Notes under the pieces: model-generated | The model's database searches: none | What the model was told of the DNA's origin: nothing | The model's input: the letters and a program-made list of their open reading frames with translations, nothing else | Program-made: the position numbers and the translations under genes | Sequence record: MW822008.1 | Strand: one strand, 5' to 3' | DNA: 64,000 nucleotides | In this document: one piece after another, positions 1 to 64,000 of the stretch | How the letters are laid out: every line of letters begins with the position of its first letter | How positions within the stretch are numbered: the stretch's first letter is position 1

Positions 1-30
1 AGTAGGCAGAGGAAGTCTGCCGTACTTTTT
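1..30 (+). terminator. Hairpin plus T-run at window start
   Basis: AGTA-GGCAGA/TCTGCC-(G)-TACT stem followed by TTTTT. Confidence 0.5.
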
Positions 31-126
31 AGTTTCCAAGCTCCTTTTCCATTTTTCAAATTACATCAAATGTAATCAAAAGTAATCACGCAATGATTAG
101 TACTGAATTATTACTTTCACCTTAAT

Positions 127-168
127 TTCAATTACCCTTTTACCCGTCGGGGTAAAATTCAATTACCC
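127..168. repeat. Hairpin TTTTACCC-GTCG-GGGTAAAA flanked by direct repeat TTCAATTACCC
   Basis: 8-bp inverted repeat 138-145/150-157; direct repeat 127-137 and 158-168. Confidence 0.8.
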
Positions 169-365
169 CTTGAGGCTCCAGAAAAAAGTTGGTTAGTACT
201 CCATCCTAAATCTCGATCCTAAAAATTTTGGAGTACCTATGAAATAAAAGTTGGATCTTCGAAAGTTGAAATTTACGTTGGGACGTTTATGATTTGTGGG
301 ATATAATGATGTTTGTAGACGGGTAGTTCTCAAGAATATCAGTACTGAATAATGAAAGAAAGTTA

Positions 366-393
366 TTGACATTATGATTCAGTACTGTATAAT
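366..393 (+). promoter_or_regulatory. sigma70 promoter with no downstream ORF
   Basis: TTGACA-16bp-TATAAT followed by the usual CTACATAG start motif. Confidence 0.8.
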
Positions 394-398
394 GTTCT

Positions 399-510
399 AC
401 ATAGCTTCAAGGGTGATGAGTTGCTGCGAACAATTCATTTACTCTACCTCCTGTCGTGAGACAGTACAGAAAAGATAGTTCCTCCTGTGGTGGTACATCT
501 TTTTGAACCT
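399..510 (+). ncRNA. Candidate structured small RNA
   Basis: Follows promoter 366-393; stems 411-444 and CTGTC-GTGA-GACAG (451-464); two CCTCCT motifs; no ORF. Confidence 0.45.
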
Positions 511-584
511 CATATGAAAATCGTAATAACAGTACTGATATTAACAGAATGGTGTCAGTACTGATTTTAATCTAAAGCATTATG

Positions 585-604
585 CCACCAGCACAAGCTG
601 GTGG
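585..604. other. Inverted pair of Chi sites
   Basis: CCACCAGC-ACAA-GCTGGTGG; GCTGGTGG is the enterobacterial RecBCD Chi sequence. Confidence 0.85.
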
Positions 605-616
605 ATTCCCTCTAAC

Positions 617-692
617 AGTATTCAGTACTACATGATAGTCTTCATCCTCCTAGGGTAACATAGTGAGGGCTATGATGGCAGTACTGAATACT
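617..692. repeat. Long imperfect inverted repeat
   Basis: Perfect 13-bp arms AGTATTCAGTACT/AGTACTGAATACT plus inner ATAGTCTTCAT/GTGAGGGCTAT stem. Confidence 0.75.
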
Positions 693-802
693 CCCTTTCA
701 AAAGATAGATCTATGGTATAGTACTGACGGATTTTGGGCGTAGTTACCCTGGATGGATTTTGGACGTAGATATGTCTAGCCCTCCAGAAGTCTGGAAGTA
801 AA

Positions 803-914
803 GATGGCTATCCATCTAGACGGCTAAACGGCTAGATTTCTGGATGGCTAGATGGCTAGACGTTTGGACGGCTAAACGGCTAGATGGTTACACGTCTGGA
901 AGTATAGACGGCTA
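803..914 (+). repeat. 8-bp-period tandem array, consensus (G/A)A(C/T)GGCTA
   Basis: 14 units in register at 803+8n; near-consensus units at 803, 819, 827, 843, 851, 867, 875, 883, 907. Confidence 0.85.
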
Positions 915-1074
915 AATCAAAATTTTATTTTGTTTTTCCAATAGTTCCCCTACCGCGTGGGGATAGTTTCCCCGCAGTATCTGGAGTTAGATTTTTCTGA
1001 ATCTGGAATCATTATCTTATAAACTGGGGGCAATGTCAACGACCTGGACGGATATTTTTAAAAATTTTTTCAGT

Positions 1075-1164
1075 ACTGAATTTTGGGCGTAACTATGCAC
1101 CCGGTGGGCTTGAGTCTTTCTCGACTTGATGGAACTATTATACAGTACTGAAAAAATAAAGCAA
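1075..1164 (-). ncRNA. sRNA family 1 unit with own promoter
   Basis: Minus-strand TTGCTT-16-TATAAT (1164-1137); GTC-GAGAAA-GAC hairpin; core CCCACCGGGTGCA (1108-1096). Confidence 0.6.
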
Positions 1165-1198
1165 TACCCTGGAAGCAAAAAAGTTTTAATTAATTTGC

Positions 1199-1286
1199 TT
1201 GCTATCCTGGGCCGGACTATGGTACTATATTTCAGTACTGAGAAAGTGCGTTTACCTGCTAGGGTGCGGGAGTGTATCCTTTTTTT
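1199..1286 (+). ncRNA. sRNA family 1 unit (variant core)
   Basis: TTGCTA..TACTAT promoter; GTACT-GAGAA-AGTGC hairpin; CCTGCTAGGGTGCGGGAGTGTATCC (1255-1279) then T7. Confidence 0.55.
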
Positions 1287-1294
1287 ATATCTTG

Positions 1295-1380
1295 AATTTT
1301 GGGCGTAATTTCGCACCCTCTGGGGTTTCCGCTTTCTCGCGTCTATGTAGTAATTATACGCTTTTTCAGGATCAAGTCAA
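1295..1380 (-). ncRNA. sRNA family 1 unit
   Basis: Minus-strand TTGACT-16-TATAAT (1380-1353); CGC-GAGAAA-GCG hairpin; core CCCCAGAGGGTGCG (1325-1312). Confidence 0.6.
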
Positions 1381-1756
1381 TACCTAAAAACAAAATAATT
1401 GAAAATAATTTAACGCGTTTAAACGGCCCGTAAAGCCCTGGAATGATTGGAATGGTGCAAATGTATAGCTTATGTGTATTAATGCGTTAGAATGCGTCTG
1501 AGGCCGTTTTACGGGGTATGGGGATGATTTGGTGGATTGATTCAGTACTGAATAATAGTACTACTATATAGAAAGATAGTTCCCCTGGATGGTTGCAGTA
1601 CTGAATGATAGTACTGAATAATAGTTCCCCTATATAGAAAGAAAACTATTTTAAAAGTATTTGTAGAAAGTACTTGCAAACTAAGTTTAACGGCGTATAA
1701 TGTTTTACATCGAGAGCGGGAACACTTCCCGCTACATATTACGAGAGATTAAAACG

Positions 1757-2119
1757 ATGGCGACTCAAATCACTAAAATTATTGCTAACCTGGTTAACTT
1801 TCGCGACGAGATGAAAGATCTTCCGGCAGAAACGGTAAAAATTCACATTTCAGCTTATCGGGAACTTATTGCAATGTTACCGCTTAAGCGTGAACAATAC
1901 GCCGCGACCGTGATGCTTGATGCGATGATCCATAAGATGATCGCCAGTGATTTAACGATGGTTTATCAGTATATGGGCGAAAATTTCGCGGTGTATAGTA
2001 AACCAGTACCAGGAATGGAAAGTACAGAAGTATTACACGGTTTAAATTTAAAACAAGATGCATGGGATAATATGCCTCGTTTCCTGGTATGGGCTGACAG
2101 TGGCAAAATTTACGAATAA
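1757..2119 (+). CDS. Early hypothetical protein
   Basis: ORF; start moved to the ATG after the cassette hairpin. Confidence 0.85.
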   Translation: MATQITKIIANLVNFRDEMKDLPAETVKIHISAYRELIAMLPLKREQYAATVMLDAMIHKMIASDLTMVYQYMGENFAVYSKPVPGMESTEVLHGLNLKQDAWDNMPRFLVWADSGKIYE

Positions 2120-2213
2120 GTTTAATAAAGTACTTGCAAACTAAGTTTAAAAGCGTATAATACTTTACATCAGGTGGGGAATAGTTCCCCACTATAATTA
2201 AGAGATTAATTTT

Positions 2214-2447
2214 ATGAGTACTATTTTAACTGTTTCTCAATCCGTTGCACTGACTGACCTATTAAACGCTTTAAGCCGTTGCACTGAGGTTGGCTTGTTT
2301 GATGTGGTTGACGTTGCACCGGACGTTATTAATCATTTTTGTGATGCGATGGAAGAATGTAAGGAAGATGATAGCCGTATGATGGCGGTCGCCTTTGAGG
2401 AAGTACAGCCGGGTGAGATCAAAGGTTTACCAGTACTGAAAAAATAG
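2214..2447 (+). CDS. Early hypothetical protein
   Basis: ORF after cassette promoter. Confidence 0.8.
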   Translation: MSTILTVSQSVALTDLLNALSRCTEVGLFDVVDVAPDVINHFCDAMEECKEDDSRMMAVAFEEVQPGEIKGLPVLKK

Positions 2448-2529
2448 TACTTGCAAACTAAGTTTAAAAGCGTATAATACTTTCTATCAGGTGGTGAATA
2501 GTTCCCCACTATATAAGAGGATTAAAAAA

Positions 2530-2769
2530 ATGGCTAAATCAAAAATGTTCTTAGGTCACAAAAACAAAACTCATTGGAATGTAAGCCTTTGGATTAATAA
2601 CGATGAGTCATTGTACCGGTTGGCCCAGGACTTTATTAATGATAGCACTAATCGCAATGATGCGGCCCGTCATATGATGCTATTTTTAGAACAGACTGGA
2701 CAAGATAAAACACCGGACGGATTCAAATATAGCACTACTGCGATCCGTGCGGCGATGGTTGGAATGTAA
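2530..2769 (+). CDS. Early hypothetical protein, paralog of 4570
   Basis: Shares GHKNKTxWNVSLWINNxESLYRLAQ and TPDGFKYSTTAIRAAMVGM. Confidence 0.85.
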   Translation: MAKSKMFLGHKNKTHWNVSLWINNDESLYRLAQDFINDSTNRNDAARHMMLFLEQTGQDKTPDGFKYSTTAIRAAMVGM

Positions 2770-2855
2770 TAGAATTTATTTAAAGTACTATCATTTTTTT
2801 GCGATAGTACTTTATAATAGTGTTTTATTCATACACCAACGATAAGGGTAACAGC

Positions 2856-3122
2856 ATGAATATTAAGTATTTTGCGACGCGTGAACAAGCTCGGATCGCC
2901 GCACGCCAGGACGGGGCAACGTTTAAAGATATGGGAGCGGGATCGGCAAGTGGTGAACGTTGGGCCATTGTAAAGCGTAGTACCGCCAGATCATTACAGT
3001 ACTGGTTAGCGGCGTTAAAAAGTCCCGATAGTGTATCGCGTCGAGTGGTAGAAATAAAGCTCGACCGAAAGGGCAACCGCGTGACCGTGTACCGTACTAA
3101 AAAGATTGCAGTACTTGAATAA
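2856..3122 (+). CDS. Early hypothetical protein, paralog of 15228
   Basis: Shares ATRExARIxARxxGAxFKDMG and DRKGNRVTVY. Confidence 0.8.
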   Translation: MNIKYFATREQARIAARQDGATFKDMGAGSASGERWAIVKRSTARSLQYWLAALKSPDSVSRRVVEIKLDRKGNRVTVYRTKKIAVLE

Positions 3123-3209
3123 AAAGTACTTGCAAACTATGTTTAATGGCGTATAATGTTTTACATCGAGAGCGGGAACACTTCCCGCCTATAACCTGGA
3201 GTAATAAAA

Positions 3210-3440
3210 ATGACTAATATGTATATGACTGAAGTTAAAACCGTAAAAGATACTACCACGAATAAAACTACTTACTTACAGCGGATCTGCGGTGTATGGC
3301 AACGTATCAGCAAATCAAAGTACTTTAAATTAACATCATATGCAAACCGTTCGGATTCATTCAGTACTGAAATAAAAGGTAATAAAGTACACCAATACGG
3401 CACTTATTATTATTATAGCCTGGACGCGATTGCAGTATAA
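3210..3440 (+). CDS. Early hypothetical protein
   Basis: ORF, GGAG RBS, cassette promoter. Confidence 0.8.
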   Translation: MTNMYMTEVKTVKDTTTNKTTYLQRICGVWQRISKSKYFKLTSYANRSDSFSTEIKGNKVHQYGTYYYYSLDAIAV

Positions 3441-3470
3441 GCAGTTTACAAATCTTTACAATTGCCGGTA

Positions 3471-3555
3471 TTGACTTATTTTGTCAGTACTGGCATAATG
3501 TATTCATTGGCAGATAAGCCGTAGCCCATAGGGTGCGGGAGTGTATCTATAGAAA
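3471..3555 (+). ncRNA. sRNA family 1 unit
   Basis: TTGACT-17-CATAAT; GGC-AGATAA-GCC hairpin; core CCCATAGGGTGCGGGAGTGTATCT (3525-3548). Confidence 0.6.
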
Positions 3556-3564
3556 AAGTAGTTT

Positions 3565-3643
3565 ATTACAGTTACAATTGTGCACCCGGTGGGTTAGCTG
3601 TTGTCATGGGGTATATTATGCCAGTACTTGATAATGCTGTCAA
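3565..3643 (-). ncRNA. sRNA family 1 unit
   Basis: Minus-strand TTGACA-17-CATAAT (3643-3615); core CCCACCGGGTGCACAATTGTAAC (3593-3571). Confidence 0.6.
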
Positions 3644-3723
3644 TACTTTTTTTACTATTCAGTACTGAAAACTATTTTTAAAAAGTACTTGCAAACTATG
3701 TTTAAAGGCGTATAATGTTTTAC

Positions 3724-3798
3724 ATCAGGACGGGGAACGAAATAAGTAACTCCCCGTTAAGTAGCCCAGGAGTAAGGCACACGAAAAACTCCCCTGAT
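3724..3798 (+). ncRNA. sRNA family 2 (three-way junction)
   Basis: Lies between two promoters with no ORF; stems ATCAGG/CCTGAT, ACGGGGA/TCCCCGT, GGAGT/ACTCC. Confidence 0.65.
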
Positions 3799-3866
3799 AA
3801 AATAGTTTGACAAATGTTTTTAAAAGCGTATAATACTTACATCAACTACTGAATGAGGGTTACAAA

Positions 3867-4478
3867 ATGAAAACTATCACTACTACTACTTTCGTTATGG
3901 ATTTTTCTGAATTGAACGCAGAACAAAAAACGTCAGCTATCGAACTGGTTCGGGAACGTGAAAAAAACTTAAACGATGATTATTTTTCTGAAAGTGAAAT
4001 TGAATACTATAAAGAAACAGTACTACCGGAATATGGCATTAATGACGCTGATTTACGTTTCAGTGGCTTTTGGTCCCAGGGTGACGGTGCATCAATCAGT
4101 ACTGACCACGTTGACGCAGTGAAGTTTTTACGCAAGGTAAGAGCATTAACTAAGTATCGCTCAATCCGTCACTTGCTGAATGAAGATGATTTGGCGATGA
4201 GTGTAAAGCGTTCTCACTCCCACTACTCGCATGAAAACACTGTAAGCGGGTACATTGAATCGGCTTACACTGATTTAACCGCAAAACAAGAAACGTTAGT
4301 TAATGAGCTTGAGGAACTACTCACTGAAACTATTCGTGAATTATCCCGCAAGTTGTACCGTGATTTAGAGAATGCATATGAGGATCAATTCACTACTGAA
4401 AACATTACGGCACTGATTGAGGGTAACGAATATCAATTCAATGTTATTGATGGCGTAGTAGAATCAATCGAATATTAA
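3867..4478 (+). CDS. Conserved protein of the FSGFWSQGDGA family (often auto-labelled antitoxin of TA stability system; function unproven)
   Basis: Motif FSGFWSQGDGAS and N-terminal FSELNAEQKTSAIE. Confidence 0.6.
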   Translation: MKTITTTTFVMDFSELNAEQKTSAIELVREREKNLNDDYFSESEIEYYKETVLPEYGINDADLRFSGFWSQGDGASISTDHVDAVKFLRKVRALTKYRSIRHLLNEDDLAMSVKRSHSHYSHENTVSGYIESAYTDLTAKQETLVNELEELLTETIRELSRKLYRDLENAYEDQFTTENITALIEGNEYQFNVIDGVVESIEY

Positions 4479-4569
4479 TTTAAAAAAGTACTTGCAAACT
4501 AAGTTTAAAAGCGTATAATACTTTATATCGAGGCGGGGAGTGGTTCCCCGCTCAAACGAGGATTTAAAA

Positions 4570-4809
4570 ATGGCTAGTTCTAAAACTTACAACGGGCACA
4601 AAAACAAAACTCAATGGAATGTAAGCCTTTGGATTAATAACGGTGAGTCATTGTATCGGCTTGCACAAAGTTGTATCGCACAAAGTAGAACTAAAGATAT
4701 TGCAGCGGAATGTATGTACCGCAGATTAAAAGCCAACGGTACTACTACAACGCCGGACGGTTTTAAGTATAGCACTACTGCGATCCGTGCTGCAATGGTT
4801 GGAATGTAA
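4570..4809 (+). CDS. Early hypothetical protein, paralog of 2530
   Basis: Shared motifs with 2530. Confidence 0.85.
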   Translation: MASSKTYNGHKNKTQWNVSLWINNGESLYRLAQSCIAQSRTKDIAAECMYRRLKANGTTTTPDGFKYSTTAIRAAMVGM

Positions 4810-4866
4810 TATTCAGTACTGAGATAATGGCGGGTAATAGTTCCCGCCTTTACTGAGGGTTATCTA

Positions 4867-5127
4867 ATGAGTAAAGTAATAAAGTACAATGTGTTAAGCA
4901 AATCATTGTCTATCAGTGAATGCACCGATGGTTTTTGGATGTACGATGAAACGCGTGGCATGAATTTAGCTATGCGTGCAAAAACTGCTGAGGCGGCGTA
5001 TATTCAAGCACTGGAATACTACCAGGAACGTTTAAAGGAAGTAGAAGAAGATTATAAAAGCCTCAAAGCGAAAGTAGATCATTTCGTCGGTCAATTCATC
5101 GAGGAAGACGACGACAAACAATATTGA
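4867..5127 (+). CDS. Early hypothetical protein
   Basis: ORF, GAGG RBS after hairpin. Confidence 0.8.
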   Translation: MSKVIKYNVLSKSLSISECTDGFWMYDETRGMNLAMRAKTAEAAYIQALEYYQERLKEVEEDYKSLKAKVDHFVGQFIEEDDDKQY

Positions 5128-5213
5128 AAAAGTACTTGCAATTAGTTTTCAGTACTGTATAATGGTTTACATCAAAGGGAGAAATGGTTCTCCCTGGTAA
5201 TGAGGAAAATAAA

Positions 5214-5435
5214 ATGGCTAATATCACTACTCTTTCCCAACTGGAAGCACTGGTTAAATCTATGCGGGAACATGCCGACAAAATCGGCGTACAAGATCCA
5301 GCCGTTTGCTTCTGCGACGAATTGAATGATGATACCCTGGTAATAGCAGAAGTCCAGGACGTTTCTAACTATTCATCGCGTTACACTGGCGGCGTAGCAA
5401 ATAAAGGTGACTTCTGTTTATACCTTACAAAATAA
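5214..5435 (+). CDS. Early hypothetical protein
   Basis: ORF; start after cassette hairpin. Confidence 0.8.
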   Translation: MANITTLSQLEALVKSMREHADKIGVQDPAVCFCDELNDDTLVIAEVQDVSNYSSRYTGGVANKGDFCLYLTK

Positions 5436-5440
5436 CAACG

Positions 5441-5470
5441 CGGGGAGATAATAACTCCCCGTTACTTTTT
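5441..5470 (+). terminator. Intrinsic terminator
   Basis: CGGGGAG/CTCCCCG stem then TTACTTTTT. Confidence 0.65.
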
Positions 5471-5479
5471 CAGTACTGA

Positions 5480-5570
5480 ATCATTTAATAGACGGATCTA
5501 TGCACCCGGTGGGTTAGTGACTGTTTCGTCTTGATGTAGTAATTATGCCAGTACTGGATGCACTTGTCAA
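5480..5570 (-). ncRNA. sRNA family 1 unit
   Basis: Minus-strand TTGACA-17-CATAAT (5570-5542); GAC-GAAACA-GTC hairpin; core CCCACCGGGTGCA (5513-5501). Confidence 0.6.
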
Positions 5571-5678
5571 CAACTATTTTTCAAATACTTTTTATTAAAA
5601 TACTTGCAATTAGTTTTTAAACGCGTATAATGTTTTGCATAGGGGGAGCGGTTCCCCTGGTAACTAAGGAATAATAAA

Positions 5679-5915
5679 ATGCTTGAACAAATCAAATCAA
5701 CGTCTTCGAATGTAACGGGAACGGTAGCACACTTTACTAGTGATGAATCGCGGGGCGTTCCCTATTGTGCTGTACATGTAAACACTGAGGGTAACTACTG
5801 GTTTACGGTTTACGGATCATATTCATTTGGACGGCCAGGGCATCAAAAAATTCTGGATAAAGTACAACCAACGGGTAAAAATATCACTGCTGAAATGTTT
5901 TATAAAAAATCATAA
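5679..5915 (+). CDS. Early hypothetical protein
   Basis: ORF, AGGA RBS. Confidence 0.8.
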   Translation: MLEQIKSTSSNVTGTVAHFTSDESRGVPYCAVHVNTEGNYWFTVYGSYSFGRPGHQKILDKVQPTGKNITAEMFYKKS

Positions 5916-5999
5916 AGTACTTGATAATAGTTTTTAGTACTGTATAATATTTTACATCGCAAGGGGGAGCGGTTCCCCCTGGTAACTAAGGATAATCAA

Positions 6000-6299
6000 A
6001 TGAAAATTGCAATCATCGCCCTGGCTTTATCTGTTTCCTCTTTCGCTGTTAATGCGTCATTAGATGTAAGTAGTGAAAAATTCATTCAGTGCACTGTTGC
6101 AATGACCGATGAAAGTACTGGCGAGATTGTTTTAAAGGATTTAGAGATCCAGCCGGAAGCATTTAAAAACGGGCCGTTCCATGAAGAAGACGAAAAAGGT
6201 AGCACGACAATTTATTACGATGCAAGTACTAAACGCGGTTCGGTCACTGTTATGGATACTGAGAAAGTAACTCATACTGGCGTTATTAATTGCCGTTGA
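6000..6299 (+). CDS. Exported protein with signal peptide
   Basis: MKIAIIALALSVSSFAVNA Sec-type leader. Confidence 0.75.
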   Translation: MKIAIIALALSVSSFAVNASLDVSSEKFIQCTVAMTDESTGEIVLKDLEIQPEAFKNGPFHEEDEKGSTTIYYDASTKRGSVTVMDTEKVTHTGVINCR

Positions 6300-6320
6300 T
6301 ATATACTACGGGGTAACATC

Positions 6321-6551
6321 ATGACTAAGCGAATTGTTTTACTTAACGAAAGCAGTACTACACAACTACTTAACGCCGTGCATTATGATATTGAAACGAG
6401 CGTTAATCTTATCAGTACTGTAGTACTGTTGGACACTGGAAAGGTCGCCAATGATAAAGCGATTGCAGGTATACTAACGGATCTTGAGCCTGGTAGCAGT
6501 GCATCAATAACGTTAAATGGTAAAGTGTTTAACATTTTACTTACTGATTAA
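6321..6551 (+). CDS. Early hypothetical protein
   Basis: ORF. Confidence 0.75.
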   Translation: MTKRIVLLNESSTTQLLNAVHYDIETSVNLISTVVLLDTGKVANDKAIAGILTDLEPGSSASITLNGKVFNILLTD

Positions 6552-6557
6552 GTACAT

Positions 6558-6579
6558 AGCCCACCTGGTGGGCTTTTTT
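6558..6579 (+). terminator. Intrinsic terminator
   Basis: AGCCCAC/GTGGGCT plus T-run. Confidence 0.85.
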
Positions 6580-6668
6580 GTTTTTGTAGTATCGTAGTAC
6601 TGAGATACTTTGAAAATAGTTTTAAAAAAGTAGTTGACATTACCGCAGAAAAGCGTAGAATGTATTAC

Positions 6669-6741
6669 ATCAAGACGGGGAGCACTAAGTAGACCGCCAG
6701 TAAGTCGAACGAAAAACTGGACACGTCGAGAAAACTTTGAT
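6669..6741 (+). ncRNA. sRNA family 2 variant forming the 5' leader of gene 6785
   Basis: ATCAAG/TTTGAT closing stem, TAAGTAG linker, CCAGT/ACTGG stem with AAG-N4-ACGAAAA loop. Confidence 0.55.
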
Positions 6742-6784
6742 ACACTAATAAACGTAAACTAAACTTTAATTGAGGATTTATAAA

Positions 6785-7267
6785 ATGGCTAATGTAAAAT
6801 CATTCATCAAAGCACTGGTAGCAAATGAAACTAACGTCGCGGCTGAGATCCTGGCTGAACTGGATAACGATACCATGAAAGCGGTACGCAATAATTTTAA
6901 CATCGCGTACAGTACTGCGAAAGAACTACAAGCAAATAAAGCGGCAGAAATTGAAGCGGCAAAGGCGGCCCGTGAAGCAGAACTACAAGCAACAATCGAA
7001 AGTATTCAGGCGGCAGTAGTTGGATTGGATCTGGAAGTAGTTACAGAGATGGCACAAAAAGCCCTGGCGGTTAAGTATGGGGAAGACAAGCCAGAAGTAA
7101 AAGCCAAAAAATGGATTCAGGAACGCGTAGCGGTAGTACTGGACAACGGGGAAGAATATCTGATTCCGGTGCGTGGTAACTGCATTGCGGTAGTACTGGA
7201 CGCGATTAACTCCAGTGGTATGACTCGCGAGGAATGGATCGAAGCTCATCGCAAAGTTGAAGCATAA
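6785..7267 (+). CDS. H-NS-like protein (tentative)
   Basis: Ala/Glu coiled coil, GLD linker, C-terminal DNGE..RGN..AV...A....G.....W, resembling the H-NS DNA-binding domain by eye. Confidence 0.45.
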   Translation: MANVKSFIKALVANETNVAAEILAELDNDTMKAVRNNFNIAYSTAKELQANKAAEIEAAKAAREAELQATIESIQAAVVGLDLEVVTEMAQKALAVKYGEDKPEVKAKKWIQERVAVVLDNGEEYLIPVRGNCIAVVLDAINSSGMTREEWIEAHRKVEA

Positions 7268-7288
7268 CAATTAAAGTACTGAATCACT

Positions 7289-7314
7289 AGCCCACTTATA
7301 CAGTGGGCTTTTTT
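7289..7314 (+). terminator. Intrinsic terminator
   Basis: AGCCCACT/AGTGGGCT plus T-run. Confidence 0.85.
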
Positions 7315-7333
7315 GTGTTTATCGTTTACCAGG

Positions 7334-7424
7334 CCACCAGCACCGCCTAGAAACGATTCTAACGCATTAAACTGATTATCTGATGCATCACCCTAGCTGG
7401 TGGCGTTAAGGTCGTTAGAATGCG
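7334..7424. other. Intergenic island with an inverted Chi pair and ATTCTAACG/CGTTAGAAT inverted repeat
   Basis: CCACCAGC 7334-7341, GCTGGTGG 7396-7403, arms at 7356 and 7413. Confidence 0.75.
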
Positions 7425-7551
7425 ATTGAGTGCGTTTAAAGTATTTTACAAAAAGTAATAAAAAGTACTTGCACGATTAAGAGATTAGCGTATAATGTTT
7501 TACATCGAGAGGGGGAAACGGTTCTCCTTCCAAATCAAAGGAATCAAAACA

Positions 7552-7779
7552 ATGGCTATTATCATTACTCGCGTATCTGGTACTACTGGCAACGAACAAG
7601 TAGTTGCAGTCATTACCAACAAGGAAGGTGCGGAATTGCAAAATGCAATGAATACCTGGGCCGTTAATGAGTTCGGTCAGTGGGCAAGTGTAGCATACAT
7701 TGAAACCTATCAAGTGCCGTCGATTAGTTTAACTGATTTGGGCGTTGAGCGTATCCTTTGCCTTGATGAATTAAATTAA
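7552..7779 (+). CDS. Early hypothetical protein
   Basis: ORF; start after hairpin. Confidence 0.8.
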   Translation: MAIIITRVSGTTGNEQVVAVITNKEGAELQNAMNTWAVNEFGQWASVAYIETYQVPSISLTDLGVERILCLDELN

Positions 7780-7865
7780 AAAAGTACTTGCAAAGTAAAT
7801 CGAATAAAGTATAATACATTACATCAAGGGGAGAAAATGGTTCTCCCCACTACAAGGAAACTAAA

Positions 7866-8009
7866 ATGAAAACTTGTCAATGTGGTCAGAAATCTATTAC
7901 GGGTTTAAAGCGGGGCGTTGCTCTTTGCCAGTACCATTATAATTTACAAGTATGGGGTAAAGAATGGGCCGACCAGGTGGAAGCAGCAAAGAAAGCAAAA
8001 AGTAAGTAA
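7866..8009 (+). CDS. 47-aa Cys/His (zinc-finger-like) protein, below ORF-track cutoff
   Basis: MKTCQCGQKSITGLKRGVALCQYH...; AGGA RBS; cassette promoter. Confidence 0.7.
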   Translation: MKTCQCGQKSITGLKRGVALCQYHYNLQVWGKEWADQVEAAKKAKSK

Positions 8010-8088
8010 AAATATTATCACAGTACTATTGACATAGTTTGATAGTACTGGCATAATAGATTTTATCAAGACGACTAAGGAAAACAAA

Positions 8089-8301
8089 ATGGCTATCATT
8101 ACAAAAATCAAAGTAAACAAATCACTGGTTAAACTTGAACAAGTGAAAGCAGGTTATAAAGTATCGTGGTGCGGTATGTATCGGATGTTCGCAGATATTG
8201 ATGAAGCGATCAATTATTACAGCGACACGGTTAAAAACTTTGTTCGTGCTGATGTGGTTATGGCAGTGGCAGCACATAAAGCAGCGAAAGAAAGTAAGTA
8301 A
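8089..8301 (+). CDS. Early hypothetical protein, likely paralog of 11203
   Basis: MAIIxK start, YxVS and DEA pattern, same promoter class. Confidence 0.8.
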   Translation: MAIITKIKVNKSLVKLEQVKAGYKVSWCGMYRMFADIDEAINYYSDTVKNFVRADVVMAVAAHKAAKESK

Positions 8302-8390
8302 AAATATTATCACAGTACTATTGACATAGTTTGATAGTACTGGCATAATAGATTTTATCAAGACAACATATTAATTTAAGGAATACAAAA

Positions 8391-8714
8391 ATGGCTAAAA
8401 CTATCATTAACACCGTTTCCCTGGCTGCAATCCGTGCAATCAATGTTGACGGTAAACGTTGGACTGATTCATATGGCAATACTTATCATTCTTGTCATGT
8501 AAGCGTTGAACTGGATAACGGTTTGAATGATCTGGCGGTTGAATCATTTACTTATGGCTATGAAGATGCATATCAACAAACGGCGTTAGATCTCTTAAAG
8601 GAATCAGTAGACGGGCTTAATACTGATGAAACCTCCCTTACTCGTTTGTGCAATGATCTTAATATCCCGTTGCATTGTACTGTACAGAATGTTAAACGCA
8701 AAAAAGATCTTTAA
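8391..8714 (+). CDS. Early hypothetical protein, paralog of 14809
   Basis: RWTDSxGNTYHSCxVS, FTYGY, VKRKKD. Confidence 0.85.
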   Translation: MAKTIINTVSLAAIRAINVDGKRWTDSYGNTYHSCHVSVELDNGLNDLAVESFTYGYEDAYQQTALDLLKESVDGLNTDETSLTRLCNDLNIPLHCTVQNVKRKKDL

Positions 8715-8794
8715 TTAGCTTTACTTTATGCAGATACTTTGATATAGTGTCTGCATAGGGGAAAGAAATTAAATTAACTTAAGAGGATCGTATA

Positions 8795-9064
8795 ATGAAA
8801 AATATCAGTACTTTAATCGATGCAGGTACACATGTTCGGCGGTCTATGGTTGCAACCAGTACTACAAAACAAGTAGCGAGCGGTTATCTTGTATTTGTGC
8901 ACGATGGTAAACTCCTGGAACGTTCAATCAATTTTGATGTTAAAAACAATTGCCGTTTTATTATCTTTAAGCGTGAACAATATAAAATTGATTTACCAGC
9001 GAAGCCCATAAGCGGGGCGTACAACGTGCAATCATTGTTTGAGCGTCAACCTTACACCTATTAA
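8795..9064 (+). CDS. Early hypothetical protein
   Basis: ORF, GAGG RBS. Confidence 0.8.
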   Translation: MKNISTLIDAGTHVRRSMVATSTTKQVASGYLVFVHDGKLLERSINFDVKNNCRFIIFKREQYKIDLPAKPISGAYNVQSLFERQPYTY

Positions 9065-9115
9065 TCAAAACATCGTTAGCGGTCGTTTAAGGCCGCTTAT
9101 ATTGGGGATTATACC

Positions 9116-9388
9116 ATGAACGTTAATCAAGTACTGAATGAGATCGAAAGCATCATTAAACCGATGAAGCGTACTGATGCTATGTTAACACCGGAAGAAA
9201 GCCGCCTATATGAGCGTTACAGCGTCGAACAAGTCCAGGCAATGGCTATGGCTACGCCAGCCGTTAAACCGCCTGAGAATGCGTTACAGGACGTTACAGG
9301 GGATTATATCATTAATCCAGTACTAGGGAAGATGCCGCCAATCACCGAAGAACAAAAAGACTATTTGAGTCAGTACTTAAAAGGTTAA
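9116..9388 (+). CDS. Early hypothetical protein
   Basis: ORF. Confidence 0.75.
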   Translation: MNVNQVLNEIESIIKPMKRTDAMLTPEESRLYERYSVEQVQAMAMATPAVKPPENALQDVTGDYIINPVLGKMPPITEEQKDYLSQYLKG

Positions 9389-9393
9389 TTAAT

Positions 9394-9603
9394 ATGCTTA
9401 CTGTACAGGATAAGATCGACATCTTAAAGGTTAATATGTATGTGATTGATGCCGTACCTGGTAAAGTATTTGCATACGATGATTCTAATCGCAGTCCTTT
9501 CTATTGTAGTCATGTAGTTGGATACGTGCCGTTGGCGTATGTTATCGAAAGAGTGGTTGATGCAGCATACAATCATTTTTTAGAAAATAATACTTGCAAT
9601 TAG
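9394..9603 (+). CDS. Early hypothetical protein
   Basis: ORF. Confidence 0.75.
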   Translation: MLTVQDKIDILKVNMYVIDAVPGKVFAYDDSNRSPFYCSHVVGYVPLAYVIERVVDAAYNHFLENNTCN

Positions 9604-9672
9604 TTTTTAAACGCGTATAATGTTTTACATGAAGGGGAGAAATGATTCTCCCCACTAATTAAGGAATATGAA

Positions 9673-9819
9673 ATGAAAGCATCAAAAAAGAGTAATACCA
9701 AGAAAGCATGTTCACCTTTCGCTGGGGTATTCCCTTTACGTTTCGTTGATGAAGTGGTTTCCTACCCGCTGGGCCTTACTCCTGAGATGGTAGAAAGTTT
9801 GCGTAAATCTAAAAAATAA
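9673..9819 (+). CDS. 48-aa early protein
   Basis: Translated by hand (MKASKKSNTKK...); AAGGA RBS; cassette promoter. Confidence 0.65.
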   Translation: MKASKKSNTKKACSPFAGVFPLRFVDEVVSYPLGLTPEMVESLRKSKK

Positions 9820-9900
9820 TACTTGCAATTAGTTTTCAGTACTGTATAATAGTTTACATGAAGGGGAGAAATGATTCTCCCCAATAACAGGAGAAACAAA

Positions 9901-10053
9901 ATGAAACAATACAACGCTCGGTTTGATGTTACTATCGGCAACGGCAAAGGTCAATTCTCTTTCAGTACTCGCCGCAGTTATACAGAAAACTTCCTGCGAA
10001 ATTGTGCACTGACCGCCGCACAAATTAAACATTACTTCCAGGCTAAAAAATGA
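9901..10053 (+). CDS. 50-aa early protein
   Basis: ORF; AGGAG RBS after hairpin. Confidence 0.75.
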   Translation: MKQYNARFDVTIGNGKGQFSFSTRRSYTENFLRNCALTAAQIKHYFQAKK

Positions 10054-10139
10054 AATCATTAGCTTATTACAGTTCGGCGGTGATCGGTGCATTGATCGCG
10101 GCATTGTTAGTAACCTATCTATTCTTTATGGTGATTTAA
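10050..10139 (+). CDS. 29-aa membrane peptide
   Basis: ATGA overlap with upstream gene; hydrophobic AVIGALIAALLVTYLFFMVI. Confidence 0.55.
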   Translation: MKSLAYYSSAVIGALIAALLVTYLFFMVI

Positions 10140-10259
10140 ATGAATCCTAACGGTTTAATTTACAGTACTACTAAAACGAAAGCAGATAAAGCGAAAGTAA
10201 AGGAGTACATTAAGCAAGGCATGACGCGAAAGGCGGCAGTACTGAAAGCTAAAAAATAA
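10140..10259 (+). CDS. 39-aa basic peptide
   Basis: Abuts upstream stop; followed by terminator. Confidence 0.55.
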   Translation: MNPNGLIYSTTKTKADKAKVKEYIKQGMTRKAAVLKAKK

Positions 10260-10272
10260 ATGAAAAAAGTGG

Positions 10273-10360
10273 TTGACTTCGGTCAGCCATTTTGCTATTA
10301 TATATTCATTGAGAGATAGCTCACTAGCCCACCGGGTGCATAAGTGTATCTATTATATAA
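10273..10360 (+). ncRNA. sRNA family 1 unit
   Basis: TTGACT-17-TATTAT; TGAG-AGATAG-CTCA hairpin; core CCCACCGGGTGCATAAGTGTATCT (10328-10351). Confidence 0.6.
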
Positions 10361-10473
10361 GTATTGAGTACTGAGAACTATTTTTAAAAAGTACTTGCAA
10401 ACTATCTCAATTGGCGTATAATGTTTTACATCGAGAGGGGGAACGGTTTCCCCTGGTAATAAGGAAACGAATC

Positions 10474-10815
10474 ATGACTATCTCAATTGCTCAATCTAAC
10501 TTTGAAAATGAAATCATCGCCCAGGCACTGCGTTTAAATGATGGTCGGGCCGAAATTAATTACGGTTTCAATTCAGGCGGTTGTGAAAACTATCAGTACT
10601 TTGTAACTGCTGATGGCGGTGTCCTGGGCATCAATACCGTTATTGTAAACATTCAGAAAATTAATTTCAATGATCCAGACGATAGCCAGTTTTACATTGT
10701 AGGCGTAGACGTGAACTATGAGGATGACTCACTAACTGATGATCACACTGGCGAGAAGTTAGAAAGTGCATACGGTGAAGATGATTATCAGTCCGGTCCA
10801 GAAGATTTTGAATAA
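10474..10815 (+). CDS. Early acidic hypothetical protein
   Basis: ORF; start after hairpin. Confidence 0.8.
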   Translation: MTISIAQSNFENEIIAQALRLNDGRAEINYGFNSGGCENYQYFVTADGGVLGINTVIVNIQKINFNDPDDSQFYIVGVDVNYEDDSLTDDHTGEKLESAYGEDDYQSGPEDFE

Positions 10816-10906
10816 TATTAAAAAATAGTTTGACAATAGATTATAGTACTGTATAATAAGTTACATCAAGGGGAGAATAGTTCTCCCCACTAACAGAGAA
10901 AACAAA

Positions 10907-11119
10907 ATGGCTAATATCTGCACTGTACTGAAAAATGCAAAACAAGTTTTATTTTCTGACCACGATTATTTTAATAAAGATATTACAGGCGTTCGGAATA
11001 TCAAAGATGTAAAAAGTGTTATGGGTATCTATTGCAATATGAAACGTGTTGGAACGTTCGGCGACAAAGTACTATACCAGGCAGGGGATTACAATTTTAC
11101 ACTGACTATCATTAACTAA
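10907..11119 (+). CDS. Early hypothetical protein
   Basis: ORF. Confidence 0.8.
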   Translation: MANICTVLKNAKQVLFSDHDYFNKDITGVRNIKDVKSVMGIYCNMKRVGTFGDKVLYQAGDYNFTLTIIN

Positions 11120-11202
11120 AAATATTATCACAGTACTATTGACATAGTTTGATAGTACTGACATAATAACTTTTATCAACTACACTACTAAGGAATTAAA
11201 AA

Positions 11203-11382
11203 ATGGCTATCATCGCAAAAACTGAAATCGTTGGTCTGGATTCTATCATCATGACGTTTGAAGATCAAAAAGGTATGTATGTAGTTTCATATGGTGATTA
11301 TGTTCGGGAGTATGAAACGGTAGACGAAGCCTTTGAAAGTTATATTCGCCAGGTGAATAAAGCATACGACGACTACCGCTAA
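11203..11382 (+). CDS. 59-aa early protein, likely paralog of 8089
   Basis: Translated by hand; AAGGA RBS. Confidence 0.75.
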   Translation: MAIIAKTEIVGLDSIIMTFEDQKGMYVVSYGDYVREYETVDEAFESYIRQVNKAYDDYR

Positions 11383-11481
11383 AATATATTACCAGTACTA
11401 TTAAAGTTATTGACATAGTTTGATAGTACTGTATAATAAGTTTTATAAACAGTAGTTAACTTAACCTAAGAGAGAAATAAA

Positions 11482-11625
11482 ATGATCGCACTGGATTCAT
11501 TCATCGACGCAGTACTGGCAAAAACTGGCGAGGATCTGACCGCAGAACAATACGCGATGATCGAGCAATGTCAGCAAAACGGTAAATCGGTGAAAGATAC
11601 TGTTAAGATTATCCGCAAGATGTAA
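11482..11625 (+). CDS. 47-aa early protein
   Basis: Translated by hand; own promoter and terminator. Confidence 0.7.
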   Translation: MIALDSFIDAVLAKTGEDLTAEQYAMIEQCQQNGKSVKDTVKIIRKM

Positions 11626-11631
11626 GATTAT

Positions 11632-11660
11632 AGCCCACTGGTTAACGCTGGTGGGCTTTA
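11632..11660 (+). terminator. Terminator containing a Chi site
   Basis: AGCCCAC/GTGGGCT arms; GCTGGTGG at 11647-11654. Confidence 0.65.
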
Positions 11661-11730
11661 ATCCTTTACCCTATACAATGTCAGTACTAAACCGTTTATC
11701 TCATTAGAATGCGTTACAGGACGTTTGACA

Positions 11731-11928
11731 ATGATTAGCATGAAATCAGTACAAAAACAAATAGAAACATTATCAAAAATTAAACGTAAACAGTACTCGT
11801 TAGAATATACAATCAATGGTAACTATCATCTAATGAAAGAGAATAATTTTATCGTCATTGATGAATCATTGCAAGTTATTAGTATAGTACTGAAAGCATT
11901 AATTAATGATAGAAAAAAATTAAAATAA
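11731..11928 (+). CDS. Basic hypothetical protein
   Basis: ORF. Confidence 0.6.
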   Translation: MISMKSVQKQIETLSKIKRKQYSLEYTINGNYHLMKENNFIVIDESLQVISIVLKALINDRKKLK

Positions 11929-11932
11929 TCTA

Positions 11933-12015
11933 TTGACAATATCCTCCAGTACTGGCATAATACTTACATCAAGACGAGAACGTCACTAACCCATAGGGTG
12001 CACAAATGTAACTGT
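11933..12015 (+). ncRNA. sRNA family 1 unit
   Basis: TTGACA-17-CATAAT; GACG-AGAA-CGTC hairpin; core CCCATAGGGTGCACAAATGTAAC (11990-12012). Confidence 0.6.
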
Positions 12016-12259
12016 ATAATATTGATCAAAAAATGATCTGATCAATACTTGATCAATTTGCGTAAAGTAGTATAATTCTATGCAGTTGGTTAGACGAAAG
12101 GTTATGATTAGTAGTGCAAGTGTATAAAAATTTTCATGGTGTATCGTTCCGCACATATGGCAATGAATATGTGGTATCATGTGGATTGGAAAAAGTAAGA
12201 ACAAGTAATATTATTGTCGCATTACAGTACTATAGTATTTTTATAATGAGGTTAAAATA

Positions 12260-12517
12260 ATGGCTGTAGGATTCGCGAAAGATGGGGCCGAACAAGACGA
12301 GATTAACGCAGTGATTCAGGCCGCCGTTAACCACGCTAGAAAGCAAATTAACGCACAAATAGAATCACTGATACATTGCCTCGACTGCGGCGATATAATC
12401 CCTGAGAAACGACGCCAGGCCGTTAAGGGATGTAAGTACTGCATAACTTGCCAGGAGGATCATGATAGTACTTTTAAACGTCCCCCGCGTAATTGTTGGC
12501 ATAGATCTATGAGATAA
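12260..12517 (+). CDS. DksA/TraR C4 zinc-finger protein (YbiI-like)
   Basis: MAVGFAKDGAEQDEI N-terminus; CLDCGDIIPEKRRQAVKGCKYCITCQ. Confidence 0.9.
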   Translation: MAVGFAKDGAEQDEINAVIQAAVNHARKQINAQIESLIHCLDCGDIIPEKRRQAVKGCKYCITCQEDHDSTFKRPPRNCWHRSMR

Positions 12518-12592
12518 AAAGTATTGACAGTACTATCCAGTAGTGTTATAGTACTTACATCAAGGGGAAACATCTTCCCCTACTAAGAGGAA

Positions 12593-12787
12593 ATGAAAAT
12601 GGAAAACTTATCAAGTATTTTAGTACAAGATGATTTCGGTAATCCTGGAAGTGCTATCATTGTTCGGGGTAATAAAGCAACATTTGTTATTGCTGGTGGA
12701 CCTGTACAGCGTAGCATTAAAAACAATGCCGTTACTATTAATAATGTACGCTATCGCTTAGATAAAGAATTGATTCATAAACTGTAA
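12593..12787 (+). CDS. Early hypothetical protein
   Basis: ORF. Confidence 0.75.
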   Translation: MKMENLSSILVQDDFGNPGSAIIVRGNKATFVIAGGPVQRSIKNNAVTINNVRYRLDKELIHKL

Positions 12788-12814
12788 TATTAATTTAATA
12801 GAGGATAACAATAA

Positions 12815-13138
12815 ATGTACATTCATACTACTATCACAAAGGAAGTCCGTTGCCAGTTCGAAAGTATTCCGGGCGTATGTTTCATCACTGGTACGTTTTC
12901 CCCTGGTGATCGTGATAATCCAGTACTGTTACAATTACGCCATCCATCATGGGATAAAGCATTTGATCTACCGTTGAATGAATTCGCAACTACTGCTGAA
13001 AAGTACATTAAAAATATTCGCGAGAATGATCGACTATTCATTAATGCTTTCAGTGATTCCGCGTTAAGCGAGATCCACAGCGTATTGGTTGCAATCATGG
13101 AATCAATGGAGAAAACTAAATTCAAACAAGGTGAATAA
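12815..13138 (+). CDS. Early hypothetical protein
   Basis: ORF, GAGG RBS. Confidence 0.8.
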   Translation: MYIHTTITKEVRCQFESIPGVCFITGTFSPGDRDNPVLLQLRHPSWDKAFDLPLNEFATTAEKYIKNIRENDRLFINAFSDSALSEIHSVLVAIMESMEKTKFKQGE

Positions 13139-13221
13139 AAACTATTGACAAGATAATCTAGTACTGTATAATAAGTTACATGAAGGGGAGAAATGATTCT
13201 CCCCACTGAGAGGAAAGAAAA

Positions 13222-13434
13222 ATGCAAGGTCAACTAATCGTTCGTAAATGGTCTGATACTAACGCTAAACCGTGGGATGTACAATACATCGGACCGGATG
13301 GGGTATCACGTTATCAGCCTGGCGTAACGCATAGTACTGAGCAATATGCCGCCGCTCACCGCGAACGCCTGTTAGAATCCATGAAACAGGGATACGGTGA
13401 AAAATTCATTCAAGATCATTGGCTGAAAGATTAA
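13222..13434 (+). CDS. Early hypothetical protein
   Basis: ORF, GAGG RBS. Confidence 0.8.
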   Translation: MQGQLIVRKWSDTNAKPWDVQYIGPDGVSRYQPGVTHSTEQYAAAHRERLLESMKQGYGEKFIQDHWLKD

Positions 13435-13451
13435 TATAAGGAGTACAGCTT

Positions 13452-13544
13452 ATGCAAATGAATCCGATGATTATTGTGTTAGCTGTACTTATGATCATTC
13501 ATGCAATAGTAAAAGTATTAACGCAATCAGGAGTAATAAAATGA
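13452..13544 (+). CDS. 30-aa membrane peptide
   Basis: AAGGAG RBS; hydrophobic. Confidence 0.55.
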   Translation: MQMNPMIIVLAVLMIIHAIVKVLTQSGVIK

Positions 13545-13714
13545 TTCAAGTAGAATTATCAGTACTGAAAGATCTGTTTTATCGGTTAGGTACTACTGGC
13601 GAGTATCCTAAAAGTGATACCGCAAAACTTTTTGTATCACTCGACTTATGGCAACGCGAACAATTAGTAATGTCCTGGCGTAAAGGTAAAGCAGATAGCG
13701 AGGTGAAAGCATGA
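13541..13714 (+). CDS. 57-aa early protein
   Basis: AGGAG RBS; ATGA overlaps at both ends. Confidence 0.7.
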   Translation: MIQVELSVLKDLFYRLGTTGEYPKSDTAKLFVSLDLWQREQLVMSWRKGKADSEVKA

Positions 13715-13860
13715 AAGAATTCTTATTCGAAGTAGTGTTTCAAGGTGTCGGTAGTAACCAACTGATTCGCTCAAGTGGTTATAATGTTAACCAGGCATGG
13801 AATAACATTAAACAAATGTACCCGAACGCTATCACCTATCGCAACCCGAAAGAAGTTTAA
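13711..13860 (+). CDS. 49-aa early protein
   Basis: GAGGTG RBS; ATGA overlap; terminator follows. Confidence 0.7.
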   Translation: MKEFLFEVVFQGVGSNQLIRSSGYNVNQAWNNIKQMYPNAITYRNPKEV

Positions 13861-13878
13861 AAATATTTGAAAAAGGGA

Positions 13879-13967
13879 TTGACTCCGGTCAGTCCCTTTG
13901 CTATTATATACGCATAGAAACAAATCAGCCCACAGGGTGCATAAATGTATCTATTGTTTGCTGGTGG
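13879..13967 (+). ncRNA. sRNA family 1 unit
   Basis: TTGACT-17-TATTAT; core CCCACAGGGTGCATAAATGTATCT (13929-13952); Chi at 13960. Confidence 0.6.
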
Positions 13968-14033
13968 CTAGTACTGAAAACTATTTTTAAAAAAGTACTT
14001 GCATTGTACTTAGAATCAAGTATAATGTTTTAC

Positions 14034-14106
14034 ATCAGGACGGGGAACGAAACAAGTAACCCCGTTAAGTAGTCCAGGAGTAAGACATAAGAAAACCTCC
14101 CCTGAT
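14034..14106 (+). ncRNA. sRNA family 2 (three-way junction)
   Basis: Same stems and linker as 3724; lies between two promoters with no ORF. Confidence 0.65.
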
Positions 14107-14175
14107 AAAATAGTTTGACAATAGAAAGTAAACGAGTATAATACTTACATCAACCACTGATAAGGAAACATTAAA

Positions 14176-14451
14176 ATGCGGATTCTACTGACAGCTAACG
14201 AAATCGAACAAGTACTGACTACTAACCTGGAAGACTGGAAACGTGAAGCAGATATCCAGGCGGTTCAACTGCTTAACGATAAGTTAACGCCGGATGACTT
14301 AAGCAAGATTGTAGATCCTCAATTCTACGAAGATATCCACGACACCGCGTTAAGCGTCGAGGATGTACTAGATAAGCACTACATTGATATTGATTTGCAG
14401 GTTTACGGTCGTAAAAACTTTATCACTATTCACGACATTTATAATAATTAA
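14176..14451 (+). CDS. Early acidic hypothetical protein
   Basis: ORF, AAGGA RBS. Confidence 0.8.
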   Translation: MRILLTANEIEQVLTTNLEDWKREADIQAVQLLNDKLTPDDLSKIVDPQFYEDIHDTALSVEDVLDKHYIDIDLQVYGRKNFITIHDIYNN

Positions 14452-14537
14452 GTATTGACAAAGTATCTTAGTACTGTATAATAGTTTACATCGAGAGGGG
14501 GAATGGTTCCCCTCCTAACAAAGAGAGAGAAATAAAA

Positions 14538-14720
14538 ATGGCTAAATGCACTATCTGCAAGAAAGAAATAGTATTAGTTCCAAGTGCCCGTGAACGTGCC
14601 GCTCGGTTCGGTGGCAAAGCGTCAGACTATACAAAAATGTTTACTACCCATGCAGCTTGCCAGGTAGCAAAACGTTCACAAGAAAGCGTAGAATTAATGC
14701 GTAAACTTTCCAAAAAATAA
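14538..14720 (+). CDS. Small zinc-finger-like protein
   Basis: CTIC...HAAC. Confidence 0.7.
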   Translation: MAKCTICKKEIVLVPSARERAARFGGKASDYTKMFTTHAACQVAKRSQESVELMRKLSKK

Positions 14721-14808
14721 GTATTGACAAAGTATCTTAGTACTGTATAATAGTTTACATCAAGTGAGGGGAAACGGTTCCCCTCCTAACAAAGAGAGAG
14801 AAATAAAA

Positions 14809-15132
14809 ATGGCTATGATCCTTGCCCAGAAAGTAGAACTGAAAATTGTAACCTCCTTTGACATTAAAGTTAATCGGTGGACTGATTCACACGGCAATAC
14901 TTACCACTCTTGCTACGTGTCCGCGTTAATTGGCGACCGCTGGGAAGACTTGGGACATGAAACCTTTACTTACGGTTACGGTACACAAGGAGAATACACG
15001 GGCTTGGAGATCATTAAAGAAACCGTTATAGGTTTCAACCCGAAAGAAAAAGTTATTCACCGCATCGAAAAAGAGATTAACAAAGAAATAACAGTTCGCT
15101 ACTACGATGTAAAACGTAAGAAAGACATGTAA
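14809..15132 (+). CDS. Early hypothetical protein, paralog of 8391
   Basis: Shared motifs with 8391. Confidence 0.85.
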   Translation: MAMILAQKVELKIVTSFDIKVNRWTDSHGNTYHSCYVSALIGDRWEDLGHETFTYGYGTQGEYTGLEIIKETVIGFNPKEKVIHRIEKEINKEITVRYYDVKRKKDM

Positions 15133-15227
15133 TAGAATCCATTTAAAGTACTATTTGACATTGCCCAGATAGTACTTTATAATAGACTCTAACTTGTAGT
15201 ACTAACTCAACTAATAGGATGTATACC

Positions 15228-15623
15228 ATGATTACTAAATTCTACGCTACCCGTGAAGCTGCCCGTATTGTTGCACGCGAGGAAGGAGCAGCATTTAAAG
15301 ACATGGGCAAAGATGCACCGAAAGGTCAACGCTGGGCCGTACAGTTCAAAGAAATCTCTGATATTGTGAATTCACCTGAGCCAGTACTAACAGCAGCAGA
15401 ACTAAAACGAGCGGATTTACTGGCGGCAGTACTTAACGCACAAGATGAATTTATCGCTGATTCTGATATCAAAGTACAGACAAACCATACCGCTTGGACT
15501 CACGCGGATCACCTGGCAAACCTTAAGCGTCCAAGTGAACTGGTTCGCAACCAGAAAGAGATCCGACACGACCGTAAGGGTAATCGTGTAACAGTATACA
15601 GTAAACGCCGCCAGGTTATCTAA
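15228..15623 (+). CDS. Early hypothetical protein, paralog of 2856 with a longer middle
   Basis: Shared N- and C-terminal motifs with 2856. Confidence 0.8.
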   Translation: MITKFYATREAARIVAREEGAAFKDMGKDAPKGQRWAVQFKEISDIVNSPEPVLTAAELKRADLLAAVLNAQDEFIADSDIKVQTNHTAWTHADHLANLKRPSELVRNQKEIRHDRKGNRVTVYSKRRQVI

Positions 15624-15645
15624 TAACTTGCAGTACTAACAACAC

Positions 15646-15670
15646 GGCGGGATCAGTTCCCGCCTTTTTT
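15646..15670 (+). terminator. Intrinsic terminator
   Basis: GGCGGGA/TCCCGCC plus T6. Confidence 0.85.
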
Positions 15671-15685
15671 ATAGGATAAACTAAA

Positions 15686-15940
15686 ATGATTAAGGTACAA
15701 CTATCTAAAGATAATATCTTGCGGGTACACTATAAAGCACCACAGAGAATCATCACAAAGGCCGTACAGCTTGCTAATGAGTTTATTAATGGTAACCTAT
15801 TACCAAGGAAGTTAAGCAACGGAAAACTGCGTGTAATCGATGTAGACACTAACAACAGAATAGTAATTGAGAACACAGGAAAGATAAACCTATATGAACA
15901 CCAACAATATAATAAGAAAATAAAACTAATATCACGTTGA
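15686..15940 (+). CDS. ParE/RelE-like toxin-fold protein (tentative)
   Basis: 84 aa, basic; KA..L...F..G...PR.L......I.V....R......G...L..H..YN pattern. Confidence 0.45.
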   Translation: MIKVQLSKDNILRVHYKAPQRIITKAVQLANEFINGNLLPRKLSNGKLRVIDVDTNNRIVIENTGKINLYEHQQYNKKIKLISR

Positions 15941-15993
15941 CAGTACTCAATTGTTTTAGTATTATGTACACATACCAACACGGGAGAAACAAA

Positions 15994-16212
15994 ATGAAAT
16001 TATCTAAAATCGAAAAGAAAACTATTGATGAAGCAGTTAAGCACGGTTATACCTTTCGTAATGATTCACATTTTACCAATTTTCAACAAGGCCAAAGGAC
16101 TATTAAAAAACTAATTGACAAAGGTTTATTAGTTAAAGTAGATAACGGTAACGGCATTGAGTATCAGCCAACCCAAGACGCATTATCTTTAAAGAAATAT
16201 GCAATTATCTAA
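15994..16212 (+). CDS. Early hypothetical protein (possible winged helix)
   Basis: ORF; TIKKLIDKGLL segment. Confidence 0.7.
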   Translation: MKLSKIEKKTIDEAVKHGYTFRNDSHFTNFQQGQRTIKKLIDKGLLVKVDNGNGIEYQPTQDALSLKKYAII

Positions 16213-16269
16213 TTGACAGTACTCAAATGTTTTAGTACTATATGTACATACCAACACGGGGAAAACAAA

Positions 16270-16512
16270 ATGATTACTTTAGAAAAACGTATCAAAGAAA
16301 CTACATCGCTGGTGGAACTGTTAACAGTACTGAAATGCCGTACTACTCGGTTTAGTACACCGGACTTTATTAATATGGTTGATGTTAACGGTCGTTATCG
16401 CATTGCAGTAGAACATGGAACAGCGAAAGTATTCAGTACTAAAAACACTAAGGAAGTGATTCACGCGGTTAGTGTGAAAAAAGTGGTTGCCATTGATAGT
16501 AAAGTACTGTAA
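16270..16512 (+). CDS. Early hypothetical protein
   Basis: ORF; promoter/leader duplicated from the 15994 gene. Confidence 0.75.
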   Translation: MITLEKRIKETTSLVELLTVLKCRTTRFSTPDFINMVDVNGRYRIAVEHGTAKVFSTKNTKEVIHAVSVKKVVAIDSKVL

Positions 16513-16543
16513 GATAGTTTCATTAACTCAAGGAGAACATGCA

Positions 16544-17128
16544 ATGCGTAATTATACTAAATTCATCCGTACCCTGTCAGAAATGGAAACCAACAAAGAG
16601 ATCCTTTCAGCTTGTCGGTTAGCTGGTCTGGAGATCATCGGTGCGGGTTCTTCCCGTATTGTATTCGCTTTAAATGATCGGTTAGTGATTAAGGTCGCCA
16701 ATTGTGATGCGGGTGTAGAACAAAATGAAACTGAATGTAAGGTATGGAATTTTTTAGACTATGACCGCCCTCAATTGAAACAGTACTTTGCAAAGGTGCA
16801 TATGCATTTATGCGATCCTGATAATATGTTTATCGTTATGGATCGGTTGAGTACTGCAAGCAAAGGCAGTGTAAAGCACGTTAACGCGTGCAACGAATTA
16901 AAGTACAATATTAAACGTAATGCCATTGAACGCCAGCACCGCTTTGCTGATGCACTACAACACGTCGATGATACATTATCAACACTAACGATAAGAGATA
17001 TCAGAAAACAGAATATCGGCCAGGATCGTAATGGACTTATTAAAGTACTTGATTACGGTTTAACCCGCAATATCTGGAATCAGTACTATAAAAAGCGTGA
17101 TGTGGCAGCAAGTAAAGTAACACGATAA
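16544..17128 (+). CDS. Protein-kinase-like enzyme
   Basis: IGAGSSRIVF Gly-loop, VIKVA Lys, NETE alphaC Glu, RDIRKQNIG catalytic loop, VLDYG. Confidence 0.85.
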   Translation: MRNYTKFIRTLSEMETNKEILSACRLAGLEIIGAGSSRIVFALNDRLVIKVANCDAGVEQNETECKVWNFLDYDRPQLKQYFAKVHMHLCDPDNMFIVMDRLSTASKGSVKHVNACNELKYNIKRNAIERQHRFADALQHVDDTLSTLTIRDIRKQNIGQDRNGLIKVLDYGLTRNIWNQYYKKRDVAASKVTR

Positions 17129-17146
17129 AAAAGATTAAAAAAGGGA

Positions 17147-17235
17147 TTGATTTCGGTCAGTCCCTTTGCTATTATATATTCATTGAGAGATAGCTCACTG
17201 ACCCACAGGGTGCATAAATGTATCTATTATATAAG
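17147..17235 (+). ncRNA. sRNA family 1 unit
   Basis: TTGATT-17-TATTAT; TGAG-AGATAG-CTCA hairpin; core CCCACAGGGTGCATAAATGTATCT (17202-17225). Confidence 0.6.
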
Positions 17236-17351
17236 TATTCAGTACTGAAAACTATTTTTAAAAAGTACTTGCATTGTACTTAGAATCAAGTATAATGTTT
17301 TATATCGAGAGGGGGGGAACGGTTCTCCCTCAAAGAATAAGGAATAAAATC

Positions 17352-17573
17352 ATGACTACAATGACTTGCATTTACGCTTCCAATCTTCTGAATGATGCGG
17401 CCTTTAATGTTGATTCAGAATATCAATGTTATCGGGATGAAAATAAAAAAGTTTTTGTAGTTGATAATAATGGTTTCCATATTGAAATACAATCCGGCTT
17501 CACTGGTGTTGATGGTAAATCAGTATGGGGCGTACAGGATGATAACGGTACATATCATTTTAAACGTAATTAA
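17352..17573 (+). CDS. Early hypothetical protein
   Basis: ORF; start after hairpin. Confidence 0.8.
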   Translation: MTTMTCIYASNLLNDAAFNVDSEYQCYRDENKKVFVVDNNGFHIEIQSGFTGVDGKSVWGVQDDNGTYHFKRN

Positions 17574-17657
17574 GTATTGACAAAGTATCTTAGTACTGTA
17601 TAATAGTTTACATCAAGGGGAGAATAGTTCTCCCCGATACTAAAAGGAAACAAAATT

Positions 17658-17930
17658 ATGTCCAGCTACTCCGCTACTATGATCATTAAAGATATGAACG
17701 GTAATCCTACTTCCGCTGGTGGATCATTTGGAAACATTAATTTAGATGGTCGGTTATCCATGCAATCAGCCATCGATGCAGCGAAAGAAGTTTTTAAGAA
17801 TGAATGCACTGTAAGCAAGCTGGATTATATGGGATTCGCTATCGAGAAAACTAATCGTTTTGTGAACTACAAAAATCCACTGATGATTGATACTAACCTG
17901 AAAGCTAACGAAGTGGAATACTTATTATGA
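17658..17930 (+). CDS. Early hypothetical protein
   Basis: ORF. Confidence 0.8.
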   Translation: MSSYSATMIIKDMNGNPTSAGGSFGNINLDGRLSMQSAIDAAKEVFKNECTVSKLDYMGFAIEKTNRFVNYKNPLMIDTNLKANEVEYLL

Positions 17931-18118
17931 CAGTTGAAGAAGTTAAAAAAGTACTGGCAGTACTACGCTATCATAATCATTGCAAGGTGAAGAATGATCC
18001 TGATTATGTTGATTCATCCCTGGAGGAAGACACATTAAACGCAATAAGCCATATGCAAACATTAGCAAAGCGTATGACCGAAAAGAATAGACCGGACTAT
18101 ATCGGAAATAAAATTTAA
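17927..18118 (+). CDS. Early hypothetical protein
   Basis: ORF, ATGA overlap. Confidence 0.75.
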   Translation: MTVEEVKKVLAVLRYHNHCKVKNDPDYVDSSLEEDTLNAISHMQTLAKRMTEKNRPDYIGNKI

Positions 18119-18204
18119 AAAGTACTTGCATTGTAGTTAGATTAACGTATAATGTTTTACATAGAGCGGGGGAATAGTTCTCCCGCCAGTCCAGGAGATA
18201 CACC

Positions 18205-18468
18205 ATGAACACTATCGAAATCACTATCAATGCACACGTATACGACAACGTAGTACTGCAAACTACTATGACCGCTAACGATACCAGTACTTTGCGGAAT
18301 ACTGTTATTAGTGCCGTATGTGCCGCTATCGGTGATGTCGCCCTGGAAAATGCAAAACACGTAAACGATGGTTTCACTATGTGCAAACGTGATAACGCAA
18401 AACATATCATCGTGGAAGGTTACGGCGGTGTAGAATTTAATGTTTATATGAAAAAAGTACTTGCATAA
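18205..18468 (+). CDS. Early hypothetical protein
   Basis: ORF, AGGAG RBS. Confidence 0.8.
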   Translation: MNTIEITINAHVYDNVVLQTTMTANDTSTLRNTVISAVCAAIGDVALENAKHVNDGFTMCKRDNAKHIIVEGYGGVEFNVYMKKVLA

Positions 18469-18535
18469 TAACTAAAACAAAGTATAATGTTTTGCATAGG
18501 GGGAGATGTCCTCCCCCACTAAAAGGAGTAATAAA

Positions 18536-18760
18536 ATGGCTAACTTTGATGAACTGATGCGGGAAGTAGCTAACCTGGCAGAAGAGAAAAAATCATTCGA
18601 TTCTATCTATAACACCTCTTACCGTGATTCAGTACTGGCATGTAACCAGGATCAAAAAGATGAACTAATCGCCACCTATCATGAAGCATGGAAGTACTAC
18701 CGACAATGGGAGAAAGAAGAAAGAGAGTCTACCATTGACGGCCTCAATAATCTAATCTAA
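18536..18760 (+). CDS. Early hypothetical protein
   Basis: ORF, AAGGAG RBS. Confidence 0.8.
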   Translation: MANFDELMREVANLAEEKKSFDSIYNTSYRDSVLACNQDQKDELIATYHEAWKYYRQWEKEERESTIDGLNNLI

Positions 18761-18836
18761 AAGTTTTATTTCAGTACTATTGACATAGCTTGATAGTACT
18801 GATGTAATAACTTTACTAACTACAAGGGGAAACATC

Positions 18837-19094
18837 ATGGAACAATTCACACAATATCGGGTAAATCCTCAAGCTATGGCCTACGTAGAAGACCATAAAA
18901 CGTTACCAGTACTGCAACCAGTTAAAGGCCATATCTATCGTGCAATGTCGTGGAGTACGGCCCAGGATGGCTATAAAACCGTAGCCGTTGGTATGTACTG
19001 CGGTAATGGTGAATGGTTTGATCCAAATAATCCGGTAGCCATTGACAGTACTGAAAAAATGAAATGGGCCGACTACATCGAAGATATTTCATAA
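18837..19094 (+). CDS. Early hypothetical protein
   Basis: ORF. Confidence 0.8.
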   Translation: MEQFTQYRVNPQAMAYVEDHKTLPVLQPVKGHIYRAMSWSTAQDGYKTVAVGMYCGNGEWFDPNNPVAIDSTEKMKWADYIEDIS

Positions 19095-19113
19095 AAAGAA
19101 TAAAAAAAAGGAG

Positions 19114-19195
19114 TTGACTTCGGTCCGCTCCTTTAGTACTATATACGCATAGAAACAAATCAGCCCACAGGGTGCATAAGTGTATCCAAAATATA
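19114..19195 (+). ncRNA. sRNA family 1 unit
   Basis: TTGACT-17-TACTAT; core CCCACAGGGTGCATAAGTGTATCC (19164-19187). Confidence 0.6.
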
Positions 19196-19336
19196 TAGTT
19201 AATAACGGTGAGTAACTATCTGCTGGTGGAACTAAAACTATTAATAAAAAAGTATTGACAAAGTATATCAGTACTGCAATAATGTATCTCGTAGGGCGGC
19301 AATGGTGCGACGGCCCACAAAGTTAGGAGATTCAAA

Positions 19337-19669
19337 ATGAGTACTTCAATCGCTATCGTTAAAGCTTTCATCCGTACCAATGTTTCATCTGTATTCATCG
19401 ACGGTCTGGATCGGGAAGTAGAATACTCAATCATTATCGCACAGACTGCAAACGGTGCTCGGTATATCCTTAATGATAGTGAAGCAAATCACTACTACTT
19501 CACTAAAGCTACTGGCTTTAAACGCATCGATGCTGATGTAGTATACGCTAAGATGAATAAGCTGGTAGACAAGATTAACGCTAAAGGTACTATAGATTTA
19601 CAGTACTGGACCGAAACCGATCCAGAATATGGATCTCACCGCTACCTGAATCCAGGTATTAAAATGTAA
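19337..19669 (+). CDS. Early hypothetical protein
   Basis: ORF, AGGAG RBS. Confidence 0.8.
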   Translation: MSTSIAIVKAFIRTNVSSVFIDGLDREVEYSIIIAQTANGARYILNDSEANHYYFTKATGFKRIDADVVYAKMNKLVDKINAKGTIDLQYWTETDPEYGSHRYLNPGIKM

Positions 19670-19758
19670 AAAGTACTTGCATAGTACTTAGAATCAAGTA
19701 TAATGTTTTACATAGAGAGGGGGAAATGGTTCTCCCTCCTAAATTAAGGAGTTTTATC

Positions 19759-20160
19759 ATGACCTTCTCAATCAATTCCTTCGCTGACGTTTTAGTACTG
19801 GCTCGGACTTTCGGTAAAGATGCACTGGAGTACGCTGTAAGTAATGGCACTATCCAACCGGAACAGTGCCGCATCATTGGAAACTGCAAACGTTGGGCGG
19901 TATCCAATACTATTGCACTGGAAAACTTCCACGATGGCAACAATGAATATTCTGTTGATGTAGTATTCGAAGCCGTTGATCTCGGCGGTATCTATAATAC
20001 TAACCTGAATGATGTGCGTATCGTTCGCACGGGGTTCGGTGCTTATGATGTATCTATCCGTGAAGCTATGGACAACGGATACATTAGCAAGGACTTACTT
20101 GCTCACATCATGCAGCTGTGTACGGAACGTAACGAAGCACGCACTATCTTAGGACTGTAA
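19759..20160 (+). CDS. Early hypothetical protein
   Basis: ORF, AAGGAG RBS. Confidence 0.8.
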   Translation: MTFSINSFADVLVLARTFGKDALEYAVSNGTIQPEQCRIIGNCKRWAVSNTIALENFHDGNNEYSVDVVFEAVDLGGIYNTNLNDVRIVRTGFGAYDVSIREAMDNGYISKDLLAHIMQLCTERNEARTILGL

Positions 20161-20228
20161 GCGTTACACATCACCAAACATCATAGGCCGCCTTGTAGCG
20201 GCCTTAACTATATCAGGAGTACATACAT

Positions 20229-20438
20229 ATGTTCTATACAGTATACAGCGTTCTAGGTACTATTGCAGGCGTACATGATAACGTCAATGATGCTATGCGT
20301 ACAGTACTGCAACAGGTTCCACTAAAGCCTAAGACCATTAAGCAGATGACAGCACGACTAACCAGGGCGACCGATGGCGTGGAAGTATGGCAGGACTACG
20401 GGGATACACAGATAATCGTTAGCGTAACGAAGGATTAA
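20229..20438 (+). CDS. Early hypothetical protein
   Basis: ORF, AGGAG RBS. Confidence 0.8.
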   Translation: MFYTVYSVLGTIAGVHDNVNDAMRTVLQQVPLKPKTIKQMTARLTRATDGVEVWQDYGDTQIIVSVTKD

Positions 20439-20466
20439 TGCGTAAAGGGATCTAGTACTGATTCAG

Positions 20467-20720
20467 AAAAAAGTCAAGGCGTTTTTAAAATTATGCGTTA
20501 AAAAAATGCATAGGTAATCCCTTGACTTTTTTGAAATAAAAGGGATTGGACTATGGCAAAATGCGTAGGGGGCTAAAGGGCGGGTAACCTTTAGCGACTT
20601 CGAAAAAAGGAGTGATAGGGGCTTGACTTTTTATATAATTCTGATAATATATAGTCTATATTATATTTCATTCATATTTTATATGTTAGTTACATTAACT
20701 CAACTTTAGAGGTCACCGAA
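20467..20720. other. Non-coding boundary: inverted repeats then a very AT-rich tract (probable terminal-repeat junction)
   Basis: 13-bp IR 20467-20479/20520-20532; hairpin 20572-20595; base composition drops in GC afterwards. Confidence 0.5.
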
Positions 20721-20722
20721 CT

Positions 20723-21088
20723 ATGAATCCATCATCTAATAAATGTGGTACTTCCTTTAATGTAGAATGGTTGTTTTTTAAACCTACATCTACTATAAAA
20801 TCATTCATTGCTGATATCACTGAAGCACCTGACACCCTTGTATCAGTTGTTAGCAACAATAACGAAATGGTATTTTCTATTGATGAAAATCAATATGCAG
20901 ATATCTATTCATTGATTCGTATAAAAAACTTAGTTGTACTGTCCGAGAAAGCGTTCGCAAAAGAAGCGAAGAAATGGGATTTTAAACTTCCTATTGAATT
21001 GGTACGTGAAATACAAAAATTGGGATGTACTACTATTGAGAATTGTAAAGACTCACGTGCTACTGGGAATATTTCATTTGAAGTATAA
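20723..21088 (+). CDS. Hypothetical protein
   Basis: ORF, GAGG RBS. Confidence 0.75.
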   Translation: MNPSSNKCGTSFNVEWLFFKPTSTIKSFIADITEAPDTLVSVVSNNNEMVFSIDENQYADIYSLIRIKNLVVLSEKAFAKEAKKWDFKLPIELVREIQKLGCTTIENCKDSRATGNISFEV

Positions 21089-21111
21089 TGCATTTATATG
21101 AACAAAACATC

Positions 21112-21140
21112 TTGACATCATGCCTCACATGGGGTATGAT
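21112..21140 (+). promoter_or_regulatory. sigma70 promoter heading the family A array
   Basis: TTGACA-17-TATGAT. Confidence 0.75.
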
Positions 21141-21174
21141 GTTTTTTCACATATGAACCTATGGATTTTATCCT

Positions 21175-21372
21175 ATGCGTATTTTAACTAAAGAACAGCA
21201 CCACGAAAGACTTATCAATAACATGGCTATGATAATGTATAAGTCCCATGACCGTGGTATTGCCTATAAGCGTGAATTAATTATGGCACTATTCATTGGA
21301 ACTAACTTTCAGGAAAGGTATGTCAACGATTGGATTTGGTATTTAATTGAAGATATAACGAGTAAACTATGA
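21175..21372 (+). CDS. Family A paralog
   Basis: FIGTNFQE. Confidence 0.85.
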   Translation: MRILTKEQHHERLINNMAMIMYKSHDRGIAYKRELIMALFIGTNFQERYVNDWIWYLIEDITSKL

Positions 21373-21569
21373 AAATGCGTATTTTAAATAAAGAAGAATA
21401 TCAATCACTGTTACGTAAAAACTTCACAAAGATTTATAATACAGACACACACGTAGAACGAATGGAGTTATACCTTTTGATTACTTTGGGAACTAACTAT
21501 CAGGAAAGATGGGTGATTCAATATATGGATACATTGAAAAATAAAATATTGTCCACGAGGAAACAATGA
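21369..21569 (+). CDS. Family A paralog
   Basis: TLGTNYQE. Confidence 0.85.
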   Translation: MKMRILNKEEYQSLLRKNFTKIYNTDTHVERMELYLLITLGTNYQERWVIQYMDTLKNKILSTRKQ

Positions 21570-21775
21570 AAACTATAACACGAACCCAATCATACGGTCT
21601 TATCTTGAAATACATGGACTTAATGGTGGATATCAGCAAAGACCTTCCTAAAACTGAAATTGAAGTTGCAAGAGCAGAGATCCGCATGTTGGCTGTACTG
21701 AACACAAACCATCAGGAAGATTATGTTGAAGAATGGATTCGATTTTTAATAGAAGATATAAAGAGTAAATTATGA
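21566..21775 (+). CDS. Family A paralog
   Basis: VLNTNHQE. Confidence 0.85.
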   Translation: MKTITRTQSYGLILKYMDLMVDISKDLPKTEIEVARAEIRMLAVLNTNHQEDYVEEWIRFLIEDIKSKL

Positions 21776-21987
21776 TTATTATAGAAAACTCATATCAATA
21801 TACTGAACGCATCGCTGCCAGACAACTTGAAATCCTCATAATATACGAAGAGACTTCTGATTTAAACTTAGCCGAGGTATTGGAAAATGATATACTATTG
21901 GGTGCATTCTTAGGAACAGACTATCAGAAGTATTATGAGGAAAAGTATTTGTCATCTCTTGAGAAATATATCAGGAGCAAATTATGA
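21772..21987 (+). CDS. Family A paralog
   Basis: FLGTDYQK. Confidence 0.85.
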   Translation: MIIIENSYQYTERIAARQLEILIIYEETSDLNLAEVLENDILLGAFLGTDYQKYYEEKYLSSLEKYIRSKL

Positions 21988-22196
21988 TTTTTTTAACACC
22001 AGAAGAATATAAGAAACGTTTCAATTCCGCACAGGGTGAAATCTTACTTATATACCTTTCAAATGCAGACCTTAACTTATCAAGGGTATTAGAAAAAGAT
22101 TTACTTATGGGTGCATTCCTTGATACAGACTTTCAGGTGTATTATGTAGGGGAATACTTAATTGCACTCCAGAAATACATTAAGAGCAAACTATGA
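21984..22196 (+). CDS. Family A paralog
   Basis: FLDTDFQV. Confidence 0.85.
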   Translation: MIFLTPEEYKKRFNSAQGEILLIYLSNADLNLSRVLEKDLLMGAFLDTDFQVYYVGEYLIALQKYIKSKL

Positions 22197-22411
22197 AACA
22201 TTTAAGTAATTACGAGAAGAATAAAATTATCGTTGCTGCAATAAACAAATATTTTACACTTCCTCACACAGAAGGTTTATGTGTAAGGGAACACAGGATA
22301 AACACCACCGATATACGCATGATGGCTGTACTGGGGACGAACTTTCAGGAAGAGTATGTTGTTGCACACATAGTTGCCCTCACTGATTTAATAAGGGACA
22401 AATGCAAATGA
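22193..22411 (+). CDS. Family A paralog
   Basis: VLGTNFQE. Confidence 0.85.
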   Translation: MKHLSNYEKNKIIVAAINKYFTLPHTEGLCVREHRINTTDIRMMAVLGTNFQEEYVVAHIVALTDLIRDKCK

Positions 22412-22716
22412 AACACTTAACTGATGATGAATTTGAAACTATAATTCGTAAACTAACCCCCATCACAAGGATAGTCTACGGTGACCCCAGCCTTACATGG
22501 AACCAAATGCGAGCTAAAGTTAATGAGCTATGGTTGCTGTACTTTATGGGGACTCAATATCAAGATAAGTTTTGCACAGAATATATCGAACAATTAACGA
22601 ATGTTATACAGGATAAACTAGATGATTATTTGCTCACAAAACATGAAGATTTTATCAGGAGTGGAGTATCAGACTGCCCTCTTCTCTCTTCTAAACACCC
22701 TCCGCACGAACAATAA
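22402..22716 (+). CDS. Family A paralog with C-terminal extension
   Basis: FMGTQYQD. Confidence 0.8.
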   Translation: MQMKHLTDDEFETIIRKLTPITRIVYGDPSLTWNQMRAKVNELWLLYFMGTQYQDKFCTEYIEQLTNVIQDKLDDYLLTKHEDFIRSGVSDCPLLSSKHPPHEQ

Positions 22717-22894
22717 ACTTTATAATTCCCGTGAAGCTGATATCGTCAACGCTGATGTATATCTTAATAAATTCATAGGGACTAACTATCAAGAACTGTT
22801 CACTCTACGATATATCGCTGCATTGAGAAACGAAATATCAGATAAAACCCGTCAAGCCAGAAGAGAATGGAATAAACAATGCGACACAGACTAA
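22643..22894 (+). CDS. Family A paralog
   Basis: FIGTNYQE; start trimmed to MKILS. Confidence 0.8.
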   Translation: MKILSGVEYQTALFSLLNTLRTNNKLYNSREADIVNADVYLNKFIGTNYQELFTLRYIAALRNEISDKTRQARREWNKQCDTD

Positions 22895-23130
22895 ATCACA
22901 AAATGTATTGTAAACTATTACAGACACTGGCACAGAAACACTATGACACTGTATCTGAAATATTACCCTATGATATCATGCGTTTAATTCATAGTGAGGC
23001 AGAGATGCTTGTACTGATGACAGGCACTGATAAAAAAGCAATTGCCAAATCAATAGATATGTTCATCGAAGCACAATGTCAACACATTAGAACCGAGATA
23101 TGGAGACGAGAGAATGATAACACTAAATGA
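22879..23130 (+). CDS. Family A paralog (divergent)
   Basis: MTGTDKK. Confidence 0.7.
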   Translation: MRHRLNHKMYCKLLQTLAQKHYDTVSEILPYDIMRLIHSEAEMLVLMTGTDKKAIAKSIDMFIEAQCQHIRTEIWRRENDNTK

Positions 23131-23329
23131 GTTTCAGTATCATTGGAGGTTACAAACTATCAAATCAAAAGTGTATAGTATTGTGTTAAACAAATCTATT
23201 GCACAAGAGGACAAATGTGTTATAATAGCTGAAATGAAGTTGGGTGCTTTCGTAGGGACAAACTATCAAAACATCTACACTGACGTATTGTTAAGTGCCT
23301 TACGTAACAAGGTGGTATCCAAAATATGA
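23114..23329 (+). CDS. Family A paralog
   Basis: FVGTNYQN. Confidence 0.85.
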   Translation: MITLNEFQYHWRLQTIKSKVYSIVLNKSIAQEDKCVIIAEMKLGAFVGTNYQNIYTDVLLSALRNKVVSKI

Positions 23330-23544
23330 GAAATTTACAAGGCTTTGAATACATCAGACTCCTGAAAACATGCACCAGCAGAAGGAAAATCTTATCAAGC
23401 GATAAGAGCATCCAAGCTAACCTTAAGCACGCACTAGTAACTGAACTCTATGTAGGTGCACTCTTAGGCACAAACTATCAACAAATGTATGTAGATCTAT
23501 GGATTGACGCTCTACAGAAAGAGGTTAAAAGTAAATGCAAATGA
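23326..23544 (+). CDS. Family A paralog
   Basis: LLGTNYQQ. Confidence 0.85.
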   Translation: MRNLQGFEYIRLLKTCTSRRKILSSDKSIQANLKHALVTELYVGALLGTNYQQMYVDLWIDALQKEVKSKCK

Positions 23545-23753
23545 TTAATTTAAGTAAAGACGAATTTTATGTTATACTGGCGAAAACTTATCCAGCACGT
23601 AAGGCCGTTTATGATAGTCACATTATTGAACCCTCAAAGAAGTTGATTTTAGTAAATGAGATAAAGATGCTTTCAGTCTTAGGAACAAACTATCAAGAGA
23701 ATGCTGTACTGATGTTAATTGATGCCCTCCAGCGAGAGGTTAAACGTAAATGA
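23535..23753 (+). CDS. Family A paralog
   Basis: VLGTNYQE. Confidence 0.85.
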   Translation: MQMINLSKDEFYVILAKTYPARKAVYDSHIIEPSKKLILVNEIKMLSVLGTNYQENAVLMLIDALQREVKRK

Positions 23754-23980
23754 AAATGATTAATTTAACTTACCATGAATATCAAAAACGTTTAAATGCA
23801 TCCAGAGATATAAGGATTCAAATATTCAATAACAAAAGATTGAAGCCTGATATCAGGAAAATCAAAATCATAGAAGCCGTGTTGTGCAACTTCCTAGGGA
23901 CTAACTATCAGGAAGGTAAGGTAGAAAACTATCTTATAGAACTCATGAATAGTATTGAAAATAAATGTAAGGGTAATTAA
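23750..23980 (+). CDS. Family A paralog
   Basis: FLGTNYQE. Confidence 0.85.
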   Translation: MKMINLTYHEYQKRLNASRDIRIQIFNNKRLKPDIRKIKIIEAVLCNFLGTNYQEGKVENYLIELMNSIENKCKGN

Positions 23981-23981
23981 C

Positions 23982-24221
23982 ATGAAAATGATTAAATTAT
24001 CTCAAGCAAAATATAAAGAACGCCTGGTAAAAATTGCACCTGGACTTAATGAAATCCATCACGGAGAAGTCATTAAACACGGAAATAAGATGATTATGAA
24101 ACTTGAGTTAAAGGTGGGTGCATTCATAGGAACAAACTATCAGGAGTATTATGTAGATGAATACATAATCGCACTTAAGAGATACATTGGAAGAAAACTA
24201 TATCTACAAACTAAAGAATAG
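23982..24221 (+). CDS. Family A paralog
   Basis: FIGTNYQE; start trimmed. Confidence 0.85.
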   Translation: MKMIKLSQAKYKERLVKIAPGLNEIHHGEVIKHGNKMIMKLELKVGAFIGTNYQEYYVDEYIIALKRYIGRKLYLQTKE

Positions 24222-24250
24222 TATTGAAAATAAATGTAAGGGTAATTAAC

Positions 24251-24514
24251 ATGCAAATGATCAATTTAAGTAAAGATGAATATACCGAGCGTATGACAAA
24301 AATTACGCACAAACGTAATACAATCTATCACAACCCAGAAATTCAACACAGTAAGAAAATGATTATGATGCGTGAGTTAAAGATGGGTGTATTCTTAGGA
24401 ACAAACTATCAAGATACAGAAGTAAATCGCTTAATCGCGGAGTTGCTACTGGAAATCAGAGGTAAGCTGTACTTTCATCAAATGACCCAACCACTGAGGT
24501 GTACTAAGAAATGA
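24251..24514 (+). CDS. Family A paralog
   Basis: FLGTNYQD; start trimmed. Confidence 0.85.
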   Translation: MQMINLSKDEYTERMTKITHKRNTIYHNPEIQHSKKMIMMRELKMGVFLGTNYQDTEVNRLIAELLLEIRGKLYFHQMTQPLRCTKK

Positions 24515-24726
24515 TCAACATCACATTGCAAGAAAGATTCATCCGAATCAACTATGCAATTACCAAATTAGATGCTACTATAGGATTCCAAAGTCTACCA
24601 TACAAAACCAGATTGTTATTAGAGTGTGAAGCTAAGTTGGGTGTACTATTAGGGACGCAACACCAACAACGATATGTGGAAATCTGGATTGATCTTTTAA
24701 CCCAGGATGTACATGAGAGAATGTAA
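24511..24726 (+). CDS. Family A paralog
   Basis: LLGTQHQQ. Confidence 0.85.
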   Translation: MINITLQERFIRINYAITKLDATIGFQSLPYKTRLLLECEAKLGVLLGTQHQQRYVEIWIDLLTQDVHERM

Positions 24727-24981
24727 ATGCAAAATGAAATGATATACTTAACCTATAATGAATACGTCGAGAGATTAGTTCGTGCCAAGAGATATACCAA
24801 TAAACGTCCAATTGACCTAAACCAAACCCCTGCCGAAAGGAGTGCAGAAGTTTTATTCCAATCACTACCATACCTTCTTGGAACTGATAGACAAGAGGAA
24901 TATGTTGCACGTATGATTAGATATCTTAAAATCACTATTAAGGAAAAAGTAAATGCAAATGAAATACTTAACAGACGATGA
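24727..24981 (+). CDS. Family A paralog
   Basis: LLGTDRQE. Confidence 0.85.
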   Translation: MQNEMIYLTYNEYVERLVRAKRYTNKRPIDLNQTPAERSAEVLFQSLPYLLGTDRQEEYVARMIRYLKITIKEKVNANEILNRR

Positions 24982-25204
24982 GTTAAAAGAACGACTAATT
25001 AAATCCAGAAAACTTACAAATCAACTTCCAAACGACACAAACAAGTCACATGCCGAAAGGAGTGCAGAAGTTTTATACATTCAACTCATGTACTTTCTTG
25101 GCACTGACAGACAAGAGTATTACATTGAAAGTATGCTTCGATATCTTAAATTCTCTATAAAGGAAAAGATACATGCTCAAGAATTTAAAAATCCTAACAG
25201 TTAA
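24953..25204 (+). CDS. Family A paralog
   Basis: FLGTDRQE; shares AERSAEVL with the previous gene. Confidence 0.85.
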   Translation: MQMKYLTDDELKERLIKSRKLTNQLPNDTNKSHAERSAEVLYIQLMYFLGTDRQEYYIESMLRYLKFSIKEKIHAQEFKNPNS

Positions 25205-25415
25205 TGAATATCATACGATTGTAATGAAAACTAATAGTGCAATTTCTAAAAAATCAAACCCCAAGTACATACTGGAACACACATTCGAAGAACGTCAATT
25301 AGCTTTAGTTGAAGCAAAACTTCTTGCACTCCTAGGAACAAACTATCAGGAAGAATACATCAGAAAACTAATATACCTTTTAACTAAACATATAAGAAAA
25401 AGAAAAAATGCATGA
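25173..25415 (+). CDS. Family A paralog
   Basis: LLGTNYQE. Confidence 0.85.
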   Translation: MLKNLKILTVNEYHTIVMKTNSAISKKSNPKYILEHTFEERQLALVEAKLLALLGTNYQEEYIRKLIYLLTKHIRKRKNA

Positions 25416-25642
25416 AACACTTGACAGATGATGAACATGGACTTATAGTAATGGATGTAATCAACATCGAATACAAAAAGTTGATACGCTACCGTTGTTA
25501 TGAAGATAAGCAACTCGTTCTAGCAGAACAGAAGTTGTTTCGACTCTTAAACACAAACTTCCAAGCACAATACGAAGAATCGTATATGTACCTTTTGGCG
25601 AGGAAAGCAAAAAGAGATTATGAAAATTTTAAGCAAAGGTGA
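25412..25642 (+). CDS. Family A paralog
   Basis: LLNTNFQA. Confidence 0.85.
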   Translation: MKHLTDDEHGLIVMDVINIEYKKLIRYRCYEDKQLVLAEQKLFRLLNTNFQAQYEESYMYLLARKAKRDYENFKQR

Positions 25643-25841
25643 TTCAGTAATATTACTTATAGAGAGTTCAAGTAAATTCTTAAACATAACACTGTCTGAT
25701 ATAGATGAAGATGACAAAGAAGTACTGAGAGCAGATTTAAGAGTACTGTTACATATCGGAACAAACCTACAAGAAGAATATGTAGAGTGCTACATTAATG
25801 AACTTAAAGAATCAGTACTGAGAAAATGCAAATGCAAATGA
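25620..25841 (+). CDS. Family A paralog
   Basis: HIGTNLQE. Confidence 0.85.
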   Translation: MKILSKGDSVILLIESSSKFLNITLSDIDEDDKEVLRADLRVLLHIGTNLQEEYVECYINELKESVLRKCKCK

Positions 25842-26065
25842 AAATCATTTCACCCACAGAATACAACCAACTATTAAGTAGTTTAATTCTAAAGCTGTTT
25901 ATAACAAAAAGCATGAAATTACCAGATGATGAAATAAGTATTCTAGTAAGTGAAATCTATGTTCAAGCTACACTAGGGACTAACTATCAAGAATGCAATA
26001 TTAATGATTACATCAATGAACTAAAAAGGTTTATCCAATGCAAATGCGAATCATTACCGAAGTAG
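25826..26065 (+). CDS. Family A paralog
   Basis: TLGTNYQE. Confidence 0.85.
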   Translation: MQMQMKIISPTEYNQLLSSLILKLFITKSMKLPDDEISILVSEIYVQATLGTNYQECNINDYINELKRFIQCKCESLPK

Positions 26066-26280
26066 AATACCTAACAATCATAAATGGACTGTTTTCGAAG
26101 TTATTTGCCATTAACACATCAAAACTTCCAGATTCTGATAAAATTATTAAGTTAAATGAAATCTACGTTCAAGCTACTCTAGGAACAAACTATCAAGAAG
26201 CCAATGTGTATAATTACATTAATACACTCAAAAGGGTAATACAATTAAAATGCACAGACAGCACACACACAAACCCCTAG
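26038..26280 (+). CDS. Family A paralog
   Basis: TLGTNYQE; shares EIYVQATLGTNYQE with the previous gene. Confidence 0.85.
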   Translation: MQMRIITEVEYLTIINGLFSKLFAINTSKLPDSDKIIKLNEIYVQATLGTNYQEANVYNYINTLKRVIQLKCTDSTHTNP

Positions 26281-26480
26281 GAACAGCAGAATACATTGAA
26301 CTAATGGCTGCAAACTTCTCATCCTTTAAGAAACTGATGCAAGAATCAAAGAATGATTTAGAATATCACATCAAAAGTTCAGATTTAAGATTGCTACTCA
26401 CTCTAGGAACAGATTCCCAAGAGCGATTTGTCAATGAGCATATTAGAGCACTTTTAAATGGCATCAGGAATAAACTATGA
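26250..26480 (+). CDS. Family A paralog
   Basis: TLGTDSQE. Confidence 0.8.
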   Translation: MHRQHTHKPLGTAEYIELMAANFSSFKKLMQESKNDLEYHIKSSDLRLLLTLGTDSQERFVNEHIRALLNGIRNKL

Positions 26481-26693
26481 AGGAAATATCAAATCAAGAG
26501 TACTTGGCACTATTCAGGAAGAATAATCACAAATATATGGCACTTGATTCAAGAACTGATATAAGTGAACTTGAAAAAAAATCTTTTGCGTTCAGAGATG
26601 ATAGTACTGACACTCTTAGGAACACAGCATCAAGAGAGAACTGTTAATTCACACATAGGGATTCTTATGCAGATAGTTCAGGAAAAGATATGA
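26477..26693 (+). pseudogene. Family A paralog frameshifted at an A8 run
   Basis: MKEISNQEY...ELEKK, then LLRSEMIVLTLLGTQHQER... in the next frame; 217 nt = 72 codons + 1; A-run at 26574-26581. Confidence 0.8.
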
Positions 26694-26911
26694 GAATCAT
26701 AACACAACAAGATATTCTTAAGTTCACAAGGGTTCATGCATCTGAATTTGATGCTATATTATCAAAAAGTTACAACAACCCTTATACACAAGATGTACAT
26801 TACAGTGAATTATGGATGTATATACTTTTAGGTACAAATAAGCAAGAGCAAGCCGTACAGAAGTATTTGACAGCTTTACGTGATGCTACTGCTAATGGAG
26901 TATGTGTTTAA
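26690..26911 (+). CDS. Family A paralog
   Basis: LLGTNKQE. Confidence 0.85.
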   Translation: MRIITQQDILKFTRVHASEFDAILSKSYNNPYTQDVHYSELWMYILLGTNKQEQAVQKYLTALRDATANGVCV

Positions 26912-26912
26912 T

Positions 26913-27155
26913 ATGAAAGTACTGACAGAAATAGAAATGTATCATAGATTTAATAAGTACTATCATTTACTTAAGCCTATACAGAGGATTAAATGTCCAT
27001 TTGAAGAGAAACAGGTTTTAATCTATGAGCACAAGTTCTTTGTATCATTAGGTACAGATCAACAAGAGTACTATTTGACGTTGTACTTGATTACATTAAT
27101 AGATTTAATTCACTATAAAACCAAACAAGCTAATAAAGAGAAATATGAAAACTAA
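26913..27155 (+). CDS. Family A paralog
   Basis: SLGTDQQE; start trimmed. Confidence 0.85.
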   Translation: MKVLTEIEMYHRFNKYYHLLKPIQRIKCPFEEKQVLIYEHKFFVSLGTDQQEYYLTLYLITLIDLIHYKTKQANKEKYEN

Positions 27156-27489
27156 TATACAACTCAAGGTATATAAATCATTTGAACATACATATATCAA
27201 AAGTAGTCTATGTAGAGATGTAATGGATTACAAGGGTAAGCCATTCACAATTACCTATGATTCTTATGTTAGTGATTTATATATATCATTTGTTAATTAC
27301 GAAAATAAAATATACAAGCACGTTGATATTAAAGATTTAAGTACTTTATCACCAGAGGAATACTTTCAGGAATCATTAGTATGGGATTTAGAGTTTCCTA
27401 TGCCATTAGTACATAAGATGATAGTACTAATGAAAGAATCTAAACAGGAGCCTAATGGTGATTATGAAGAACACACAGTTGAGTACTGA
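27145..27489 (+). CDS. Family B paralog
   Basis: EEYFQESLVWD. Confidence 0.85.
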   Translation: MKTNIQLKVYKSFEHTYIKSSLCRDVMDYKGKPFTITYDSYVSDLYISFVNYENKIYKHVDIKDLSTLSPEEYFQESLVWDLEFPMPLVHKMIVLMKESKQEPNGDYEEHTVEY

Positions 27490-27850
27490 TAATATTAAGA
27501 GTTATACAAGCTCAAGTACTGTGACAATCGAAGTGAATTCTATTAATGCTGGTAATGCAGTAGATAAGTTCTTTATTGCTCAAGGGTACAGGAAAGATAT
27601 TCATCAATATTGTTCAGTATATGGGGAGTACAATAGTACTGAAGATATAATTTATTGGTCAACACATCAAGATTATCTAACTAAAATTGGCGTTCCAGAT
27701 GTTAGTACTTTATCTGAAGAAGAATACTTTCAGTACAGCTTAGTACATGATGTACCTATACCTTTAGGGTTAATCAAGGGTATACAGGAAGAGGTTCATA
27801 AGCTTAAATCCATGAGTAAAGGTACTTTCATTAGAACAGTGCAATACTAG
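27455..27850 (+). CDS. Family B paralog
   Basis: EEEYFQYSLVHD. Confidence 0.85.
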   Translation: MVIMKNTQLSTDNIKSYTSSSTVTIEVNSINAGNAVDKFFIAQGYRKDIHQYCSVYGEYNSTEDIIYWSTHQDYLTKIGVPDVSTLSEEEYFQYSLVHDVPIPLGLIKGIQEEVHKLKSMSKGTFIRTVQY

Positions 27851-27851
27851 C

Positions 27852-27880
27852 TTGACAGTACTTTTCATTACTGATATAGT
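27852..27880 (+). promoter_or_regulatory. sigma70 promoter
   Basis: TTGACA-17-TGnTATAGT. Confidence 0.7.
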
Positions 27881-27911
27881 ACCTGTACGTTAATCATTAG
27901 GGTAGAAAATT

Positions 27912-28157
27912 ATGTTAAATTTTTTAAATTTCCTTATCGTCTTGTGTATTGTTCTTGGGATTGCACCATTTGTATTGTATTTCATGGATTCAGATGAAAT
28001 GCAGAAGATGAATTGCACAAGGACAGGACAGAGTAGAGTAGAGACGATTCTTATGCCTGTTACGGTTATTGTTAACAACATGCCCATTACGAACATGGTC
28101 CCTACCCTAACGACAACGTACCAGTACTCTTGTGCTGACGGAGAGAGGTGGAGATGA
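27912..28157 (+). CDS. Membrane-anchored hypothetical protein
   Basis: N-terminal hydrophobic helix. Confidence 0.7.
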   Translation: MLNFLNFLIVLCIVLGIAPFVLYFMDSDEMQKMNCTRTGQSRVETILMPVTVIVNNMPITNMVPTLTTTYQYSCADGERWR

Positions 28158-28465
28158 AATTTAATATAGCAAAAACATCTAATATATGTATATTTGGTTA
28201 TGCCGAAGAGTTGGGTGATATTGACATTCTTTTGTACAAAAAGGATGGTGTTATGCATTTCAAGTACCAGGATGAAGAGGCAGACAATTATCTTTTACCT
28301 AATTTAGTACAAATGCAGGAAGATGAATTATTCCAGTACAGCTTAGTATACGACATTGATATTTGCACGATGCCAGTACTAATTAGTATTCAAAAAGTGA
28401 TGCTCGATATGTATGATAAGCTAATACAAGGTATGTCAGGGAGGATCATTGAAATTGACATATAA
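28148..28465 (+). CDS. Family B paralog
   Basis: EDELFQYSLVYD. Confidence 0.85.
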   Translation: MEMKFNIAKTSNICIFGYAEELGDIDILLYKKDGVMHFKYQDEEADNYLLPNLVQMQEDELFQYSLVYDIDICTMPVLISIQKVMLDMYDKLIQGMSGRIIEIDI

Positions 28466-28661
28466 GAATATACCTAATGCATATGAAATGAAGTACAGGG
28501 AGTTTATTAAAAATGTACACACCGATCCTTTTAATATCAAAATATCAGATTTTGATGTATTATTTTATCTAGGGACAATAGCACAGGATCAATGCGTTGA
28601 TAAGCTCATATGGTCCTTGAAAATGGAGATACAATGCAGACCCAAATATATAAAAAGGTAG
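28449..28661 (+). CDS. Family A paralog (outlier)
   Basis: YLGTIAQD; TTG start with GAGG RBS. Confidence 0.8.
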   Translation: MKLTYKNIPNAYEMKYREFIKNVHTDPFNIKISDFDVLFYLGTIAQDQCVDKLIWSLKMEIQCRPKYIKR

Positions 28662-28897
28662 ATTCTTTATTGTACGCTTCAAAGTACAGGGATTTTTGTT
28701 TACGAGGGGGAGAGGAAGATTTCTCTCTGAGATTATCTGAATTTAATATGTTATTTTATCTTGGTACAAAAGATCAAGAAGATACAGTACAGAAATTTAT
28801 CAAGCACCTTGAACAAAAAATTCATATGCAAATTTTTATGCTTAAGGTACATAATGAGATAAACAAATATGAACCCAACAATAGTACAGGATCTTAA
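28634..28897 (+). CDS. Family A paralog (outlier)
   Basis: YLGTKDQE. Confidence 0.8.
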   Translation: MQTQIYKKVDSLLYASKYRDFCLRGGEEDFSLRLSEFNMLFYLGTKDQEDTVQKFIKHLEQKIHMQIFMLKVHNEINKYEPNNSTGS

Positions 28898-29255
28898 ACA
28901 AGTAATATTCCTTTTGAATACCAGAAGTGAATTGTATACAGAGTTAAAAGAGATTAATGCATTTTATCAGAATTTTGTAATCCAAGAGTTCAGTGATTTA
29001 ATTACAGATGCATTATTTGAATTCTCGGAGAAATACAAAGGAACAGAGTTCAGTGTTAAGAATGTTATTCGTCCAAGTACAAGGAAAATTATATTATCAC
29101 ATTTTACATTTGACAATAAAGATTTATTCAGTCATAATCCAAGTACAGCTTTATATTTTATTCCTGATTCAGATAAAAATCATCCTATTCATTACGGATG
29201 GATTTTGTCATATATAGTACAAGGAAAGGAGTATCCTATTAAATGGAAAGATTAG
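28869..29255 (+). CDS. Hypothetical protein
   Basis: ORF. Confidence 0.75.
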   Translation: MNPTIVQDLKQVIFLLNTRSELYTELKEINAFYQNFVIQEFSDLITDALFEFSEKYKGTEFSVKNVIRPSTRKIILSHFTFDNKDLFSHNPSTALYFIPDSDKNHPIHYGWILSYIVQGKEYPIKWKD

Positions 29256-29404
29256 GGCGATTAGATTATTACACAATTAATACAAATTATTTGTTGCGTA
29301 ATATAAAATCCGATTACAAAATATGGATAAAGAACAGAGATAGCATGTGTTATGAATTTTATTTAGATTATGCTATCAAACGATTTTTAAGAGAAGAACA
29401 TTAA
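29243..29404 (+). CDS. 53-aa hypothetical protein
   Basis: Translated by hand; AAGGAG RBS; fills the gap between neighbours. Confidence 0.6.
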   Translation: MERLGRLDYYTINTNYLLRNIKSDYKIWIKNRDSMCYEFYLDYAIKRFLREEH

Positions 29405-29607
29405 TGCAAAAGATTAATACGATAACATTAAATGCATTACAGGATTCATTATTAGATAGTATTAAGATGTATTACAATATACATTTGAAGGGTGGTATTG
29501 ATGATTACGATTATTATTTGAGTTTAATTACATTTGAGCACCTTTCAGTACAGGACAGGATTTTACATCCTACAAATCCTAGGTATCCATCGATAGGTAA
29601 ATTATGA
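29404..29607 (+). CDS. Hypothetical protein
   Basis: ORF, overlapping neighbours. Confidence 0.65.
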   Translation: MQKINTITLNALQDSLLDSIKMYYNIHLKGGIDDYDYYLSLITFEHLSVQDRILHPTNPRYPSIGKL

Positions 29608-30158
29608 ATGAGATAGAGTTATTAGCACACAAGATAAGTACAATAATGCTTATCCTCAATAACAACCATCCTATATCGCAGATAGATGGAATCCTGAGTC
29701 AGAGGACAGGTGGTAGTTTATATTTGTCCATAAACGCAGATATCGCAAGGAAATACATTGATATTGACATTGATGTTGAAATCGAATATGATACAACGGG
29801 GATTGTTGGTGTAGGTGCATTAATCAGTTCAAATCCAGTATCAGCATCCCCATTGACCAAAGATGTTAGTACAGGATTCGAAGGGTATTTGTGGTACAAT
29901 ACCAATGATGATTATTTTATATATCAGCATTCCAATACAAATTATGATGAAGACAAATTTCAGTTCATAGACCCTTATGATGAAGCTGAAGTATTTCAAA
30001 AATCATTAATCACAAAACCGCATGAGATGATGTATCTAATTTTATTCAGTACAATGCATTTGAATCCATTAATTAAAGGTTTAAAATTTTATATTCAATT
30101 AAATTTAGTCCATGTAGTTTATGATTTATTAATGCAAGGATATAGTTATGAAGTATAA
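29604..30158 (+). CDS. Family B paralog
   Basis: EAEVFQKSLI; close paralog of 30242. Confidence 0.85.
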   Translation: MNEIELLAHKISTIMLILNNNHPISQIDGILSQRTGGSLYLSINADIARKYIDIDIDVEIEYDTTGIVGVGALISSNPVSASPLTKDVSTGFEGYLWYNTNDDYFIYQHSNTNYDEDKFQFIDPYDEAEVFQKSLITKPHEMMYLILFSTMHLNPLIKGLKFYIQLNLVHVVYDLLMQGYSYEV

Positions 30159-30218
30159 AATGAAGTATAAAATGATGTATACCCCAAGATATGATTTATG
30201 TTGAATTAGAAGATGATG
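30148..30218 (+). pseudogene. Truncated copy of the 5' end of gene 30738
   Basis: Near-identical to 30738-30796 apart from a 12-bp duplication and a 1-nt insertion. Confidence 0.7.
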
Positions 30219-30241
30219 CATCCATCAATAGGTAATAATAT

Positions 30242-30748
30242 ATGAATGAGATAGAATTATTAGCACACAAGATTAGTACAGTAATGCTTATGCTCAAGAA
30301 TAATCATTCTATGCATAAGTACATTTATATAGGTGATTTACGCATAGAAGATAGATATGATAAATTATCGTTTTTGTTTAAAGATGAAAGTAATGCAAAA
30401 GTTTGTTTTGCAGCATTTGCCCAAGGCAATCCAGAACAAGCATCTCCTGTTATATACGAAAATAGTGAAGGGTATTTGTGGGTCAACACAAACGATTATT
30501 TCTTTTATGATTTGAAACAAAATGATGAAGTAGAAGCACGAATTGATTTAATTGATATTAGTTCAGATTGTAGTTCTGAATTATTTCAGAAATCGTTATT
30601 ATACAGTCCTCGTCAAATACATTATCTAAAGTTATTCAGTTCATTGTACGCGAATCCTTTAATTAAGGGTTTTAAATTTTATATCAAAATTCCGTACCTT
30701 TCAAACGTTTATGATATTTTGATGCAAGGATATAGTTATGAAGTATAA
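30242..30748 (+). CDS. Family B paralog
   Basis: SELFQKSLLY. Confidence 0.85.
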   Translation: MNEIELLAHKISTVMLMLKNNHSMHKYIYIGDLRIEDRYDKLSFLFKDESNAKVCFAAFAQGNPEQASPVIYENSEGYLWVNTNDYFFYDLKQNDEVEARIDLIDISSDCSSELFQKSLLYSPRQIHYLKLFSSLYANPLIKGFKFYIKIPYLSNVYDILMQGYSYEV

Positions 30749-31049
30749 AATGATGTATACCCCAGATATGATTTATGTTGAATTAGAAGATGATGACGAT
30801 GGGTGGAATTTGATTTATTCAAGAAGTTCAGGTTGGTACATGGCACATTTAAATGATTCGATAGTTACAGATTATTTTGTAGATTTCAATACATTATCCG
30901 ATGAAGAATTGTTCCAACAGCAATTAGTGATTGACACGGGTGGTTATGATGTCTTATTATTAAAAAAGATACAGAAAGCTGTTATTGATTTTAAGCCCAT
31001 GATATGGCAAAGGAAATATTATGACCTCGAAGTACCGTACCAGCAATGA
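30738..31049 (+). CDS. Family B paralog
   Basis: DEELFQQQLVID. Confidence 0.85.
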   Translation: MKYKMMYTPDMIYVELEDDDDGWNLIYSRSSGWYMAHLNDSIVTDYFVDFNTLSDEELFQQQLVIDTGGYDVLLLKKIQKAVIDFKPMIWQRKYYDLEVPYQQ

Positions 31050-31587
31050 TATTCAGTACACCTACGCTAATGCAATCCTTATGGGACAAAAGTTAGCTTG
31101 TATTGTTGCAGCCTTATATAATGCACAGAAAGATTACAAGCGTCACATCCACAAATGTATTGGTATTATTCCATCGAAGTACAATACATATATTACGTGC
31201 ACGAGTCATTTTGATAAACGATTCAATACACCTGATAACCCAAATGCCCGTAGTGTTATTGGTCTTTTGGATTTTGCCCCTGGGGCTGTTATTGGAAAGA
31301 ATGATTTAGAGTACGCATGGTATAATAAAAATTCCCCATTAGTAATGGTAACATATAATAAAGAAACGAACAAAACAATAGAGTACAATACATATAAATC
31401 AGAGGAAGAATTTTTCCAAGGTTCAATGCTTGTACCAGTGCGTTTGTTATTTTATAATGTCATAATGAGTACAGTACACAATAGTCCATTACACAAGAAT
31501 CACAAAATTAATTTCAATTTTTGTGCTTATGCGATTGATGGTGTTTATGAGTGCTTAATGGAGATATTGAGTTATGAAGCTGAATAA
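31021..31587 (+). CDS. Family B paralog
   Basis: EEEFFQGSML. Confidence 0.8.
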   Translation: MTSKYRTSNDIQYTYANAILMGQKLACIVAALYNAQKDYKRHIHKCIGIIPSKYNTYITCTSHFDKRFNTPDNPNARSVIGLLDFAPGAVIGKNDLEYAWYNKNSPLVMVTYNKETNKTIEYNTYKSEEEFFQGSMLVPVRLLFYNVIMSTVHNSPLHKNHKINFNFCAYAIDGVYECLMEILSYEAE

Positions 31588-31915
31588 TACATTTGATATT
31601 AATAAGTTAAGAGAATGGTTTTATAGTATTGAAATTGAAGCCATCCCGTATCATAGATATGAACAATATAATTTAACCAGTATTGATATCAGTGAGTTGT
31701 ACGCGTATTATCAAAGTGCATTAGAGATGCATAAGTTATTTTTGAGTACAGATTTTGTTCTAAATTACAATTTTGAGGAATTTAAAAATTATAATTTAGT
31801 ACAGAAATATGTAGTAGCAAAGTACATGTACAATCAAGGAATCAAAGGTTGCATCGAATTCAATACCGTTCTTGTTTTAGTTGAGGTAATTTTATGCACC
31901 GCATGTCTGATTTAG
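31574..31915 (+). CDS. Hypothetical protein
   Basis: ORF. Confidence 0.7.
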   Translation: MKLNNTFDINKLREWFYSIEIEAIPYHRYEQYNLTSIDISELYAYYQSALEMHKLFLSTDFVLNYNFEEFKNYNLVQKYVVAKYMYNQGIKGCIEFNTVLVLVEVILCTACLI

Positions 31916-32400
31916 AGTTCAGTTTAGATGCAGCATTTAAATTTGTTCACAAAATAGAAACAATATACAGTACATTATGTGCAATAACATCAGTATCAAA
32001 AGAGCTTGATGTTGGTGAAAGGTATCAGGTGTGGAATAATTCATTTTTTAATAAAGAACATTCTTCGACGGCATTTTATATTTTAGCATTTAATCCCACC
32101 AATTGTTACCCAGAGAAGCATGAACGTTATCCGAATGACGACATGTGGTTTGAGTACAAAGAAGATTCTTATATGTCGTCAATTGTAGTTCCTGATGATT
32201 TTAATGCACAAGATTTAACAGAAGAGTGGTGGTTCCAGCAGAATTTAGTACATGATGATATTGATTTATTTTTCTATATTGCATTTAAAATGCTTTATCA
32301 CAACAATATAGTTAAAGAAAGTGTATCGTTTTCATGTCTATATATTGATGATTTGTACAATGAAATTCAAATAAACATGCCCAGAACGCCTGTATCGTAA
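31894..32400 (+). CDS. Family B paralog
   Basis: EEWWFQQNLVHD. Confidence 0.85.
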   Translation: MHRMSDLEFSLDAAFKFVHKIETIYSTLCAITSVSKELDVGERYQVWNNSFFNKEHSSTAFYILAFNPTNCYPEKHERYPNDDMWFEYKEDSYMSSIVVPDDFNAQDLTEEWWFQQNLVHDDIDLFFYIAFKMLYHNNIVKESVSFSCLYIDDLYNEIQINMPRTPVS

Positions 32401-32415
32401 GATATGGGCTTTTTT
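32388..32415 (+). terminator. Intrinsic terminator
   Basis: GCCTGTATC-GTAA-GATATGGGC plus T6. Confidence 0.75.
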
Positions 32416-32425
32416 CGTTTTGGTA

Positions 32426-32454
32426 TTGACATAGAAGACCAAAGCTGTTATCAT
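32426..32454 (+). promoter_or_regulatory. sigma70 promoter
   Basis: TTGACA-17-TGnTATCAT. Confidence 0.7.
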
Positions 32455-32482
32455 GTGTAATCATTTTAAAGGAGAACATATA

Positions 32483-32995
32483 GTGAGTTTCATAATCCCA
32501 AGTACATACGAAGATGCATCAAGTGCAGTTCATAAGATTCATTATATTTTTAATTTAATTATTAGATCTGCAAAAATTAAAATGTATGCACCTCTTGTGA
32601 CAAATAATCGAAATGAAGAAATTTTTATTAGCACAGACAAAATTATTTTTCCATCTTTCCATGAAGATAGATTGTGGTTCATGCATTTAGCTGCATTACA
32701 AAAATATAAAATGTCAATTCGTAATAATTTGGATATACCGTTATATCATCCTGATATTGGAGAGGATGAATATTTTCAGTACAGTACAGTACACCGCCAT
32801 GAAGATATCTTTGTTGCTATGCTTATTGCTAAATTGAATACCGTTGATTTGGAGCAGCACAAATATAATAATACATCATGTAAGATCATAATCCCTGCAT
32901 TCATAGCTCTTTATGATTATGTGGTGCATAACATAAAAGATGATACATATGCTTTCAATGAAGAGTATTTGGATTTTTTTAAGGAGAACATATGA
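32483..32995 (+). CDS. Family B paralog
   Basis: EDEYFQYSTVH; GTG start after AAGGAG. Confidence 0.8.
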   Translation: MSFIIPSTYEDASSAVHKIHYIFNLIIRSAKIKMYAPLVTNNRNEEIFISTDKIIFPSFHEDRLWFMHLAALQKYKMSIRNNLDIPLYHPDIGEDEYFQYSTVHRHEDIFVAMLIAKLNTVDLEQHKYNNTSCKIIIPAFIALYDYVVHNIKDDTYAFNEEYLDFFKENI

Positions 32996-33522
32996 GCAGT
33001 ACAACAGTACAGAAAGCAATGTCATTCAATGAAATTGGTACATTTAAAGATAAGATCATTGATTGCCTTGAATACATGATTTGTAGTAATATCGAAAGTA
33101 TCGAGATATTTAACAAGACAAATCGCTCTTACCATATGATGTACATTGCAAACAATAATGGTATCATTCCATTTATTTCGGATAGTACAATATGGTACGC
33201 ATGTGATACGAAAAAAACCACAATAGGTTTACATTTATTTGAGACACATTATGATCTAATTATTCCTGAACATTGTATGCAAGAAGAAGAATATTTTCAA
33301 ATGCAATGTATACATTCACCATTAGTGTTGTTTAGTTTATATATTATACCTTATATCACCAAATGTGTTCATGAGAATAAAGCTCCGTGGAATCATGAAT
33401 TTGTATCGTTGAAGTTATTGTATAATGTATTAGTAGAATATTATGATTACAGGCACAATGGTACAATCAGTGATGTATGGGATTTTGAATCGCTAAGGGT
33501 GAAAACATACACAGGTGAATGA
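32992..33522 (+). CDS. Family B paralog
   Basis: EEEYFQMQCIH. Confidence 0.85.
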   Translation: MSSTTVQKAMSFNEIGTFKDKIIDCLEYMICSNIESIEIFNKTNRSYHMMYIANNNGIIPFISDSTIWYACDTKKTTIGLHLFETHYDLIIPEHCMQEEEYFQMQCIHSPLVLFSLYIIPYITKCVHENKAPWNHEFVSLKLLYNVLVEYYDYRHNGTISDVWDFESLRVKTYTGE

Positions 33523-34138
33523 TATGACCAGAATTAAAATGTATGATTTGATGCAGTACAGTAAAATTGCCATTCCAGTGCTTAATAAAGTGCTGGATGC
33601 ATTCATTGCCAAATACCCTGAGAATTCAGTGTTATGTATTCCATTTAGCGTTCCAGATAAAGATGATATATTCCAAGTGAATGTCAGTACACGTGGTATT
33701 ACATTACAGCAGAAATACATGGATACGGAATATTATGGAATAAAGTTGGATTCAGTACAGGGTTCAAAATCAGCCTATGATTTTTTTGTTCCTAATAATA
33801 TAGAGTCATGGGAAACAAACATTTCAAAGAAAGATGAAAATGATGTTCCTATTAGTGGTGTGTTCAACAATAAAGTTTTTTATTATTACGAAACCGACAA
33901 ATTCCCTGAAGAGTTATATTACAATTCAGAAATGAATGAAGATGTAGATGCATTCATGTTTCAATTATCTTTAGTACATGATATCATTGATGTTCAAGAG
34001 TTAAGAGCAGAAATCAATTTAGCTAAAGAGTTATCGGACATGCTGCCACCGTTTAGTATGCTTTTTTGTGAAGGTGGTTATTTTTCAAAAGAAGTGTTTG
34101 AACATTTCGTAGATGTTGTAAAAGGGTTGGATATATAG
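33515..34138 (+). CDS. Family B paralog
   Basis: AFMFQLSLVHD. Confidence 0.85.
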   Translation: MNDMTRIKMYDLMQYSKIAIPVLNKVLDAFIAKYPENSVLCIPFSVPDKDDIFQVNVSTRGITLQQKYMDTEYYGIKLDSVQGSKSAYDFFVPNNIESWETNISKKDENDVPISGVFNNKVFYYYETDKFPEELYYNSEMNEDVDAFMFQLSLVHDIIDVQELRAEINLAKELSDMLPPFSMLFCEGGYFSKEVFEHFVDVVKGLDI

Positions 34139-34139
34139 T

Positions 34140-34334
34140 ATGCTTACAGTTGATGTTAAACAAAAATACCGTAAGTTTGATTGGTTCACCGATAGTTTCC
34201 AGCTTGAATTATTACATATGAATATCAGTGAAACATTATGTGCAGAAACACAAGATGAATTTGATGATAGAGTGATGAACATAGTAATGCTTTCTTGCTT
34301 TAAACATTTTGGTTATTTTTTCGGACAGAATTGA
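34140..34334 (+). CDS. Hypothetical protein
   Basis: ORF. Confidence 0.65.
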   Translation: MLTVDVKQKYRKFDWFTDSFQLELLHMNISETLCAETQDEFDDRVMNIVMLSCFKHFGYFFGQN

Positions 34335-34342
34335 GGTAAAAA

Positions 34343-34858
34343 ATGCATCAACACAAGCATCATTCATATGATTTTGCAATTAACATTATGAAGTTCATTC
34401 GAGCGTTGGAGGATGGGAAGCTTAGTCATAAGTACAGGAAAGAGGGTAACAATTGGTTCAGAAATGATTCCGAGTTCAGTTGTCATAAAATCGTGTATAG
34501 TAATCAGTACAGTGCCAATTACCTACAAGATGTAGTGATGTGTTTTGAATACGTGTTGCAGTTCAGGGGTTCAATCCAAGATGAGTTGATGGAGAACATG
34601 TACATCCGATACCTTCCAATGCTCAAAGATGAAAATGTATTATTAAATTCAATATACCAACGAGTTCGTGAAATTGAGTGCAGGGATATATTAGATACAG
34701 AAGAATCGTATTTCCAGCAATCCCTGATTTATTCACCTGATTTATTACAGGTACATAATTTGTTTAATACATTACGTCAGAACATCAGTACAGACATATT
34801 TTTGTCATTATCGGATTATGATACATTTGTCAAAGATTTAGAGGAAATAGGATTATGA
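34343..34858 (+). CDS. Family B paralog
   Basis: EESYFQQSLIY. Confidence 0.85.
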   Translation: MHQHKHHSYDFAINIMKFIRALEDGKLSHKYRKEGNNWFRNDSEFSCHKIVYSNQYSANYLQDVVMCFEYVLQFRGSIQDELMENMYIRYLPMLKDENVLLNSIYQRVREIECRDILDTEESYFQQSLIYSPDLLQVHNLFNTLRQNISTDIFLSLSDYDTFVKDLEEIGL

Positions 34859-35196
34859 GTAGATTTTCGGTTTGTGTGGTAAACATAAAAAGTGATGGTA
34901 GTTTAATTGAATTAGATGTATATGATGATGATAATGCATATGGTATTAAAGTACAGGACAATGATGTGCAGTTCAGTTCAAGAACAAATTTTGAAAATCC
35001 AGTCCAAGTTCCTAATTTCATAGAAGATGAAGCAGCACGTTTCCAATACGAAACGGCATATGACAATGTACATATGCATATTATTATGCAACAAAGTTTA
35101 GTTCAATTAGTTCCTTTGTTCAGACAAAATATATATGTACATGAATTGTCGATCAATGACGTTCGCAGTTCCGTATTGTTCGATACAAATATGTAA
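34855..35196 (+). CDS. Family B paralog
   Basis: EAARFQYETAYD. Confidence 0.75.
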   Translation: MSRFSVCVVNIKSDGSLIELDVYDDDNAYGIKVQDNDVQFSSRTNFENPVQVPNFIEDEAARFQYETAYDNVHMHIIMQQSLVQLVPLFRQNIYVHELSINDVRSSVLFDTNM

Positions 35197-35206
35197 GGAA
35201 AGTACA

Positions 35207-35749
35207 ATGAGTTTATTAGATACATTAGAAAAAGACAGAAGTGCAATTAAGCGTTTAAAAGAGCAAGTACAAAAGATTGTATACAACGTTGATAAGTTTG
35301 AGGTTCCCGGAAGATTTGGTGATATTTCCCATACGGAGATCAAATCCCTTAAGTCAGATTTGTTGATTAAAAATAAAAATGGGTTGATTTTAGTTTTGAG
35401 TTCAGATATGATGGGGGCAACACATAGTTATAATGCAGTATCGGTGCGTTCAGAGTGTGAAGGTATATATCTATCACAGGGTTTCAATAGCGAGACACAG
35501 GTTTGTTTTTGTGATGCAGTACATGACCCTATGAAGTTCACGAGAAGTGAAGCCCAAGCGTTATTAGAGCTATCAGACGAGAGTTTGTTTCAGTACAGTA
35601 CAATGTATGACAATGATAAGCTTCGTTGTATGTACGCTGTAAAGCATTATACACAGGAGTTCTCTGGATTTGCATACCTTTTAGTTAGAACCAATACCAG
35701 ATATATTGATATGTTAGAAGATTACATCGATAAAGTTGTTAATGTATGA
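35207..35749 (+). CDS. Family B paralog
   Basis: DESLFQYSTMYD; start trimmed. Confidence 0.85.
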   Translation: MSLLDTLEKDRSAIKRLKEQVQKIVYNVDKFEVPGRFGDISHTEIKSLKSDLLIKNKNGLILVLSSDMMGATHSYNAVSVRSECEGIYLSQGFNSETQVCFCDAVHDPMKFTRSEAQALLELSDESLFQYSTMYDNDKLRCMYAVKHYTQEFSGFAYLLVRTNTRYIDMLEDYIDKVVNV

Positions 35750-35761
35750 TTTTGTGATGGG

Positions 35762-35941
35762 ATGATGCTAATGAAAGAGTTATTTGAAGATCAGTTCAAT
35801 ACATATGTGGATAATATTCTTTATTCCAGTCGTGCCAGTCAACGAGGAAATCGTGCTTACAATATTGATTACCTATTGGTGGTGCTGAGTTCACAGTACA
35901 CCAATGCGGTACAAAGGGTTTATTATGAAAAGTGCAAGTAA
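35762..35941 (+). CDS. 59-aa hypothetical protein
   Basis: Translated by hand; fills gap. Confidence 0.55.
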   Translation: MMLMKELFEDQFNTYVDNILYSSRASQRGNRAYNIDYLLVVLSSQYTNAVQRVYYEKCK

Positions 35942-36134
35942 TAGTGATATTGCAAAGGAGAAGTTTAAGTGCAGTTTAGATTACGGTTTAAATGATTTTC
36001 TTACATGCACAATGTACAGGGATGATGATTATGAACAATCCGTAATTTCGTTGCACAGATATTTAGAAATAATTTACGCAAGATATCTTAGAAGGTTAGA
36101 GGGAATAGGGGATTGGTATAATGATTACGTTTGA
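35925..36134 (+). CDS. Hypothetical protein
   Basis: ORF, start trimmed. Confidence 0.65.
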   Translation: MKSASNSDIAKEKFKCSLDYGLNDFLTCTMYRDDDYEQSVISLHRYLEIIYARYLRRLEGIGDWYNDYV

Positions 36135-36357
36135 AGAACCAGAAACAATGAGTCCATATACGATGAAAGGTTTTGAATTCATGATGGATTCGATTTTGAA
36201 GAGTTCGTGTTTAGTACACAATCCTGAGCGTGCAACAGTGAGGGAATATCAGGACAATGCATTACAGCGTGTAATGAATATGTACAGGAATACGAGTCGC
36301 AAGCTTTGTGCGTTGAAAAGGATTGAAGAAATCAAGGTTTCTAGGCTGAATAAATAG
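36121..36357 (+). CDS. Hypothetical protein
   Basis: ORF. Confidence 0.7.
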   Translation: MITFEEPETMSPYTMKGFEFMMDSILKSSCLVHNPERATVREYQDNALQRVMNMYRNTSRKLCALKRIEEIKVSRLNK

Positions 36358-36556
36358 AGACGTTTCATTTTGACAGGCCGCTGGAGGGGGTCAAAAAAAT
36401 TTCCGCTGAAAAACATGCTAAGGTATATGTTTAATATAAAGTTTTATATTGTGTTTTTTCAGAGTACAGTTCATGTTTCTTGAAACAAAAAATACCCCGC
36501 CGCCGAACGTTCTCCTTATATTGGAGTTTACCTTATTAATTATAGTAGAGATTAAG

Positions 36557-36934
36557 ATGGAAATAAAATATAATGAATTTTGTGCAAGGACATGGATGTA
36601 CACTGGTGAGTTAGTTACGCACTCTAACTTATACAAGGGTGATTTAAACTACGCTAGGGACAAGATTTTAAAGTACTGGAATGCTGACTTTTATTTGATG
36701 GATTTTAGTACTGGGTTTAGGGGTAAAGCAACCGAGATGTTGGACTATACAGTACTTGATGATTCTGCACTGTTTCAGGCGGCATTAGTATTTGATAAGA
36801 AGTACATCTGTACATTAGAAGAGATGATTGAATTACAGCGTAGAATTAAATGTATTCACAGGGAATGTATAGATATCTGGTGCAGTACTGGTGAAGATGA
36901 TTTTTGTAATCATTTCAATCTAGGGGAAGTGTGA
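36557..36934 (+). CDS. Family B paralog
   Basis: DYTVLDDSALFQAALVFD; start trimmed. Confidence 0.85.
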   Translation: MEIKYNEFCARTWMYTGELVTHSNLYKGDLNYARDKILKYWNADFYLMDFSTGFRGKATEMLDYTVLDDSALFQAALVFDKKYICTLEEMIELQRRIKCIHRECIDIWCSTGEDDFCNHFNLGEV

Positions 36935-37095
36935 TGGAATTTGATTTTTTAATATCAGTACATTCTTTTAAGCACAGTTATCAGTACTTTTGTAATTTAA
37001 ACAAAGGTGATTTGATTATGGATACAGATACAGAGGCTGTATACAGTTCTAATATTCTGTACAAATTCAGTACTAATCTGAAGGAGATTTTATGA
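36934..37095 (+). pseudogene. Truncated/chimeric duplicate of gene 37463
   Basis: First 27 codons nearly identical to 37463, then an unrelated tail; 53 aa. Confidence 0.7.
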
Positions 37096-37463
37096 AAAAA
37101 GAAATTAGAATTCAATTCGGTATGAGGAAAAGAGAGGTCATCTGTACACTGAATCATGCGGTCGTGGAAAGCCTTGGTGGTGCATTACAAAAATTCTCCC
37201 ATTTTGTTCTTGTACTATATGAAAATGGGTCTTTTAAAATCTTCACATATGATGATTCAAAAAATTACCGTAATGATTTTGTAAATCTGACAGTACTGTC
37301 AGAAGAGGAATTCTTTCAGGAAAGTACTGTCTGGAATTTACCAGGAGCACCAATTGAATACGTCCGTGCTACACAGGCAGAAATGATCAAAGTAATGCAG
37401 AACTATCCAGAAGATTATATGACTAAGTTTCCTGAATCTATTTATGTAGAGGTTGAGTACTGA
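37092..37463 (+). CDS. Family B paralog
   Basis: EEEFFQESTVWN. Confidence 0.85.
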   Translation: MKKEIRIQFGMRKREVICTLNHAVVESLGGALQKFSHFVLVLYENGSFKIFTYDDSKNYRNDFVNLTVLSEEEFFQESTVWNLPGAPIEYVRATQAEMIKVMQNYPEDYMTKFPESIYVEVEY

Positions 37464-37819
37464 TGGAATTTGATTTTTTAATATCAGTACATACTTTCAA
37501 GCACAGTTATCAGTACTTTTGTAATTTAAACAAAGGTGATTTAATGCACAGTGCAAATGAGTATATTCATTACACTCAGGGTAAATTTACATTCATTGAT
37601 TACAGTTCATTACAGTATCCACACCAAGATATGCCGGACTATACATTAATGGATACCGCAGAACTATTCCAAGAATCATTAGTATTTGATAAGAAGTACT
37701 TGTGTACATTTGAAGAAGTTATTGCAATACAAAATGAAATGAAAGAGTATGCTGCTTTGCATAAACCCAATGCAAGTATTAATCAAGAATACAAATTCAA
37801 TTTAGGAATTCAAGAATGA
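37463..37819 (+). CDS. Family B paralog
   Basis: AELFQESLVFD. Confidence 0.85.
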   Translation: MEFDFLISVHTFKHSYQYFCNLNKGDLMHSANEYIHYTQGKFTFIDYSSLQYPHQDMPDYTLMDTAELFQESLVFDKKYLCTFEEVIAIQNEMKEYAALHKPNASINQEYKFNLGIQE

Positions 37820-38175
37820 CATATGATTATTCTATGTACTATTATAAGTTACCTAAAGGATGGGACTTGTGCTGTAATCTTATTAAGGGCGACTCGGAAC
37901 ATGAGTTGAGTTTATATATGCATTACAAAGATTCTTGTTTTAAATTTATTCATGTATCACATGACGACTATGACTATGAATCTGAGAGTCTTATAGATTA
38001 TACAGTACTGGACGATGGTGAACTATTTCAGGCTGCATTAGTGTTTGATAAGAATAAGTACTCCTGTACATTTGAAGAAATGGTTTCTTTGCAAAATGAA
38101 ATGAAGAGATTTGAAAAAGAAAACGTATTTAATCCATCCCCATCAAGAACGAATAATTATTATTTCAATATATGA
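37816..38175 (+). CDS. Family B paralog
   Basis: DGELFQAALVFD. Confidence 0.85.
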   Translation: MTYDYSMYYYKLPKGWDLCCNLIKGDSEHELSLYMHYKDSCFKFIHVSHDDYDYESESLIDYTVLDDGELFQAALVFDKNKYSCTFEEMVSLQNEMKRFEKENVFNPSPSRTNNYYFNI

Positions 38176-38184
38176 GATTATAAA

Positions 38185-38676
38185 ATGACATTACAGAGTT
38201 CATTGGAAAAAGCAAAGAAGATTCATGAGTACATGAATATGGCAAAAGAAGGTTCAGTTTACGGTGTTTTCAAAGACACAAGTACTCAATATTATGTACC
38301 GGATAACCTCCTTTATAATGACTGCTCAGATACAGAAACGTGCGTACTGGATACAGAAACGTGCATACTAGATACCGACCCTAATGATTATGAATGCTTC
38401 ATTAATATGCATAATGAGTACATGGTCTATATTAATGATACAGATACCATCAACAGTACTGACAGCGATTCCAATGACATTATAATTCCGAGTGAAGTAC
38501 TGGAAGGTCCGTGGGATAGTGAAGAGTATTACTTCCAACAAAGTACTGTATATGATAATGAAGTACTTGATGTTATTATAATTATGTGGTACTTTAAAAG
38601 TATTGGTTCTGGGAACTTCTATTTCGATTACAAATACGTAAAGAAAACTGTAGATAACGGTATTAACAGGGGTTGA
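38185..38676 (+). CDS. Family B paralog
   Basis: GPWDSEEYYFQQSTVYD. Confidence 0.85.
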   Translation: MTLQSSLEKAKKIHEYMNMAKEGSVYGVFKDTSTQYYVPDNLLYNDCSDTETCVLDTETCILDTDPNDYECFINMHNEYMVYINDTDTINSTDSDSNDIIIPSEVLEGPWDSEEYYFQQSTVYDNEVLDVIIIMWYFKSIGSGNFYFDYKYVKKTVDNGINRG

Positions 38677-38677
38677 A

Positions 38678-39148
38678 ATGAGTTTAGAAAGAGCATTAGA
38701 GATTGCGAAGTTAATTGATTTATGCAGCAAAGAAATTGTAGCAAATTGTCTTAATGGATATCTATTCAAGGAAGGTAAATCATATTGTCGAATGAGATAC
38801 GATGACAGTAGTGAGTACATTCACATGTATGAAGAAAACTTAGATTCTTCTGAAACAACACTCAATGGGTGTGATGTTAATTTGGAAGATAATTACATGT
38901 ACTTCTGTCGTGATGCTGATATTTTAATACAAGATTCTGACATTATATCTGGTGCAGCAGAGAAACATCTTCCGTATTCAGTACTGGATAATGACTGGGG
39001 AAGTGAAGAGTACTACTTCCAGCAGAATACTATCTACGAGGAAGATGTACTTGACAAGCTTGTCATTCTGTGGTACTTTAATAATACAGATTGTCCTAGC
39101 TTCTATTTGGACTTGGATCTACTACGAGTTATTAAAGAGGATATATGA
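38678..39148 (+). CDS. Family B paralog
   Basis: WGSEEYYFQQNTIYE. Confidence 0.85.
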   Translation: MSLERALEIAKLIDLCSKEIVANCLNGYLFKEGKSYCRMRYDDSSEYIHMYEENLDSSETTLNGCDVNLEDNYMYFCRDADILIQDSDIISGAAEKHLPYSVLDNDWGSEEYYFQQNTIYEEDVLDKLVILWYFNNTDCPSFYLDLDLLRVIKEDI

Positions 39149-39588
39149 GTTTAGCAAGTGCACTTGAACTAGCACACAGAATACATCACTTCCACGATAA
39201 CATAAAAAGTGGGTTCTATGGTGATAAAGTAAGTGCATTTGGTGATGAGTATTATCTATCAGGTATAAAGACATACTCTGATGATATTTTACTTATGGGA
39301 CAGGATAAAGACAATACTATACAGTACTCTTCATGTAGTCAATATACTAATTTTTTTGTATATATTCCAGGTACTAAGATTACTTTTGACACAACAAATA
39401 CACCTGTTGACTTCGGGGTACTTGATGGCCAGTGGGGTACTGAAGAGTATTACTTCCAACAGAGTCTCATTTTTAACCAAGAAATTCTTGATTCCTTGGT
39501 TGTGTTGTGGTACTTTAAGGAATTGAATTTTGAACCATTCTTTCTTGACTGGGGAGCATGTGAATATTTAAGTACAGGGGATTTGTAA
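39145..39588 (+). CDS. Family B paralog
   Basis: WGTEEYYFQQSLIFN. Confidence 0.85.
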   Translation: MSLASALELAHRIHHFHDNIKSGFYGDKVSAFGDEYYLSGIKTYSDDILLMGQDKDNTIQYSSCSQYTNFFVYIPGTKITFDTTNTPVDFGVLDGQWGTEEYYFQQSLIFNQEILDSLVVLWYFKELNFEPFFLDWGACEYLSTGDL

Positions 39589-40076
39589 TGTCATTACAAA
39601 GTGCATTGAAAGAAGCAAAGAAGATTCATGAGTACATGATTATGGTACAGGAAGGTTCAGTACCAGGTGTATATAAAACATCTGATACTGAATTTTTTGT
39701 AAAAGACCGTGACGATTATGACGAGTCCGAGATATGTGCAGAAACATTAGTACTGCACACTGATACTGGTGACAGTGATAACTGTGAATATCATATGTAC
39801 AATCAGTACATTAGTTATTGTCGTAATGAAGATATTACCATCTACAACACAGATAGTGATGCTGATGACACTATCATTCCTTATTCAGTACTGGAAGGAC
39901 CGTGGGATAGTGAAGAATATTACTTCCAGAATAGTACGTTGTACAATGAAGAAGAATTAGATGTTATTGTAATTATGTGGTATTTCAAAAGTATTGACTC
40001 CAGTAGTTTCTATTTTGATTATGAATATGTAGAGAATACTGTAGGAGAAGGTAATGTCATTACAAAGTGCTCTTGA
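39588..40076 (+). CDS. Family B paralog
   Basis: GPWDSEEYYFQNSTLYN. Confidence 0.85.
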   Translation: MSLQSALKEAKKIHEYMIMVQEGSVPGVYKTSDTEFFVKDRDDYDESEICAETLVLHTDTGDSDNCEYHMYNQYISYCRNEDITIYNTDSDADDTIIPYSVLEGPWDSEEYYFQNSTLYNEEELDVIVIMWYFKSIDSSSFYFDYEYVENTVGEGNVITKCS

Positions 40077-40506
40077 AAAAGCAAAAGAACTACATGGATA
40101 CTTTGACGATATAAAGGCAGGAAAGTTCAAAGAAGTGTACAAAGCCGAGAACGGCAACTACTACAAGGATGAAATGTATAATAACTCCGTTGGTGTAAGG
40201 GTTATTCTTGGGTTGAATTCCAATAGTCCTATATCGTTTTCTGAATACAATAGAGATGCAGAATTTATTAGTTATGTTGAAAATGGTAGCATTCGTTTTA
40301 TTAATCGCAAAAAACCATTAATTTTGAATTATGAAGTACTGGAAGGTCCGTGGGATAGTGAAGAGTATTACTTCCAAAACAGTACTGTTTACGATGATGA
40401 AGTACTTGAAGCATTAGTTATTATGTGGTACTTAAAGAGTGTTAACTGTCCTCGATTTTATTTGGATTTCGAAGAACTTCGTAAAGATCCAGAAGGTATA
40501 GAATGA
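40054..40506 (+). CDS. Family B paralog
   Basis: GPWDSEEYYFQNSTVYD. Confidence 0.85.
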   Translation: MSLQSALEKAKELHGYFDDIKAGKFKEVYKAENGNYYKDEMYNNSVGVRVILGLNSNSPISFSEYNRDAEFISYVENGSIRFINRKKPLILNYEVLEGPWDSEEYYFQNSTVYDDEVLEALVIMWYLKSVNCPRFYLDFEELRKDPEGIE

Positions 40507-40817
40507 AAAACTTATTCAGTGTTCAGTACGTCCCTGGTGAAATTAGTTTATTGTATCTGTTTGATCATGATAATTCATTATTACTAGTAGTAAAGAAATG
40601 CCAAGCTAGTTCATTTGTTGAATACATTCACGATAGTGAATATATACCTGATTTTTTAGAGTGTGATTATTACGATGAACATGAATCATTTATTTTCCAG
40701 GAATCGCTCGTGTGGGATAAATCGATCAACTTCTTTACGTTAATTGAATTACAAAAGCAGGTGAAGTATCATTGGAATTACTTAATCACACAGGATTACA
40801 TTGAGATAGAAATATAA
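40503..40817 (+). CDS. Family B paralog
   Basis: ESFIFQESLVWD. Confidence 0.85.
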   Translation: MKNLFSVQYVPGEISLLYLFDHDNSLLLVVKKCQASSFVEYIHDSEYIPDFLECDYYDEHESFIFQESLVWDKSINFFTLIELQKQVKYHWNYLITQDYIEIEI

Positions 40818-41125
40818 TGACTAAAAATGAATTTGATTCACTTTGTACGGTTTATAATTCATTAACAGAAATACCTGACTTTATTAATTACATTTCAGCT
40901 TTAAATCAAATTATGCATAGTTTTGAACAATCGTTTGAAGAGAAATATGCTGGTAGAAAAGTTCTATGTCATATGTCAATGTACTTAGGAGATGGTGAGC
41001 CTTACACTACAAGTACTACATGTGAAATAAAAAAATATAATATATTATTGGGGACAATAGAATTCACAGTATCCAATGGTGGTAGTTATATGTACTTTAG
41101 AGATGGAGTGGTTGAATTATTATGA
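40817..41125 (+). CDS. Hypothetical protein
   Basis: ORF; no family motif. Confidence 0.75.
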   Translation: MTKNEFDSLCTVYNSLTEIPDFINYISALNQIMHSFEQSFEEKYAGRKVLCHMSMYLGDGEPYTTSTTCEIKKYNILLGTIEFTVSNGGSYMYFRDGVVELL

Positions 41126-41571
41126 GTTACGAAAGTGCAATCAAGAAAGCAAATGATATTCTACGCGTCGTTAAATTCTTCAAAGAAAATCCTGAATACT
41201 TAGCTGATGAAAACCATGATCACGATGAGAGATTGAGACGAAAAATTGTCGCTTTATTTGACACTAATGCGGATAATTATAGTCTAATTGAGTTAGCATA
41301 CGATTATATTTCATTGAACCGAAACGGCAATATAGTTAATATAGAAAGACATGCAACTGAAGAATCTTTTAAAATTTCAGATATTTTATCCCTGAGTACT
41401 GAAGAAGGGTACTTCCAGGGTAGTACTGTTTATGAACAAGGGACACTTGACAATCTATGCACATTCAGTGTAATATATCAGAAATCTGTACTAGATGTAT
41501 TTTATCTTGACACTGCTGAACTGGATACACTAACCAATTTTGTTACTACTGAAGAGGCTACATTCGAGTGA
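41122..41571 (+). CDS. Family B paralog
   Basis: EEGYFQGSTVYE. Confidence 0.85.
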   Translation: MSYESAIKKANDILRVVKFFKENPEYLADENHDHDERLRRKIVALFDTNADNYSLIELAYDYISLNRNGNIVNIERHATEESFKISDILSLSTEEGYFQGSTVYEQGTLDNLCTFSVIYQKSVLDVFYLDTAELDTLTNFVTTEEATFE

Positions 41572-42104
41572 TGAAAGTTAACATCAATGACTTTGATGCA
41601 TTACAAGATTTATCAAAAAAGATTCGCACCATTGTACCAGTACTCAAAAAATGCAGTACTGGTTTAATCGATCCTAGTACTGTTGTTAATGAGAAGTACA
41701 ATTTTCATTATGTATTACAGGGTACTGGGGCATTCCAGAAGTGTGAGGTGCGTGAGACACACGTAATTGATACATCATTGTTTTCTATTGGTGCACCTGT
41801 GTCGAATAATACTATTTTCCTAGACAACGCTGGAAATATTCAACAATTAACATTTAAGAAAAGGAAAAAGAACAATAACATTGGTGTGTATGCGATGAAG
41901 TGGGGGCAACCTGATTTGAAGCGTGAAATTCACATCCCTAAGTACAATTACAATGCATTTGACGAACAGTGTTTTCAACTATCGTGTACTGACCCTGACT
42001 ATGCTATCATTCAGTTCTATATGGAATTGCAGATTGCATTTAACAGTAATTTGTATATTAACTTATTGGCGATGAACATCGATGAAGTATTCAAAAACAT
42101 TTAA
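41568..42104 (+). CDS. Family B paralog
   Basis: DEQCFQLSCTD. Confidence 0.8.
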   Translation: MMKVNINDFDALQDLSKKIRTIVPVLKKCSTGLIDPSTVVNEKYNFHYVLQGTGAFQKCEVRETHVIDTSLFSIGAPVSNNTIFLDNAGNIQQLTFKKRKKNNNIGVYAMKWGQPDLKREIHIPKYNYNAFDEQCFQLSCTDPDYAIIQFYMELQIAFNSNLYINLLAMNIDEVFKNI

Positions 42105-42300
42105 TCGAATTGAATACATGAGAACTGTGAGTGCAGTGTGGGACATATGGTTCACTACTAAACCAAAAATGGATTACCATGACTTTAAGCTCTTGTTCTT
42201 CGTTGGCTCTAACAAACAGGATGTTGCAATGAAGGGTTATATTCAGCACTTACAGGAACTAATCCAGAAGAGAATATATGAAAATAATAGACCAAAATGA
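42082..42300 (+). CDS. Family A paralog (outlier)
   Basis: FVGSNKQD. Confidence 0.8.
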   Translation: MKYSKTFNRIEYMRTVSAVWDIWFTTKPKMDYHDFKLLFFVGSNKQDVAMKGYIQHLQELIQKRIYENNRPK

Positions 42301-42469
42301 CATTGCTAAACTATTCAATATATATTCTACTAGAATGATGCAAACAGACTCATATAGTACTGAATTCAAAGAGTTGAAAGTACTGATGTACTTAGGAACC
42401 CAATACCAAGAACAAGTTATTTTAGAATATATTAATTCGTTGAAGAAGGATATCCGTTATGTACGATGA
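42278..42469 (+). CDS. Family A paralog (outlier)
   Basis: YLGTQYQE. Confidence 0.85.
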   Translation: MKIIDQNDIAKLFNIYSTRMMQTDSYSTEFKELKVLMYLGTQYQEQVILEYINSLKKDIRYVR

Positions 42470-43019
42470 TTTAGATCTTGCGTTTGAACGTATGGTAATT
42501 TTAATGCAATGTGCAGAAATGCATGAAACAATCCGTCGCACCAAAGGGATTGAATATACAAGTAAACTATTCTCATACGAAAGTCGTCGAGGGATGGATC
42601 ATTTTTACTGCACTGATTGTTCAAAGTTTTCAGTACTGAAATATTATCATCCTACTGTTTCCAATAATAGTTTAATATCCACATATGACGGTGTTCTGTT
42701 TAGTGTAATGTATGACACATTACATCCATCAATTTCAATCTATAAAGATTGCGATAGTAGTTTATCGTATATAATTGAAGATTACTTATCTCCTAATACT
42801 GAAGAGAATATTTTTCAGAACAGTGTGTTGCATGATGAATTAAGCATAAAATGCATCTATATGTTCAATAAGTTAAAAGAGTACGCCGATAATAATTACT
42901 TAATTGATAAGTTAGCAGTATTGTCTGTTTCCGTTTTTAATACAAATGACATTGATATGAAATACTATAATGAGATTTGTAAAGTACATCATATGTATAA
43001 GGAACTATTATGTCAATAA
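42459..43019 (+). CDS. Family B paralog
   Basis: EENIFQNSVLHD. Confidence 0.85.
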   Translation: MYDDLDLAFERMVILMQCAEMHETIRRTKGIEYTSKLFSYESRRGMDHFYCTDCSKFSVLKYYHPTVSNNSLISTYDGVLFSVMYDTLHPSISIYKDCDSSLSYIIEDYLSPNTEENIFQNSVLHDELSIKCIYMFNKLKEYADNNYLIDKLAVLSVSVFNTNDIDMKYYNEICKVHHMYKELLCQ

Positions 43020-43612
43020 ATGCAAATAAATGTTGTAGTGCAGATGTGCATTTGTTTTTTAAGAAATTAGCAAATGATATTATATATATGCAGGAAATGA
43101 TTTATCACAAACGAGCGGATTTAGAAAAAGCATTAGTACAGTTCTCATTTATGCTTGATGGTGATATATTTCTAGAGAGTGATGCATTGCGAATAGTATT
43201 AGACAAAAATGCTAAAAGATTTTTATTTCATATAGATAATAAATTATGTTCCTCCGTATGTCGTACTTTTTATAATCGTGATTCGGACTTATATCAATTC
43301 CTTTATTCTAAAGGTGCAGTAGAAGCATCATATGGTGATGGTTATGCCCTAGGAAAGAGTATTCCATTTATGAAATCATTTAAAATAGAACACATCAGTA
43401 CTGATGAAGATGCAATGTTCACAAATGATATAACTATGGGACGTGAAGATGCAATGCGATATATTACAAATTCTATGCATACATTCTTTCAACGAACAGA
43501 ATTTGATAATGTATATATATCAAATGTAAATATTTTCAATGACCTGTGTCAGTACTTGAGAAGTGTTTGTGATTTTGATGAAAGCTATTGTAAGCTTTAT
43601 ACTGAGGTATAA
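43010..43612 (+). CDS. Family B paralog (divergent)
   Basis: EDAMFTNDITM. Confidence 0.65.
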   Translation: MSINANKCCSADVHLFFKKLANDIIYMQEMIYHKRADLEKALVQFSFMLDGDIFLESDALRIVLDKNAKRFLFHIDNKLCSSVCRTFYNRDSDLYQFLYSKGAVEASYGDGYALGKSIPFMKSFKIEHISTDEDAMFTNDITMGREDAMRYITNSMHTFFQRTEFDNVYISNVNIFNDLCQYLRSVCDFDESYCKLYTEV

Positions 43613-43617
43613 AACAA

Positions 43618-43980
43618 ATGAACACATTAAGTATTACATACTATACAACTAAAAAATTAGTTACTTGTTTAATATCATTGAAGACAAATCATGATGATAT
43701 GTTTGATATGGCTGCATATGAATTAGAATTATCAGAAGATGGCTTCAAGAGCTATGAAGTATATAGCTATGTTCGTGAAGATGTAATTGACACTACACTA
43801 ATGCAAGAGGATGAGTTATTCCAAGAAAGTTTAGTATGGGATAATAAGTACGATTGTAACTTTGATTTCTTATGTTTAATCCAGAAAGAAATGAAAAGAA
43901 TCTTTGATAATTATCCAGTGAAGAGATTGAGTACTGGACCGGAGCAGTACAGGAGAATTTTATTCCGTTATGAAGACTGA
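43618..43980 (+). CDS. Family B paralog
   Basis: EDELFQESLVWD. Confidence 0.85.
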   Translation: MNTLSITYYTTKKLVTCLISLKTNHDDMFDMAAYELELSEDGFKSYEVYSYVREDVIDTTLMQEDELFQESLVWDNKYDCNFDFLCLIQKEMKRIFDNYPVKRLSTGPEQYRRILFRYED

Positions 43981-44305
43981 ATTAGTGAAAGTAATGTACG
44001 CTACTCATATTAAACTACTACTTGTGAAATTTGATTATAATAAAAAACATAATGATTTCTATACTTTAATTCGTGATGAAAATACATTCTCCTTGCGATG
44101 CAACAATATACCGTTGAAGATAAATGATTTTACTTCACTTGACGAGGGTGAATTATTTCAAGAATCATTAGTTTTTAATAGTAATATAAAAATTGATATA
44201 GAAGTTATTAAAAAATACCAGATTTTATTGAACAAAATTATGAATTGTTATCCATGTGAAATAGGTGGTCATATGCAGTTCAAATCAAAAATGTATGAAT
44301 TATGA
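43970..44305 (+). CDS. Family B paralog
   Basis: EGELFQESLVFN. Confidence 0.85.
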   Translation: MKTELVKVMYATHIKLLLVKFDYNKKHNDFYTLIRDENTFSLRCNNIPLKINDFTSLDEGELFQESLVFNSNIKIDIEVIKKYQILLNKIMNCYPCEIGGHMQFKSKMYEL

Positions 44306-44312
44306 GGTTTAT

Positions 44313-44849
44313 ATGTTAGATGAAAAAATGAACAATGGAACACAATATAATCATCTTAAGTTAGATACATTCGAATCAGCTATCAGTACTGCACAAGATA
44401 TAATTGATATTATCAAGTTCATTAAAGAAAATAAGTTCAAATGTTTGAAAATACTAAATCGTTCAATGTACCGTGATAACAATATTCATGTATCAGTACG
44501 TAGACCGAAAGATAAAGAAAGTGGGAGAGATTTCTATAACAACAGTGAGCAGTTCGAATGTGAATATGATCCAGAATTCAGAGGCGGTTTCATGTGTTAC
44601 TGTATAAAGGATACCTCACACATTGAGATACGTTCATCGAAAGGTGGCATACGTACATTAGAGTTCATTGATATAGTTTTAAATCAGGAATACTACTTTC
44701 AACTATCATTGTTGTTTCCTGCATACGATTTAGGAGTTCTATTCATGTATAAGTACTTTTATGAGCACTGGAATGAAGACTTCTATCTGGACTTAGAAGA
44801 TTACCAATTAGTTTGGAAAGAAATGGTAGAACTTCGCAACCCATCTTGA
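44313..44849 (+). CDS. Family B paralog
   Basis: QEYYFQLSLLF; start trimmed to ATG after GAGG. Confidence 0.8.
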   Translation: MLDEKMNNGTQYNHLKLDTFESAISTAQDIIDIIKFIKENKFKCLKILNRSMYRDNNIHVSVRRPKDKESGRDFYNNSEQFECEYDPEFRGGFMCYCIKDTSHIEIRSSKGGIRTLEFIDIVLNQEYYFQLSLLFPAYDLGVLFMYKYFYEHWNEDFYLDLEDYQLVWKEMVELRNPS

Positions 44850-44875
44850 CACCCTCCGATTCTTTGTGATATAAT
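44846..44875 (+). promoter_or_regulatory. sigma70 promoter
   Basis: TTGACA-18-TGnTATAAT. Confidence 0.75.
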
Positions 44876-44908
44876 CTCTTTATATTAATTGTAAAGGGTT
44901 ATATCACA

Positions 44909-45385
44909 ATGTCCAAAGACCTATCATTTAGCAATGCACAAAAAATAGCAAAAGACATTATCAGGGTTTATAAATTCCTTGCGAATGTTACTGAAGATTT
45001 TTTCGTGGGGGAACATAAAGTTATTAAACGAAATGGATACCTTTCCTTTATGGATGGGTTACTCTATAGTTCAGATGAATCAACTTGTAGCATTAGAGTA
45101 CTTGATGAAGTACCAAGTGGTGATTTTATTTCATACCATTTTCCAAGTTCAGATAATTTCAAATACTACAATCATCTTCTTATAAATGAAGCATTTGATA
45201 CGATTGTAATTAACACTGAAGAAGAGTTCTTCCAGTACAGTACTGTGTATCCAGAGAGGATTGTTTTCAGTTCAGTGATTTACACTGCCCTTAAAAATGA
45301 ACTAAATTCCGATAGTGATCATTACTACTTGGACCTGAACAATGTCGATTGTATTATTGAGTACATGGAGAAAAATGGTTTATGA
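44909..45385 (+). CDS. Family B paralog
   Basis: EEEFFQYSTVY. Confidence 0.85.
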   Translation: MSKDLSFSNAQKIAKDIIRVYKFLANVTEDFFVGEHKVIKRNGYLSFMDGLLYSSDESTCSIRVLDEVPSGDFISYHFPSSDNFKYYNHLLINEAFDTIVINTEEEFFQYSTVYPERIVFSSVIYTALKNELNSDSDHYYLDLNNVDCIIEYMEKNGL

Positions 45386-45876
45386 TTACTACAGAATATG
45401 ATTACTATGGTGTTTTAGAATTTACAGAAAATATCTATCGCATTGCAAAGGAGTTCAGAAGTCCTAAGCCTTTTGGTGGTATGTTTCAATACGATGAGTT
45501 CAGTTCATCTAAAGGAAGACTAGCATTTACTAATGTTAGAGGTAATCAAATCTACGCGGAGTACTTTGATGATAATGACTTTCATTACAAAGCCGAATAC
45601 ATTTCATATTGCCCTGGGTCTGATTTGAAGATTAATATTGATACCTTTAGAGATTCAGTGCTTGTCCCTTATAGTGAGTTAGTTTTCATGACAGAAGAAA
45701 TGTACTTTCAAGAGTCTTGTATTCATGATGTAAAAGTACTTAATGCTATGTTATTTTATGGTGCACTACTTCATCATTACAAATACAAACAACGATTCTT
45801 TTTAGATTTAGTAGTATACTATAAATGCGTGGATTATTTGAATGCAAAATACGACAACAATTCAGTACATGACTGA
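45382..45876 (+). CDS. Family B paralog
   Basis: EEMYFQESCIHD. Confidence 0.85.
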   Translation: MITTEYDYYGVLEFTENIYRIAKEFRSPKPFGGMFQYDEFSSSKGRLAFTNVRGNQIYAEYFDDNDFHYKAEYISYCPGSDLKINIDTFRDSVLVPYSELVFMTEEMYFQESCIHDVKVLNAMLFYGALLHHYKYKQRFFLDLVVYYKCVDYLNAKYDNNSVHD

Positions 45877-46204
45877 TGGTACTGAATACTTTGTTTCAAG
45901 ATATGTAATCAACCACAACCATTATGTAACCTATATTCCAGAGTACAATCAATTTTATATCCAGATTTATCAAAATAATGGAAAGATAAATGATATATAT
46001 TCAGAAATAAAAATCCCTGATTATAGTACTTTATCAGAAGAGGAATTATTTCAGGAGAGCACTATCAGTACTGAAGATGTGTACGAAATAATGGAATACC
46101 AGAAGGTACTTAAACATTTTCATGAAGCAAATGATATACAAATCGATATTGTTAAACCGTGGTGTTACAATACATATGAGGTAAATTATGTTAGAAATGA
46201 TTAA
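45842..46204 (+). CDS. Family B paralog
   Basis: EEELFQESTI. Confidence 0.85.
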   Translation: MQNTTTIQYMTDGTEYFVSRYVINHNHYVTYIPEYNQFYIQIYQNNGKINDIYSEIKIPDYSTLSEEELFQESTISTEDVYEIMEYQKVLKHFHEANDIQIDIVKPWCYNTYEVNYVRND

Positions 46205-46601
46205 AATTATGCAACGCTGTCTTGTTGATCAACACGGGGTATATGGATATCGTTTAAGTGCTCCTATTGACAAAAATAAAACAACCTATGTAAGCTATAA
46301 TGCTGTACAAGGATTTGATATATTCATTAGTACTAATTATCAAATCAAACAAGCGAAAGATGTGTCTATAATGACCCCTGATGAGTTATTTCAGTACAGC
46401 TTAGTCTTTCCTACATGTATCGATTTACAACGTCTAGGAGCGATACAGAAGGTTTTACGCGAACATAAAGTACAACCCAATAAAGTCACACACATTCCAG
46501 AAACAATCTTCAAAACCATAGAAGTAGAAACTCCTGATTATATGTTAAGTGATGATGAGTACTACGAGAAACACTTCCCTGGTAAAGTTTGGAGAGACTA
46601 A
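46188..46601 (+). CDS. Family B paralog
   Basis: DELFQYSLVF. Confidence 0.85.
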   Translation: MLEMIKIMQRCLVDQHGVYGYRLSAPIDKNKTTYVSYNAVQGFDIFISTNYQIKQAKDVSIMTPDELFQYSLVFPTCIDLQRLGAIQKVLREHKVQPNKVTHIPETIFKTIEVETPDYMLSDDEYYEKHFPGKVWRD

Positions 46602-47083
46602 TGAACCGAAAGTACAGAGAAACTATGAAGTTCGCTAAGGAGTGTTTAGAGACAGTTGATTTCATTTTCGATAACAAAGACTCACTGGGTCATCACTTCG
46701 TAATTACAAAGAAAGAAGATAAGAGATACAAGTGTGAAAGATTAGGATACAGTATTGAGTTCTCCTTAATGATTGATGGAATGATAAACTCCTTATATGA
46801 ATGTGGTAAGACTGATTACCTTTCATTTAGATCATGGAGTGAAGGTATCATGTTCTTGAGAACAAATGGAGTTTTATATCCGTTTCTTGATGATTTATCA
46901 GAAGAAAGTTACTTTCAAAATAGTTTAATTTACACAGAAAAAGAACTCAAAATGCTATTCATTATGTCGTACTTTAAAAAGTACTGCAAATTTAATACAT
47001 TATCTTTTGAGATTTCTGCAATGAAAGTATTCATTAAAAATGTAAAAGAATTAAAGAGGGCTTTTAATGTACATAGAAAATGA
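46601..47083 (+). CDS. Family B paralog
   Basis: EESYFQNSLIY. Confidence 0.85.
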   Translation: MNRKYRETMKFAKECLETVDFIFDNKDSLGHHFVITKKEDKRYKCERLGYSIEFSLMIDGMINSLYECGKTDYLSFRSWSEGIMFLRTNGVLYPFLDDLSEESYFQNSLIYTEKELKMLFIMSYFKKYCKFNTLSFEISAMKVFIKNVKELKRAFNVHRK

Positions 47084-47609
47084 GAATGTAAAATGCATTA
47101 CTGACATTTGTATAAAATTAATGAAAATTTTCATTAACCCAAAATACAAGACTCGTTCTTTACGTCATAATATTGATGAGCATTGTACCATTAATATACT
47201 AGGTAGTATTCTTGATGTAAAATATGATGGTAAAATGTTATTCGGTATAAGAGAAGAGAAGATAGATGATGCATTCTTTTCTTCTAAAGATAAATTTGAA
47301 CCTTCTGATTATAAAGTGATTATTCGTGATGATAGCATCTATATTAGTAGTGATTATTCAAATTACTTCGATAAAATATACACTGAAAACGTTGACTACC
47401 ATTATGAAATGATAGATTTACCAGTAACAGACATTGATATGGAGAGAATCAAATTTTCATTATCAGATAATGAGTACTTAGGTATACAAACATATTATTC
47501 ACTACAAGGAAAGATTCCACCTGCTATGTATATAAGGATTGAGATTGGTAATGTATTCAATGATAAGGTTATATCAATTGCTGATAAAATATTGGGGGTT
47601 GAATTATGA
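47067..47609 (+). CDS. Family B paralog (divergent)
   Basis: ERIKFSLS at the equivalent position. Confidence 0.6.
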   Translation: MYIENENVKCITDICIKLMKIFINPKYKTRSLRHNIDEHCTINILGSILDVKYDGKMLFGIREEKIDDAFFSSKDKFEPSDYKVIIRDDSIYISSDYSNYFDKIYTENVDYHYEMIDLPVTDIDMERIKFSLSDNEYLGIQTYYSLQGKIPPAMYIRIEIGNVFNDKVISIADKILGVEL

Positions 47610-48169
47610 ATATCAATGATTACCAATTTCATAGGCTTGAATTTCGTCATTGTGTTGCATTTGCAAAAACATTGATGTGCATCATTGACACTCTTTCATC
47701 CAAACAATTTCGTAAGGATAATGATTTATTTCTGAAAAAAGGTCGTGTAACATCAACCGATATCGGTATTGAACTATTTGTTGATATCAGTGTTGATACC
47801 GGAGACAGTACAAGGGTTGGTTGTATAGGTCATATTGGTACACATTGCTTCACATGGAATCCAAATACAAGTCAAGTACGAATTGATTATAGAAATTCAC
47901 GTTGGGTTGATCTTAGTACTGAATCAGATTTAGAATCAGCTATGTTCCAGCTAAGTTTAATTCACAATCCTAATGAACTTCTTTACATTATTACTTTCAG
48001 TTATCTGTTACAAAACTACAATAAACCATCAGGTTTTTTTATAGAATCAGATATAGATGAAATTATGGAAGAGATTCCCAGTTTAAAGGATATTCTGGAA
48101 GAAAAAGATTTCTATGAAGACTTAAGAGATTTATACGACATGCACTTGGAGTTATTTAAGAATGGATAA
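47606..48169 (+). CDS. Family B paralog
   Basis: ESAMFQLSLIHN. Confidence 0.85.
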   Translation: MNINDYQFHRLEFRHCVAFAKTLMCIIDTLSSKQFRKDNDLFLKKGRVTSTDIGIELFVDISVDTGDSTRVGCIGHIGTHCFTWNPNTSQVRIDYRNSRWVDLSTESDLESAMFQLSLIHNPNELLYIITFSYLLQNYNKPSGFFIESDIDEIMEEIPSLKDILEEKDFYEDLRDLYDMHLELFKNG

Positions 48170-48680
48170 AGATGATATTCTAATTAGACTAATTAATAGT
48201 TTAATAAAGTTCTCAAATAATGATGTCGATACATACAAAGTAGGGGATATTGAATACAAATCATTTGGTATGTACGGTGAGGATAAAACATATTATGCGT
48301 CAATGAAATTTCAAGATTTTCACGAGATGTTAATATCGTTATCATATGAAGATGTTGATCCAAGATGGAGTTCCAGTATTTCACTATCGAGAATGGTAAT
48401 TCGTAGTAAGCATCGTTATATTTCGTCAAAGAATACTCCTAACTTGATTAATATTGTGTTGAATGAAAATACAAATCCCCTATCTAAACATGATATCGTA
48501 CCGTTAACCGATGAAGTTCTTTTTCAATTGAGTACCATTTGTGATGAAGATGTGATATCATGTATGAAAATTTATGAGAAGGTTGGGAGTGATATTCCTA
48601 TGAACTATTACCTAACTATAGATGGAACGTACCTTCGAGATGATGTTTTAGCGTACATTGACAGTGTTTTACCAAAATAA
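48162..48680 (+). CDS. Family B paralog
   Basis: DEVLFQLSTICD. Confidence 0.85.
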   Translation: MDKDDILIRLINSLIKFSNNDVDTYKVGDIEYKSFGMYGEDKTYYASMKFQDFHEMLISLSYEDVDPRWSSSISLSRMVIRSKHRYISSKNTPNLINIVLNENTNPLSKHDIVPLTDEVLFQLSTICDEDVISCMKIYEKVGSDIPMNYYLTIDGTYLRDDVLAYIDSVLPK

Positions 48681-48700
48681 AGACCCGTATGGGTCTTTTT
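48679..48700 (+). terminator. Intrinsic terminator
   Basis: AAAGACCC-GTAT-GGGTCTTT plus T. Confidence 0.8.
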
Positions 48701-48711
48701 GTGTTTATGGC

Positions 48712-48740
48712 TTTACAAGAGCATTCAGGTGTGTTATACT
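48712..48740 (+). promoter_or_regulatory. sigma70 promoter
   Basis: TTTACA-17-TGnTATACT. Confidence 0.7.
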
Positions 48741-48767
48741 TGATTTTAACTAGAGTTGGAGGAATCT

Positions 48768-49334
48768 ATGAGTACTGAATTAATTAAAGAAGTCACATTA
48801 CTTCTGAAGCATTGTTTTAAGTTCATTCCTGATACTGGCTCACGCCAGTACATTAAAGTTAATGAGAAATATAACATCAATATCCTTGTATCTGAAACTG
48901 CGAGCAGTTATGCAAACATTGAGTTGGATTCTGAAGAAAAATATACAGTATTACAAATCATAGCAGATGTACAACGTAAACAAGATTATCGTTCTTCATT
49001 TTACAACGATCATCTGTGTGTTTGCTCAAACTTCAGTGAGAATAAAATTGTGTATAAGAATTTATACACACATGAAGTGATTGATACATATAATTATAAA
49101 ATTTCATCTGATGAATACAATGTTCTAATGTTCAACGCAAACCTTTTGTATGATGCCAGTACTGTACGCTGTTTAGAGTTAGCATATAAAATTCCAAAGA
49201 TCATGGAAAGAAAAGATTTGATTCACTTTAAAACTATTTTAAAATACAGTACAAAAGAATTAGAGGATTTAGTACAGGCTCTTAAGAATTTCATTAATGA
49301 ACATGTACCTGTTAAATTCGAGGATGCACAATGA
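48768..49334 (+). CDS. Family B paralog (divergent)
   Basis: VLMFNANLLYD; GGAGG RBS. Confidence 0.7.
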   Translation: MSTELIKEVTLLLKHCFKFIPDTGSRQYIKVNEKYNINILVSETASSYANIELDSEEKYTVLQIIADVQRKQDYRSSFYNDHLCVCSNFSENKIVYKNLYTHEVIDTYNYKISSDEYNVLMFNANLLYDASTVRCLELAYKIPKIMERKDLIHFKTILKYSTKELEDLVQALKNFINEHVPVKFEDAQ

Positions 49335-49915
49335 ACCATATCAGAACTAAAATTTTGAGACTCATGCATGACATTGCAGAACTTTCAGAGATTCATGACA
49401 TTACAGAAATTGTTGAATTTGATAATTATCGACTGAAAATTGAAAACAAATCCAAACATCGTTTTGGTTCAGTTCAGTTGGATGTATATAAAACTTATGA
49501 ATTTTCTAAAAAAATTAAAAGTTCATGGGATACGATTACTATGTACATTCGCACATCCAGAAATCGTGAACGTATTGGTTCTATTTCTTCTAATATGGTA
49601 TTTGCGAATGCATTACATGAAAAAATGAATAAAATTGTAGAATCTGATTTCAGTGAAGATGATGGTTTTATTGGGTTGGATGTTCCACCAGAATTAGACC
49701 AAAGTGAAGATATTCGAGATGCATTCATTTTCCAGAAATCATTGTTGGACAATTACAAAGAATTCGAGTACTTAATGCTTTGTTACGATACTGCAAAAGT
49801 TCTTGATTGTGGTGAACTAGTTATGTACAATGATTTTATCAATTACAAGACTGATGTTCTGAATACACTACTTCAAAATATAGAATCGGTTAAGGAAAAA
49901 TATGAACGCTTATAG
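49331..49915 (+). CDS. Family B paralog
   Basis: AFIFQKSLLD. Confidence 0.8.
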   Translation: MNHIRTKILRLMHDIAELSEIHDITEIVEFDNYRLKIENKSKHRFGSVQLDVYKTYEFSKKIKSSWDTITMYIRTSRNRERIGSISSNMVFANALHEKMNKIVESDFSEDDGFIGLDVPPELDQSEDIRDAFIFQKSLLDNYKEFEYLMLCYDTAKVLDCGELVMYNDFINYKTDVLNTLLQNIESVKEKYERL

Positions 49916-50483
49916 TTATATGACAGAACGCCATCAGTTATTATATGATATCAGTAAAAAAATGCTATCAATTGTTGGTAGTGCGAAAGAAATTGAAAAA
50001 CAATATCTCATCCGTGATGTATCAATTTCATCCAAATGTTGGTCAAATGAATATTACGACCACGGTATTCTTACTATTTCTGGGGCCAGAAATATTTGTA
50101 TTGTAAAAAATAAAAGTAAAAGTAATGAAGAGTGTGAGATTAGAACCGATATACAAATTAAGGATGATGGAAGTTTTTCACATCACCCATTCCATATTAG
50201 TACTATTGGTGTTTTATATAATATTAAAGTACTATTCGGTGATGAAGAGTATGTGTTAAAAGCTATCAATCCAGATTCAAGTACAGTTGAAGAAGAACTG
50301 TTCCAGATGAGCACTGTTATACCTGAAGAGGTTCTTAGTACTGTTGTTTTTTGTAGTTTAATTTATCATACATACAAAAAGAACCAATTCGATTTCCACA
50401 TTTTAGGAACGTACATCTTCAATACTTTGAATGTTGATCGTTTAAAAGCATTAAATGCAGCAATGGATAAGGTGCTACAATGA
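49902..50483 (+). CDS. Family B paralog
   Basis: EEELFQMSTVI. Confidence 0.85.
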   Translation: MNAYSYMTERHQLLYDISKKMLSIVGSAKEIEKQYLIRDVSISSKCWSNEYYDHGILTISGARNICIVKNKSKSNEECEIRTDIQIKDDGSFSHHPFHISTIGVLYNIKVLFGDEEYVLKAINPDSSTVEEELFQMSTVIPEEVLSTVVFCSLIYHTYKKNQFDFHILGTYIFNTLNVDRLKALNAAMDKVLQ

Positions 50484-50908
50484 CAAGAGATGATTGTTTG
50501 TACATATGGGATATAATTGAAACTACACTTTCAAATCCAGAAAATTATAAAACAAAAAAAAGACAACGACACAAAATATGGATAGATTTGTTCGTTGAGG
50601 GCATACACGCAGTGACTATTTGGGATTCACCGAGGGCATCAGCATCTACTCTATTGGACAATGAATGCATTGATTGCATTAATTCCACTTTTCATCTCTA
50701 CGGTACTACATTTTTCGGTACATTTCTGGATATTGAAAGTAAAGATGATATTGATTCACTTGCGTTACAATACCAAGTACTGTATAATACTAAATTAATT
50801 TACGATTTAGTACTAGCTTCTTATGTGTATAAATTAATGATGAAATATAATCATATTTCTGTTTCAGTTTATACTAAGGATATTCTTTCATTAAGAGACA
50901 AAACATGA
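50480..50908 (+). CDS. Family B paralog (divergent)
   Basis: SLALQYQVLYN. Confidence 0.6.
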   Translation: MTRDDCLYIWDIIETTLSNPENYKTKKRQRHKIWIDLFVEGIHAVTIWDSPRASASTLLDNECIDCINSTFHLYGTTFFGTFLDIESKDDIDSLALQYQVLYNTKLIYDLVLASYVYKLMMKYNHISVSVYTKDILSLRDKT

Positions 50909-51414
50909 GTTTATTAAATGCACGCGAATTAGTTGAGATGTATGAGATTTTGTCTTCATATAAAAATTCTCATGGAGATGTGATTCTCGACAAAAAGTTC
51001 CATGTCAGTGTTGAACATATATCAAATATAGATATGATTTCTTTGGTGGAAAGTGATAAGTCAGGTCTTGAACGCGATATCATGCGTTTGATTTATATTC
51101 CCAAACCATCATATACTAATGATAGTTCAATTAGTAATGAGACATTCATGTATAGTCCTGGTACGGATTCTACTATAGTATCGCTGTCCAATAAATCAAT
51201 GGGTACTTTCCAATTCATCTATACCAGTACTGATAACATTGAAGAAATTGAATTTCAAAACAATACATTAAGTCCATGTAGTAGTGTTATAACCTTTATG
51301 TCATATCTATGGTCAACTAAAACAAGTGCTGTTGTATATAGTTCAAATTATACACAAGATAGTATTGTTGAATCATATAAAGTTCTAAAGGAATACTATG
51401 AAAATAACAAATGA
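50905..51414 (+). CDS. Family B paralog
   Basis: EEIEFQNNTL. Confidence 0.75.
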   Translation: MSLLNARELVEMYEILSSYKNSHGDVILDKKFHVSVEHISNIDMISLVESDKSGLERDIMRLIYIPKPSYTNDSSISNETFMYSPGTDSTIVSLSNKSMGTFQFIYTSTDNIEEIEFQNNTLSPCSSVITFMSYLWSTKTSAVVYSSNYTQDSIVESYKVLKEYYENNK

Positions 51415-51979
51415 TTTTATTAAAAGTGTAGTACACCCTATGCTTAGTATTATGAAAAAAATACAGAATCTACCGGAAGATAACGATTACAAGTTTAATC
51501 GTTTTGATTCAGATGTGTTTTGTATTGAAATTGAAATTAATAACAATCGCAATTTACATTTAAAATTCAAAGAATCGTCAAGTCCGTACTACAACTTTGA
51601 TATGAATTTTAAAATAGATACTGACATTGAAGAAAACGTAATATCAAATCATACTAGCAAAAATGGTTTTATGCATAGAACTACTATGTACAATAATAAA
51701 AATAGTATTATATCTAAATGGAATCATCAATTCACTAAAATTTGTGAAATTGAATATAGTGATTTTGGTGAAGAGAATTACTTTCAGTTAAGTACAATTC
51801 ATGAACTTCCACCGTATGATTATGTTAAAACATGGTTTGATATTCATAATATAATTGATGATGCAATCAAACTTCCATTTGGTGTGTCAATATCATATAC
51901 TGCTCCTAAAACATTTGTTTTTACTGAAGATATGATTATGAAAAAGATATGGGCAATTATCCCACTTATGATGGATTAA
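51398..51979 (+). CDS. Family B paralog
   Basis: EENYFQLSTIHE. Confidence 0.85.
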   Translation: MKITNDFIKSVVHPMLSIMKKIQNLPEDNDYKFNRFDSDVFCIEIEINNNRNLHLKFKESSSPYYNFDMNFKIDTDIEENVISNHTSKNGFMHRTTMYNNKNSIISKWNHQFTKICEIEYSDFGEENYFQLSTIHELPPYDYVKTWFDIHNIIDDAIKLPFGVSISYTAPKTFVFTEDMIMKKIWAIIPLMMD

Positions 51980-51984
51980 ATTCG

Positions 51985-52022
51985 TACCAGGGGTTGACTC
52001 TGGTATTTTTGTATGATACATT
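51985..52022 (+). terminator. Terminator hairpin overlapping a promoter
   Basis: TACCAG/CTGGTA stem plus T5; TTGACT-17-TGnTACATT starts in the loop. Confidence 0.6.
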
Positions 52023-52040
52023 GTCCTAAAGGAGAATTTT

Positions 52041-52592
52041 ATGAACTACAATCATGATCTTTTTACATTATGTGCATCCAAATGTGTTGATGGATGGACA
52101 GATAAAATCAATACCATAATTCATCGATATCTGGTCTTTAGTTCTCGTGCACGAAGTGAGGGGGCTATGGATTTCAAATATACACTATCTATTGATGGTG
52201 TAACTATCCATGCAGACGAAGAACGTCTGAGCATTAATTTGTATGATTCCTGTGTATTTGCTATTCACCAAAAGATGGGGAAAGGATGGGGTTGTAATAA
52301 CATTAACTCAAAAGCTATCTTTTGGGTTGGTCACCACCAGACAGTACTTGATCCTTCAATCAAATCTAATCTTTTATCCGATAATATGGTTTATGATTTA
52401 TTGTACTCCGAAGAACAACATTTTCAGTTAAGTACATTACATGATCTGGCACAGTACGAGGATTGTTACAAAACATTAGAACTATGCCATTCCCTTGAAC
52501 TTAAAGATAAATTGATACAAGTTTACCCTTCATTCTTTCATGAAGAAGTACAAAGTACACTAGATCATATTTTATATGGATACGATAAATGA
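52041..52592 (+). CDS. Family B paralog
   Basis: EEQHFQLSTLHD. Confidence 0.85.
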   Translation: MNYNHDLFTLCASKCVDGWTDKINTIIHRYLVFSSRARSEGAMDFKYTLSIDGVTIHADEERLSINLYDSCVFAIHQKMGKGWGCNNINSKAIFWVGHHQTVLDPSIKSNLLSDNMVYDLLYSEEQHFQLSTLHDLAQYEDCYKTLELCHSLELKDKLIQVYPSFFHEEVQSTLDHILYGYDK

Positions 52593-53191
52593 GAAAAAGT
52601 TATCAAGAAGCTATTGACTTAATTCGTGAAGTTATCAAGGTGGCTCCTGCTGCTATTGAGTTCAAGAAGTCCATATACAAGAAGTATGGTTCAATGTCGA
52701 GTATGTGCTTTCAAAAGAAACGTAGAGCATTCACTACCCAGTACTGGAATGATTCTATCATCCTGAGCAATGAGACTCAGCGTATTTTAACACTAGAATC
52801 TGAACCTAATGAGTACGGGGAAGGGAACATTTGTGTACCTGATTATGATGAAATTAACTTCAACTGCGGTGATTTTGAAACAACATTATTACTTCATGAG
52901 GGTTATCCAGAAGGTGATGTATTAGCTGAGTACAATCCAAAAACTAAAATTCTCAAAAGAGGAATCCAGTTCACTATTAATAACAAAGATGATGTTCAAG
53001 CAGCACTGATGCAACTGAGTACAAGTGAACCTATCACTATTAGTGTAGAAGAGTTATGGGGAATTATTTCAGTACTCAATGAGTGCTACAAAGTAAAATC
53101 ATTGCGTAAACACAGCATTATATTACATACCAATATGGCAAATATAAAATGTAAGCACATTCAAGAAATGGTGGTTCCAGATGGACTTTAA
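52589..53191 (+). CDS. Family B paralog (divergent)
   Basis: AALMQLSTS. Confidence 0.65.
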   Translation: MRKSYQEAIDLIREVIKVAPAAIEFKKSIYKKYGSMSSMCFQKKRRAFTTQYWNDSIILSNETQRILTLESEPNEYGEGNICVPDYDEINFNCGDFETTLLLHEGYPEGDVLAEYNPKTKILKRGIQFTINNKDDVQAALMQLSTSEPITISVEELWGIISVLNECYKVKSLRKHSIILHTNMANIKCKHIQEMVVPDGL

Positions 53192-53765
53192 AGAAATTGA
53201 AAGTAAATTAAAGTACTTCAAAGATATCAAACTTCTTTGGAAAAAGTATAAAGTTGATTACAATTTCAGTGATGATGAGACAATAAAATACATTGAGATT
53301 AATATCAAAATCAAGTTCAAGAATAATAATTATGGTGAAGTAACCTTAAATCATACTGGTATATCACTCAAGGACTATGATGGTACAACACTCGCATATT
53401 TTGACTTCACACCAGAACCAGGTGAAACACTACTTAGTGAGATAAATTCCTATGACATGGAAGTGTTCGGCGGGAATCCGTTACTGTTCCGACTTTCTGA
53501 AGAGTGGAGTGAAGAGTACTACACTTACAAAGATGGTGTAGTACTTGATATTCATGGAGAAGTTGTGAATGACTTGGAAGAACGTTTGTTCCAAGAATTG
53601 TGTGTTTCAAATACTTCATATGCATACAATCATATCCTTGACATGTTTGATTTATATAGTAAAATAGATGCTGAAATGAAGGCACATGGTATTCATTACC
53701 TTACAATTAACGACTATGCTCAACTCGAAACCGCTGTGAAAGCATTGACTAAAGTACTGAAATAG
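53181..53765 (+). CDS. Family B paralog
   Basis: EERLFQELCV. Confidence 0.8.
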   Translation: MDFKEIESKLKYFKDIKLLWKKYKVDYNFSDDETIKYIEINIKIKFKNNNYGEVTLNHTGISLKDYDGTTLAYFDFTPEPGETLLSEINSYDMEVFGGNPLLFRLSEEWSEEYYTYKDGVVLDIHGEVVNDLEERLFQELCVSNTSYAYNHILDMFDLYSKIDAEMKAHGIHYLTINDYAQLETAVKALTKVLK

Positions 53766-53774
53766 GAATGAAAT

Positions 53775-54188
53775 ATGAAACTGTATCATGCGAGTACTGT
53801 AAAAATTGATAACTTTTATATCCCGTATGGTGGTCTTCATATGGGAGGTAAACACAGTGCTTTGGAAGCTGCATTACGCAAGCTGAGAAGCCCACTGAAC
53901 GTAGTAGACGCATGTACAGTATACTTGCATACCTTAGAAGTTGATGTTGATAACGTGCTTCTGTGTGAAGATTTAGGCAGTGATGATGAGTGGCGTTCAC
54001 TTATTGAGAATTGCACTGCTCAAGGTTATGATGCTGTTCAGTACAAAAATGATTACGAGCCAGACAATGTTCCTAGCTTTATGATTTGGGATGCATCTAA
54101 AGTTCGCATCATTGAAGTTGATGCTATGCATATGGATGAAGCTGAAATGATTATCGAAGATTTTCTTGATGAATATGAAGGTGTATAA
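53775..54188 (+). CDS. ADP-ribosyltransferase-fold protein (tentative, ART-PolyVal-like)
   Basis: LYHAS strand, GLHMG, GYDAVQYKNDYE..S..IWD. Confidence 0.5.
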   Translation: MKLYHASTVKIDNFYIPYGGLHMGGKHSALEAALRKLRSPLNVVDACTVYLHTLEVDVDNVLLCEDLGSDDEWRSLIENCTAQGYDAVQYKNDYEPDNVPSFMIWDASKVRIIEVDAMHMDEAEMIIEDFLDEYEGV

Positions 54189-54724
54189 TGTCTGAACCGA
54201 TGGTAGCACTGGCACGTACAAAATTACTATTAAAGATTGGTGAGATTTTTACGGTTCTTCTGTCCAATAATATTGATATCACTGAGCTAGATATTAAGCA
54301 ACCGTGGGAAGTGACTATGTTCTCGGCGTTCCACCGATTGTCATATAAAGGTGAAAGTGTTCTTGATTTTAACCCTAAAGCAAAATTCATAGATTATGCT
54401 GCGTTGTACAGAGAGTTGCACAGAAATATTTATTCCGGTTGTATAACCAATAACTTCAAAGAAATTAAAGTTCAAACTGCATCACATGAGTTCAATGATT
54501 TACTTTATCCAGAATTTAATCTAACGGAAGAATTACTCTTTCAGTACTCGTTAATTCTCACAAATCTCGAAACACTAGAGTTCTACAAAGAGTTAGTAGA
54601 TATTTTTATGAATACACGACTTTCAAAAGATATTGTGATATTCTGGTATACAGAGCATGTTACGGAGGAATTGCTTACTGAATTTCTTCTAAATATGACA
54701 GCTATAAAGGAGAAGTTATGTTAG
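54188..54724 (+). CDS. Family B paralog
   Basis: EELLFQYSLI. Confidence 0.85.
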   Translation: MSEPMVALARTKLLLKIGEIFTVLLSNNIDITELDIKQPWEVTMFSAFHRLSYKGESVLDFNPKAKFIDYAALYRELHRNIYSGCITNNFKEIKVQTASHEFNDLLYPEFNLTEELLFQYSLILTNLETLEFYKELVDIFMNTRLSKDIVIFWYTEHVTEELLTEFLLNMTAIKEKLC

Positions 54725-55191
54725 ATATTTTAGGAAACATCGATACTGCAAATTATTTTATCCAGGACGCACTGTTCAATACAGTTCAACAAGGATTAGA
54801 AGTTCGTCATAACGTTTACCAAGGTGATGGTTATTTCGTTGATATTGTTGAGGCACGAAAGAATACGTTTAATGTTAACATTACAACACTGGGTAGACAG
54901 AACATTGCACGAATTTTAGTAAGTAAAGATGAAATTGTATTGAGATACAGTGCTAAGTTTATGTTGACTTATAAGAAAAAAACTGATATGTTCAGTACTA
55001 ATTTATTTGATGAGCCATTTGACCTTGAAGATATTGAAGCTACTTTCTTTACTCAAAGTACTATGGTAAAATACACTGATGTTCAATTTTCTGCTGATGT
55101 AATGTCAGAAACATTACAAATGATCAAGGTATTATTTTATGCATTTGAGCAATTTAGAGAAGAAAGAAACAAGGTTAACAACCACAGATGA
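54718..55191 (+). CDS. Family B paralog (divergent)
   Basis: EATFFTQSTMV. Confidence 0.65.
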   Translation: MLDILGNIDTANYFIQDALFNTVQQGLEVRHNVYQGDGYFVDIVEARKNTFNVNITTLGRQNIARILVSKDEIVLRYSAKFMLTYKKKTDMFSTNLFDEPFDLEDIEATFFTQSTMVKYTDVQFSADVMSETLQMIKVLFYAFEQFREERNKVNNHR

Positions 55192-55204
55192 ACTAATAGA
55201 GGCG

Positions 55205-55552
55205 ATGACTAAGGAGTCAAAATACCACAAAGGGATTCGTCTATATTTTATAGATATTGGTTCAATGGAAGGCATATACATTTATGGTTCACAATCTTTA
55301 TCTTATGATGTAATGCCAAAAAAACATGTAAAAATCTTTTTAGGTTCAAATAAAAAAACTTTCTTGACAATTAATGATAAAAACGTTATTATGAATTCGT
55401 TGGGTCATGATAAGGTGGAAATTGATCTAAACACACTGGAGGATATTGATTTTTTTCAATACGAGTGTTTAGGTGTTGACTTACATGGCATTAGTAGCGA
55501 TATGATAAAATCATTAATCAAATATTTCGAAGGTGTTCATAAATGTATCTAA
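55205..55552 (+). CDS. Family B paralog
   Basis: DIDFFQYECL; start uncertain. Confidence 0.7.
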   Translation: MTKESKYHKGIRLYFIDIGSMEGIYIYGSQSLSYDVMPKKHVKIFLGSNKKTFLTINDKNVIMNSLGHDKVEIDLNTLEDIDFFQYECLGVDLHGISSDMIKSLIKYFEGVHKCI

Positions 55553-56040
55553 CTAAATCAATGAAAAATTCATTTGATAAAATCAAGAGTTGTCTTGATG
55601 GGGAAAATATTACAAGTGTTACACAAACTGCTGACCAAATTCAAAGCAGTTCAAGTGATTGTACTGTTATTTTAGGTTTACATAGTCTACGTTTATCAAT
55701 AGTAAATAATATTGACAACACTGCTATTGTAATCACACCATGCCATATTCAAAATGAGAATGGTGTATATCTTCATCACATGGGAACAGTATTTCATATT
55801 TTCAATACAAACGAAAACATTGTTAAGGAATACAATACTCTTAATATTGATTCAGGTGAATTATTTCAAATGAGTACTTTGTACTCATGTAATTTTACAG
55901 ATACTTCATGTATTTTGCCATTTTTCTTGGAAATTATTAAGAAAATGGAAAATTTAAAACGTGAATACAATAAAGAAATGGTTCCTGAAGCTATATTAAA
56001 TATTACTAATGCTATAGAGAAGTATAATGCAGTGACTTAA
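55543..56040 (+). CDS. Family B paralog
   Basis: GELFQMSTLY. Confidence 0.85.
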   Translation: MYLTKSMKNSFDKIKSCLDGENITSVTQTADQIQSSSSDCTVILGLHSLRLSIVNNIDNTAIVITPCHIQNENGVYLHHMGTVFHIFNTNENIVKEYNTLNIDSGELFQMSTLYSCNFTDTSCILPFFLEIIKKMENLKREYNKEMVPEAILNITNAIEKYNAVT

Positions 56041-56082
56041 TAAAAACGCACATGGAGTGCATTAGAAGATCAAGGATAGATC

Positions 56083-56556
56083 ATGGAGATTAAAACTGTT
56101 GAAAATGGGAAAATTGATGACATTTTAGAGTTGGACGCATTCAAAGTTCATGATATAATGTTTAATGTGAAGGACATTATTCAATGTCTATTTTTGTGTA
56201 GCAAGACAATGCATGATTTTTTTCACAACCCAAATACTAACGTTTTTATACTAACAATCAGTACTGAAAACTCGTTTATCATGGGTATGCCTATGAGTAC
56301 AAATGAACAATATATTGATTGTGTTATTCGTAATAACGATAGTATTACGCCACAATCTGAAGTACGTAAAAAGAAAAACACCTACACAATCAAAGATGAT
56401 AAAATTATGATGTGCTGTAGTAAAGGGTTTATATTAGATAATTTTATCGTAAAAGACAGTTATCACGACTTTAAAGTATCTGAAAATCAATCCAATGTAG
56501 TTCTTTATGCGAGTGACATAGAAAGTCTAACAGTTAAAGATCCTAGTTTGGAGTAA
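56083..56556 (+). CDS. Hypothetical protein
   Basis: ORF, AAGGA RBS. Confidence 0.75.
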   Translation: MEIKTVENGKIDDILELDAFKVHDIMFNVKDIIQCLFLCSKTMHDFFHNPNTNVFILTISTENSFIMGMPMSTNEQYIDCVIRNNDSITPQSEVRKKKNTYTIKDDKIMMCCSKGFILDNFIVKDSYHDFKVSENQSNVVLYASDIESLTVKDPSLE

Positions 56557-56558
56557 TT

Positions 56559-56690
56559 ATGTCGAAGAAAGTTAACAATTTCGTACAGAAACACATGAAT
56601 GAGTTTAATAAACCTCAGACACATGTGGATCGTAAAAAAGAAATGAAAAATGGTAAAGTAAAACACAAGTCGAGATTTATTCTCGACTAA
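56559..56690 (+). CDS. 43-aa basic phage protein
   Basis: MSKKVNNFVQKHMNEFNKPQTHVDRKKEMKNGKVKHK; GGAG RBS. Confidence 0.7.
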   Translation: MSKKVNNFVQKHMNEFNKPQTHVDRKKEMKNGKVKHKSRFILD

Positions 56691-56719
56691 TTTTTTGTCT
56701 AAATTTATGAGGATTGTAT

Positions 56720-57568
56720 ATGTTAGACATTTCAGATTTTCTTAATTTTAAAAAGTATTCAGTACTTGAACATATCAACGAATTTCTGAATTCTACTACA
56801 CCATTTGGTATCAGTACATCAGATGCATACGATGGATATACAATCTTCCCATACAATGACTTTCAAATTTCCGTCAAAAAAGGTATTACAAAAGAAGTTG
56901 CAATTCGTGATGTAGTAATGTATAGCGATTCTTCTATTTCTTACTGTCATGATGTGAACAAGTTTGAATCTCTTGCAACACCTAATTGTTCATACTACAA
57001 ATCCCATGACACGATGATGTATAAAGAACAACATATCAATGGTGTTTCGTTCTATAAAACTAGCAGTGATAAATCATATACATCTAGAGATGATTTTGGA
57101 AAATACACATGTACTATGCACACGGATAATGAAAAAACAAATTACACTCATTCATTCGAGTCCAAATTCCAAGAGAGTGAAGTTTCAAATATCACTATAC
57201 AAGAACAGGTTTCAGAAGGCATTGTATATCGTAGCACTGCATTCTTTCGCATGAAAGATATTGCCACAGGCAGACCAATGATGTACAATATTGATATATA
57301 CATGAAAGGTGATATATCCGAAGTAGTGATTAGTACTGGTTATCGTGAAAAATATACAGTTACAATGGAATCACCAGATGCATCATTAGTTCACCTCTTT
57401 AACAATTTATATACATTCCAATTCGAACTTAGTTTCGATCCAAATGAATATCAAATATTTGATATATTAAAAAGTAATATTATTAATAAGTTAGAATATT
57501 ACTACAAGTTAGGTGGTAAGATGTGCATAGTTAATACTATGTTACATAACATAAAAGAAACATTATAA
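56720..57568 (+). CDS. Hypothetical protein
   Basis: Long ORF; GAGG RBS. Confidence 0.8.
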   Translation: MLDISDFLNFKKYSVLEHINEFLNSTTPFGISTSDAYDGYTIFPYNDFQISVKKGITKEVAIRDVVMYSDSSISYCHDVNKFESLATPNCSYYKSHDTMMYKEQHINGVSFYKTSSDKSYTSRDDFGKYTCTMHTDNEKTNYTHSFESKFQESEVSNITIQEQVSEGIVYRSTAFFRMKDIATGRPMMYNIDIYMKGDISEVVISTGYREKYTVTMESPDASLVHLFNNLYTFQFELSFDPNEYQIFDILKSNIINKLEYYYKLGGKMCIVNTMLHNIKETL

Positions 57569-57584
57569 ATCTGGAGGATTTGGT

Positions 57585-57878
57585 ATGGATACTAAATTCA
57601 AAATTATTTTTAAAACTAAGCCGTATATTCCACATACAGCAGAACGTTTTATACCACATGGTGCTGAGGAAATTATTCACCAAGATGGTACTAAGTTATA
57701 CCTTGTTCCTTGTTCTTATGAACGTGCAGTAGAAATGTTACTAATGAATGCTAGACTATGCAAAAACAAGTACATTAGTTACCTATACAATGAACATATT
57801 TTAGATTTCAATGATGAAAATATGTTCATTCTAGCAATCGAGGATTTTGATAACTGGTACAATATTATTAAAATCTAA
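57585..57878 (+). CDS. Hypothetical protein
   Basis: ORF, GGAGG RBS. Confidence 0.8.
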   Translation: MDTKFKIIFKTKPYIPHTAERFIPHGAEEIIHQDGTKLYLVPCSYERAVEMLLMNARLCKNKYISYLYNEHILDFNDENMFILAIEDFDNWYNIIKI

Positions 57879-57886
57879 TGAAAATA

Positions 57887-57925
57887 ATGTGAACATATTA
57901 GATTCTTGTGATATAATGTTCACAT
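57887..57925 (+). promoter_or_regulatory. Extended -10 promoter overlapped by an inverted repeat
   Basis: ATGTGAACAT/ATGTTCACAT arms around TGnTATAAT (57912-57917). Confidence 0.65.
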
Positions 57926-57949
57926 CTTTTTTTGATAACGGAGATATAG

Positions 57950-58336
57950 ATGAATACAAGTTCAATCCTAAAAGCAATTGGTGGTGTTTTACTCATTGAA
58001 GTAAAAGGTGAGCCAAAGCTATGCTGTTTAGAAGATATGAAGAATACAAAACACTTCAGTACTGGTCAGATTTTCAATGCCATTCGTATTCTAAATGACA
58101 AATCCATTGCTGATTATGGAAAAGTTTGGCCTGTATATCAAAATGCTGATGGTGATATCAGTACTGATTGGAAAACAATTGAGGCGGTACGACAAAGTTG
58201 TGAGAGTGATTGGGACTTCATTGTTGAAGTTTGTGATCAACTACAAGAAGATGTTCCAGAAATTGTCGAACGAAAAGAAGTCCTAGCACGACTTGAAAAA
58301 TTCCGTCACGGAACACTACAGTATAACACAATCTAA
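57950..58336 (+). CDS. Hypothetical protein
   Basis: ORF, GGAG RBS. Confidence 0.8.
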   Translation: MNTSSILKAIGGVLLIEVKGEPKLCCLEDMKNTKHFSTGQIFNAIRILNDKSIADYGKVWPVYQNADGDISTDWKTIEAVRQSCESDWDFIVEVCDQLQEDVPEIVERKEVLARLEKFRHGTLQYNTI

Positions 58337-58385
58337 TCTGCTTATTAAAAATATCTAATTAACATTATATAAAAGGAATTTAAAA

Positions 58386-58691
58386 ATGGAAGACAATGGA
58401 ATGAAATTTGATATGTTTGAAGGTGTACCAGAGTTCGATTTCAACAAACTTGAAGAAGGTGAGGAATCAGAACTAGTCAGTGTTACACTTAAAGCAGATT
58501 CTAAGAAGAAATATTCATCAGCAGTACGTTCACGTTCACAAGAAGAATACGAAACATTTATTGAAAGTATTCATTATGAAACATTCCATCATGCAGATGG
58601 AACTCCATATGAAGTACGTGTAACAGTACTGAAGCCTGAAGTAAATCCAATGGAAAATCTACGTCCTGTTTACTGCTGGGCAAGTCACTAA
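58386..58691 (+). CDS. Acidic hypothetical protein
   Basis: ORF, AAGGA RBS. Confidence 0.8.
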   Translation: MEDNGMKFDMFEGVPEFDFNKLEEGEESELVSVTLKADSKKKYSSAVRSRSQEEYETFIESIHYETFHHADGTPYEVRVTVLKPEVNPMENLRPVYCWASH

Positions 58692-58697
58692 TAAACC

Positions 58698-58730
58698 AAA
58701 GGACGGGATTTGTTATCTCGTCCTTTTTTT
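58698..58730 (+). terminator. Intrinsic terminator
   Basis: AAAGGACGGGA/TCTCGTCCTTT plus T-run. Confidence 0.8.
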
Positions 58731-58742
58731 GTCTGGAGATGT

Positions 58743-59597
58743 ATGAAACTTTATCTAATCGTTGACTACAATAAGGATTATGCTGGTAACTTCACCGAAG
58801 ATTCGGATGGATATTGCACATCGACTAATGTCAATGTACGTAGCAGTAGTGCTCATGAACATGAATCTTGTAAAAATCTAAAAGATTTTATCGCATACCG
58901 AGCATTTGAAAAGAACTTCTGCCGCAGTAGATATTCGAAGTTTGAGTACCCGTTAATTGATGTTCCTGATGATTTAATGTTCCAGTTAATGCTAACTGGA
59001 GTTCAAGATTATGATTACATAGCATATAATCATATTACTAAGAAAATTTATATTGGTACATCATCACATGACACTTCTATGTATGCATCATGCCCAGATG
59101 ATCGAATGAATGATAGAAAATCATACTATAGTGGATCAGTTGGTTTAAATGATTCATTAAATGAAAATTTATTCTTTGAGTATGTTTATGATTACCATCA
59201 TGAGAAAAAAGAACGTGAAGATTACTGTATAGCAATTGATAGTACTAATGGGTATGAAGACGTGAAAGAAGCACTTATGCCGTACATTATTGAAAAGTAC
59301 TACAAAGATTTTCAGTACTGTAGTAATTTTCTAATCAGAAATTCTATTATAATCGGTCGCCAATCTAGTGCATACTCTCAGTACTATAATGATTCACCAG
59401 TAGCATCGGCAAATGAAATGTGTGATATTTTACAAATTCCACGTGAAGATATGGCATTCATTTTTACATCTTTTATTGAAGATGATGAGTTGTATATTAA
59501 AAATAAACACCGTTTCATGCCAAGCAAGATTGAGGTTATTCGAAGTTTTAGTGTTGATATACTAACAAATTTCACAGAAAAAACCGAATATAACTGA
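58743..59597 (+). CDS. Hypothetical protein
   Basis: Long ORF; GGAG RBS. Confidence 0.8.
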   Translation: MKLYLIVDYNKDYAGNFTEDSDGYCTSTNVNVRSSSAHEHESCKNLKDFIAYRAFEKNFCRSRYSKFEYPLIDVPDDLMFQLMLTGVQDYDYIAYNHITKKIYIGTSSHDTSMYASCPDDRMNDRKSYYSGSVGLNDSLNENLFFEYVYDYHHEKKEREDYCIAIDSTNGYEDVKEALMPYIIEKYYKDFQYCSNFLIRNSIIIGRQSSAYSQYYNDSPVASANEMCDILQIPREDMAFIFTSFIEDDELYIKNKHRFMPSKIEVIRSFSVDILTNFTEKTEYN

Positions 59598-59625
59598 GAC
59601 AAATGATAAGTTAATGATATAATAT

Positions 59626-59660
59626 AAGGTGACAACATAATATGTTAGTCACCTTTTTTT
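59626..59660 (+). terminator. Terminator-like hairpin just after a TGnTATAAT (59615-59623)
   Basis: AAGGTGAC-AACATA/TATGTT-A-GTCACCTT plus T-run. Confidence 0.65.
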
Positions 59661-60170
59661 AATCCTGAAAGGTTCCCATAAGGAAATGATTAAAAGCCTA
59701 ATCCACTCGAAAATGTAGAGGGTAGATGAGTAGTCCTTTCAGTACGAACAGCAGATGAAACCCGTTAGATGATGGCATAGTTTGAACCACTCACGGCAAT
59801 GCGGCTGTATAAAGAACTCCAATAGGATAAAGAGAGTTCCTCGATAGACATATAAGGATCGCACCTTACCAATTATCTAAGGGAGATTTCATAAGAAATA
59901 TGCGGTCGGAATTATACAATATAGTTGCGTCCAAATTTTGTGAAATCAAATACAAGTACTGGTCATATGGTATTTGTATTATGTGTCGGGATGTTTAAGA
60001 CCGACGACCGTTGCTACAAGAACCGCGATAGAGAGAAACAGAGCAACCCGCTTTCGTCTCGTAAGAGAATTCGTGATATGAACTATGTGAAGGCCACCAG
60101 CGTCAAACTTTTTTGTTCTTTCCCCTGCGGGGGGGATGAAATATGCTCAAGCAAACCCCGTCAATATTAA
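59661..60170. ncRNA. Candidate large structured RNA (strand not established)
   Basis: About 510 nt with no credible ORF; GC-rich relative to flanks; many stems. Confidence 0.5.
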
Positions 60171-60276
60171 TTAAAAGAAAATAGTACTTGTAGAATTAGA
60201 CATGCGTAGCATGGTAATTCTACTGATGTTGATGAAATCAACGTCACGTATATTCATTGATGTTTCCATAGGAATA

Positions 60277-60822
60277 ATGATGGCATTTATTAGAAAAGAA
60301 AAAACTGTTACTTATAAAACTTTGAATTTTGATGATTGCATTAATCAATCACAAGACGAAGATATCTTTACTGGATATGTGGTTATTAAAGAAAAAGGAT
60401 GCATTTCTTATATAAAGGAATTGCAAAATGGAATTGAAGTGACTTCAGTTAAATTACTTCCTACTCAAAAACCAACAATATCAAAAGCCCAGTATGGTAA
60501 TTATTTTGAAGAAAGATATAGTAATAATTCAATAAGTGTTAAGGCTCATATTATTAAAGGAGAACTAGAAGGAGAATATAGAAAATACAACCCACAAGGA
60601 AAATGTGTTTGGGTTAAATACTTCAATTCAGGATATGATGTAACATCTGAAATTATAGAGTTCTTAGGTTTAAAATGTACCCCTGAGACTATTCACGATT
60701 ATAAGTTCAATACTGAAGAAGAGTTTAATCTGATGATGCGTTACGGTTCACATTTTAAATTTTTATATGAATATAACATTGACAGTAGTACTTTTGATAA
60801 GATAGTACACAACTGTCTCTAA
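60277..60822 (+). CDS. Hypothetical protein with one MORN-like repeat
   Basis: GELEGEYRKYNPQGKCVWVKYFNSG. Confidence 0.65.
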   Translation: MMAFIRKEKTVTYKTLNFDDCINQSQDEDIFTGYVVIKEKGCISYIKELQNGIEVTSVKLLPTQKPTISKAQYGNYFEERYSNNSISVKAHIIKGELEGEYRKYNPQGKCVWVKYFNSGYDVTSEIIEFLGLKCTPETIHDYKFNTEEEFNLMMRYGSHFKFLYEYNIDSSTFDKIVHNCL

Positions 60823-60838
60823 CAAAAGGAATTATATA

Positions 60839-61360
60839 ATGTCGAAGAAGGATGCTTCGAAAAAACATTCAGTACATTTTAGTACTGGAAAAGATAACTG
60901 GACAACTCCAAAGGATTTCTTTGAAGATTTGGATGAACTCTGGGAATTTACACTAGATGCAGCATGTGTCAAAGAAACTGCATTGTGTGATAATTTTTTC
61001 ACTCCAGAAGATGATTCACTGTCACAGGATTGGGGAAATAATATAGTTTGGTTGAATCCACCATATAGTGACTTGAAAACTTGGTTATCTAAAGCAGTAG
61101 ATGCATATAATAACGGGGCAACTGTAGTTATTCTTGTACCCTCAAGAACCGATACAATTGCTTTTCAGGATTATGCTGCTAAAATATGTGATTGTATTTG
61201 TTTTATTAAGGGAAGATTGAGATTTGGTATACCAGAAGAACCCGATAAGAAAACAGATTCAGCACCATTTCCTTCGTGTCTGATAGTACTGGATAAGTAC
61301 TTAACCACTGCTAAAATCAATTATCTTAAATCTCTTGGGTTGGTGATGAAGAATTTATGA
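60839..61360 (+). CDS. Phage N6-adenine DNA methyltransferase (Dam-type family)
   Basis: WTTPKDFF, FTLDAAC, VWLNPPYS (motif IV), VVILVPSRTDT. Confidence 0.9.
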   Translation: MSKKDASKKHSVHFSTGKDNWTTPKDFFEDLDELWEFTLDAACVKETALCDNFFTPEDDSLSQDWGNNIVWLNPPYSDLKTWLSKAVDAYNNGATVVILVPSRTDTIAFQDYAAKICDCICFIKGRLRFGIPEEPDKKTDSAPFPSCLIVLDKYLTTAKINYLKSLGLVMKNL

Positions 61361-61890
61361 AAGAAACATGCGTATTAACTTTTGGACGTGTTAATCCCGT
61401 ACATCGTGGACATGGTTTAGTTTTTGAAAAGGCCAAAACATTACAAGAACAGTACAATGCTGATTTAAAAATATATCTAAGCACCAGTACTGACAATATA
61501 AAAAACCCACTCCCACCTGAACTAAAAATGTATTATACAGAGGGATTCTATCCTTCAGTGCAAGAGAACATCTACACAGAAGACAATCTATTTGATATAA
61601 TGAGAGAACTGGATGGAAAGTACTTAGATGTTCTTTTCATATGTGGTTCTGACCGTATTGATTCTTTTCAAAAAACTCTTGACATGTACAATGGTAAGTT
61701 GTATAATTTTTGTAGTATAAAAGCAATTCAAGCAGGTATTGACCGTAATGTAAGTCAATATAGCTCAACACAAATGCGTAACTTCGCAAAAAATGAAGAT
61801 TTTGATAGTTTTCGTGAGTTTTTACCTGGAAATGACGAGGACTTAAAAATACAATTATTTGAAGACGTTATAAAATACATGAGGAAATAA
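61357..61890 (+). CDS. HIGH-superfamily nucleotidyltransferase (cytidylyltransferase-like)
   Basis: TFGRVNPVHRGH, CGSDR, YSSTQMR. Confidence 0.85.
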   Translation: MKETCVLTFGRVNPVHRGHGLVFEKAKTLQEQYNADLKIYLSTSTDNIKNPLPPELKMYYTEGFYPSVQENIYTEDNLFDIMRELDGKYLDVLFICGSDRIDSFQKTLDMYNGKLYNFCSIKAIQAGIDRNVSQYSSTQMRNFAKNEDFDSFREFLPGNDEDLKIQLFEDVIKYMRK

Positions 61891-61892
61891 TT

Positions 61893-62186
61893 ATGTCAGT
61901 ACTGTTCAAAACCAATCCAGTACTTTGGGATCAAAATGAGCAATCAGGATTTCGTTCCATCCATGTTGAATACAAAGGTAATACTGTAGTTGCAATTATT
62001 GCTAACAAAACTCTAGGAAACTGGACTGCACAGGTTGTTCCTATGGGATATTCTTACACATCTGATGAGGTTCAATTCCTGGCTGAACTATATCGTCAAG
62101 TGCCGTTTATCATTAATGTACTAGAAGGTAATGATACATTATCACATGCAGATGTGATTAATTTTCTTGGAAACTTGCATGTGTGA
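61893..62186 (+). CDS. Hypothetical protein
   Basis: ORF. Confidence 0.75.
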   Translation: MSVLFKTNPVLWDQNEQSGFRSIHVEYKGNTVVAIIANKTLGNWTAQVVPMGYSYTSDEVQFLAELYRQVPFIINVLEGNDTLSHADVINFLGNLHV

Positions 62187-62466
62187 TGAAATAAATCTTA
62201 CAGGATATTTTTTACAAGAATCAATGATTAAATTTAGTGATAAATTTTCAGTACTGGATGGTATCGAAATGTGGCATGTCAAACCACTGTTCCACACTTT
62301 CAGTAAAGAGCACAAAATGTTATTGACTGAAGCCAGTAAATCAAATAACATATGTGAAATCAAAATTGGTGTAAATGTCTATAAAGGGATGGTTATCTTT
62401 TTTGACAATAACAGCAACTACTTTTATATTGTTAAGGAGCATTACGTTGACAAATACAAATACTAA
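62179..62466 (+). CDS. Hypothetical protein
   Basis: ORF; start trimmed. Confidence 0.7.
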   Translation: MCDEINLTGYFLQESMIKFSDKFSVLDGIEMWHVKPLFHTFSKEHKMLLTEASKSNNICEIKIGVNVYKGMVIFFDNNSNYFYIVKEHYVDKYKY

Positions 62467-63067
62467 TACATATTTCCGTTATCTTCGATTAGGTCTTTCC
62501 CTACGTCCGATCCGTGGAAAGTGCGATTCACTCGCTGACCTTGACTATGCATATGCATTACATCATGAAGGTGTACAGTATGTATTGGGTGATTATGGTG
62601 AATTTGAAGAAACAAATGACAGTACTGGAATTAATGCTGGTGTAGAAAATCTTAACAACATTGCTAACAGTTCTCGCCATGACATTGTGTTACAGATTCA
62701 AAACTTTATTGAGCAACACACAGGCAAACGTGTTTGGTGCTATGTCGGTACTGATGCACAAATGTCAATTTCATTCGGTAACGATGAAGGATATGTTGCA
62801 CAGCTTATTATGGATTTTGAATCTGAAGAGAAGTTTTTAGAATTCAAAGAAAAGATTATTCAGTCACTTGTTGATATGGGTATCCCCGAAGATAAAATGC
62901 CAGAAGTTCAAAACATTGATGAATTTGTTTTGATTCCATCTGATGAGAAATATGATGCAATGTTTACTGCTCTTAATATTCCAGGAGTTATTGTGGAGTA
63001 CTTTGATGATGGTGATGATAGTATCTATATCGATCTAGATGACGATGACGATGACGACGATGAATAA
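62447..63067 (+). CDS. Acidic hypothetical protein with poly-Asp tail
   Basis: TTG start 7 nt after AAGGAG, in frame with track ORF 62375. Confidence 0.75.
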   Translation: MTNTNTNTYFRYLRLGLSLRPIRGKCDSLADLDYAYALHHEGVQYVLGDYGEFEETNDSTGINAGVENLNNIANSSRHDIVLQIQNFIEQHTGKRVWCYVGTDAQMSISFGNDEGYVAQLIMDFESEEKFLEFKEKIIQSLVDMGIPEDKMPEVQNIDEFVLIPSDEKYDAMFTALNIPGVIVEYFDDGDDSIYIDLDDDDDDDDE

Positions 63068-63072
63068 TGTAC

Positions 63073-63101
63073 ATAGCCCGACATAAGTTCGGGCTATTTT
63101 T
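63073..63101 (+). terminator. Intrinsic terminator
   Basis: ATAGCCCGA/TCGGGCTAT plus T-run. Confidence 0.8.
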
Positions 63102-63113
63102 GTAAGGGGATAT

Positions 63114-63389
63114 ATGAATTATAAAGTTCTACAATATACATACAGTGTTTTGTTTGATTTACATCACAATGGAAGATATCTCAATACAATACGAGAAAAC
63201 ACATTCACTCATACTATCTGGATTAATCACTTAATAATGATACGTGAATATTTTGTTAATAGTGAGATAATCATTCGTGGTAAAAAACAGAAGATAGAAC
63301 AAGTTAATAGTTTTGGTGGTAAATTAGTACTATCATTTATAGATAGTAATACTAATGAAAGATATAGTATAGATTTGGTGGACATATGA
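63114..63389 (+). CDS. Family C paralog
   Basis: LQYTYSVLFDL N-terminus. Confidence 0.75.
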   Translation: MNYKVLQYTYSVLFDLHHNGRYLNTIRENTFTHTIWINHLIMIREYFVNSEIIIRGKKQKIEQVNSFGGKLVLSFIDSNTNERYSIDLVDI

Positions 63390-63652
63390 ATTATAAAGAT
63401 TTCCTACTAACATACAAGATTATTCGAGATTTAGCACACGACAATGATAGCCCTAGTCTAGAAGACACATGCACTGAAATGATTCATACGATTCGTGGTA
63501 AGATTAAAAAAAAATTCAGTACTGTTATTATTGGTGATGACCATGCAGAATTTTCTGATATAATCATTAGACGTGATGGTAAAGTTGAGGTTCAGTACTA
63601 CACTGATTTTGGATTTACCAGTATTCCGTTGGAGATATTCCCTTGGGATTAA
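63386..63652 (+). CDS. Family C paralog
   Basis: FLLTYKIIRDL. Confidence 0.75.
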   Translation: MNYKDFLLTYKIIRDLAHDNDSPSLEDTCTEMIHTIRGKIKKKFSTVIIGDDHAEFSDIIIRRDGKVEVQYYTDFGFTSIPLEIFPWD

Positions 63653-63954
63653 ATTTAAATGATATACAATTCACTTATAAGATCCTATATGATTTGTATG
63701 ATGTATACCTTGTTAGTAACAACATAGGTTCACATAACCGATCCAAAGAACAACCATTTATTGATTTATATATTGAGTACTTAGATTCAGTAGGTGAATA
63801 TATAAAAAAGAATTACAGTACTTTTATCGATGGAAATGATAAATTCGATTTCTATGGTGTACAATCATATAATGGTATAATCCATGTTCAATTTCAGGAA
63901 ATAACCGATAGGGGATTTATCGAGATTAAAGTTGTGAAGTTGGTGAATTTATAA
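63643..63954 (+). CDS. Family C paralog
   Basis: LNDIQFTYKILYDL. Confidence 0.8.
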   Translation: MGLNLNDIQFTYKILYDLYDVYLVSNNIGSHNRSKEQPFIDLYIEYLDSVGEYIKKNYSTFIDGNDKFDFYGVQSYNGIIHVQFQEITDRGFIEIKVVKLVNL

Positions 63955-63964
63955 GAGGTTACAT

Positions 63965-64000
63965 ATGTTATTAAATGATATACAATTCACATACAAATTT
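63965..64000 (+). CDS. Family C paralog, truncated by window end
   Basis: MLLNDIQFTYKF; GAGG RBS. Confidence 0.7.
   Translation, partial: MLLNDIQFTYKF

Follow-up and report, generated by a model that had tools for sequence, protein, structure and literature searches.

A probable pseudoknotted non-coding RNA module in early transcripts of Escherichia phage BF17 and other phages, including T7

An RNA element that occurs three times in Escherichia phage BF17, a jumbo Asteriusvirus, is very probably a conserved pseudoknotted non-coding module, which the sigma-70 RNA polymerase of the host transcribes from strong early promoters of the phage. The window analysed is a 64-kb stretch of record MW822008.1. 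An earlier note on this DNA had described a structured-RNA family with compensatory changes, in three copies. The family is genuine and all three copies are present (3724-3798, 6669-6741 and 14034-14106), but it is far larger than three: it takes in the A1 leader of T7 and hundreds of other phages.

The core of the element comprises TAAGTAG and a hairpin with the loop TAAG-N-C-R-N-A-C-GAAAA. In the window, the pattern GACGGGG-N(3-25)-TAAGTAG occurs three times (0.00 expected), as does TAAGTAGNCCNNNAGTAAGNNNNNNGAAAA (0.00 expected, even with three mismatches allowed). A covariance model made solely of 17 T7-like sequences, with no BF17 sequence, finds exactly three copies in the 64 kb (E 1.4e-6, 6.7e-5 and 1.2e-3; the next match is at E 0.55). 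The BF17 copies are very probably jumbo-phage versions of the T7 A1-leader element. The folding z-scores against shuffles are -2.9 for copy 1 and -2.5 for copy 2, and copy 3 alone shows no extra stability (z -0.1). Every copy begins about 7 nt past a sigma-70 -10 hexamer, at a sequence homologous to ATCGAG, which is annotated as the A1 start in T7; the putative start sites below are based on this homology.

3689..3716, + strand: promoter of copy 1, TTGCAA-16-TATAAT (promoter scan), putative start A3724
3724..3798, + strand: copy 1, whole element (sequence, fold, T7-only model match at E 6.7e-5)
3724-3729/3793-3798, + strand: P1 of copy 1, with the P2 hairpin at 3730-3757 and TAAGTAG at 3758-3764
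3764-3766 with 3776-3778, + strand: pseudoknot PK2 of copy 1 (GCC/GGC), with P3 at 3769-3773/3788-3792
3769..3792, + strand: P3 hairpin of copy 1 (GGAGT/ACTCC), conserved loop AAGGCACACGAAAA
3807..3834, + strand: full-consensus promoter TTGACA-16-TATAAT just 3' of copy 1, driving gene 3867-4478
6634..6661, + strand: promoter of copy 3, TTGACA-16-TAGAAT (promoter scan), putative start A6669
6669..6727, + strand: copy 3, lacking P2 (sequence, best T7-only model match, E 1.4e-6)
6674-6677/6724-6727, + strand: P1 of copy 3 (GACG/CGTC), with TAAGTAG at 6686-6692
6692-6694 with 6704-6706, + strand: PK2 of copy 3 (GAC/GTC), with P3 at 6697-6701/6716-6720 (CCAGT/ACTGG)
6785..7267, + strand: gene 3' of copy 3, 160 aa, phrog_27871
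13999..14026, + strand: promoter of copy 2, TTGCAT-16-TATAAT (sequence, alignment), putative start A14034
14034..14106, + strand: copy 2, whole element (sequence, fold, T7-only model match at E 1.2e-3)
14034-14039/14101-14106, + strand: P1 of copy 2, with the P2 hairpin at 14040-14065 and TAAGTAG at 14066-14072
14072-14074 with 14084-14086, + strand: PK2 of copy 2 (GTC/GAC), with P3 at 14077-14080/14097-14100
14115..14142, + strand: full-consensus promoter just 3' of copy 2, driving gene 14176-14451

Copies 1 and 2 fold into the three-way junction described earlier, with P1 ATCAGG/CCTGAT, P2 ACGGGG/CCCCGT and P3 GGAG(T)/(A)CTCC. The same junction is found in 121Q, muut, outra, A73, A7_1, Munch and L161. 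It does not extend to copy 3, where P2 is missing (as in LTH01 and Hallingskeid), and the pseudoknot PK2 had been overlooked. The P3 stem is 4-6 bp long and the PK2 helix 3 bp; the P2 hairpin, which is optional, abuts the single-stranded UAAGUA, and an A-rich strand (R-N-A-C-G-A-A-A-A) crosses back to P3. The T7-like phages differ from BF17 copies 1 and 2 in that a small hairpin carries the 5' strand of P1 in its loop, so that the three-way junction gives way to a second pseudoknot or to an alternative fold.

Four pairings have covariation support: P3, the closing helix P1, the hairpin abutting TAAGTAG, and PK2. In PK2, the G-N-C following TAAGTA (its first G is the last base of TAAGTAG) pairs with the P3-loop sequence G-N'-C. 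Its central pair occurs as A-U, U-A or C-G and is never mismatched (13 of 13 and then 37 of 37 sequences); pairing in all 37 with three pair types was reached by none of 10000 shuffles. As the PK2 strands interleave with P3 and both helices are supported by covariation, the fold is an H-type pseudoknot. In the T7-like alignment, 10 of the 15 pairs show changes on both sides (0 of 500 shuffles reach that, and slid controls give 2-3). P3 is built from at least nine different complementary sequences, and so is P1. The stem swap of copy 3 to CCAGT/ACTGG, with TAAGTAG and the loop kept, had been taken for covariation; it is real, and about 40 distinct homologues now support it. G·U pairs are seen on the + strand only (seven at one P3 pair and one in P2 of 121Q), and the RNA is therefore assigned to that strand.

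In respect to the unpaired bases, UAAGUA, UAAG and A-C-GAAA are nearly invariant across unrelated phage families. The variable loop positions, given as N4 in the earlier note, are explained by PK2, which pairs there; loop variation confined to these positions argues against a fixed antisense seed, and sRNA base-pairing seems a less likely role. The second ACGAAA reported in the P2 loop is not a constant feature, as it varies in close relatives (AACGAAG, AACCAAA, AATGAAA).

That the element is a decayed promoter-leader-Shine-Dalgarno cassette without its ORF, or a CsrA sponge, is highly improbable. P2 does look like the generic hairpin at the 5' end of cassettes nearby, copies 1 and 2 contain the Shine-Dalgarno-like CCAGGAGTAAG, and each copy has two GGA motifs. 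However, AGGAG/GGA is replaced by GCCAG, GCCTG or ACTTG, with the pairing kept, in copy 3 and in every T7-like and other jumbo member, and multi-helix covariation spanning phage families rules out a neutral remnant. The element is like CsrB/RsmZ-type sponges in being a non-coding RNA with repeated short motifs and proposed protein binding, but it has no GGA-in-loop repeats. In copies 1 and 2, the CAGGA/GGA motifs that had been likened to CsrB lie in the stems P1 and P3, not in loops, and they are lost in copy 3 and in the T7-like, Munch, LTH01 and Hallingskeid members, so that a CsrB-like sponge was rejected.

In T7, the element lies at +54 to +100 of the A1 transcript, just 5' of promoter A2, whose -35 hexamer forms the 3' strand of the closing helix. 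The T7 features are as follows.

T7 nt 498-626: untranslated A1 leader, between promoters A1 and A2
T7 nt 551-557: TAAGTAG
T7 about nt 561-587: P3 hairpin

The core is common to T7, phiA1122 and about 25 other distinct T7-like sequences, and is also present in Munch, Hallingskeid, LTH01, muut, outra, A73 and A7_1. The carriers comprise T7-like phages of many Enterobacterales, other jumbo phages and ~145-kb myoviruses, hundreds of phages beyond BF17 in total. The feature common to the carrier families is an Enterobacterales host. In the A1 leader, the T7 record annotates only promoters.

Few phages have been studied as closely as T7, and both its A1 promoter and the leader serve as standard tools, yet the leader holds this fold. 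A description of an A1-leader RNA structure or of this RNA family was not found in the searched literature, and Rfam 15 gives no match at gathering score in the whole window. Around copy 1, with E up to 10, only chance-level Rfam matches appear (no riboswitch, ribozyme or ToxI), and for the motif in T7, L148 and L161 there is none with E up to 1. The RNA family is thus apparently undescribed, although a fold with several covarying helices is kept in hundreds of podoviruses, jumbo phages and 145-kb myoviruses of Enterobacterales. ARAGORN detects no tRNA or tmRNA genes in the window.

The element is non-coding and promoter-proximal on the + strand, as had been stated earlier. The sole ORF at copy 1 is a 31-aa ATG ORF (3715-3810), which starts inside the -10 hexamer and hence upstream of the transcript start, and the homologues differ by indels of 1, 2 and 4 nt in the loops; a small protein-coding gene was rejected on both counts. 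A sigma-70 promoter (at least 9/12) is found within 160 nt upstream in 34 of 43 instances, compared with 16% of control positions; in these instances the promoter lies 24-61 nt upstream, and the promoter-to-motif distances are stereotyped. In five lineages the promoter-plus-motif unit lies directly 5' of a complete consensus promoter, and the genes beyond it differ. The RNA was earlier thought to end before the next promoter as a free ~75-nt sRNA. This is not supported: a scan detects no terminator-like site after any of the three BF17 copies, and nothing terminates transcription ahead of that promoter.

These surroundings resemble those of the HK022 put RNAs, which are likewise promoter-proximal, roughly 70-nt, structured, ORF-less early phage transcripts of the host polymerase. 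The put RNAs are cis-acting antiterminators consisting of two stem-loops without a pseudoknot. As the main rival of the reading preferred below, the element could similarly act in cis on the transcription complex, in a put- or nut-like manner: the nascent pseudoknot would bind its own polymerase or recruit an elongation factor, and early transcription would resist pausing, Rho or terminators. We regard this as possible, if doubtful. The motif shares the size and the promoter-proximal position of put on host-polymerase transcripts, always with a strong promoter of that polymerase within about 25-130 nt, and intrinsic terminators lie further on in BF17, at 5440, 6558 and 7289. In the T7-likes the untranslated leader also holds a boxA (GCTCTTTAACAA-like) 3' of the motif on the same transcript (14 of 26 instances; the motif is 22 nt upstream of it in L148). 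BoxA is, however, absent from the BF17 window and from the other non-T7 members, so that a boxA adjoining a hairpin, as in nut/rrn-type systems, is not a general property of the family. Unlike put, the element in BF17 and T7 is followed by a strong promoter; this promoter is a full-consensus one immediately 3' of the motif in T7 and in the majority of the non-T7 members, which implies that most polymerases reaching the genes would be unmodified. The T7-likes are not known to have terminators before TE. The fold is a pseudoknot and not two plain stem-loops.

The position in the transcript is also relevant to the suggestion that the fold is a 5' stabiliser or processing barrier, shielding the 5' end, blocking RNase E or setting a processing boundary, and thus giving longer-lived early mRNAs. 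P1 begins at +1 to +6 of the transcript in jumbo and 145-kb phages, and structure at the 5' terminus is shared with ompA-type stabiliser hairpins and with BF17 cassettes. Most other early cassettes in the window open with a simple 5' hairpin, and a structured 5' end is therefore general here. That simple hairpin is evidently enough for the other cassettes, however, and in the T7-likes the motif begins near +55, behind another 5' hairpin. The element is far more elaborate than stabiliser hairpins, its conserved bases are unpaired, and mere stability leaves about 15 invariant unpaired bases and the pseudoknot unaccounted for. The next promoter yields unprotected transcripts anyway. We thus consider a stabiliser unlikely.

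A small pseudoknotted fold in which many unpaired bases are invariant and an A-rich strand crosses over is typical of aptamers and small ribozymes. The element has these properties, and it might be an aptamer acting as sensor or sponge for a ligand (a signalling nucleotide or metabolite), or a ribozyme whose self-cleavage frees the leader. Such a role is quite unlikely: Rfam shows no riboswitch or ribozyme match, and in the searched literature no cleavage of the much-used T7 A1 leader is reported. A riboswitch with a terminator or a platform sequestering the Shine-Dalgarno was rejected, as there is no terminator-like site and the next feature is a promoter.

Very unlikely, too, is mimicry of the site that ribosomal protein S8 binds (helix 21 of 16S and the spc operator), by which the RNA would titrate or recruit S8. 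The S8 site consists of AAGU, a helix and A-N-A-C-U, with a variable middle N and an invariant second A (PMC4176348, PMC3616713; 16S and spc sequences). By eye, AAGU, one flanking helix, the invariant A and a G-C pair can be drawn on the element, where AAGU is followed by the covariation-proven PK2 helix and then by R-N-A-C. Against this likeness, an extra A separates AAGU from the helix, the internal loop is 2x3 and not 1x3, the base-triple A596-U644 pair is missing and would become A·G, the second flanking helix is absent, and the C is changed to A in BF17 copy 2 and LTH01. The phage model has no significant match on 16S or the spc operator.

In the case of type III antitoxin RNAs (ToxI-like) and phage pseudo-antitoxins, the common traits are a short (~37-nt core), pseudoknotted, A-rich, phage-encoded and decoy-capable RNA. 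The element differs as a single unit without a tandem array, and no cognate array is found in the E. coli genomes or plasmids.

The reading that we tentatively prefer is that the RNA itself is the product and binds a conserved Enterobacterales component, as a decoy or recruitment site; the putative protein-binding RNA proposed earlier is reasonable. Being the 5' portion of the first transcripts of the phage, the RNA would be abundant; it may be released or trimmed down to the compact fold, and its invariant unpaired bases would contact a conserved component, a protein or possibly a small ligand. Control of one particular downstream gene seems a less likely role. Several observations point to such an autonomous product: promoter-plus-motif units stand before consensus promoters with differing downstream genes, jumbo phages carry 2-3 copies, the unpaired bases are near-invariant across unrelated families with Enterobacterales hosts, and loop variation is confined to the PK2 positions. 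The conservation of these bases further points to a single host target, common to these phages, at the first infection step. In its boldest form, which is rather speculative, the first RNA of many virulent Enterobacteria phages, T7 included, would be a pseudoknotted decoy or aptamer that neutralises a component of the host as infection begins, spread horizontally between unrelated phage families as a promoter-plus-RNA cassette. The candidate targets are a nuclease or sensor of a defence system, a nucleotide used in immune signalling, and a ribosomal or global RNA-binding protein. The element bears on the protection of early phage transcripts and on possible RNA-based counter-defence.

Other observations argue against an autonomous product. 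With no terminator after it, the motif may exist only as the 5' part of longer mRNAs. The boxA on the same transcript in T7-likes hints at a role in transcription elongation, and no host or plasmid RNA to be mimicked by a decoy was found (neither 5,426 E. coli genomes nor 72,556 plasmids contain a similar sequence). In three jumbo genera, copy 3 and its relatives form the direct leader of one conserved gene, which looks cis-regulatory. The product of this gene (6785..7267) had been called H-NS-like, a label that finds no H-NS match in Pfam or PHROGs; in Salmonella phage Munch and Erwinia phage Hallingskeid, too, a homologue of the gene stands behind this motif.

The window equals positions 1-64000 of Escherichia phage BF17 (MW822008.1), a jumbo phage of the Asteriusvirus type. 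Three copies of the element are found on its (+) strand, and the sequence at all three sites bears out the positions that the earlier note had assigned to them:

3724-3798, (+): copy 1
14034-14106, (+): copy 2
6669-6727, (+): copy 3 (extended to 6741 in the earlier note)

The motif core consists of TAAGTAG and the hairpin P3; P1 is the closing helix and P2 an optional hairpin preceding TAAGTAG. The pattern GACGGGG-N(3-25)-TAAGTAG occurs three times in the window, against 0.00 expected, and the 20-base core pattern TAAGTAGNCCNNNAGTAAGNNNNNNGAAAA matches the three copies only, with 3 mismatches tolerated. The three-way junction proposed in the earlier note holds for copies 1 and 2 (z-scores of -2.9 and -2.5, respectively, relative to shuffles), whereas copy 3 folded alone is no more stable than its shuffles. 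No Rfam family matches the window or the surroundings of copy 1, and ARAGORN finds no tRNA in the window; a tRNA-like element, a known ribozyme and a known riboswitch were discarded on this basis. The function of an aptamer or ribozyme is considered improbable.

The family reaches far beyond the window. Copies 1 and 2, together with their own promoter and the next one, are 87-93% identical in all Asteriusvirus genomes, and the same unit is present in ~145-kb myoviruses (muut, outra, the Justusliebigvirus EmilieFrey, A73, W70, A7_1 and A5-4), in which the genes behind the second promoter vary. With copy 3 as the query, unexpected matches were obtained in other jumbo phages and at the left end of T7-like phages. 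The T7 element (GGATAAGTAGACAGCCTGATAAGTCGCACGAAAAACAGGTATTGACA) spans +54 to +100 of the transcript from the early promoter A1, its end lying in the -35 hexamer of the A2 promoter, an arrangement shared by phiA1122. A pattern scan of IMG/VR added ~30 T7-like contigs and jumbo-phage contigs (a 14-base pattern was non-specific and was dropped), and further carriers are Salmonella phage Munch, Erwinia phage Hallingskeid and the Vequintavirinae phage LTH01. Two members are divergent: the motif region of Pantoea phage LIMElight matches 276 phage records and that of Shigella phage SFPH2 matches 218, with hosts that include Escherichia, Klebsiella, Salmonella, Citrobacter, Enterobacter, Yersinia, Shigella, Pantoea, Erwinia and Cronobacter. 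Six loci (L026, L038, L043, L128, L144 and L154) were set aside as chance matches.

When a covariance model built from 17 T7-like sequences only is applied to the entire window with the filters disabled, the three copies are the best matches (E = 1.4e-6 for copy 3, 6.7e-5 for copy 1 and 1.2e-3 for copy 2) and the next match has an E value of 0.55, which is an independent confirmation of homology. The copies belong to a widespread RNA family that includes the T7 A1 leader and is larger than what the earlier note had found; its observation of the copies is confirmed and its interpretation is right in part only. The promoter-plus-RNA unit is mobile between unrelated phage families.

In the T7-like alignment both partners change in 10 of the 15 proposed pairs, and 92% of the cells are paired, a level of covariation reached by none of 500 shuffles, while slid controls give 2-3 such pairs. 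P3 takes the forms GCCUG/CAGGC, GCCUG/CAGGU, GCUUG/CAAGC, ACCUG/CAGGU and GCCUG/CGGGC, and P1, in identical columns, GUCAA/UUGAC, GUCAUC/GAUGAC, GUCGGU/ACCGAC and GAUUAG/CUAAUC. Covariation extends to a small hairpin that encloses the 5' strand of P1 (CCGG/CCGG, CCAG/CUGG, CCAC/GUGG, CGGG/CCCG), and the T7-likes thus have either a pseudoknot or two alternative folds at this place. The P1 3' strand is the A2 promoter -35 hexamer (TTGAC) in T7 (locus L129, 286-291) and most relatives; relatives that have no promoter at this position retain the helix, formed by other sequences (loci L140, L162 and L134 are listed with T7). Elsewhere P3 is CCAGU/ACUGG (BF17 copy 3), GGAGU/ACUCC (copies 1 and 2), GCCAG/CUGGU (Munch, L161), ACUUG/CAAGU (LTH01) or CCUG/CAGG (EJP2 copy 3, Hallingskeid). 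The P1 helices outside the T7-likes (AUCAGG/CCUGAU, GACG/CGUC, GACGG/CCGUC, CGGC/GCCG, GCGGC/GUCGC, CAGG/CCUG in JNE01 and AUCAA/UUGAU in EJP2) were assigned by eye or by a best-stem script and are therefore less rigorous.

A further helix, PK2, is formed between the G of UAAGUAG with the next two bases (G-N-C) and the G-N'-C behind the UAA of the P3 loop. In BF17 these pairs are:

3764-3766/3776-3778, (+): PK2 of copy 1
14072-14074/14084-14086, (+): PK2 of copy 2
6692-6694/6704-6706, (+): PK2 of copy 3

The middle pair is A-U, C-G or U-A without exception, in 13 of 13 and then in 37 of 37 distinct sequences (the doubtful locus L156, which has no promoter upstream, is retained in this count), and none of 10000 shuffles reaches this level of pairing. 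The changes are independent in T7-like lineages (SFPH2, L148) and in jumbo lineages. As PK2 interleaves with P3, the fold is an H-type pseudoknot, of which R-N-A-C-G-A-A-A-A is the long crossing strand. The fold in the earlier note lacked PK2, which explains the variable loop positions (N4) given there. In the copy-2 homologue of Escherichia phage CMSTMSU (L175, 151-223; record UNVERIFIED_ORG) a 3-nt deletion lies between TAAGTAG and P3, and P3, PK2 and P1 can still be drawn despite it.

The (+) strand has G·U pairs, seven of them at a single pair of P3, others elsewhere in the T7-like alignment, and one in P2 of 121Q (CCCUGU); on the opposite strand they would be C·A mismatches, so that the functional molecule is the (+) strand RNA. 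A coding function is excluded, since the loops carry indels of 1, 2 and 4 nt and a start codon is lacking.

The transcript starts of copies 1-3 align at one shared place (A3724, A14034 and A6669), as deduced from their distance of 7 nt to the -10 hexamer and from homology to T7 A1, for which the A of ATCGAGAGGG is annotated as the start. In 34 of 43 distinct instances (L156 included) the 160 nt upstream contain a sigma-70 promoter of the same orientation with a score of 9/12 or more, against 16% of random positions at these loci. TAAGTAG lies at a stereotyped distance behind the -10 hexamer: 24 nt in the copy-3 type, 35-41 nt in the three-way-junction type and 57-61 nt in most T7-likes. Early transcripts made by the host polymerase carry this conserved, pseudoknotted (+) strand RNA at their 5' end.

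This promoter-proximal position favours an element acting in cis on the elongating polymerase, in the manner of put or nut, as does the linkage to boxA in the T7-likes, where 14 of 26 instances have a boxA within 450 nt downstream (22 nt after the motif in L148). No boxA follows the motif in the other groups or occurs in the BF17 window, and a boxA partner for the BF17 copies was rejected; such a cis effect is a doubtful but real possibility. The reading that we tentatively prefer is that the RNA itself is the product and would bind a conserved enterobacterial factor via its invariant unpaired bases. It is suggested by the orphan cassette placed before another full promoter with changing downstream genes, by the several copies per jumbo phage, and by the fact that the only variable loop bases are structural.

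Copies 1 and 2 contain no ORF and run directly into the UP-like region and -35 hexamer of a second, perfect-consensus promoter. The RNA had been proposed to end before that promoter; this is unsupported, since a scan of the window finds no terminator-like site after copy 1, 2 or 3, and the transcripts most likely continue past it. Two strong intrinsic-terminator-like hairpins (AGCCCAC...GTGGGCT and a T-run; 6558-6574 and 7289-7309) bracket the copy-3 transcription unit. The protein encoded downstream of copy 3 is conserved behind the motif in Munch and Hallingskeid:

6785-7267 of the window: gene after copy 3, phrog_27871, function unknown per PHROGs
L164 3658-4245; L165 2667-3293: its counterparts behind the motif (Munch, Hallingskeid)

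Neither Pfam nor PHROGs reveals an H-NS or other informative domain in this product, and the label "H-NS-like" finds no support there.

The likeness to CsrB repeats did not survive: the GGA motifs lie in stems and are lost from copy 3 and all distant members, and a CsrA sponge was rejected. What looks like a Shine-Dalgarno sequence in copies 1 and 2 (AGGAG) is a variant of the 5' strand of P3, and a decayed Shine-Dalgarno cassette was rejected because AGGAG is lost while the pairing is kept. A remnant cassette or a CsrA sponge is extremely unlikely.

No host counterpart or type III antitoxin array was found in 5,426 E. coli genomes or 72,556 plasmids, a pattern scan of 185,579 one-per-species genomes gave a single chance archaeal match, and metagenome contigs hold no counterpart except in Asteriusvirus-like contigs. 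Mimicry of the E. coli rrn leader, 16S rRNA or spc operator was dismissed, as the phage model has no significant match there; the rrn leader string GTCGCAAGACGAAAAA resembles T7's own loop variant only, and is treated as a coincidence. By eye, the arrangement is similar to that of the S8 site, in which AAGU and a helix are combined with A-N-A-C-U, with A invariant and N variable (PMC4176348, PMC3616713; 16S and spc sequences). The phage RNA lacks the A-U pair and the second helix of that site and has one extra base. GAAGUAG was rejected as the S8 strand in spc mRNA, where the site is AAACUG/CAAGUC (PMC3616713 and the spc sequence). The resemblance is a low-probability lead, and an S8 mimic is very unlikely.

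The family is apparently undescribed: a topic-based literature search gave no description of the RNA, and searches by sequence strings matched only three papers printing the T7 early-promoter fragment as a construct, both within the literature within reach, older subscription papers on the T3/T7 left end, where a passing mention is possible, lying outside it.

The region of the copies is an array of early cassettes under near-consensus sigma-70 promoters, as seen in a promoter scan. Most of these promoters are followed by a conserved ACATC start region, a simple GC hairpin, a linker, a ribosome-binding site and a small ORF, and several BF17 early transcripts begin with ATCGAGAG, exactly as the T7 A1 transcript does. 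The recurrent features are:

within 1674-17640 (e.g. 1711-1740, 3167-3195, 10432-10460, 14492-14520): simple 5' GC hairpins of the GGGGA-GAA-N-GTTCTCCCC type
10266-10301 and 13872-13907: 12-bp stem-loop enclosing the -35 hexamer TTGACT, with TATTAT 17 nt after
1097, 1313, 3525, 3582, 5502, 10328, 11990, 13929, 17202 and 19164, both strands: second repeat, CCCAYAGGGTGC, a short GCCC/GGGU-type hairpin

The simple GC hairpins are probably the "first RNA family" of the earlier note, or a generic 5' stabiliser; for the pseudoknotted element itself, the role of a 5' stabiliser is unlikely. The two promoters embedded in hairpins resemble the promoter stem-loops reported for Felix O1/rV5-type phages. 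In BF17 and other records covering both ends, four sites hold copies 1 and 2 and two hold copy 3, and one of these records annotates the region (window 1-14200 at least) as direct terminal repeats; all three copies are therefore probably in the terminal repeat, each occurring twice in a virion genome. The repeat CCCAYAGGGTGC has 10 copies in the window against 0.07 expected, several of which adjoin, just upstream, the promoters of copies 1 and 2.

Follow-up and report, generated by a model that had tools for sequence, protein, structure and literature searches.

Why should a virus keep some thirty copies of one very small gene? This question is raised by the genome of Escherichia phage BF17 (Asteriusvirus; record MW822008.1; 383,493 bp), of which bases 1-64000 were analysed (the window, 64,000 nt; all positions given below refer to it and all features lie on the + strand). 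Asteriusvirus phages are being isolated in some number as candidates for the treatment of pathogenic E. coli, and more than 80% of their genes are without known function. The original prediction for this locus described 27 tandem paralogs and named 121Q-like phages as having tandem paralog arrays. Such a report exists, as Hua et al. (2017) mentioned in one sentence an array of '>30 very similar genes' in 121Q, which was taken to reflect genome growth by duplication (PMC5646251). The 121Q array is almost certainly the same locus as that of BF17, whereby 'very similar' contrasts with an actual identity of only about 26%, and the protein, its timing and its variation were not analysed in that paper.

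A family of 31 copies

ORF listing, motif scan and profile searches agree that the BF17 array (21175-27155) consists of 27 consecutive units of one family, bearing out the count predicted for 21112-27155. The family is phrog_4148 (PHROGs v4, 'unknown function'), whose profile matches 26 of the 27 units with E-values from 4e-27 to 8e-6; all ten proteins tested for phrog_4148 membership matched (E 3e-22 to 2e-6). A six-frame search of the whole genome with this profile returned 31 matches, every one within the window, and the 383,493 bp hold no copies beyond the 31 that are formed by the array and two outlying pairs. These pairs had also been predicted and proved to be genuine members, the first comprising a 70-aa copy with a TTG start that is unannotated in the record (28449-28661, E 1.2e-6) and an 87-aa copy matching in its C-half only (28634-28897, E 2.4e-5), the second a 72-aa GSNKQ variant, again matching in its C-half only (42082-42300, E 4e-4), and a 63-aa copy (42278-42469, E 5e-17). 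A second expanded family of small proteins, with an acidic-x-FQ-x-S/T signature unrelated to that of the array family, lies directly 3' of the array in the same early region, and its members are interleaved with the pair at 28449/28634.

Read from its 5' end, the array opens with unit 1 (21175-21372, 65 aa, phrog_4148 E 4e-20), followed by five units which are each entered through an ATGA overlap, namely unit 2 (21369-21569, 66 aa), unit 3 (21566-21775, 69 aa, variant LNTNHQ), unit 4 (21772-21987, 71 aa), unit 5 (21984-22196, 70 aa, variant LDTDFQ) and unit 6 (22193-22411, 72 aa). Unit 7 (22402-22716, 104 aa, profile-aligned start 22408) begins at a ATGCAAATGA junction and carries a C-terminal tail, with which unit 8 (22643-22894, 83 aa) overlaps by 74 nt. 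Unit 9 (22879-23130, 83 aa) is divergent, retaining GTD (as GTDKK) and missing the Gln. It is the only member to fail the phrog_4148 profile, a 74-position model matched by 30 of the 31 copies, and was recovered solely by the array's own profile, whose training set included unit 9 itself; its slot is nevertheless kept at 81-100% identity in most relatives. Next come unit 10 (23114-23329, 71 aa), unit 11 (23326-23544, 72 aa), which was used for structure modelling, unit 12 (23535-23753, 72 aa, profile start 23541), again at a ATGCAAATGA junction, unit 13 (23750-23980, 76 aa, ATGA overlap) and unit 14 (23982-24221, 79 aa), the best match to the PHROG profile (E 4e-27). Unit 15 (24251-24514, 87 aa) follows the sole junction with a spacer. 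The remainder is made up of unit 16 (24511-24726, 71 aa, ATGA overlap), unit 17 (24727-24981, 84 aa), unit 18 (24953-25204, 83 aa), unit 19 (25173-25415, 80 aa), unit 20 (25412-25642, 76 aa, variant LNTNFQ, ATGA overlap), unit 21 (25620-25841, 73 aa), unit 22 (25826-26065, 79 aa, profile start 25838), unit 23 (26038-26280, 80 aa), which is unannotated in the deposited record, unit 24 (26250-26480, 76 aa), unit 25 (26477-26693), unit 26 (26690-26911, 73 aa) and, last, unit 27 (26913-27155, 80 aa). These assignments were made by profile match and analysis of the junctions.

Unit 25 is split into two frames (N-half 26477-26647, C-half 26565-26693) because a homopolymer near 26574 is one A too long (A8). 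The run is A7 and the gene intact in phAPEC6 and JP4, the unit is likewise intact in vB_Ec-M-J, and a near-identical strain in run X1 is without the extra A.

Organisation and expected timing of expression

Of the 26 junctions within the array, 22 overlap and three abut with 0-1 nt in between, and a single one carries a 29-nt spacer. Eleven of the overlaps are of the 4-nt ATGA type, including one for which unit 25 is read in its C-half frame; the remaining ones comprise two 10-nt ATGCAAATGA overlaps, eight of 16-32 nt and the one of 74 nt. The original prediction also had many junctions using one motif. Exact AAATGCAAATG occurs at four junctions (0.13 expected by chance per window) and its core ATGCAAATG at six (1.3 expected per window), all of them in the array. 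As these numbers are small, the statement that 'many' junctions use the motif was an overstatement. With 25 of 26 junctions overlapping or abutting, and with no strong-stem + strand terminator found inside the array, this anatomy fits a single operon, which would be translationally coupled as originally proposed.

A sigma-70-type promoter (TTGACA-17-TATGAT, 21112-21140, 11 of 12 consensus matches) is predicted 35 nt 5' of unit 1. A sigma-70-like promoter is found at the start of the array in all eight relatives, whereby two alternative modules occur and BF17 shares that of A4. The array is moreover the first operon past a direct terminal repeat of about 20.6 kb, and in vB_Ec-M-J it begins about 100 bp beyond the annotated repeat. 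Terminal repeats were demonstrated experimentally in fEgEco12 and Sharanji, and in PA5oct, a distant relative, genes located in the long repeat are expressed early and depend on host polymerase. Promoter and position suggest that the array is probably transcribed early by the host polymerase. Contigs from wastewater metatranscriptomes cover the array in patches and at low depth, possibly owing to DNA carry-over.

Virion-internal proteins, either of a capsid inner body or ejected, had been among the options of the original prediction, and paralog families do make the inner bodies of other jumbo phages, phiKZ being the example. An inner body of unknown composition is likewise present in phAPEC6, which is 97% identical to BF17. 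However, the 62 proteins identified by mass spectrometry in the phAPEC6 virion include one of 4.7 kDa and none of the orthologs gp467c-gp489c (PMC7247149, Table 1), with the reservation that these data come from phAPEC6 and not BF17 and that mass spectrometry can miss small proteins of low abundance. As promoter type and position also speak against a late structural role, a virion-internal function is disfavoured and regarded as extremely unlikely.

A predicted small four-helix protein

The motif of the C-half and the variability of the N-half were recognised correctly from the start, to which a conserved N-terminal M-K-x-L-T-x-x-E-Y is to be added; the truly hypervariable stretch among the paralogs corresponds to alignment columns 14-35. 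Paralogs within the array share a mean identity of about 26%, and the conserved polar residues are T/S5, E8, E40, G48-T49-N50, Q52, E53 and K70. The AlphaFold model of unit 11 has four helices (pLDDT 97.4) and shows a bridge between residue 2 and T49 joining the starts of helices 1 and 4, in line with the small helical proteins that had been expected.

The original view of a diversified family without recognisable domain also held when profiles were built and structures predicted, as the four-helix domain matched no known structural family. The best Pfam-A score, 16.5 bits, fell short of cut-offs that were 27 or higher, NCBIfam yielded single-member chance matches only, and the best E-values were 2.2 for PDB structures in Foldseek and 0.36 in the PDB profile search. 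The best VIA-align Z of 6.8 lies inside the stated noise band for helical models, and the ESM Atlas gave no usable look-alike; such weak or absent matches do not amount to proof of a new fold. Among anti-phage defence proteins (PADLOC) only isolated single-member matches at E 0.001 or weaker were obtained, and none of Pfam, Foldseek, VIA-align, NCBIfam, PADLOC and the PDB profile search revealed similarity to a known inhibitor or binder. Colicin and pyocin immunity proteins, small four-helix proteins with a constant and a variable face, are an analogy only, being absent from the Pfam matches at E up to 1 and from the Foldseek and VIA-align matches listed.

The composition of the proteins raises the question of whether they bind DNA or associate with the nucleoid as small regulators of transcription in phage or host. 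Their pI ranges from 4.4 to 9.9 with a median of 8.7, many copies carry a net charge of +4 to +8, and the L-G-T-x-x-Q turn, with the long helix after it, bears a loose resemblance to helix-turn-helix signatures. The same suggestion was made for the zinc-ribbon expansion of Bacillus phage G (PMC7824862). Yet among the 30 copies aligned there are seven acidic ones (pI 4.4-5.3), no DNA-binding fold is found in the Foldseek and VIA-align lists, no helix-turn-helix entry appears in the Pfam, Foldseek, VIA-align or PDB profile results, and Pfam, NCBIfam and PDB gave no sequence match, which leaves DNA binding an unlikely function.

Selection and turnover

Analysis of dN/dS by region, as proposed with the original prediction, indicated purifying selection everywhere. 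Pooled values were 0.30-0.38 across five genome comparisons, and for columns 14-35 omega was 0.31-0.43, the upper 95% bound not exceeding 0.59. Each copy is under purifying selection, including the segment that is hypervariable among paralogs. No sequence-level sign of positive selection was seen in the five comparisons, neither pooled nor in columns 14-35, which counts against the host-directed reading preferred below in so far as a direct arms race might leave such a sign. Concerted evolution was rejected because same-slot orthologs are far more alike than paralogs of the same genome.

Within a single genome pair, unit identities span 50 to 100% and dS varies from 0 to about 1 between adjacent units. 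When BF17 is compared with JNE01, identity is 94-98% in the repeat genes that flank the array, whose own median best match is 33%. Repertoires are mosaics that differ between related phages. Unit counts among these range from about 17 to 29 (121Q has 23 in the orthologous array and two outliers in the stretch examined), whereby CMSTMSU was excluded on account of a record marked unverified and of units full of frameshifts. A restriction to Asteriusvirus was considered and dropped, since Klebsiella phage RaK2 has 12 copies and the contig of an uncultured relative at least 18; the family is absent from three other sister lineages.

These data bear on the idea that the array is genome filler, that is, leftovers of tandem duplication which enlarged the genome to suit a larger capsid, the copies having no individual functions. 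Duplication is the point made by Hua et al. in the sole published comment on the array (PMC5646251), and copy number does vary freely across phages. However, the copies are old (26% identity), their frames stay open slot by slot across phages, purifying selection acts in every region, and the sole broken copy results from a one-base homopolymer change in a single record. The filler reading is disfavoured by the selection data and was judged very unlikely.

Two natural fusions were found. P0171 of UB-like phages (269 aa) carries the family domain at its N-terminus and 200 extra residues, for which there was no Pfam match, a marginal PHROG match only (E 0.007), no relative among 5.8 billion proteins and no homolog in BF17; a single-sequence model (pLDDT 33) was unusable. 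The other is RaK2 ORF362, and both extensions are orphans and uninformative. P0001, a 154-aa two-unit fusion from one metagenome contig, was set aside as evidence for heteromers, as a one-base A-run indel at the unit 19/20 junction is its simplest account.

What the array may do

Conserved polar residues next to a hypervariable helix 2 and loop could mean that the proteins are adaptors, with a polar cluster by which every copy docks on one shared machine of host or phage and a variable face that brings a different substrate or site to it. The bridge uniting the starts of helices 1 and 4 and the selection maintaining each variable face speak for this, and the substrate-adaptor families that are expanded in large eukaryotic viruses would be comparable. 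Against it, the polar residues may do no more than cap helices and stabilise the small fold, the array has no linked gene that would be a candidate partner, and the orphan extensions of P0171 and RaK2 ORF362 offer no clue. An adaptor family was hence given a low probability. The modular targeting that it would imply, with about 30 exchangeable adaptors acting combinatorially at the onset of infection through one constant dock, appears quite improbable; to our knowledge no such system is known in tailed phages.

The preferred explanation, which we consider to have about an even chance of being right, is that the array is an early, intracellular and host-directed repertoire of binders. It is assumed that host RNA polymerase would read the array from the promoter at 21112 once the left genome end enters the cell, yielding one early operon whose cistrons would be coupled in translation, one after the other. 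Each of them would give a soluble four-helix protein of about 8 kDa, which would remain in the infected cell and not be packaged in the virion. All copies have in common one hydrophobic core and a small polar cluster at the start of helices 1 and 4 (T/S5, E8, G48-T49-N50, Q52, E53). Helix 2, the next loop and the start of helix 3 form a copy-specific surface, each version of which selection preserves. The polar cluster could instead reflect one common partner or have a purely structural role. Most likely the proteins would serve as small binders, each for a different host protein or host-protein variant, acting in cell takeover, in blocking host defences or in both. Related phages diverge through gain, loss and replacement of whole units.

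Relation to known systems and significance

African swine fever virus (ASFV) MGF and poxvirus host-range families have experimentally demonstrated roles in host range and immune evasion. As in these families, diverged paralogs adjoin the terminal repeat and are non-structural, and close isolates vary in copy number and in content, as in the terminal multigene families of large DNA viruses. Unlike there, viruses, hosts and proteins are unrelated, and a host-range or immune role is one that we only infer for the array. In Bacillus phage G, likewise a jumbo phage, a very small zinc-ribbon protein has undergone a tandem expansion specific to its lineage (about 35 copies, PMC7824862), but the predicted fold of the array family has four helices and is without cysteine motif. 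The existence of the array is in print and the family is catalogued, as phrog_4148 in an entry without function, structure or context; the present analysis adds to it the organisation of the array, the predicted fold, the pattern of selection and the distribution, and its results do not fix the function.

The family occupies about 6 kb and around thirty genes at what is probably the first-expressed site of the genome. Should the copies bind host proteins specifically, the array would amount to a collection of small, stable four-helix inhibitors ready for use, and would likely be a determinant of the strains infected. It offers a clear natural example of a virus multigene family, with old copies that are individually conserved and exchanged as whole units, so that the reasons for which large viruses maintain such families can be tested here in a tractable E. 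coli system.

Delimitation and annotation of the array

The array, i.e., the 27 tandem paralogs of about 70 residues (family A, units 1-27) encoded on the + strand at 21175-27155, is real and well delimited, and its existence is already known. It was reported in print by Hua et al. in their work on phage 121Q (PMC5646251), whose remark is repeated in a 2026 review and alluded to in the phAPEC6 paper; the recent fEgEco12 and Sharanji genome papers do not discuss family A. ORF listing and a motif scan identified small + strand genes running without a break, and the stretch 21112-27155 was found to be 86-97% identical to 35 further records, all from Escherichia or Salmonella jumbo phages of the PBECO4/121Q/phAPEC6 group. 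Within the record of Escherichia phage BF17 (MW822008.1, genus Asteriusvirus) every gene in the array region is labelled "hypothetical protein", and units 8 and 23 as well as the outlying copy at 28449 are absent from the deposited annotation. All ten members tested matched phrog_4148, to which PHROG assigns no function, and for the same ten no Pfam match was obtained. Searched in six frames, the entire BF17 record (383,493 bp) yielded 31 phrog_4148 matches, all within the window, 27 of them in the array (one unit scoring as two halves) and four (at 28461, 28724, 42166 and 42278) in the two outlying pairs 28449/28634 and 42082/42278. The originally predicted count of 27 array units holds, including the divergent unit 9, which was aligned solely by the array's own profile. 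Unit 25 is split by a single extra A in a homopolymer (A8 in BF17 as compared to A7 in phAPEC6 and JP4), which is missing from the near-identical strain represented by contigs of a public sequencing run (run X1). The break stems either from slippage or from a sequencing error and does not mark an old pseudogene.

Operon anatomy and genome position

Of the 26 array junctions, 22 overlap, three abut and one possesses a 29-nt spacer. ATGA overlaps (4-nt stop/start overlaps of adjacent units) were counted 11 times, whereby the 25/26 junction was read in the frame of the unit 25 C-half. The junction sequence AAATGCAAATG is real, but had been ascribed to many junctions and is present at just four, with its 9-nt core at six. 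It translates to K-C-K-stop in one frame and to M-Q-M in the next, and is therefore an ATGA-overlap variant that offers two candidate start codons. Most units contain purine-rich Shine-Dalgarno-like stretches in their last codons, hence conservation of the C-terminal I/V-x-x-K may partly serve translation of the next cistron.

A consensus sigma-70 promoter (TTGACA, 17 nt, TATGAT) was identified at 21112-21140, and no convincing + strand terminator was found inside the array. In all eight relatives examined, a sigma-70-like promoter occupies the corresponding position, whereby two different modules occur. The module common to BF17 and phage A4, its only other carrier, arrived with an inserted upstream gene: within 20723-21140, BF17 holds an extra 121-aa gene (20723-21088) between terminal repeat and array with the different promoter module alongside, and A4 holds a different, 272-aa gene at that place. 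The other relatives possess a promoter of the TTGACT type, with a GGAG ribosome-binding site after it. Two near-consensus sigma-70 matches (11/12 each) were further noted, one at 25421-25449, where unit 20 begins within the array, the other, which has an extended -10 (TG), at 27852-27880 just past the array and before the gene at 27912; both may be due to chance, because promoter-like sites are no commoner than in shuffled sequence.

The annotated direct terminal repeat of vB_Ec-M-J spans 1-21525, with the array starting at 21624, and the Sharanji and fEgEco12 genome papers report determined repeats of 20,668-20,993 bp. On this basis the unique region opens with the array as its first operon. 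For PA5oct, the sole phage of the wider clade for which RNA-seq exists, repeat genes were reported to be early and the phage to depend on host RNA polymerase; comparison with this phage supports, purely by analogy, an early timing of the array.

Neighbouring genes

A second small-protein family with the signature acidic-x-(Y/F)FQ-x-S-L-V-x-D is encoded directly 3' of the array and flanks the first of the two outlying pairs; its members are located on the + strand at 27145-27489, 27455-27850, 28148-28465, 45382-45876 and 55139-55552. An 81-aa protein (27912-28157), encoded after the array and before the first outlying pair, possesses a strongly hydrophobic N-terminal segment, which is likely to be a membrane anchor. 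UB-like phages instead carry near this place P0171, a 269-aa fusion protein in which residues 1-65 constitute a family-A domain and the other part, of 200 residues, is an orphan.

Distribution

When 1.84 billion representative proteins were searched exhaustively with the profile, only 104 family-A clusters emerged, and each one bearing a name belongs either to a phage of Asteriusvirus or to a ~350-kb contig of an E. coli assembly. The Klebsiella phage RaK2 (Alcyoneusvirus) yielded 12 six-frame family-A matches, arranged in pairs and triplets just past a repeat-like region and plainly displaying the L-G-T-N/D-x-Q signature. At least 18 units, mostly in one tandem run, were found on a 101-kb metagenome contig, the flanks of which match RaK2, K64-1 and BF17 with only ~75% identity over <20% of the query. 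Given the copies in RaK2 and on this contig, the family is older than the genus Asteriusvirus. CBB and GAP32 (Mimasvirus) as well as Munch and fHe-Yen9-04 (Eneladusvirus) yielded zero family-A matches at E <=0.01.

Within RaK2, ORF362 (L021:5170-5535) was noted as a second natural fusion, in which a ~50-residue extension follows the family-A domain, and another match resides at 244878-245057 of the RaK2 record, in a stretch without annotated gene. On the uncultured Rak2-like contig, the repeat-like region that precedes the family-A array holds a gene of a ParE-like toxin family (L014:1293-1544), and in the corresponding region of K64-1 and Muenster a YafQ-like ribonuclease toxin is annotated.

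Evolution and selection

Orthologous arrays comprise ~17-19 units in JNE01, 20 in A4, 23 in 121Q, 26 in vB_Ec-M-J, 27 in BF17 and ph0011, 28 in phAPEC6 and 29 in JP4 and WPEC3. Between phages the slots are mostly syntenic and identities are mosaic. Matched units of BF17 and vB_Ec-M-J are 50-100% identical, with one unit lacking a counterpart and dS ranging from 0 to 0.96 between neighbouring units. For the BF17 and JNE01 arrays the median best match is 33%, i.e., paralog level, and three genes at the repeat end are 94-98% identical. Differences between phages thus result mainly from whole-unit exchange, gain and loss. Joints in the run X1 contigs (21761-24200) skip 252 or 451 bases or return by 421 or 668 bases, which is consistent with strains differing by one to three units, these being assembled contigs and possibly chimeras between paralogs.

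Pooled dN/dS was 0.30-0.38; omega amounted to 0.18-0.25 for the 23 conserved columns and, within ortholog lines, to 0.31-0.43 (upper 95% bounds <=0.59) for the segment that is hypervariable among paralogs. The pooled dN/dS and the low omega of the hypervariable segment show that each copy is maintained as a gene and that its own particular surface is maintained as well. That the units are filler without function is considered very improbable.

Protein architecture and function

The 30 intact copies share 26% mean identity in the alignment, whereby only G48, T49, Q52 and L63 are nearly invariant. AlphaFold2 applied to this alignment yielded a model (pLDDT 97.4, pTM 0.81) that comprises four helices (residues 6-14, 17-25, 31-45 and 52-71), with a one-residue bridge linking residue 2 to T49. 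In a comparison of nine phages, with 105 non-redundant units in total, a hydrophobic core (L4, Y9, L13, I23, V36, L43, L47, V56, Y59, I60, L63, I67) and a polar set (T/S5, E8, E40, G48, T49, N50, Q52, E53, K70) are conserved, and columns 14-35 carry next to no information. An adaptor family, in which the copies serve one common partner, is regarded as unlikely. The pI ranges from 4.4 to 9.9 across copies, and a role as DNA-binding regulators is given the same low likelihood.

The four-helix model is in agreement with the original prediction of small helical proteins without recognised domain, as no known family or structure was matched: the best Foldseek hit against the PDB had an E-value of 2.2, VIA-align against 48,161 chains reached at best Z 6.8, within the noise band stated for helical models, a viral model library returned family members alone, and a PDB sequence profile search, NCBIfam, PADLOC and the ESM Atlas gave no match to family A. 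For a predicted model, failure to match known structures does not prove a new fold.

The original prediction had also offered capsid-internal proteins as an option. The phAPEC6 orthologs of the array (gp467c-gp489c) are not among the 62 virion proteins of that phage identified by mass spectrometry, a list which includes a 4.7-kDa protein (PMC7247149). This argues against the capsid-internal option, and virion proteins are the least probable reading of all. Functions outside the five readings considered here take the remaining probability. The best-supported reading, held with about an even chance of being correct, is that family A constitutes an early repertoire of small binders acting inside the cell, either in host takeover or in counter-defence, whereby the specificity of each binder would be located in its copy-specific face.

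What the first reader, a model, noticed from the sequence alone, without database searches (positions are those of the whole stretch)
27145..56040. Family B: about 52 proteins with hypervariable N-domains and a shared C-terminal EE(Y/L)FQxS(L/T)V(Y/H/W)D module
Seen: 46 clear and 6 divergent copies of 100-210 aa over 29 kb. The N-terminal portions are mostly unalignable by eye, while the motif sits about 30-60 aa from the C-terminus, followed by an amphipathic helix. Local subfamilies exist (29604/30242; 36557/37463/37816; 38185-40054 GPWDSEEYYFQ). Inference: adaptor-like architecture, in which a constant module docks on one hub (phage scaffold, protease or RNAP) and variable domains sample many host targets. 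This could be an undescribed modular effector system occupying nearly half the window.
Basis: partly seen in the sequence, partly recalled or inferred. Interest (0 to 1): 0.75.

Follow-up and report, generated by a model that had tools for sequence, protein, structure and literature searches.

The report
Jumbo-phage array of FQ-motif proteins
A 29-kb stretch of the giant E. coli phage BF17 is filled with more than 40 diverged copies of one small, uncharacterised protein with an invariant Phe-Gln motif; the family is real and shared by all RaK2-like jumbo phages sampled here, but it looks like one fold rather than a two-part adaptor, and its function is still only inferred.

Summary
The window is bases 1-64000 of Escherichia phage BF17 (Asteriusvirus, 383 kb). 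A profile of the C-terminal motif finds 40 + strand ORFs between 27145 and 56040 at E <= 1e-7 and none elsewhere. One more (34855) passes with a larger profile, and about 7 have only weak profile-profile support. The count is therefore 41 to about 48, not 52. Phe-Gln is invariant in 348 unique relatives.

An exhaustive search of 1.84 billion proteins finds the motif only in 49-219 aa proteins, always in the C-terminal half. In the collections scanned, members occurred only in contigs of 100 kb or more, including RaK2, GAP32, CBB, 121Q and Yersinia fHe-Yen9-04. No Pfam, NCBIfam or PDB match exists, and PHROGs splits the family into at least 25 "unknown" groups.

AlphaFold models of a long and a short member (pLDDT 84-85) share one topology: a beta-meander, the FQ helix, a second helix, then a strand that must rejoin the N-terminal sheet. 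That argues against a separable module.

Genes overlap in a few sigma70-promoted units next to the terminal-repeat early region. The products are acidic and were not detected in the phAPEC6 virion. Orthologs are under purifying selection (dN/dS about 0.25).

Best reading: an old tandem multigene family of early intracellular binders. The function is inferred, not shown.

The parts
27145..27489 (+). family member, short form, 114 aa (SPEEYFQESLVWD)
   Evidence: module HMM E 1.1e-15
27455..27850 (+). family member, short form, 131 aa
   Evidence: E 7.2e-14
28148..28465 (+). family member, short form, 105 aa (record starts it at 28154)
   Evidence: E 7.6e-14
29604..30158 (+). family member, long form, 184 aa (record starts it at 29724); recent duplicate of 30242
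   Evidence: E 4.9e-15; 43% identity to 30242; DNA repeats D12, D16
30242..30748 (+). family member, long form, 168 aa
   Evidence: E 8e-16
30738..31049 (+). family member, short form, 103 aa
   Evidence: E 8.3e-14
31021..31587 (+). family member, long form, 188 aa
   Evidence: E 3.9e-16
31894..32400 (+). family member, long form, 168 aa
   Evidence: E 6.1e-12
32453..32995 (+). family member, long form, 180 aa
   Evidence: E 8.1e-11
32992..33522 (+). family member, long form, 176 aa
   Evidence: E 2.4e-14
33515..34138 (+). family member, long form, 207 aa
   Evidence: E 1.7e-9
34343..34858 (+). family member, long form, 171 aa
   Evidence: E 9.5e-16
34855..35196 (+). divergent member, 113 aa (ARFQYETAYD)
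   Evidence: E 3.6e-4 with the 348-sequence HMM, best shuffled 0.021
35135..35749 (+). family member, long form, 204 aa (record starts it at 35207)
   Evidence: E 3e-14
36449..36934 (+). family member (record starts it at 36596)
   Evidence: E 4e-10
36931..37095 (+). 54-aa ORF, relic copy of the 5' end of the 37463 gene
   Evidence: 85 nt at 96% identity, D15
37092..37463 (+). family member, short form, 123 aa
   Evidence: E 1.4e-14
37463..37819 (+). family member, short form, 118 aa
   Evidence: E 1.7e-14
37816..38175 (+). family member, short form, 119 aa
   Evidence: E 3.2e-14
38185..38676 (+). family member, long form, 163 aa; modelled
   Evidence: E 3.2e-23; AF2 pLDDT 84.2, pTM 0.79
38678..39148 (+). 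family member, long form, 156 aa
   Evidence: E 2.6e-19
39145..39588 (+). family member, long form, 147 aa
   Evidence: E 2.4e-17
39588..40076 (+). family member, long form, 162 aa
   Evidence: E 5.7e-21
40054..40506 (+). family member, long form, 150 aa
   Evidence: E 1.2e-20
40503..40817 (+). family member, short form, 104 aa
   Evidence: E 1.3e-9
41122..41571 (+). family member, long form, 149 aa
   Evidence: E 9.8e-14; its N part relates to the 38185 group at hhalign 97%
41568..42104 (+). possible divergent member, 178 aa (QCFQLSCTD)
   Evidence: hhalign 2% against 1.4% for the control; weak
42459..43019 (+). family member, long form, 186 aa
   Evidence: E 2.2e-12
43618..43980 (+). family member, short form, 120 aa; modelled
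   Evidence: E 1.3e-15; AF2 pLDDT 84.6, pTM 0.78
43970..44305 (+). family member, short form, 111 aa
   Evidence: E 7.9e-11
44265..44849 (+). family member, long form (record starts it at 44295)
   Evidence: E 5.4e-14; one ortholog in each of 36 phage records
44909..45385 (+). family member, long form, 158 aa
   Evidence: E 4.2e-17
45382..45876 (+). family member, long form, 164 aa
   Evidence: E 1.2e-16
45842..46204 (+). family member, short form, 120 aa
   Evidence: E 1.3e-17
46188..46601 (+). family member, 137 aa
   Evidence: E 4e-15
46589..47083 (+). family member, long form, 164 aa
   Evidence: E 7.1e-15
47067..47609 (+). probable divergent member, 180 aa, motif degenerate
   Evidence: hhalign 50%, E 1.6e-4, against 0.09% for the control; reciprocal best hit of a module-bearing RaK2 protein
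47606..48169 (+). family member, long form, 187 aa
   Evidence: E 4.1e-13; full-length ortholog in RaK2 (29% identity, E 5e-15)
48162..48680 (+). family member, long form, 172 aa
   Evidence: E 6.3e-16
49331..49915 (+). possible divergent member, 194 aa (FIFQKSLLD)
   Evidence: hhalign 5.4% against 0.08% for the control
49902..50483 (+). family member, long form, 193 aa
   Evidence: E 3.9e-14
51398..51979 (+). family member, long form, 193 aa
   Evidence: E 4.2e-13
52041..52592 (+). family member, long form, 183 aa
   Evidence: E 8.4e-8
52589..53191 (+). possible divergent member, 200 aa
   Evidence: hhalign 23% against 0.2% for the control
53181..53765 (+). possible divergent member, 194 aa (RLFQELCVS)
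   Evidence: hhalign 38% against 1.1% for the control; HMM E 0.028
54188..54724 (+). family member, long form, 178 aa
   Evidence: E 2.1e-8
54718..55191 (+). possible divergent member, 157 aa
   Evidence: hhalign 5.4% against 0.1% for the control
55139..55552 (+). possible divergent member, 137 aa (DFFQYECLG)
   Evidence: hhalign 2.8% against 0.08% for the control
55543..56040 (+). family member, long form, 165 aa; last of the array
   Evidence: E 1.5e-10
27852..27880 (+). sigma70-like promoter in a rare intergenic gap (TTGACA-17-TATAGT with TG)
   Evidence: conserved in ph0011
32388..32454 (+). terminator hairpin followed by a sigma70-like promoter (TTGACA-17-TATCAT)
   Evidence: the hairpin is conserved in ph0011
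44846..44875 (+). consensus sigma70 promoter, 12 of 12 matches with TG, in a gap
   Evidence: conserved in ph0011
48679..48740 (+). terminator hairpin followed by a promoter (TTTACA-17-TATACT with TG)
   Evidence: 73 of 78 nt identical in ph0011
51984..52006 (+). terminator-like hairpin in a gap
30159..30241 (+). intergenic relic: a 92-97% copy of the 5' end of the 30738 gene, left by a tandem duplication of about 590-640 nt
   Evidence: D13, D18

Best explanation
The region is a tandem multigene family specific to the RaK2-like jumbo phages. BF17 carries at least 41 paralogs, perhaps about 48.

Shown or predicted:
- Each gene encodes a small (103-207 aa), mostly acidic protein without long hydrophobic stretches.
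- In phAPEC6, no product of the corresponding gene range was detected in the virion.
- The proteins have a single predicted alpha/beta fold. An antiparallel beta-meander of about five strands carries most of the sequence and indel variation. A conserved pair of helices follows. The first helix begins with (S/T)-E-E-x-(Y/L/F)-F-Q-x-S-(L/T)-(V/I)-(Y/H/F/W)-(D/N). A final strand then returns to the sheet.
- Long forms add an N-terminal helix, which is weakly conserved, and a last helix.
- The family grew by unequal tandem duplication, of which relics remain. Much of that growth appears to predate the split of Asteriusvirus from the RaK2 lineage.
- Each paralog is kept as its own ortholog under purifying selection, while whole blocks come and go between close relatives.
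- Genes overlap end to start in a handful of units, punctuated by conserved sigma70-type promoters and terminators. The array lies just downstream of the promoter-dense terminal-repeat region.

Inferred:
- The genes are transcribed early by the host RNA polymerase.
- The proteins act in the cytoplasm as a repertoire of binding proteins, each against a different host or defence component.
- The helix pair with the FQ motif is the folding core, and possibly also a common interface. The variable sheet and its loops set the specificity.
For: Identity of the window: (100% match to BF17 at the same coordinates).

Family statistics. Motif frequencies over 348 unique proteins: F 100%, Q 100%, S 90%, E 81% and 76%.

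Distribution:
- 130 hits in 1.84e9 proteins, all 49-219 aa with the module C-terminal; 85 of the 160 proteins retrieved are under 50% identical, or only partly aligned, to any window protein.
- The motif DNA scan finds true members only in contigs of 100-378 kb. By length these match GAP32, CBB, RaK2 (at least 20 members in four loci), 121Q and fHe-Yen9-04. The short contigs it also matched, which look like chance hits, hold none.
- A distant member sits in a similar gene array on a 108-kb metagenomic contig.

No known family: Pfam and NCBIfam give nothing for all 40 members. PHROGs splits them into at least 25 groups of unknown function. PDB sequences give nothing.

Fold:
- Model of 38185: pLDDT 84, pTM 0.79; H3-22, five strands between 35 and 102, H113-120 (FQ at 117-118), H125-139, E145-148, H149-158.
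- Model of 43618: pLDDT 85, pTM 0.78; five strands between 3 and 55, H64-77 (FQ at 68-69), H82-97, E111-117.
- Alignments covering most of the model, only to uncharacterised proteins of 121Q, SP27, slurp01, PBECO4, RaK2, GAP32 and Serratia BF.
- No credible match in PDB, AFDB or the ESM Atlas.
- Within the 38185 subfamily, residues 1-10 and 101-150 are conserved, and 41-70 and 91-100 are variable with indels.

Organisation:
- 79 of 101 gene junctions in the wider 20.5-58.5 kb stretch overlap, and only 12 gaps exceed 40 nt.
- The best promoter and terminator matches lie in those gaps and are conserved in ph0011.
- Region 1-20 kb has 109 sigma70-like sites against 67 +/- 8 expected.

Expression by analogy: Asteriusvirus genomes have direct terminal repeats of about 21 kb (PMC13070987). 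The related CBB and PA5oct have an RpoD-promoted early region and early transcription of the terminal repeat that depends on the host polymerase (PMC5259590, PMC7318152).

Not detected in the virion: the phAPEC6 virion table lists nothing between gp347 and gp549, and the ortholog of 38185 is gp442c.

Protein properties: median pI 5.0, median net charge -9, no long hydrophobic stretch.

Selection: 30 ortholog pairs between BF17 and ph0011 give dN/dS 0.27 for the N part and 0.23 for the C part. There is one ortholog per genome in 36 records.

Plasticity: only 6 of 36 records cover at least 80% of the array. One accessory member occurs in only 9 records.

Age: 12 reciprocal best pairs between BF17 and RaK2.

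Duplication relics.
Against: - No experiment or database annotation bears on function. The binder-repertoire reading rests on analogy with small acidic early phage proteins and with multigene families of large viruses.
- Early expression is inferred from promoter consensus and position. No transcriptome of an Asteriusvirus was found. sigma70-like sites are not enriched overall in 20-60 kb. The family was not detected in the first 50 kb of PA5oct, the one relative with RNA-seq.
- dN/dS of 0.23-0.27, with no excess in the N part, is not the signature of an ongoing arms race.
- The fold statements rest on two AlphaFold models built from alignments of paralogs. Coordinates could not be inspected, so burial of the motif residues and the pairing of the last strand are deduced from the DSSP strings.
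- The rest of the BF17 genome (64-383 kb) was not scanned for further members.
Confidence: 0.45

Rival explanations
1. Hub-docking adaptors. The conserved helix pair is a separate docking module that binds one common partner, such as host RNA polymerase, the ribosome, a protease or a phage factory component. The variable parts recruit many different targets to it.
For: F-Q is invariant, and E-E, S and D/N nearby are 76-90% conserved across 348 proteins whose N parts fall into 142 clusters. That is stronger conservation than a fold core usually needs. Several of the conserved residues are polar and could be exposed.
Against: - Both models are single compact units, and the C-terminal strand can pair only with N-part strands.
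- The module never occurs alone in a larger protein or with a recognisable foreign domain among 130 hits in 1.84e9 proteins.
- The N parts have a similar size and the same order of secondary-structure elements in both classes.
- S/T-E-E and D/N sit where helix N-caps would sit, so structure may explain them.
- No candidate hub could be identified.
Confidence: 0.15
2. Self-associating building blocks. The conserved half is a homo- or hetero-oligomerisation interface. The paralogs co-assemble into mixed intracellular structures or condensates during infection, and do not each bind a host target.
For: - Dozens of co-transcribed, translationally coupled paralogs would be made together in similar amounts.
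- The conserved face is shared by all members.
- The weak structural resemblances are to oligomeric sheet-plus-helix proteins such as SsgA and p32/Mam33, but at Z of 5.2 or less, below the tool's noise level.
Against: - No coiled coil or repeat is present.
- No product of the corresponding gene range was detected in the phAPEC6 virion.
- Array content differs by blocks between close relatives, which fits poorly with a fixed assembly.
- No direct evidence exists.
Confidence: 0.1
3. Nucleic-acid mimics or regulators. The acidic proteins imitate DNA or RNA, or bind the transcription or translation machinery, to switch off host gene expression or restriction. This would be comparable to Ocr/ArdA-type proteins, or to the expanded zinc-ribbon family of phage G.
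For: 37 of 40 members are net negative, some at -20 to -26. The genomic context is of the early type. An expansion of about 35 copies of a putative DNA-binding zinc ribbon is known in phage G (PMC7824862).
Against: - The predicted fold is a compact sheet-plus-helix unit, not an elongated charge-patterned mimic.
- There is no metal-binding or helix-turn-helix motif.
- Charge varies widely, and three members are basic.
- Forty paralogs are not needed for one mimicry function.
Confidence: 0.08
4. Processing or targeting signal. E-x-x-Y-F-Q-x-S resembles 3C/TEV-type sites (E-x-x-Y-x-Q, cut before S or G), and L-(S/T)-E resembles T4 prohead-protease sites. The motif would mark the proteins for cleavage or for packaging.
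For: Sequence resemblance only (the protease site consensus sequences are from general knowledge). A T4-like prohead protease exists in these phages (phAPEC6 gp227c).
Against: - The motif lies in a helix with block-mean pLDDT of 95-97 in the long model and 80-95 in the short one, not in an exposed loop.
- The residue after Q is variable.
- Nothing from the corresponding gene range was detected in the phAPEC6 virion.
- L at position -6 occurs in only 28% of members.
Confidence: 0.03
5. Decaying duplicates without function: genome filler that accumulated after the capsid enlarged.
For: Hua et al. proposed tandem duplication as a route to jumbo genome size and mention such an array in 121Q (PMC5646251). 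Relic fragments exist.
Against: - ORFs are intact, with dN/dS of 0.23-0.27 over 30 ortholog pairs at dS of about 0.5.
- Orthologs are retained across genera.
- Motif conservation is 100% for F and Q.
- Promoters and terminators are conserved.
Confidence: 0.02

Closest known systems
Multigene families of large eukaryotic DNA viruses (ASFV MGF110/360/505, poxvirus host-range families, 'genomic accordion' expansions)
   Same: Dozens of diverged paralogs lie in same-strand tandem arrays near a genome end. Copy content differs between strains. The array arose by tandem duplication. A role in host interaction is presumed (general knowledge; review PMC13359090).
   Different: The host is a bacterium, and there is no sequence or fold relation. 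Here the paralogs are old and individually conserved, not recently amplified. The function is untested.
[quoted passage not shown]
   Same: The phenomenon is the same and in part the phage lineage too. Hua et al. 2017 (PMC5646251) note an array in 121Q in one sentence, repeated in a 2026 review. Iyer et al. 2021 describe the phage G expansion (PMC7824862).
   Different: None of these papers defines this family, its motif, fold or distribution. The 121Q sentence may refer to the neighbouring family A (31 copies, more similar to each other). Family B has no zinc ribbon.
Arrays of small early host-takeover or anti-defence genes of T-even, T5 and SPO1-type phages
   Same: Small, acidic, non-structural proteins of unknown fold, encoded next to the genome end, behind host-type promoters, in plastic regions (general knowledge).
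   Different: Those regions hold many unrelated genes. Here one fold has been multiplied more than 40 times.
Polymorphic or modular effector systems (a constant trafficking or docking module joined to swappable domains)
   Different: The conserved part is C-terminal and structurally interwoven with the variable part. The variable parts are not recognisable foreign domains. The module occurs in no other architecture. No secretion or delivery apparatus is implied.
Sheet-plus-helix binding scaffolds (SsgA-like, polo-box, p32/Mam33/gC1qR, PH-like)
   Same: An antiparallel sheet is backed by one or two helices. p32/Mam33 proteins are also very acidic and bind many ligands.
   Different: Best Z is 5.2, below the tool's stated noise level of 7-8. 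Identity is at most 16% among the listed matches. The long-form model gives Z of 2.7 or less. This is a common arrangement, not evidence of kinship.

Membership tests
Any curated protein family (Pfam-A, NCBIfam) | Significant match to a family profile | tested here: not met
   0 of 40 members match Pfam at E <= 0.01. NCBIfam gives only three stray single-member hits at E > 1e-3.
PHROGs phage protein families | Members fall in one PHROG with an annotated function | tested here: not met
   The 40 members spread over at least 25 PHROGs, all of 'unknown function'. Cross-hits are confined to the C-terminal part.
Viral tandem multigene family (lineage-specific expansion) | Many paralogs, same strand, contiguous, sharing a diagnostic motif | tested here: met
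   40 members at E <= 1e-7, plus 1 more, within 29 kb and none elsewhere in the window. F-Q is invariant.
Viral tandem multigene family (lineage-specific expansion) | Evidence of tandem duplication | tested here: met
   Gene-sized DNA repeats and two relic fragments. Adjacent members are more alike than permuted ones (0.232 against 0.204 +/- 0.010; 41 of 10000 permutations reach the observed value).
Viral tandem multigene family (lineage-specific expansion) | Copy content varies among related genomes | tested here: met
   Only 6 of 36 Asteriusvirus records cover at least 80% of the array. Sharing is block-wise, and one accessory member occurs in 9 records.
Viral tandem multigene family (lineage-specific expansion) | Role in host interaction or immune evasion | not testable with these tools
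   Only indirect evidence: early-type promoters, not detected in the virion, acidic.
Modular adaptor or polymorphic effector architecture | Constant module is an independently folding domain separable from the variable part | tested here: not met
   Both models are single units with pTM 0.78-0.79. The module's only strand (E145-148, E111-117) has partners only in the N part. These are predictions, not solved structures.
Modular adaptor or polymorphic effector architecture | Constant module recombines with unrelated domain types | tested here: not met
   All 130 hits in 1.84e9 proteins are 49-219 aa with the module C-terminal. The N parts match no Pfam family.
Modular adaptor or polymorphic effector architecture | A common partner (hub) that binds the constant module | not testable with these tools
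   No interaction data exist, and no complex prediction was available.
Capsid-targeted internal or inner-body proteins (T4 IP and phiKZ type) | Present in the virion | tested here: not met
   The phAPEC6 virion mass-spectrometry table lists no product between gp347 and gp549. The family ortholog is gp442c.
3C/TEV-type protease substrates | Site in an exposed, extended segment | tested here: not met
   The motif lies in a helix in both models, with block-mean pLDDT of 95-97 in the long model and 80-95 in the short one.
3C/TEV-type protease substrates | A Gln-specific protease encoded by the phage | not tested
   The rest of the genome was not examined.
DNA-mimic anti-restriction proteins (Ocr, ArdA) | Strongly acidic surface | tested here: inconclusive
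   Median net charge is -9 and some members reach -26, but three members are basic.
DNA-mimic anti-restriction proteins (Ocr, ArdA) | Sequence or fold similarity to known mimics | tested here: not met
   No match in the PDB by sequence or fold.

The most novel reading that the evidence does not exclude
The invariant FQ helix may be a true docking surface for one host or phage hub. The 40-plus paralogs would then form a phage-encoded repertoire of adaptors or inhibitors built on a previously unseen scaffold: a constant helical face and a hypervariable sheet. That would be a natural 'binder library' that a whole clade of Enterobacterales jumbo phages deploys early in infection against many host or defence targets.
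Probability: 0.15. Interest if true: 0.8.

Novelty: new member of a known kind. Interest (0 to 1): 0.5.

Why it matters
About 7.5% of a 383-kb phage genome, and comparable arrays in RaK2, GAP32, CBB and Yersinia jumbo phages, is devoted to one protein family. That family has no name, no Pfam entry, no solved or recognisably related structure and no assigned function. Current phage databases do not even recognise it as one family.

This work provides:
- a defined motif, (S/T)EExΦFQxS(L/T)(V/I);
- a profile for the family;
- two confident models;
- a list of members.

With these, the family becomes searchable and testable. If the members are host- or defence-directed binders, the array would be a compact source of new inhibitors. 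It would also be a bacterial-virus counterpart of the multigene families of poxviruses and ASFV. If not, it still accounts for much of the 'dark matter' that makes these genomes jumbo.

Tried and rejected
- Word-index homolog search with the full-length alignment found only near-identical Asteriusvirus orthologs.
Two degenerate DNA patterns were too strict or had too few fixed bases. A third pattern worked.
- Foldseek and VIA searches of PDB, AFDB clusters and the ESM Atlas gave nothing credible for either model. The protein-atlas feature search gave only noise, with scores of 0.46 or less.
- Family A (GTNYQE motif) is not related to family B by hhalign (0.3%).
- The 'Phi92_gp213' note on a ph0011 ortholog was not borne out. 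tblastn of that member hits only 36 Escherichia and Salmonella phage records and no phi92.
- The 'putative ADP-ribosyl transferase' label on the ph0011 ortholog of 53775 has no Pfam or PDB sequence support.
- No family member was detected in the first 50 kb of the RNA-seq-characterised relative PA5oct, so its expression data cannot be transferred directly.
- Positive selection on the N parts was looked for and not found (dN/dS 0.27).
- A first hhalign all-against-all run timed out and was redone in parallel.
- Literature searches found no paper that characterises the family.
- Not done: a scan of BF17 beyond 64 kb, complete counts in the other genera, and inspection of model coordinates, which the tool does not return.

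Full report
**Source of the window.** Megablast of 38000-46000 matches Escherichia phage BF17 (MW822008.1, 383,493 bp, Asteriusvirus) at 100% identity and at the same coordinates. The window is therefore bases 1-64000 of that record. Every CDS there is annotated 'hypothetical', apart from one DksA-type zinc finger at 12260. Related records are PBECO4, 121Q, phAPEC6, Sharanji, slurp01 and four Salmonella phages.

**Checking the observation.**
- A strict regular expression finds 12 motifs.
- An HMM built from these and iterated on all + strand ORFs of the window converges on 40 ORFs. All lie between 27145 and 56040, each at E <= 1e-7. None lies outside that range.
- 890 shuffled ORFs give nothing better than E = 0.1.
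- Phe-Gln is invariant in all 40.
- A second HMM from 348 unique relatives adds only 34855-35196 (E 3.6e-4; best shuffled 0.021).
- Profile-profile comparison of the remaining ORFs with the module gives weak hits, correctly placed, for 47067, 53181, 52589, 49331, 54718, 55139 and 41568. Reversed controls reach at most 1.4%.
- 47067 is in addition the reciprocal best hit of a module-bearing RaK2 protein.
- Eight other ORFs in the range show nothing. Four are copies of the neighbouring family A.
- The count is thus 41 supported plus about 7 weak, out of 66 annotated CDS.
- Over 348 unique proteins the motif reads [ST]64% E81% E76% x [YLF] F100% Q100% x S90% [TL]96% [VIL]96% [YHFW] [DN]. It lies 32-73 residues from the C-terminus.

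**The N-terminal parts.**
342 N-terminal segments fall into 142 BLAST clusters.
- An iterated search seeded with the N part of 38185 reaches only 8 window members.
- Only 11 of 595 cluster pairs reach 20% hhalign probability, against 0 for reversed controls.
- What signal exists lies mostly in the first 25 residues: an N-terminal helix shared by several long-form subfamilies.
- Within the 38185 subfamily (42 sequences), residues 1-10 and 101-150 are conserved. Residues 41-70 and 91-100 are variable and carry indels.

**Distribution.**
- The exhaustive profile search of 1.84 billion representatives returns 130 proteins at E <= 1e-3. All are 49-219 aa with the module in the C-terminal half.
- All retrieved proteins contain FQ. 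Of the 160 proteins retrieved together, 85 are under 50% identical, or only partly aligned, to any window protein.
- Distant members sit on metagenomic contigs of up to 108 kb, again in arrays of small same-strand genes.
- A back-translated motif pattern scanned over IMG/VR hits 53 stretches. HMM-confirmed members occur only in contigs of 100-378 kb. By length these are GAP32 (358,663), CBB (378,379), RaK2 (345,809; at least 20 members in four loci), 121Q (348,532) and Yersinia fHe-Yen9-04 (354,378), plus unnamed jumbo contigs. The short contigs the pattern also matched hold none.
- The first 50 kb of Pseudomonas phage PA5oct holds none.
- In what was sampled, the family therefore appears confined to RaK2-like jumbo phages, all of whose named hosts are Enterobacterales.

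**No known relatives.**
- Pfam and NCBIfam match none of the 40 members.
- PHROGs scatters them over at least 25 families of unknown function.
- A profile search of PDB sequences finds nothing.
- The literature holds only one sentence. Hua et al. [quoted passage not shown] This may equally refer to family A.
- The RaK2 and CBB genome papers mention paralogs only in general terms.

**Structure.**
- AlphaFold2 with the 40 paralogs as alignment gives, for 38185 (163 aa), pLDDT 84 and pTM 0.79. The elements are H3-22, strands 35-39, 58-63, 79-82, 88-93 and 97-102, H103-107, H113-120 (FQ at 117-118), H125-139, E145-148 and H149-158.
- A 56-sequence alignment of short forms gives, for 43618 (120 aa), pLDDT 85 and pTM 0.78. 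The elements are strands 3-9, 14-25, 28-39, 42-47 and 53-55, H64-77 (FQ at 68-69), H82-97 and E111-117.
- The two classes share the same core order: five strands, the FQ helix, a second helix, then a strand. Long forms add a helix at each end.
- DSSP assigns a strand only where it is hydrogen-bonded to another strand. The single strand after the helices must therefore pair with the N-terminal sheet. The 'module' and the 'N-domain' are parts of one fold.
- Foldseek against BFVD aligns both models over most of their length, only to uncharacterised proteins of 121Q, SP27, slurp01, PBECO4, RaK2, GAP32 and Serratia BF. Among the significant matches TM is about 0.5-0.7 at 14-28% identity.
- PDB, AFDB clusters and the ESM Atlas give nothing credible. 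The best PDB Z is 5.2, to generic sheet-plus-helix proteins, below the tool's stated noise level.
- S/T-E-E and D/N lie where N-caps of the two helices would lie. Much of the polar conservation may therefore be structural.

**Genomic organisation.**
- Of 101 gene junctions between 20.5 and 58.5 kb, 79 overlap and only 12 leave gaps of more than 40 nt.
- The best sigma70-like promoters and the terminator hairpins of the region lie in those gaps: 21112, 27852, 32388/32426, 44846 (12 of 12 matches), 48679/48712 and 51984.
- Those at 27852, 44846 and 48679/48712, and the 32388 hairpin, are conserved in ph0011, whose matched array segments are about 84% identical in DNA.
- Upstream, 1-20 kb carries a near-consensus promoter before almost every small gene: 109 sites against 67 +/- 8 expected.
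- Comparison with fEgEco12, whose 20,993-bp terminal repeat was mapped (PMC13070987; offset), places the repeat at roughly window 1-20 kb.
- The layout is therefore: terminal repeat and early genes, then family A (21.2-27.1 kb), then family B (27.1-56.0 kb).
- Relatives CBB and PA5oct have RpoD-type early promoters and early transcription of the terminal repeat that depends on the host polymerase (PMC5259590, PMC7318152). Early expression of family B is thus plausible but inferred.

**Properties and evolution.**
- Members are acidic (median pI 5.0, net -9, down to -26) and lack long hydrophobic stretches.
- The phAPEC6 virion proteome lists no product between gp347 and gp549, and the 38185 ortholog is gp442c.
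- Thirty ortholog pairs between BF17 and ph0011 give dN/dS 0.27 for the N part and 0.23 for the C part, at dS of about 0.5. That is purifying selection on both halves, with no sign of diversifying selection on the N part.
- One tested paralog has exactly one ortholog in each of 36 records.
- Array content is nonetheless mosaic. Only 6 of 36 records cover at least 80% of 27145-52000. An accessory member (P0105) is present in 9 records, inside the same array.
- DNA repeats show gene-sized duplications and two relics, at 36931-37095 and 30159-30241.
- Neighbours are slightly more alike than chance, but the median module identity is only 20%.
- Twelve reciprocal best pairs link BF17 and RaK2 members, one of them over the full length. 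Much of the diversification therefore appears to predate the split of the genera. The caveat is that only parts of the RaK2 genome were fetched.

**Interpretation.**
- Established: an old, conserved tandem multigene family of small proteins with one predicted fold that matches nothing solved. No product of the corresponding gene range was detected in the phAPEC6 virion.
- Inferred: early expression and a role as a repertoire of intracellular binders. On this reading the helix pair is the core and the variable sheet is the specificity surface.
A shared interaction through the conserved face cannot be excluded (rival 1).
- The self-assembly, nucleic-acid-mimic, processing-signal and junk-DNA readings are ranked lower, for the reasons given under each rival.

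**Verdict.** The finding is a new member of a known kind, a viral multigene family. Interest is moderate because the family is large, clade-wide and entirely uncharacterised, but nothing found here points to a new mechanism.

Noticed in passing
window 21175-27155, plus 28449-28661, 28610-28897, 42082-42300, 42278-42469: This is a second tandem family ('family A'). It has 31 proteins of 56-104 aa with a conserved L(T/S)xxEY ... GTNYQE..YV..YI..L pattern. 27 of them lie in one uninterrupted overlapping run, and four sit inside the family B array. Two tested members match phrog_4148, of unknown function. The family is unrelated to B by hhalign. [quoted passage not shown]
   Followed up: partly
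window 1-20000: Almost every small gene is preceded by a perfect or near-perfect sigma70 promoter (TTGACA-16/17-TATAAT, or a recurrent TTGCAA-16-TATAAT variant). There are 109 sites against 67 +/- 8 expected, and 23 terminator-like hairpins against 12 +/- 3. The region probably corresponds to the direct terminal repeat of about 21 kb and the immediate-early region of Asteriusvirus.
   Followed up: partly
window 53775-54188: This 137-aa gene inside the array is not a family member. Its ph0011 ortholog is annotated 'putative ADP-ribosyl transferase'. Neither Pfam nor PDB sequences support that label, and it falls in phrog_11632, of unknown function.
   Followed up: partly
window 36931-37095 and 30159-30241: These are relics of tandem duplication. 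One is a 54-aa ORF that copies the 5' end of the 37463 gene at 96% DNA identity. The other is an intergenic 92-97% copy of the 5' end of the 30738 gene. Together they imply a duplication unit of about 590-640 nt.
   Followed up: yes
window 12260-12517: A DksA C4-type zinc-finger protein is annotated among the promoter-rich early genes. It is a possible modulator of host RNA polymerase.
   Followed up: no
L057 (ph0011) against the window, 27-56 kb: Orthologous family B genes of the same two genomes differ widely in divergence: 55-95% protein identity and dS from 0.07 to more than 1.4. This suggests mosaic recombination among Asteriusvirus lineages within the array.
   Followed up: no
short-form members, e.g. 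window 43618-43980, residue Q89: Short forms carry a second nearly invariant Gln, in the helix after the FQ helix (pattern h-x-x-I/L-Q). It is at least 90% conserved in 56 sequences, and long forms lack it.
   Followed up: no
window 27912-28157: An 81-aa ORF at the head of the second transcription unit begins with a strongly hydrophobic N-terminal segment (MLNFLNFLIVLCIVLGIAPFVLYF). It is the only membrane-like protein seen in the array.
   Followed up: no
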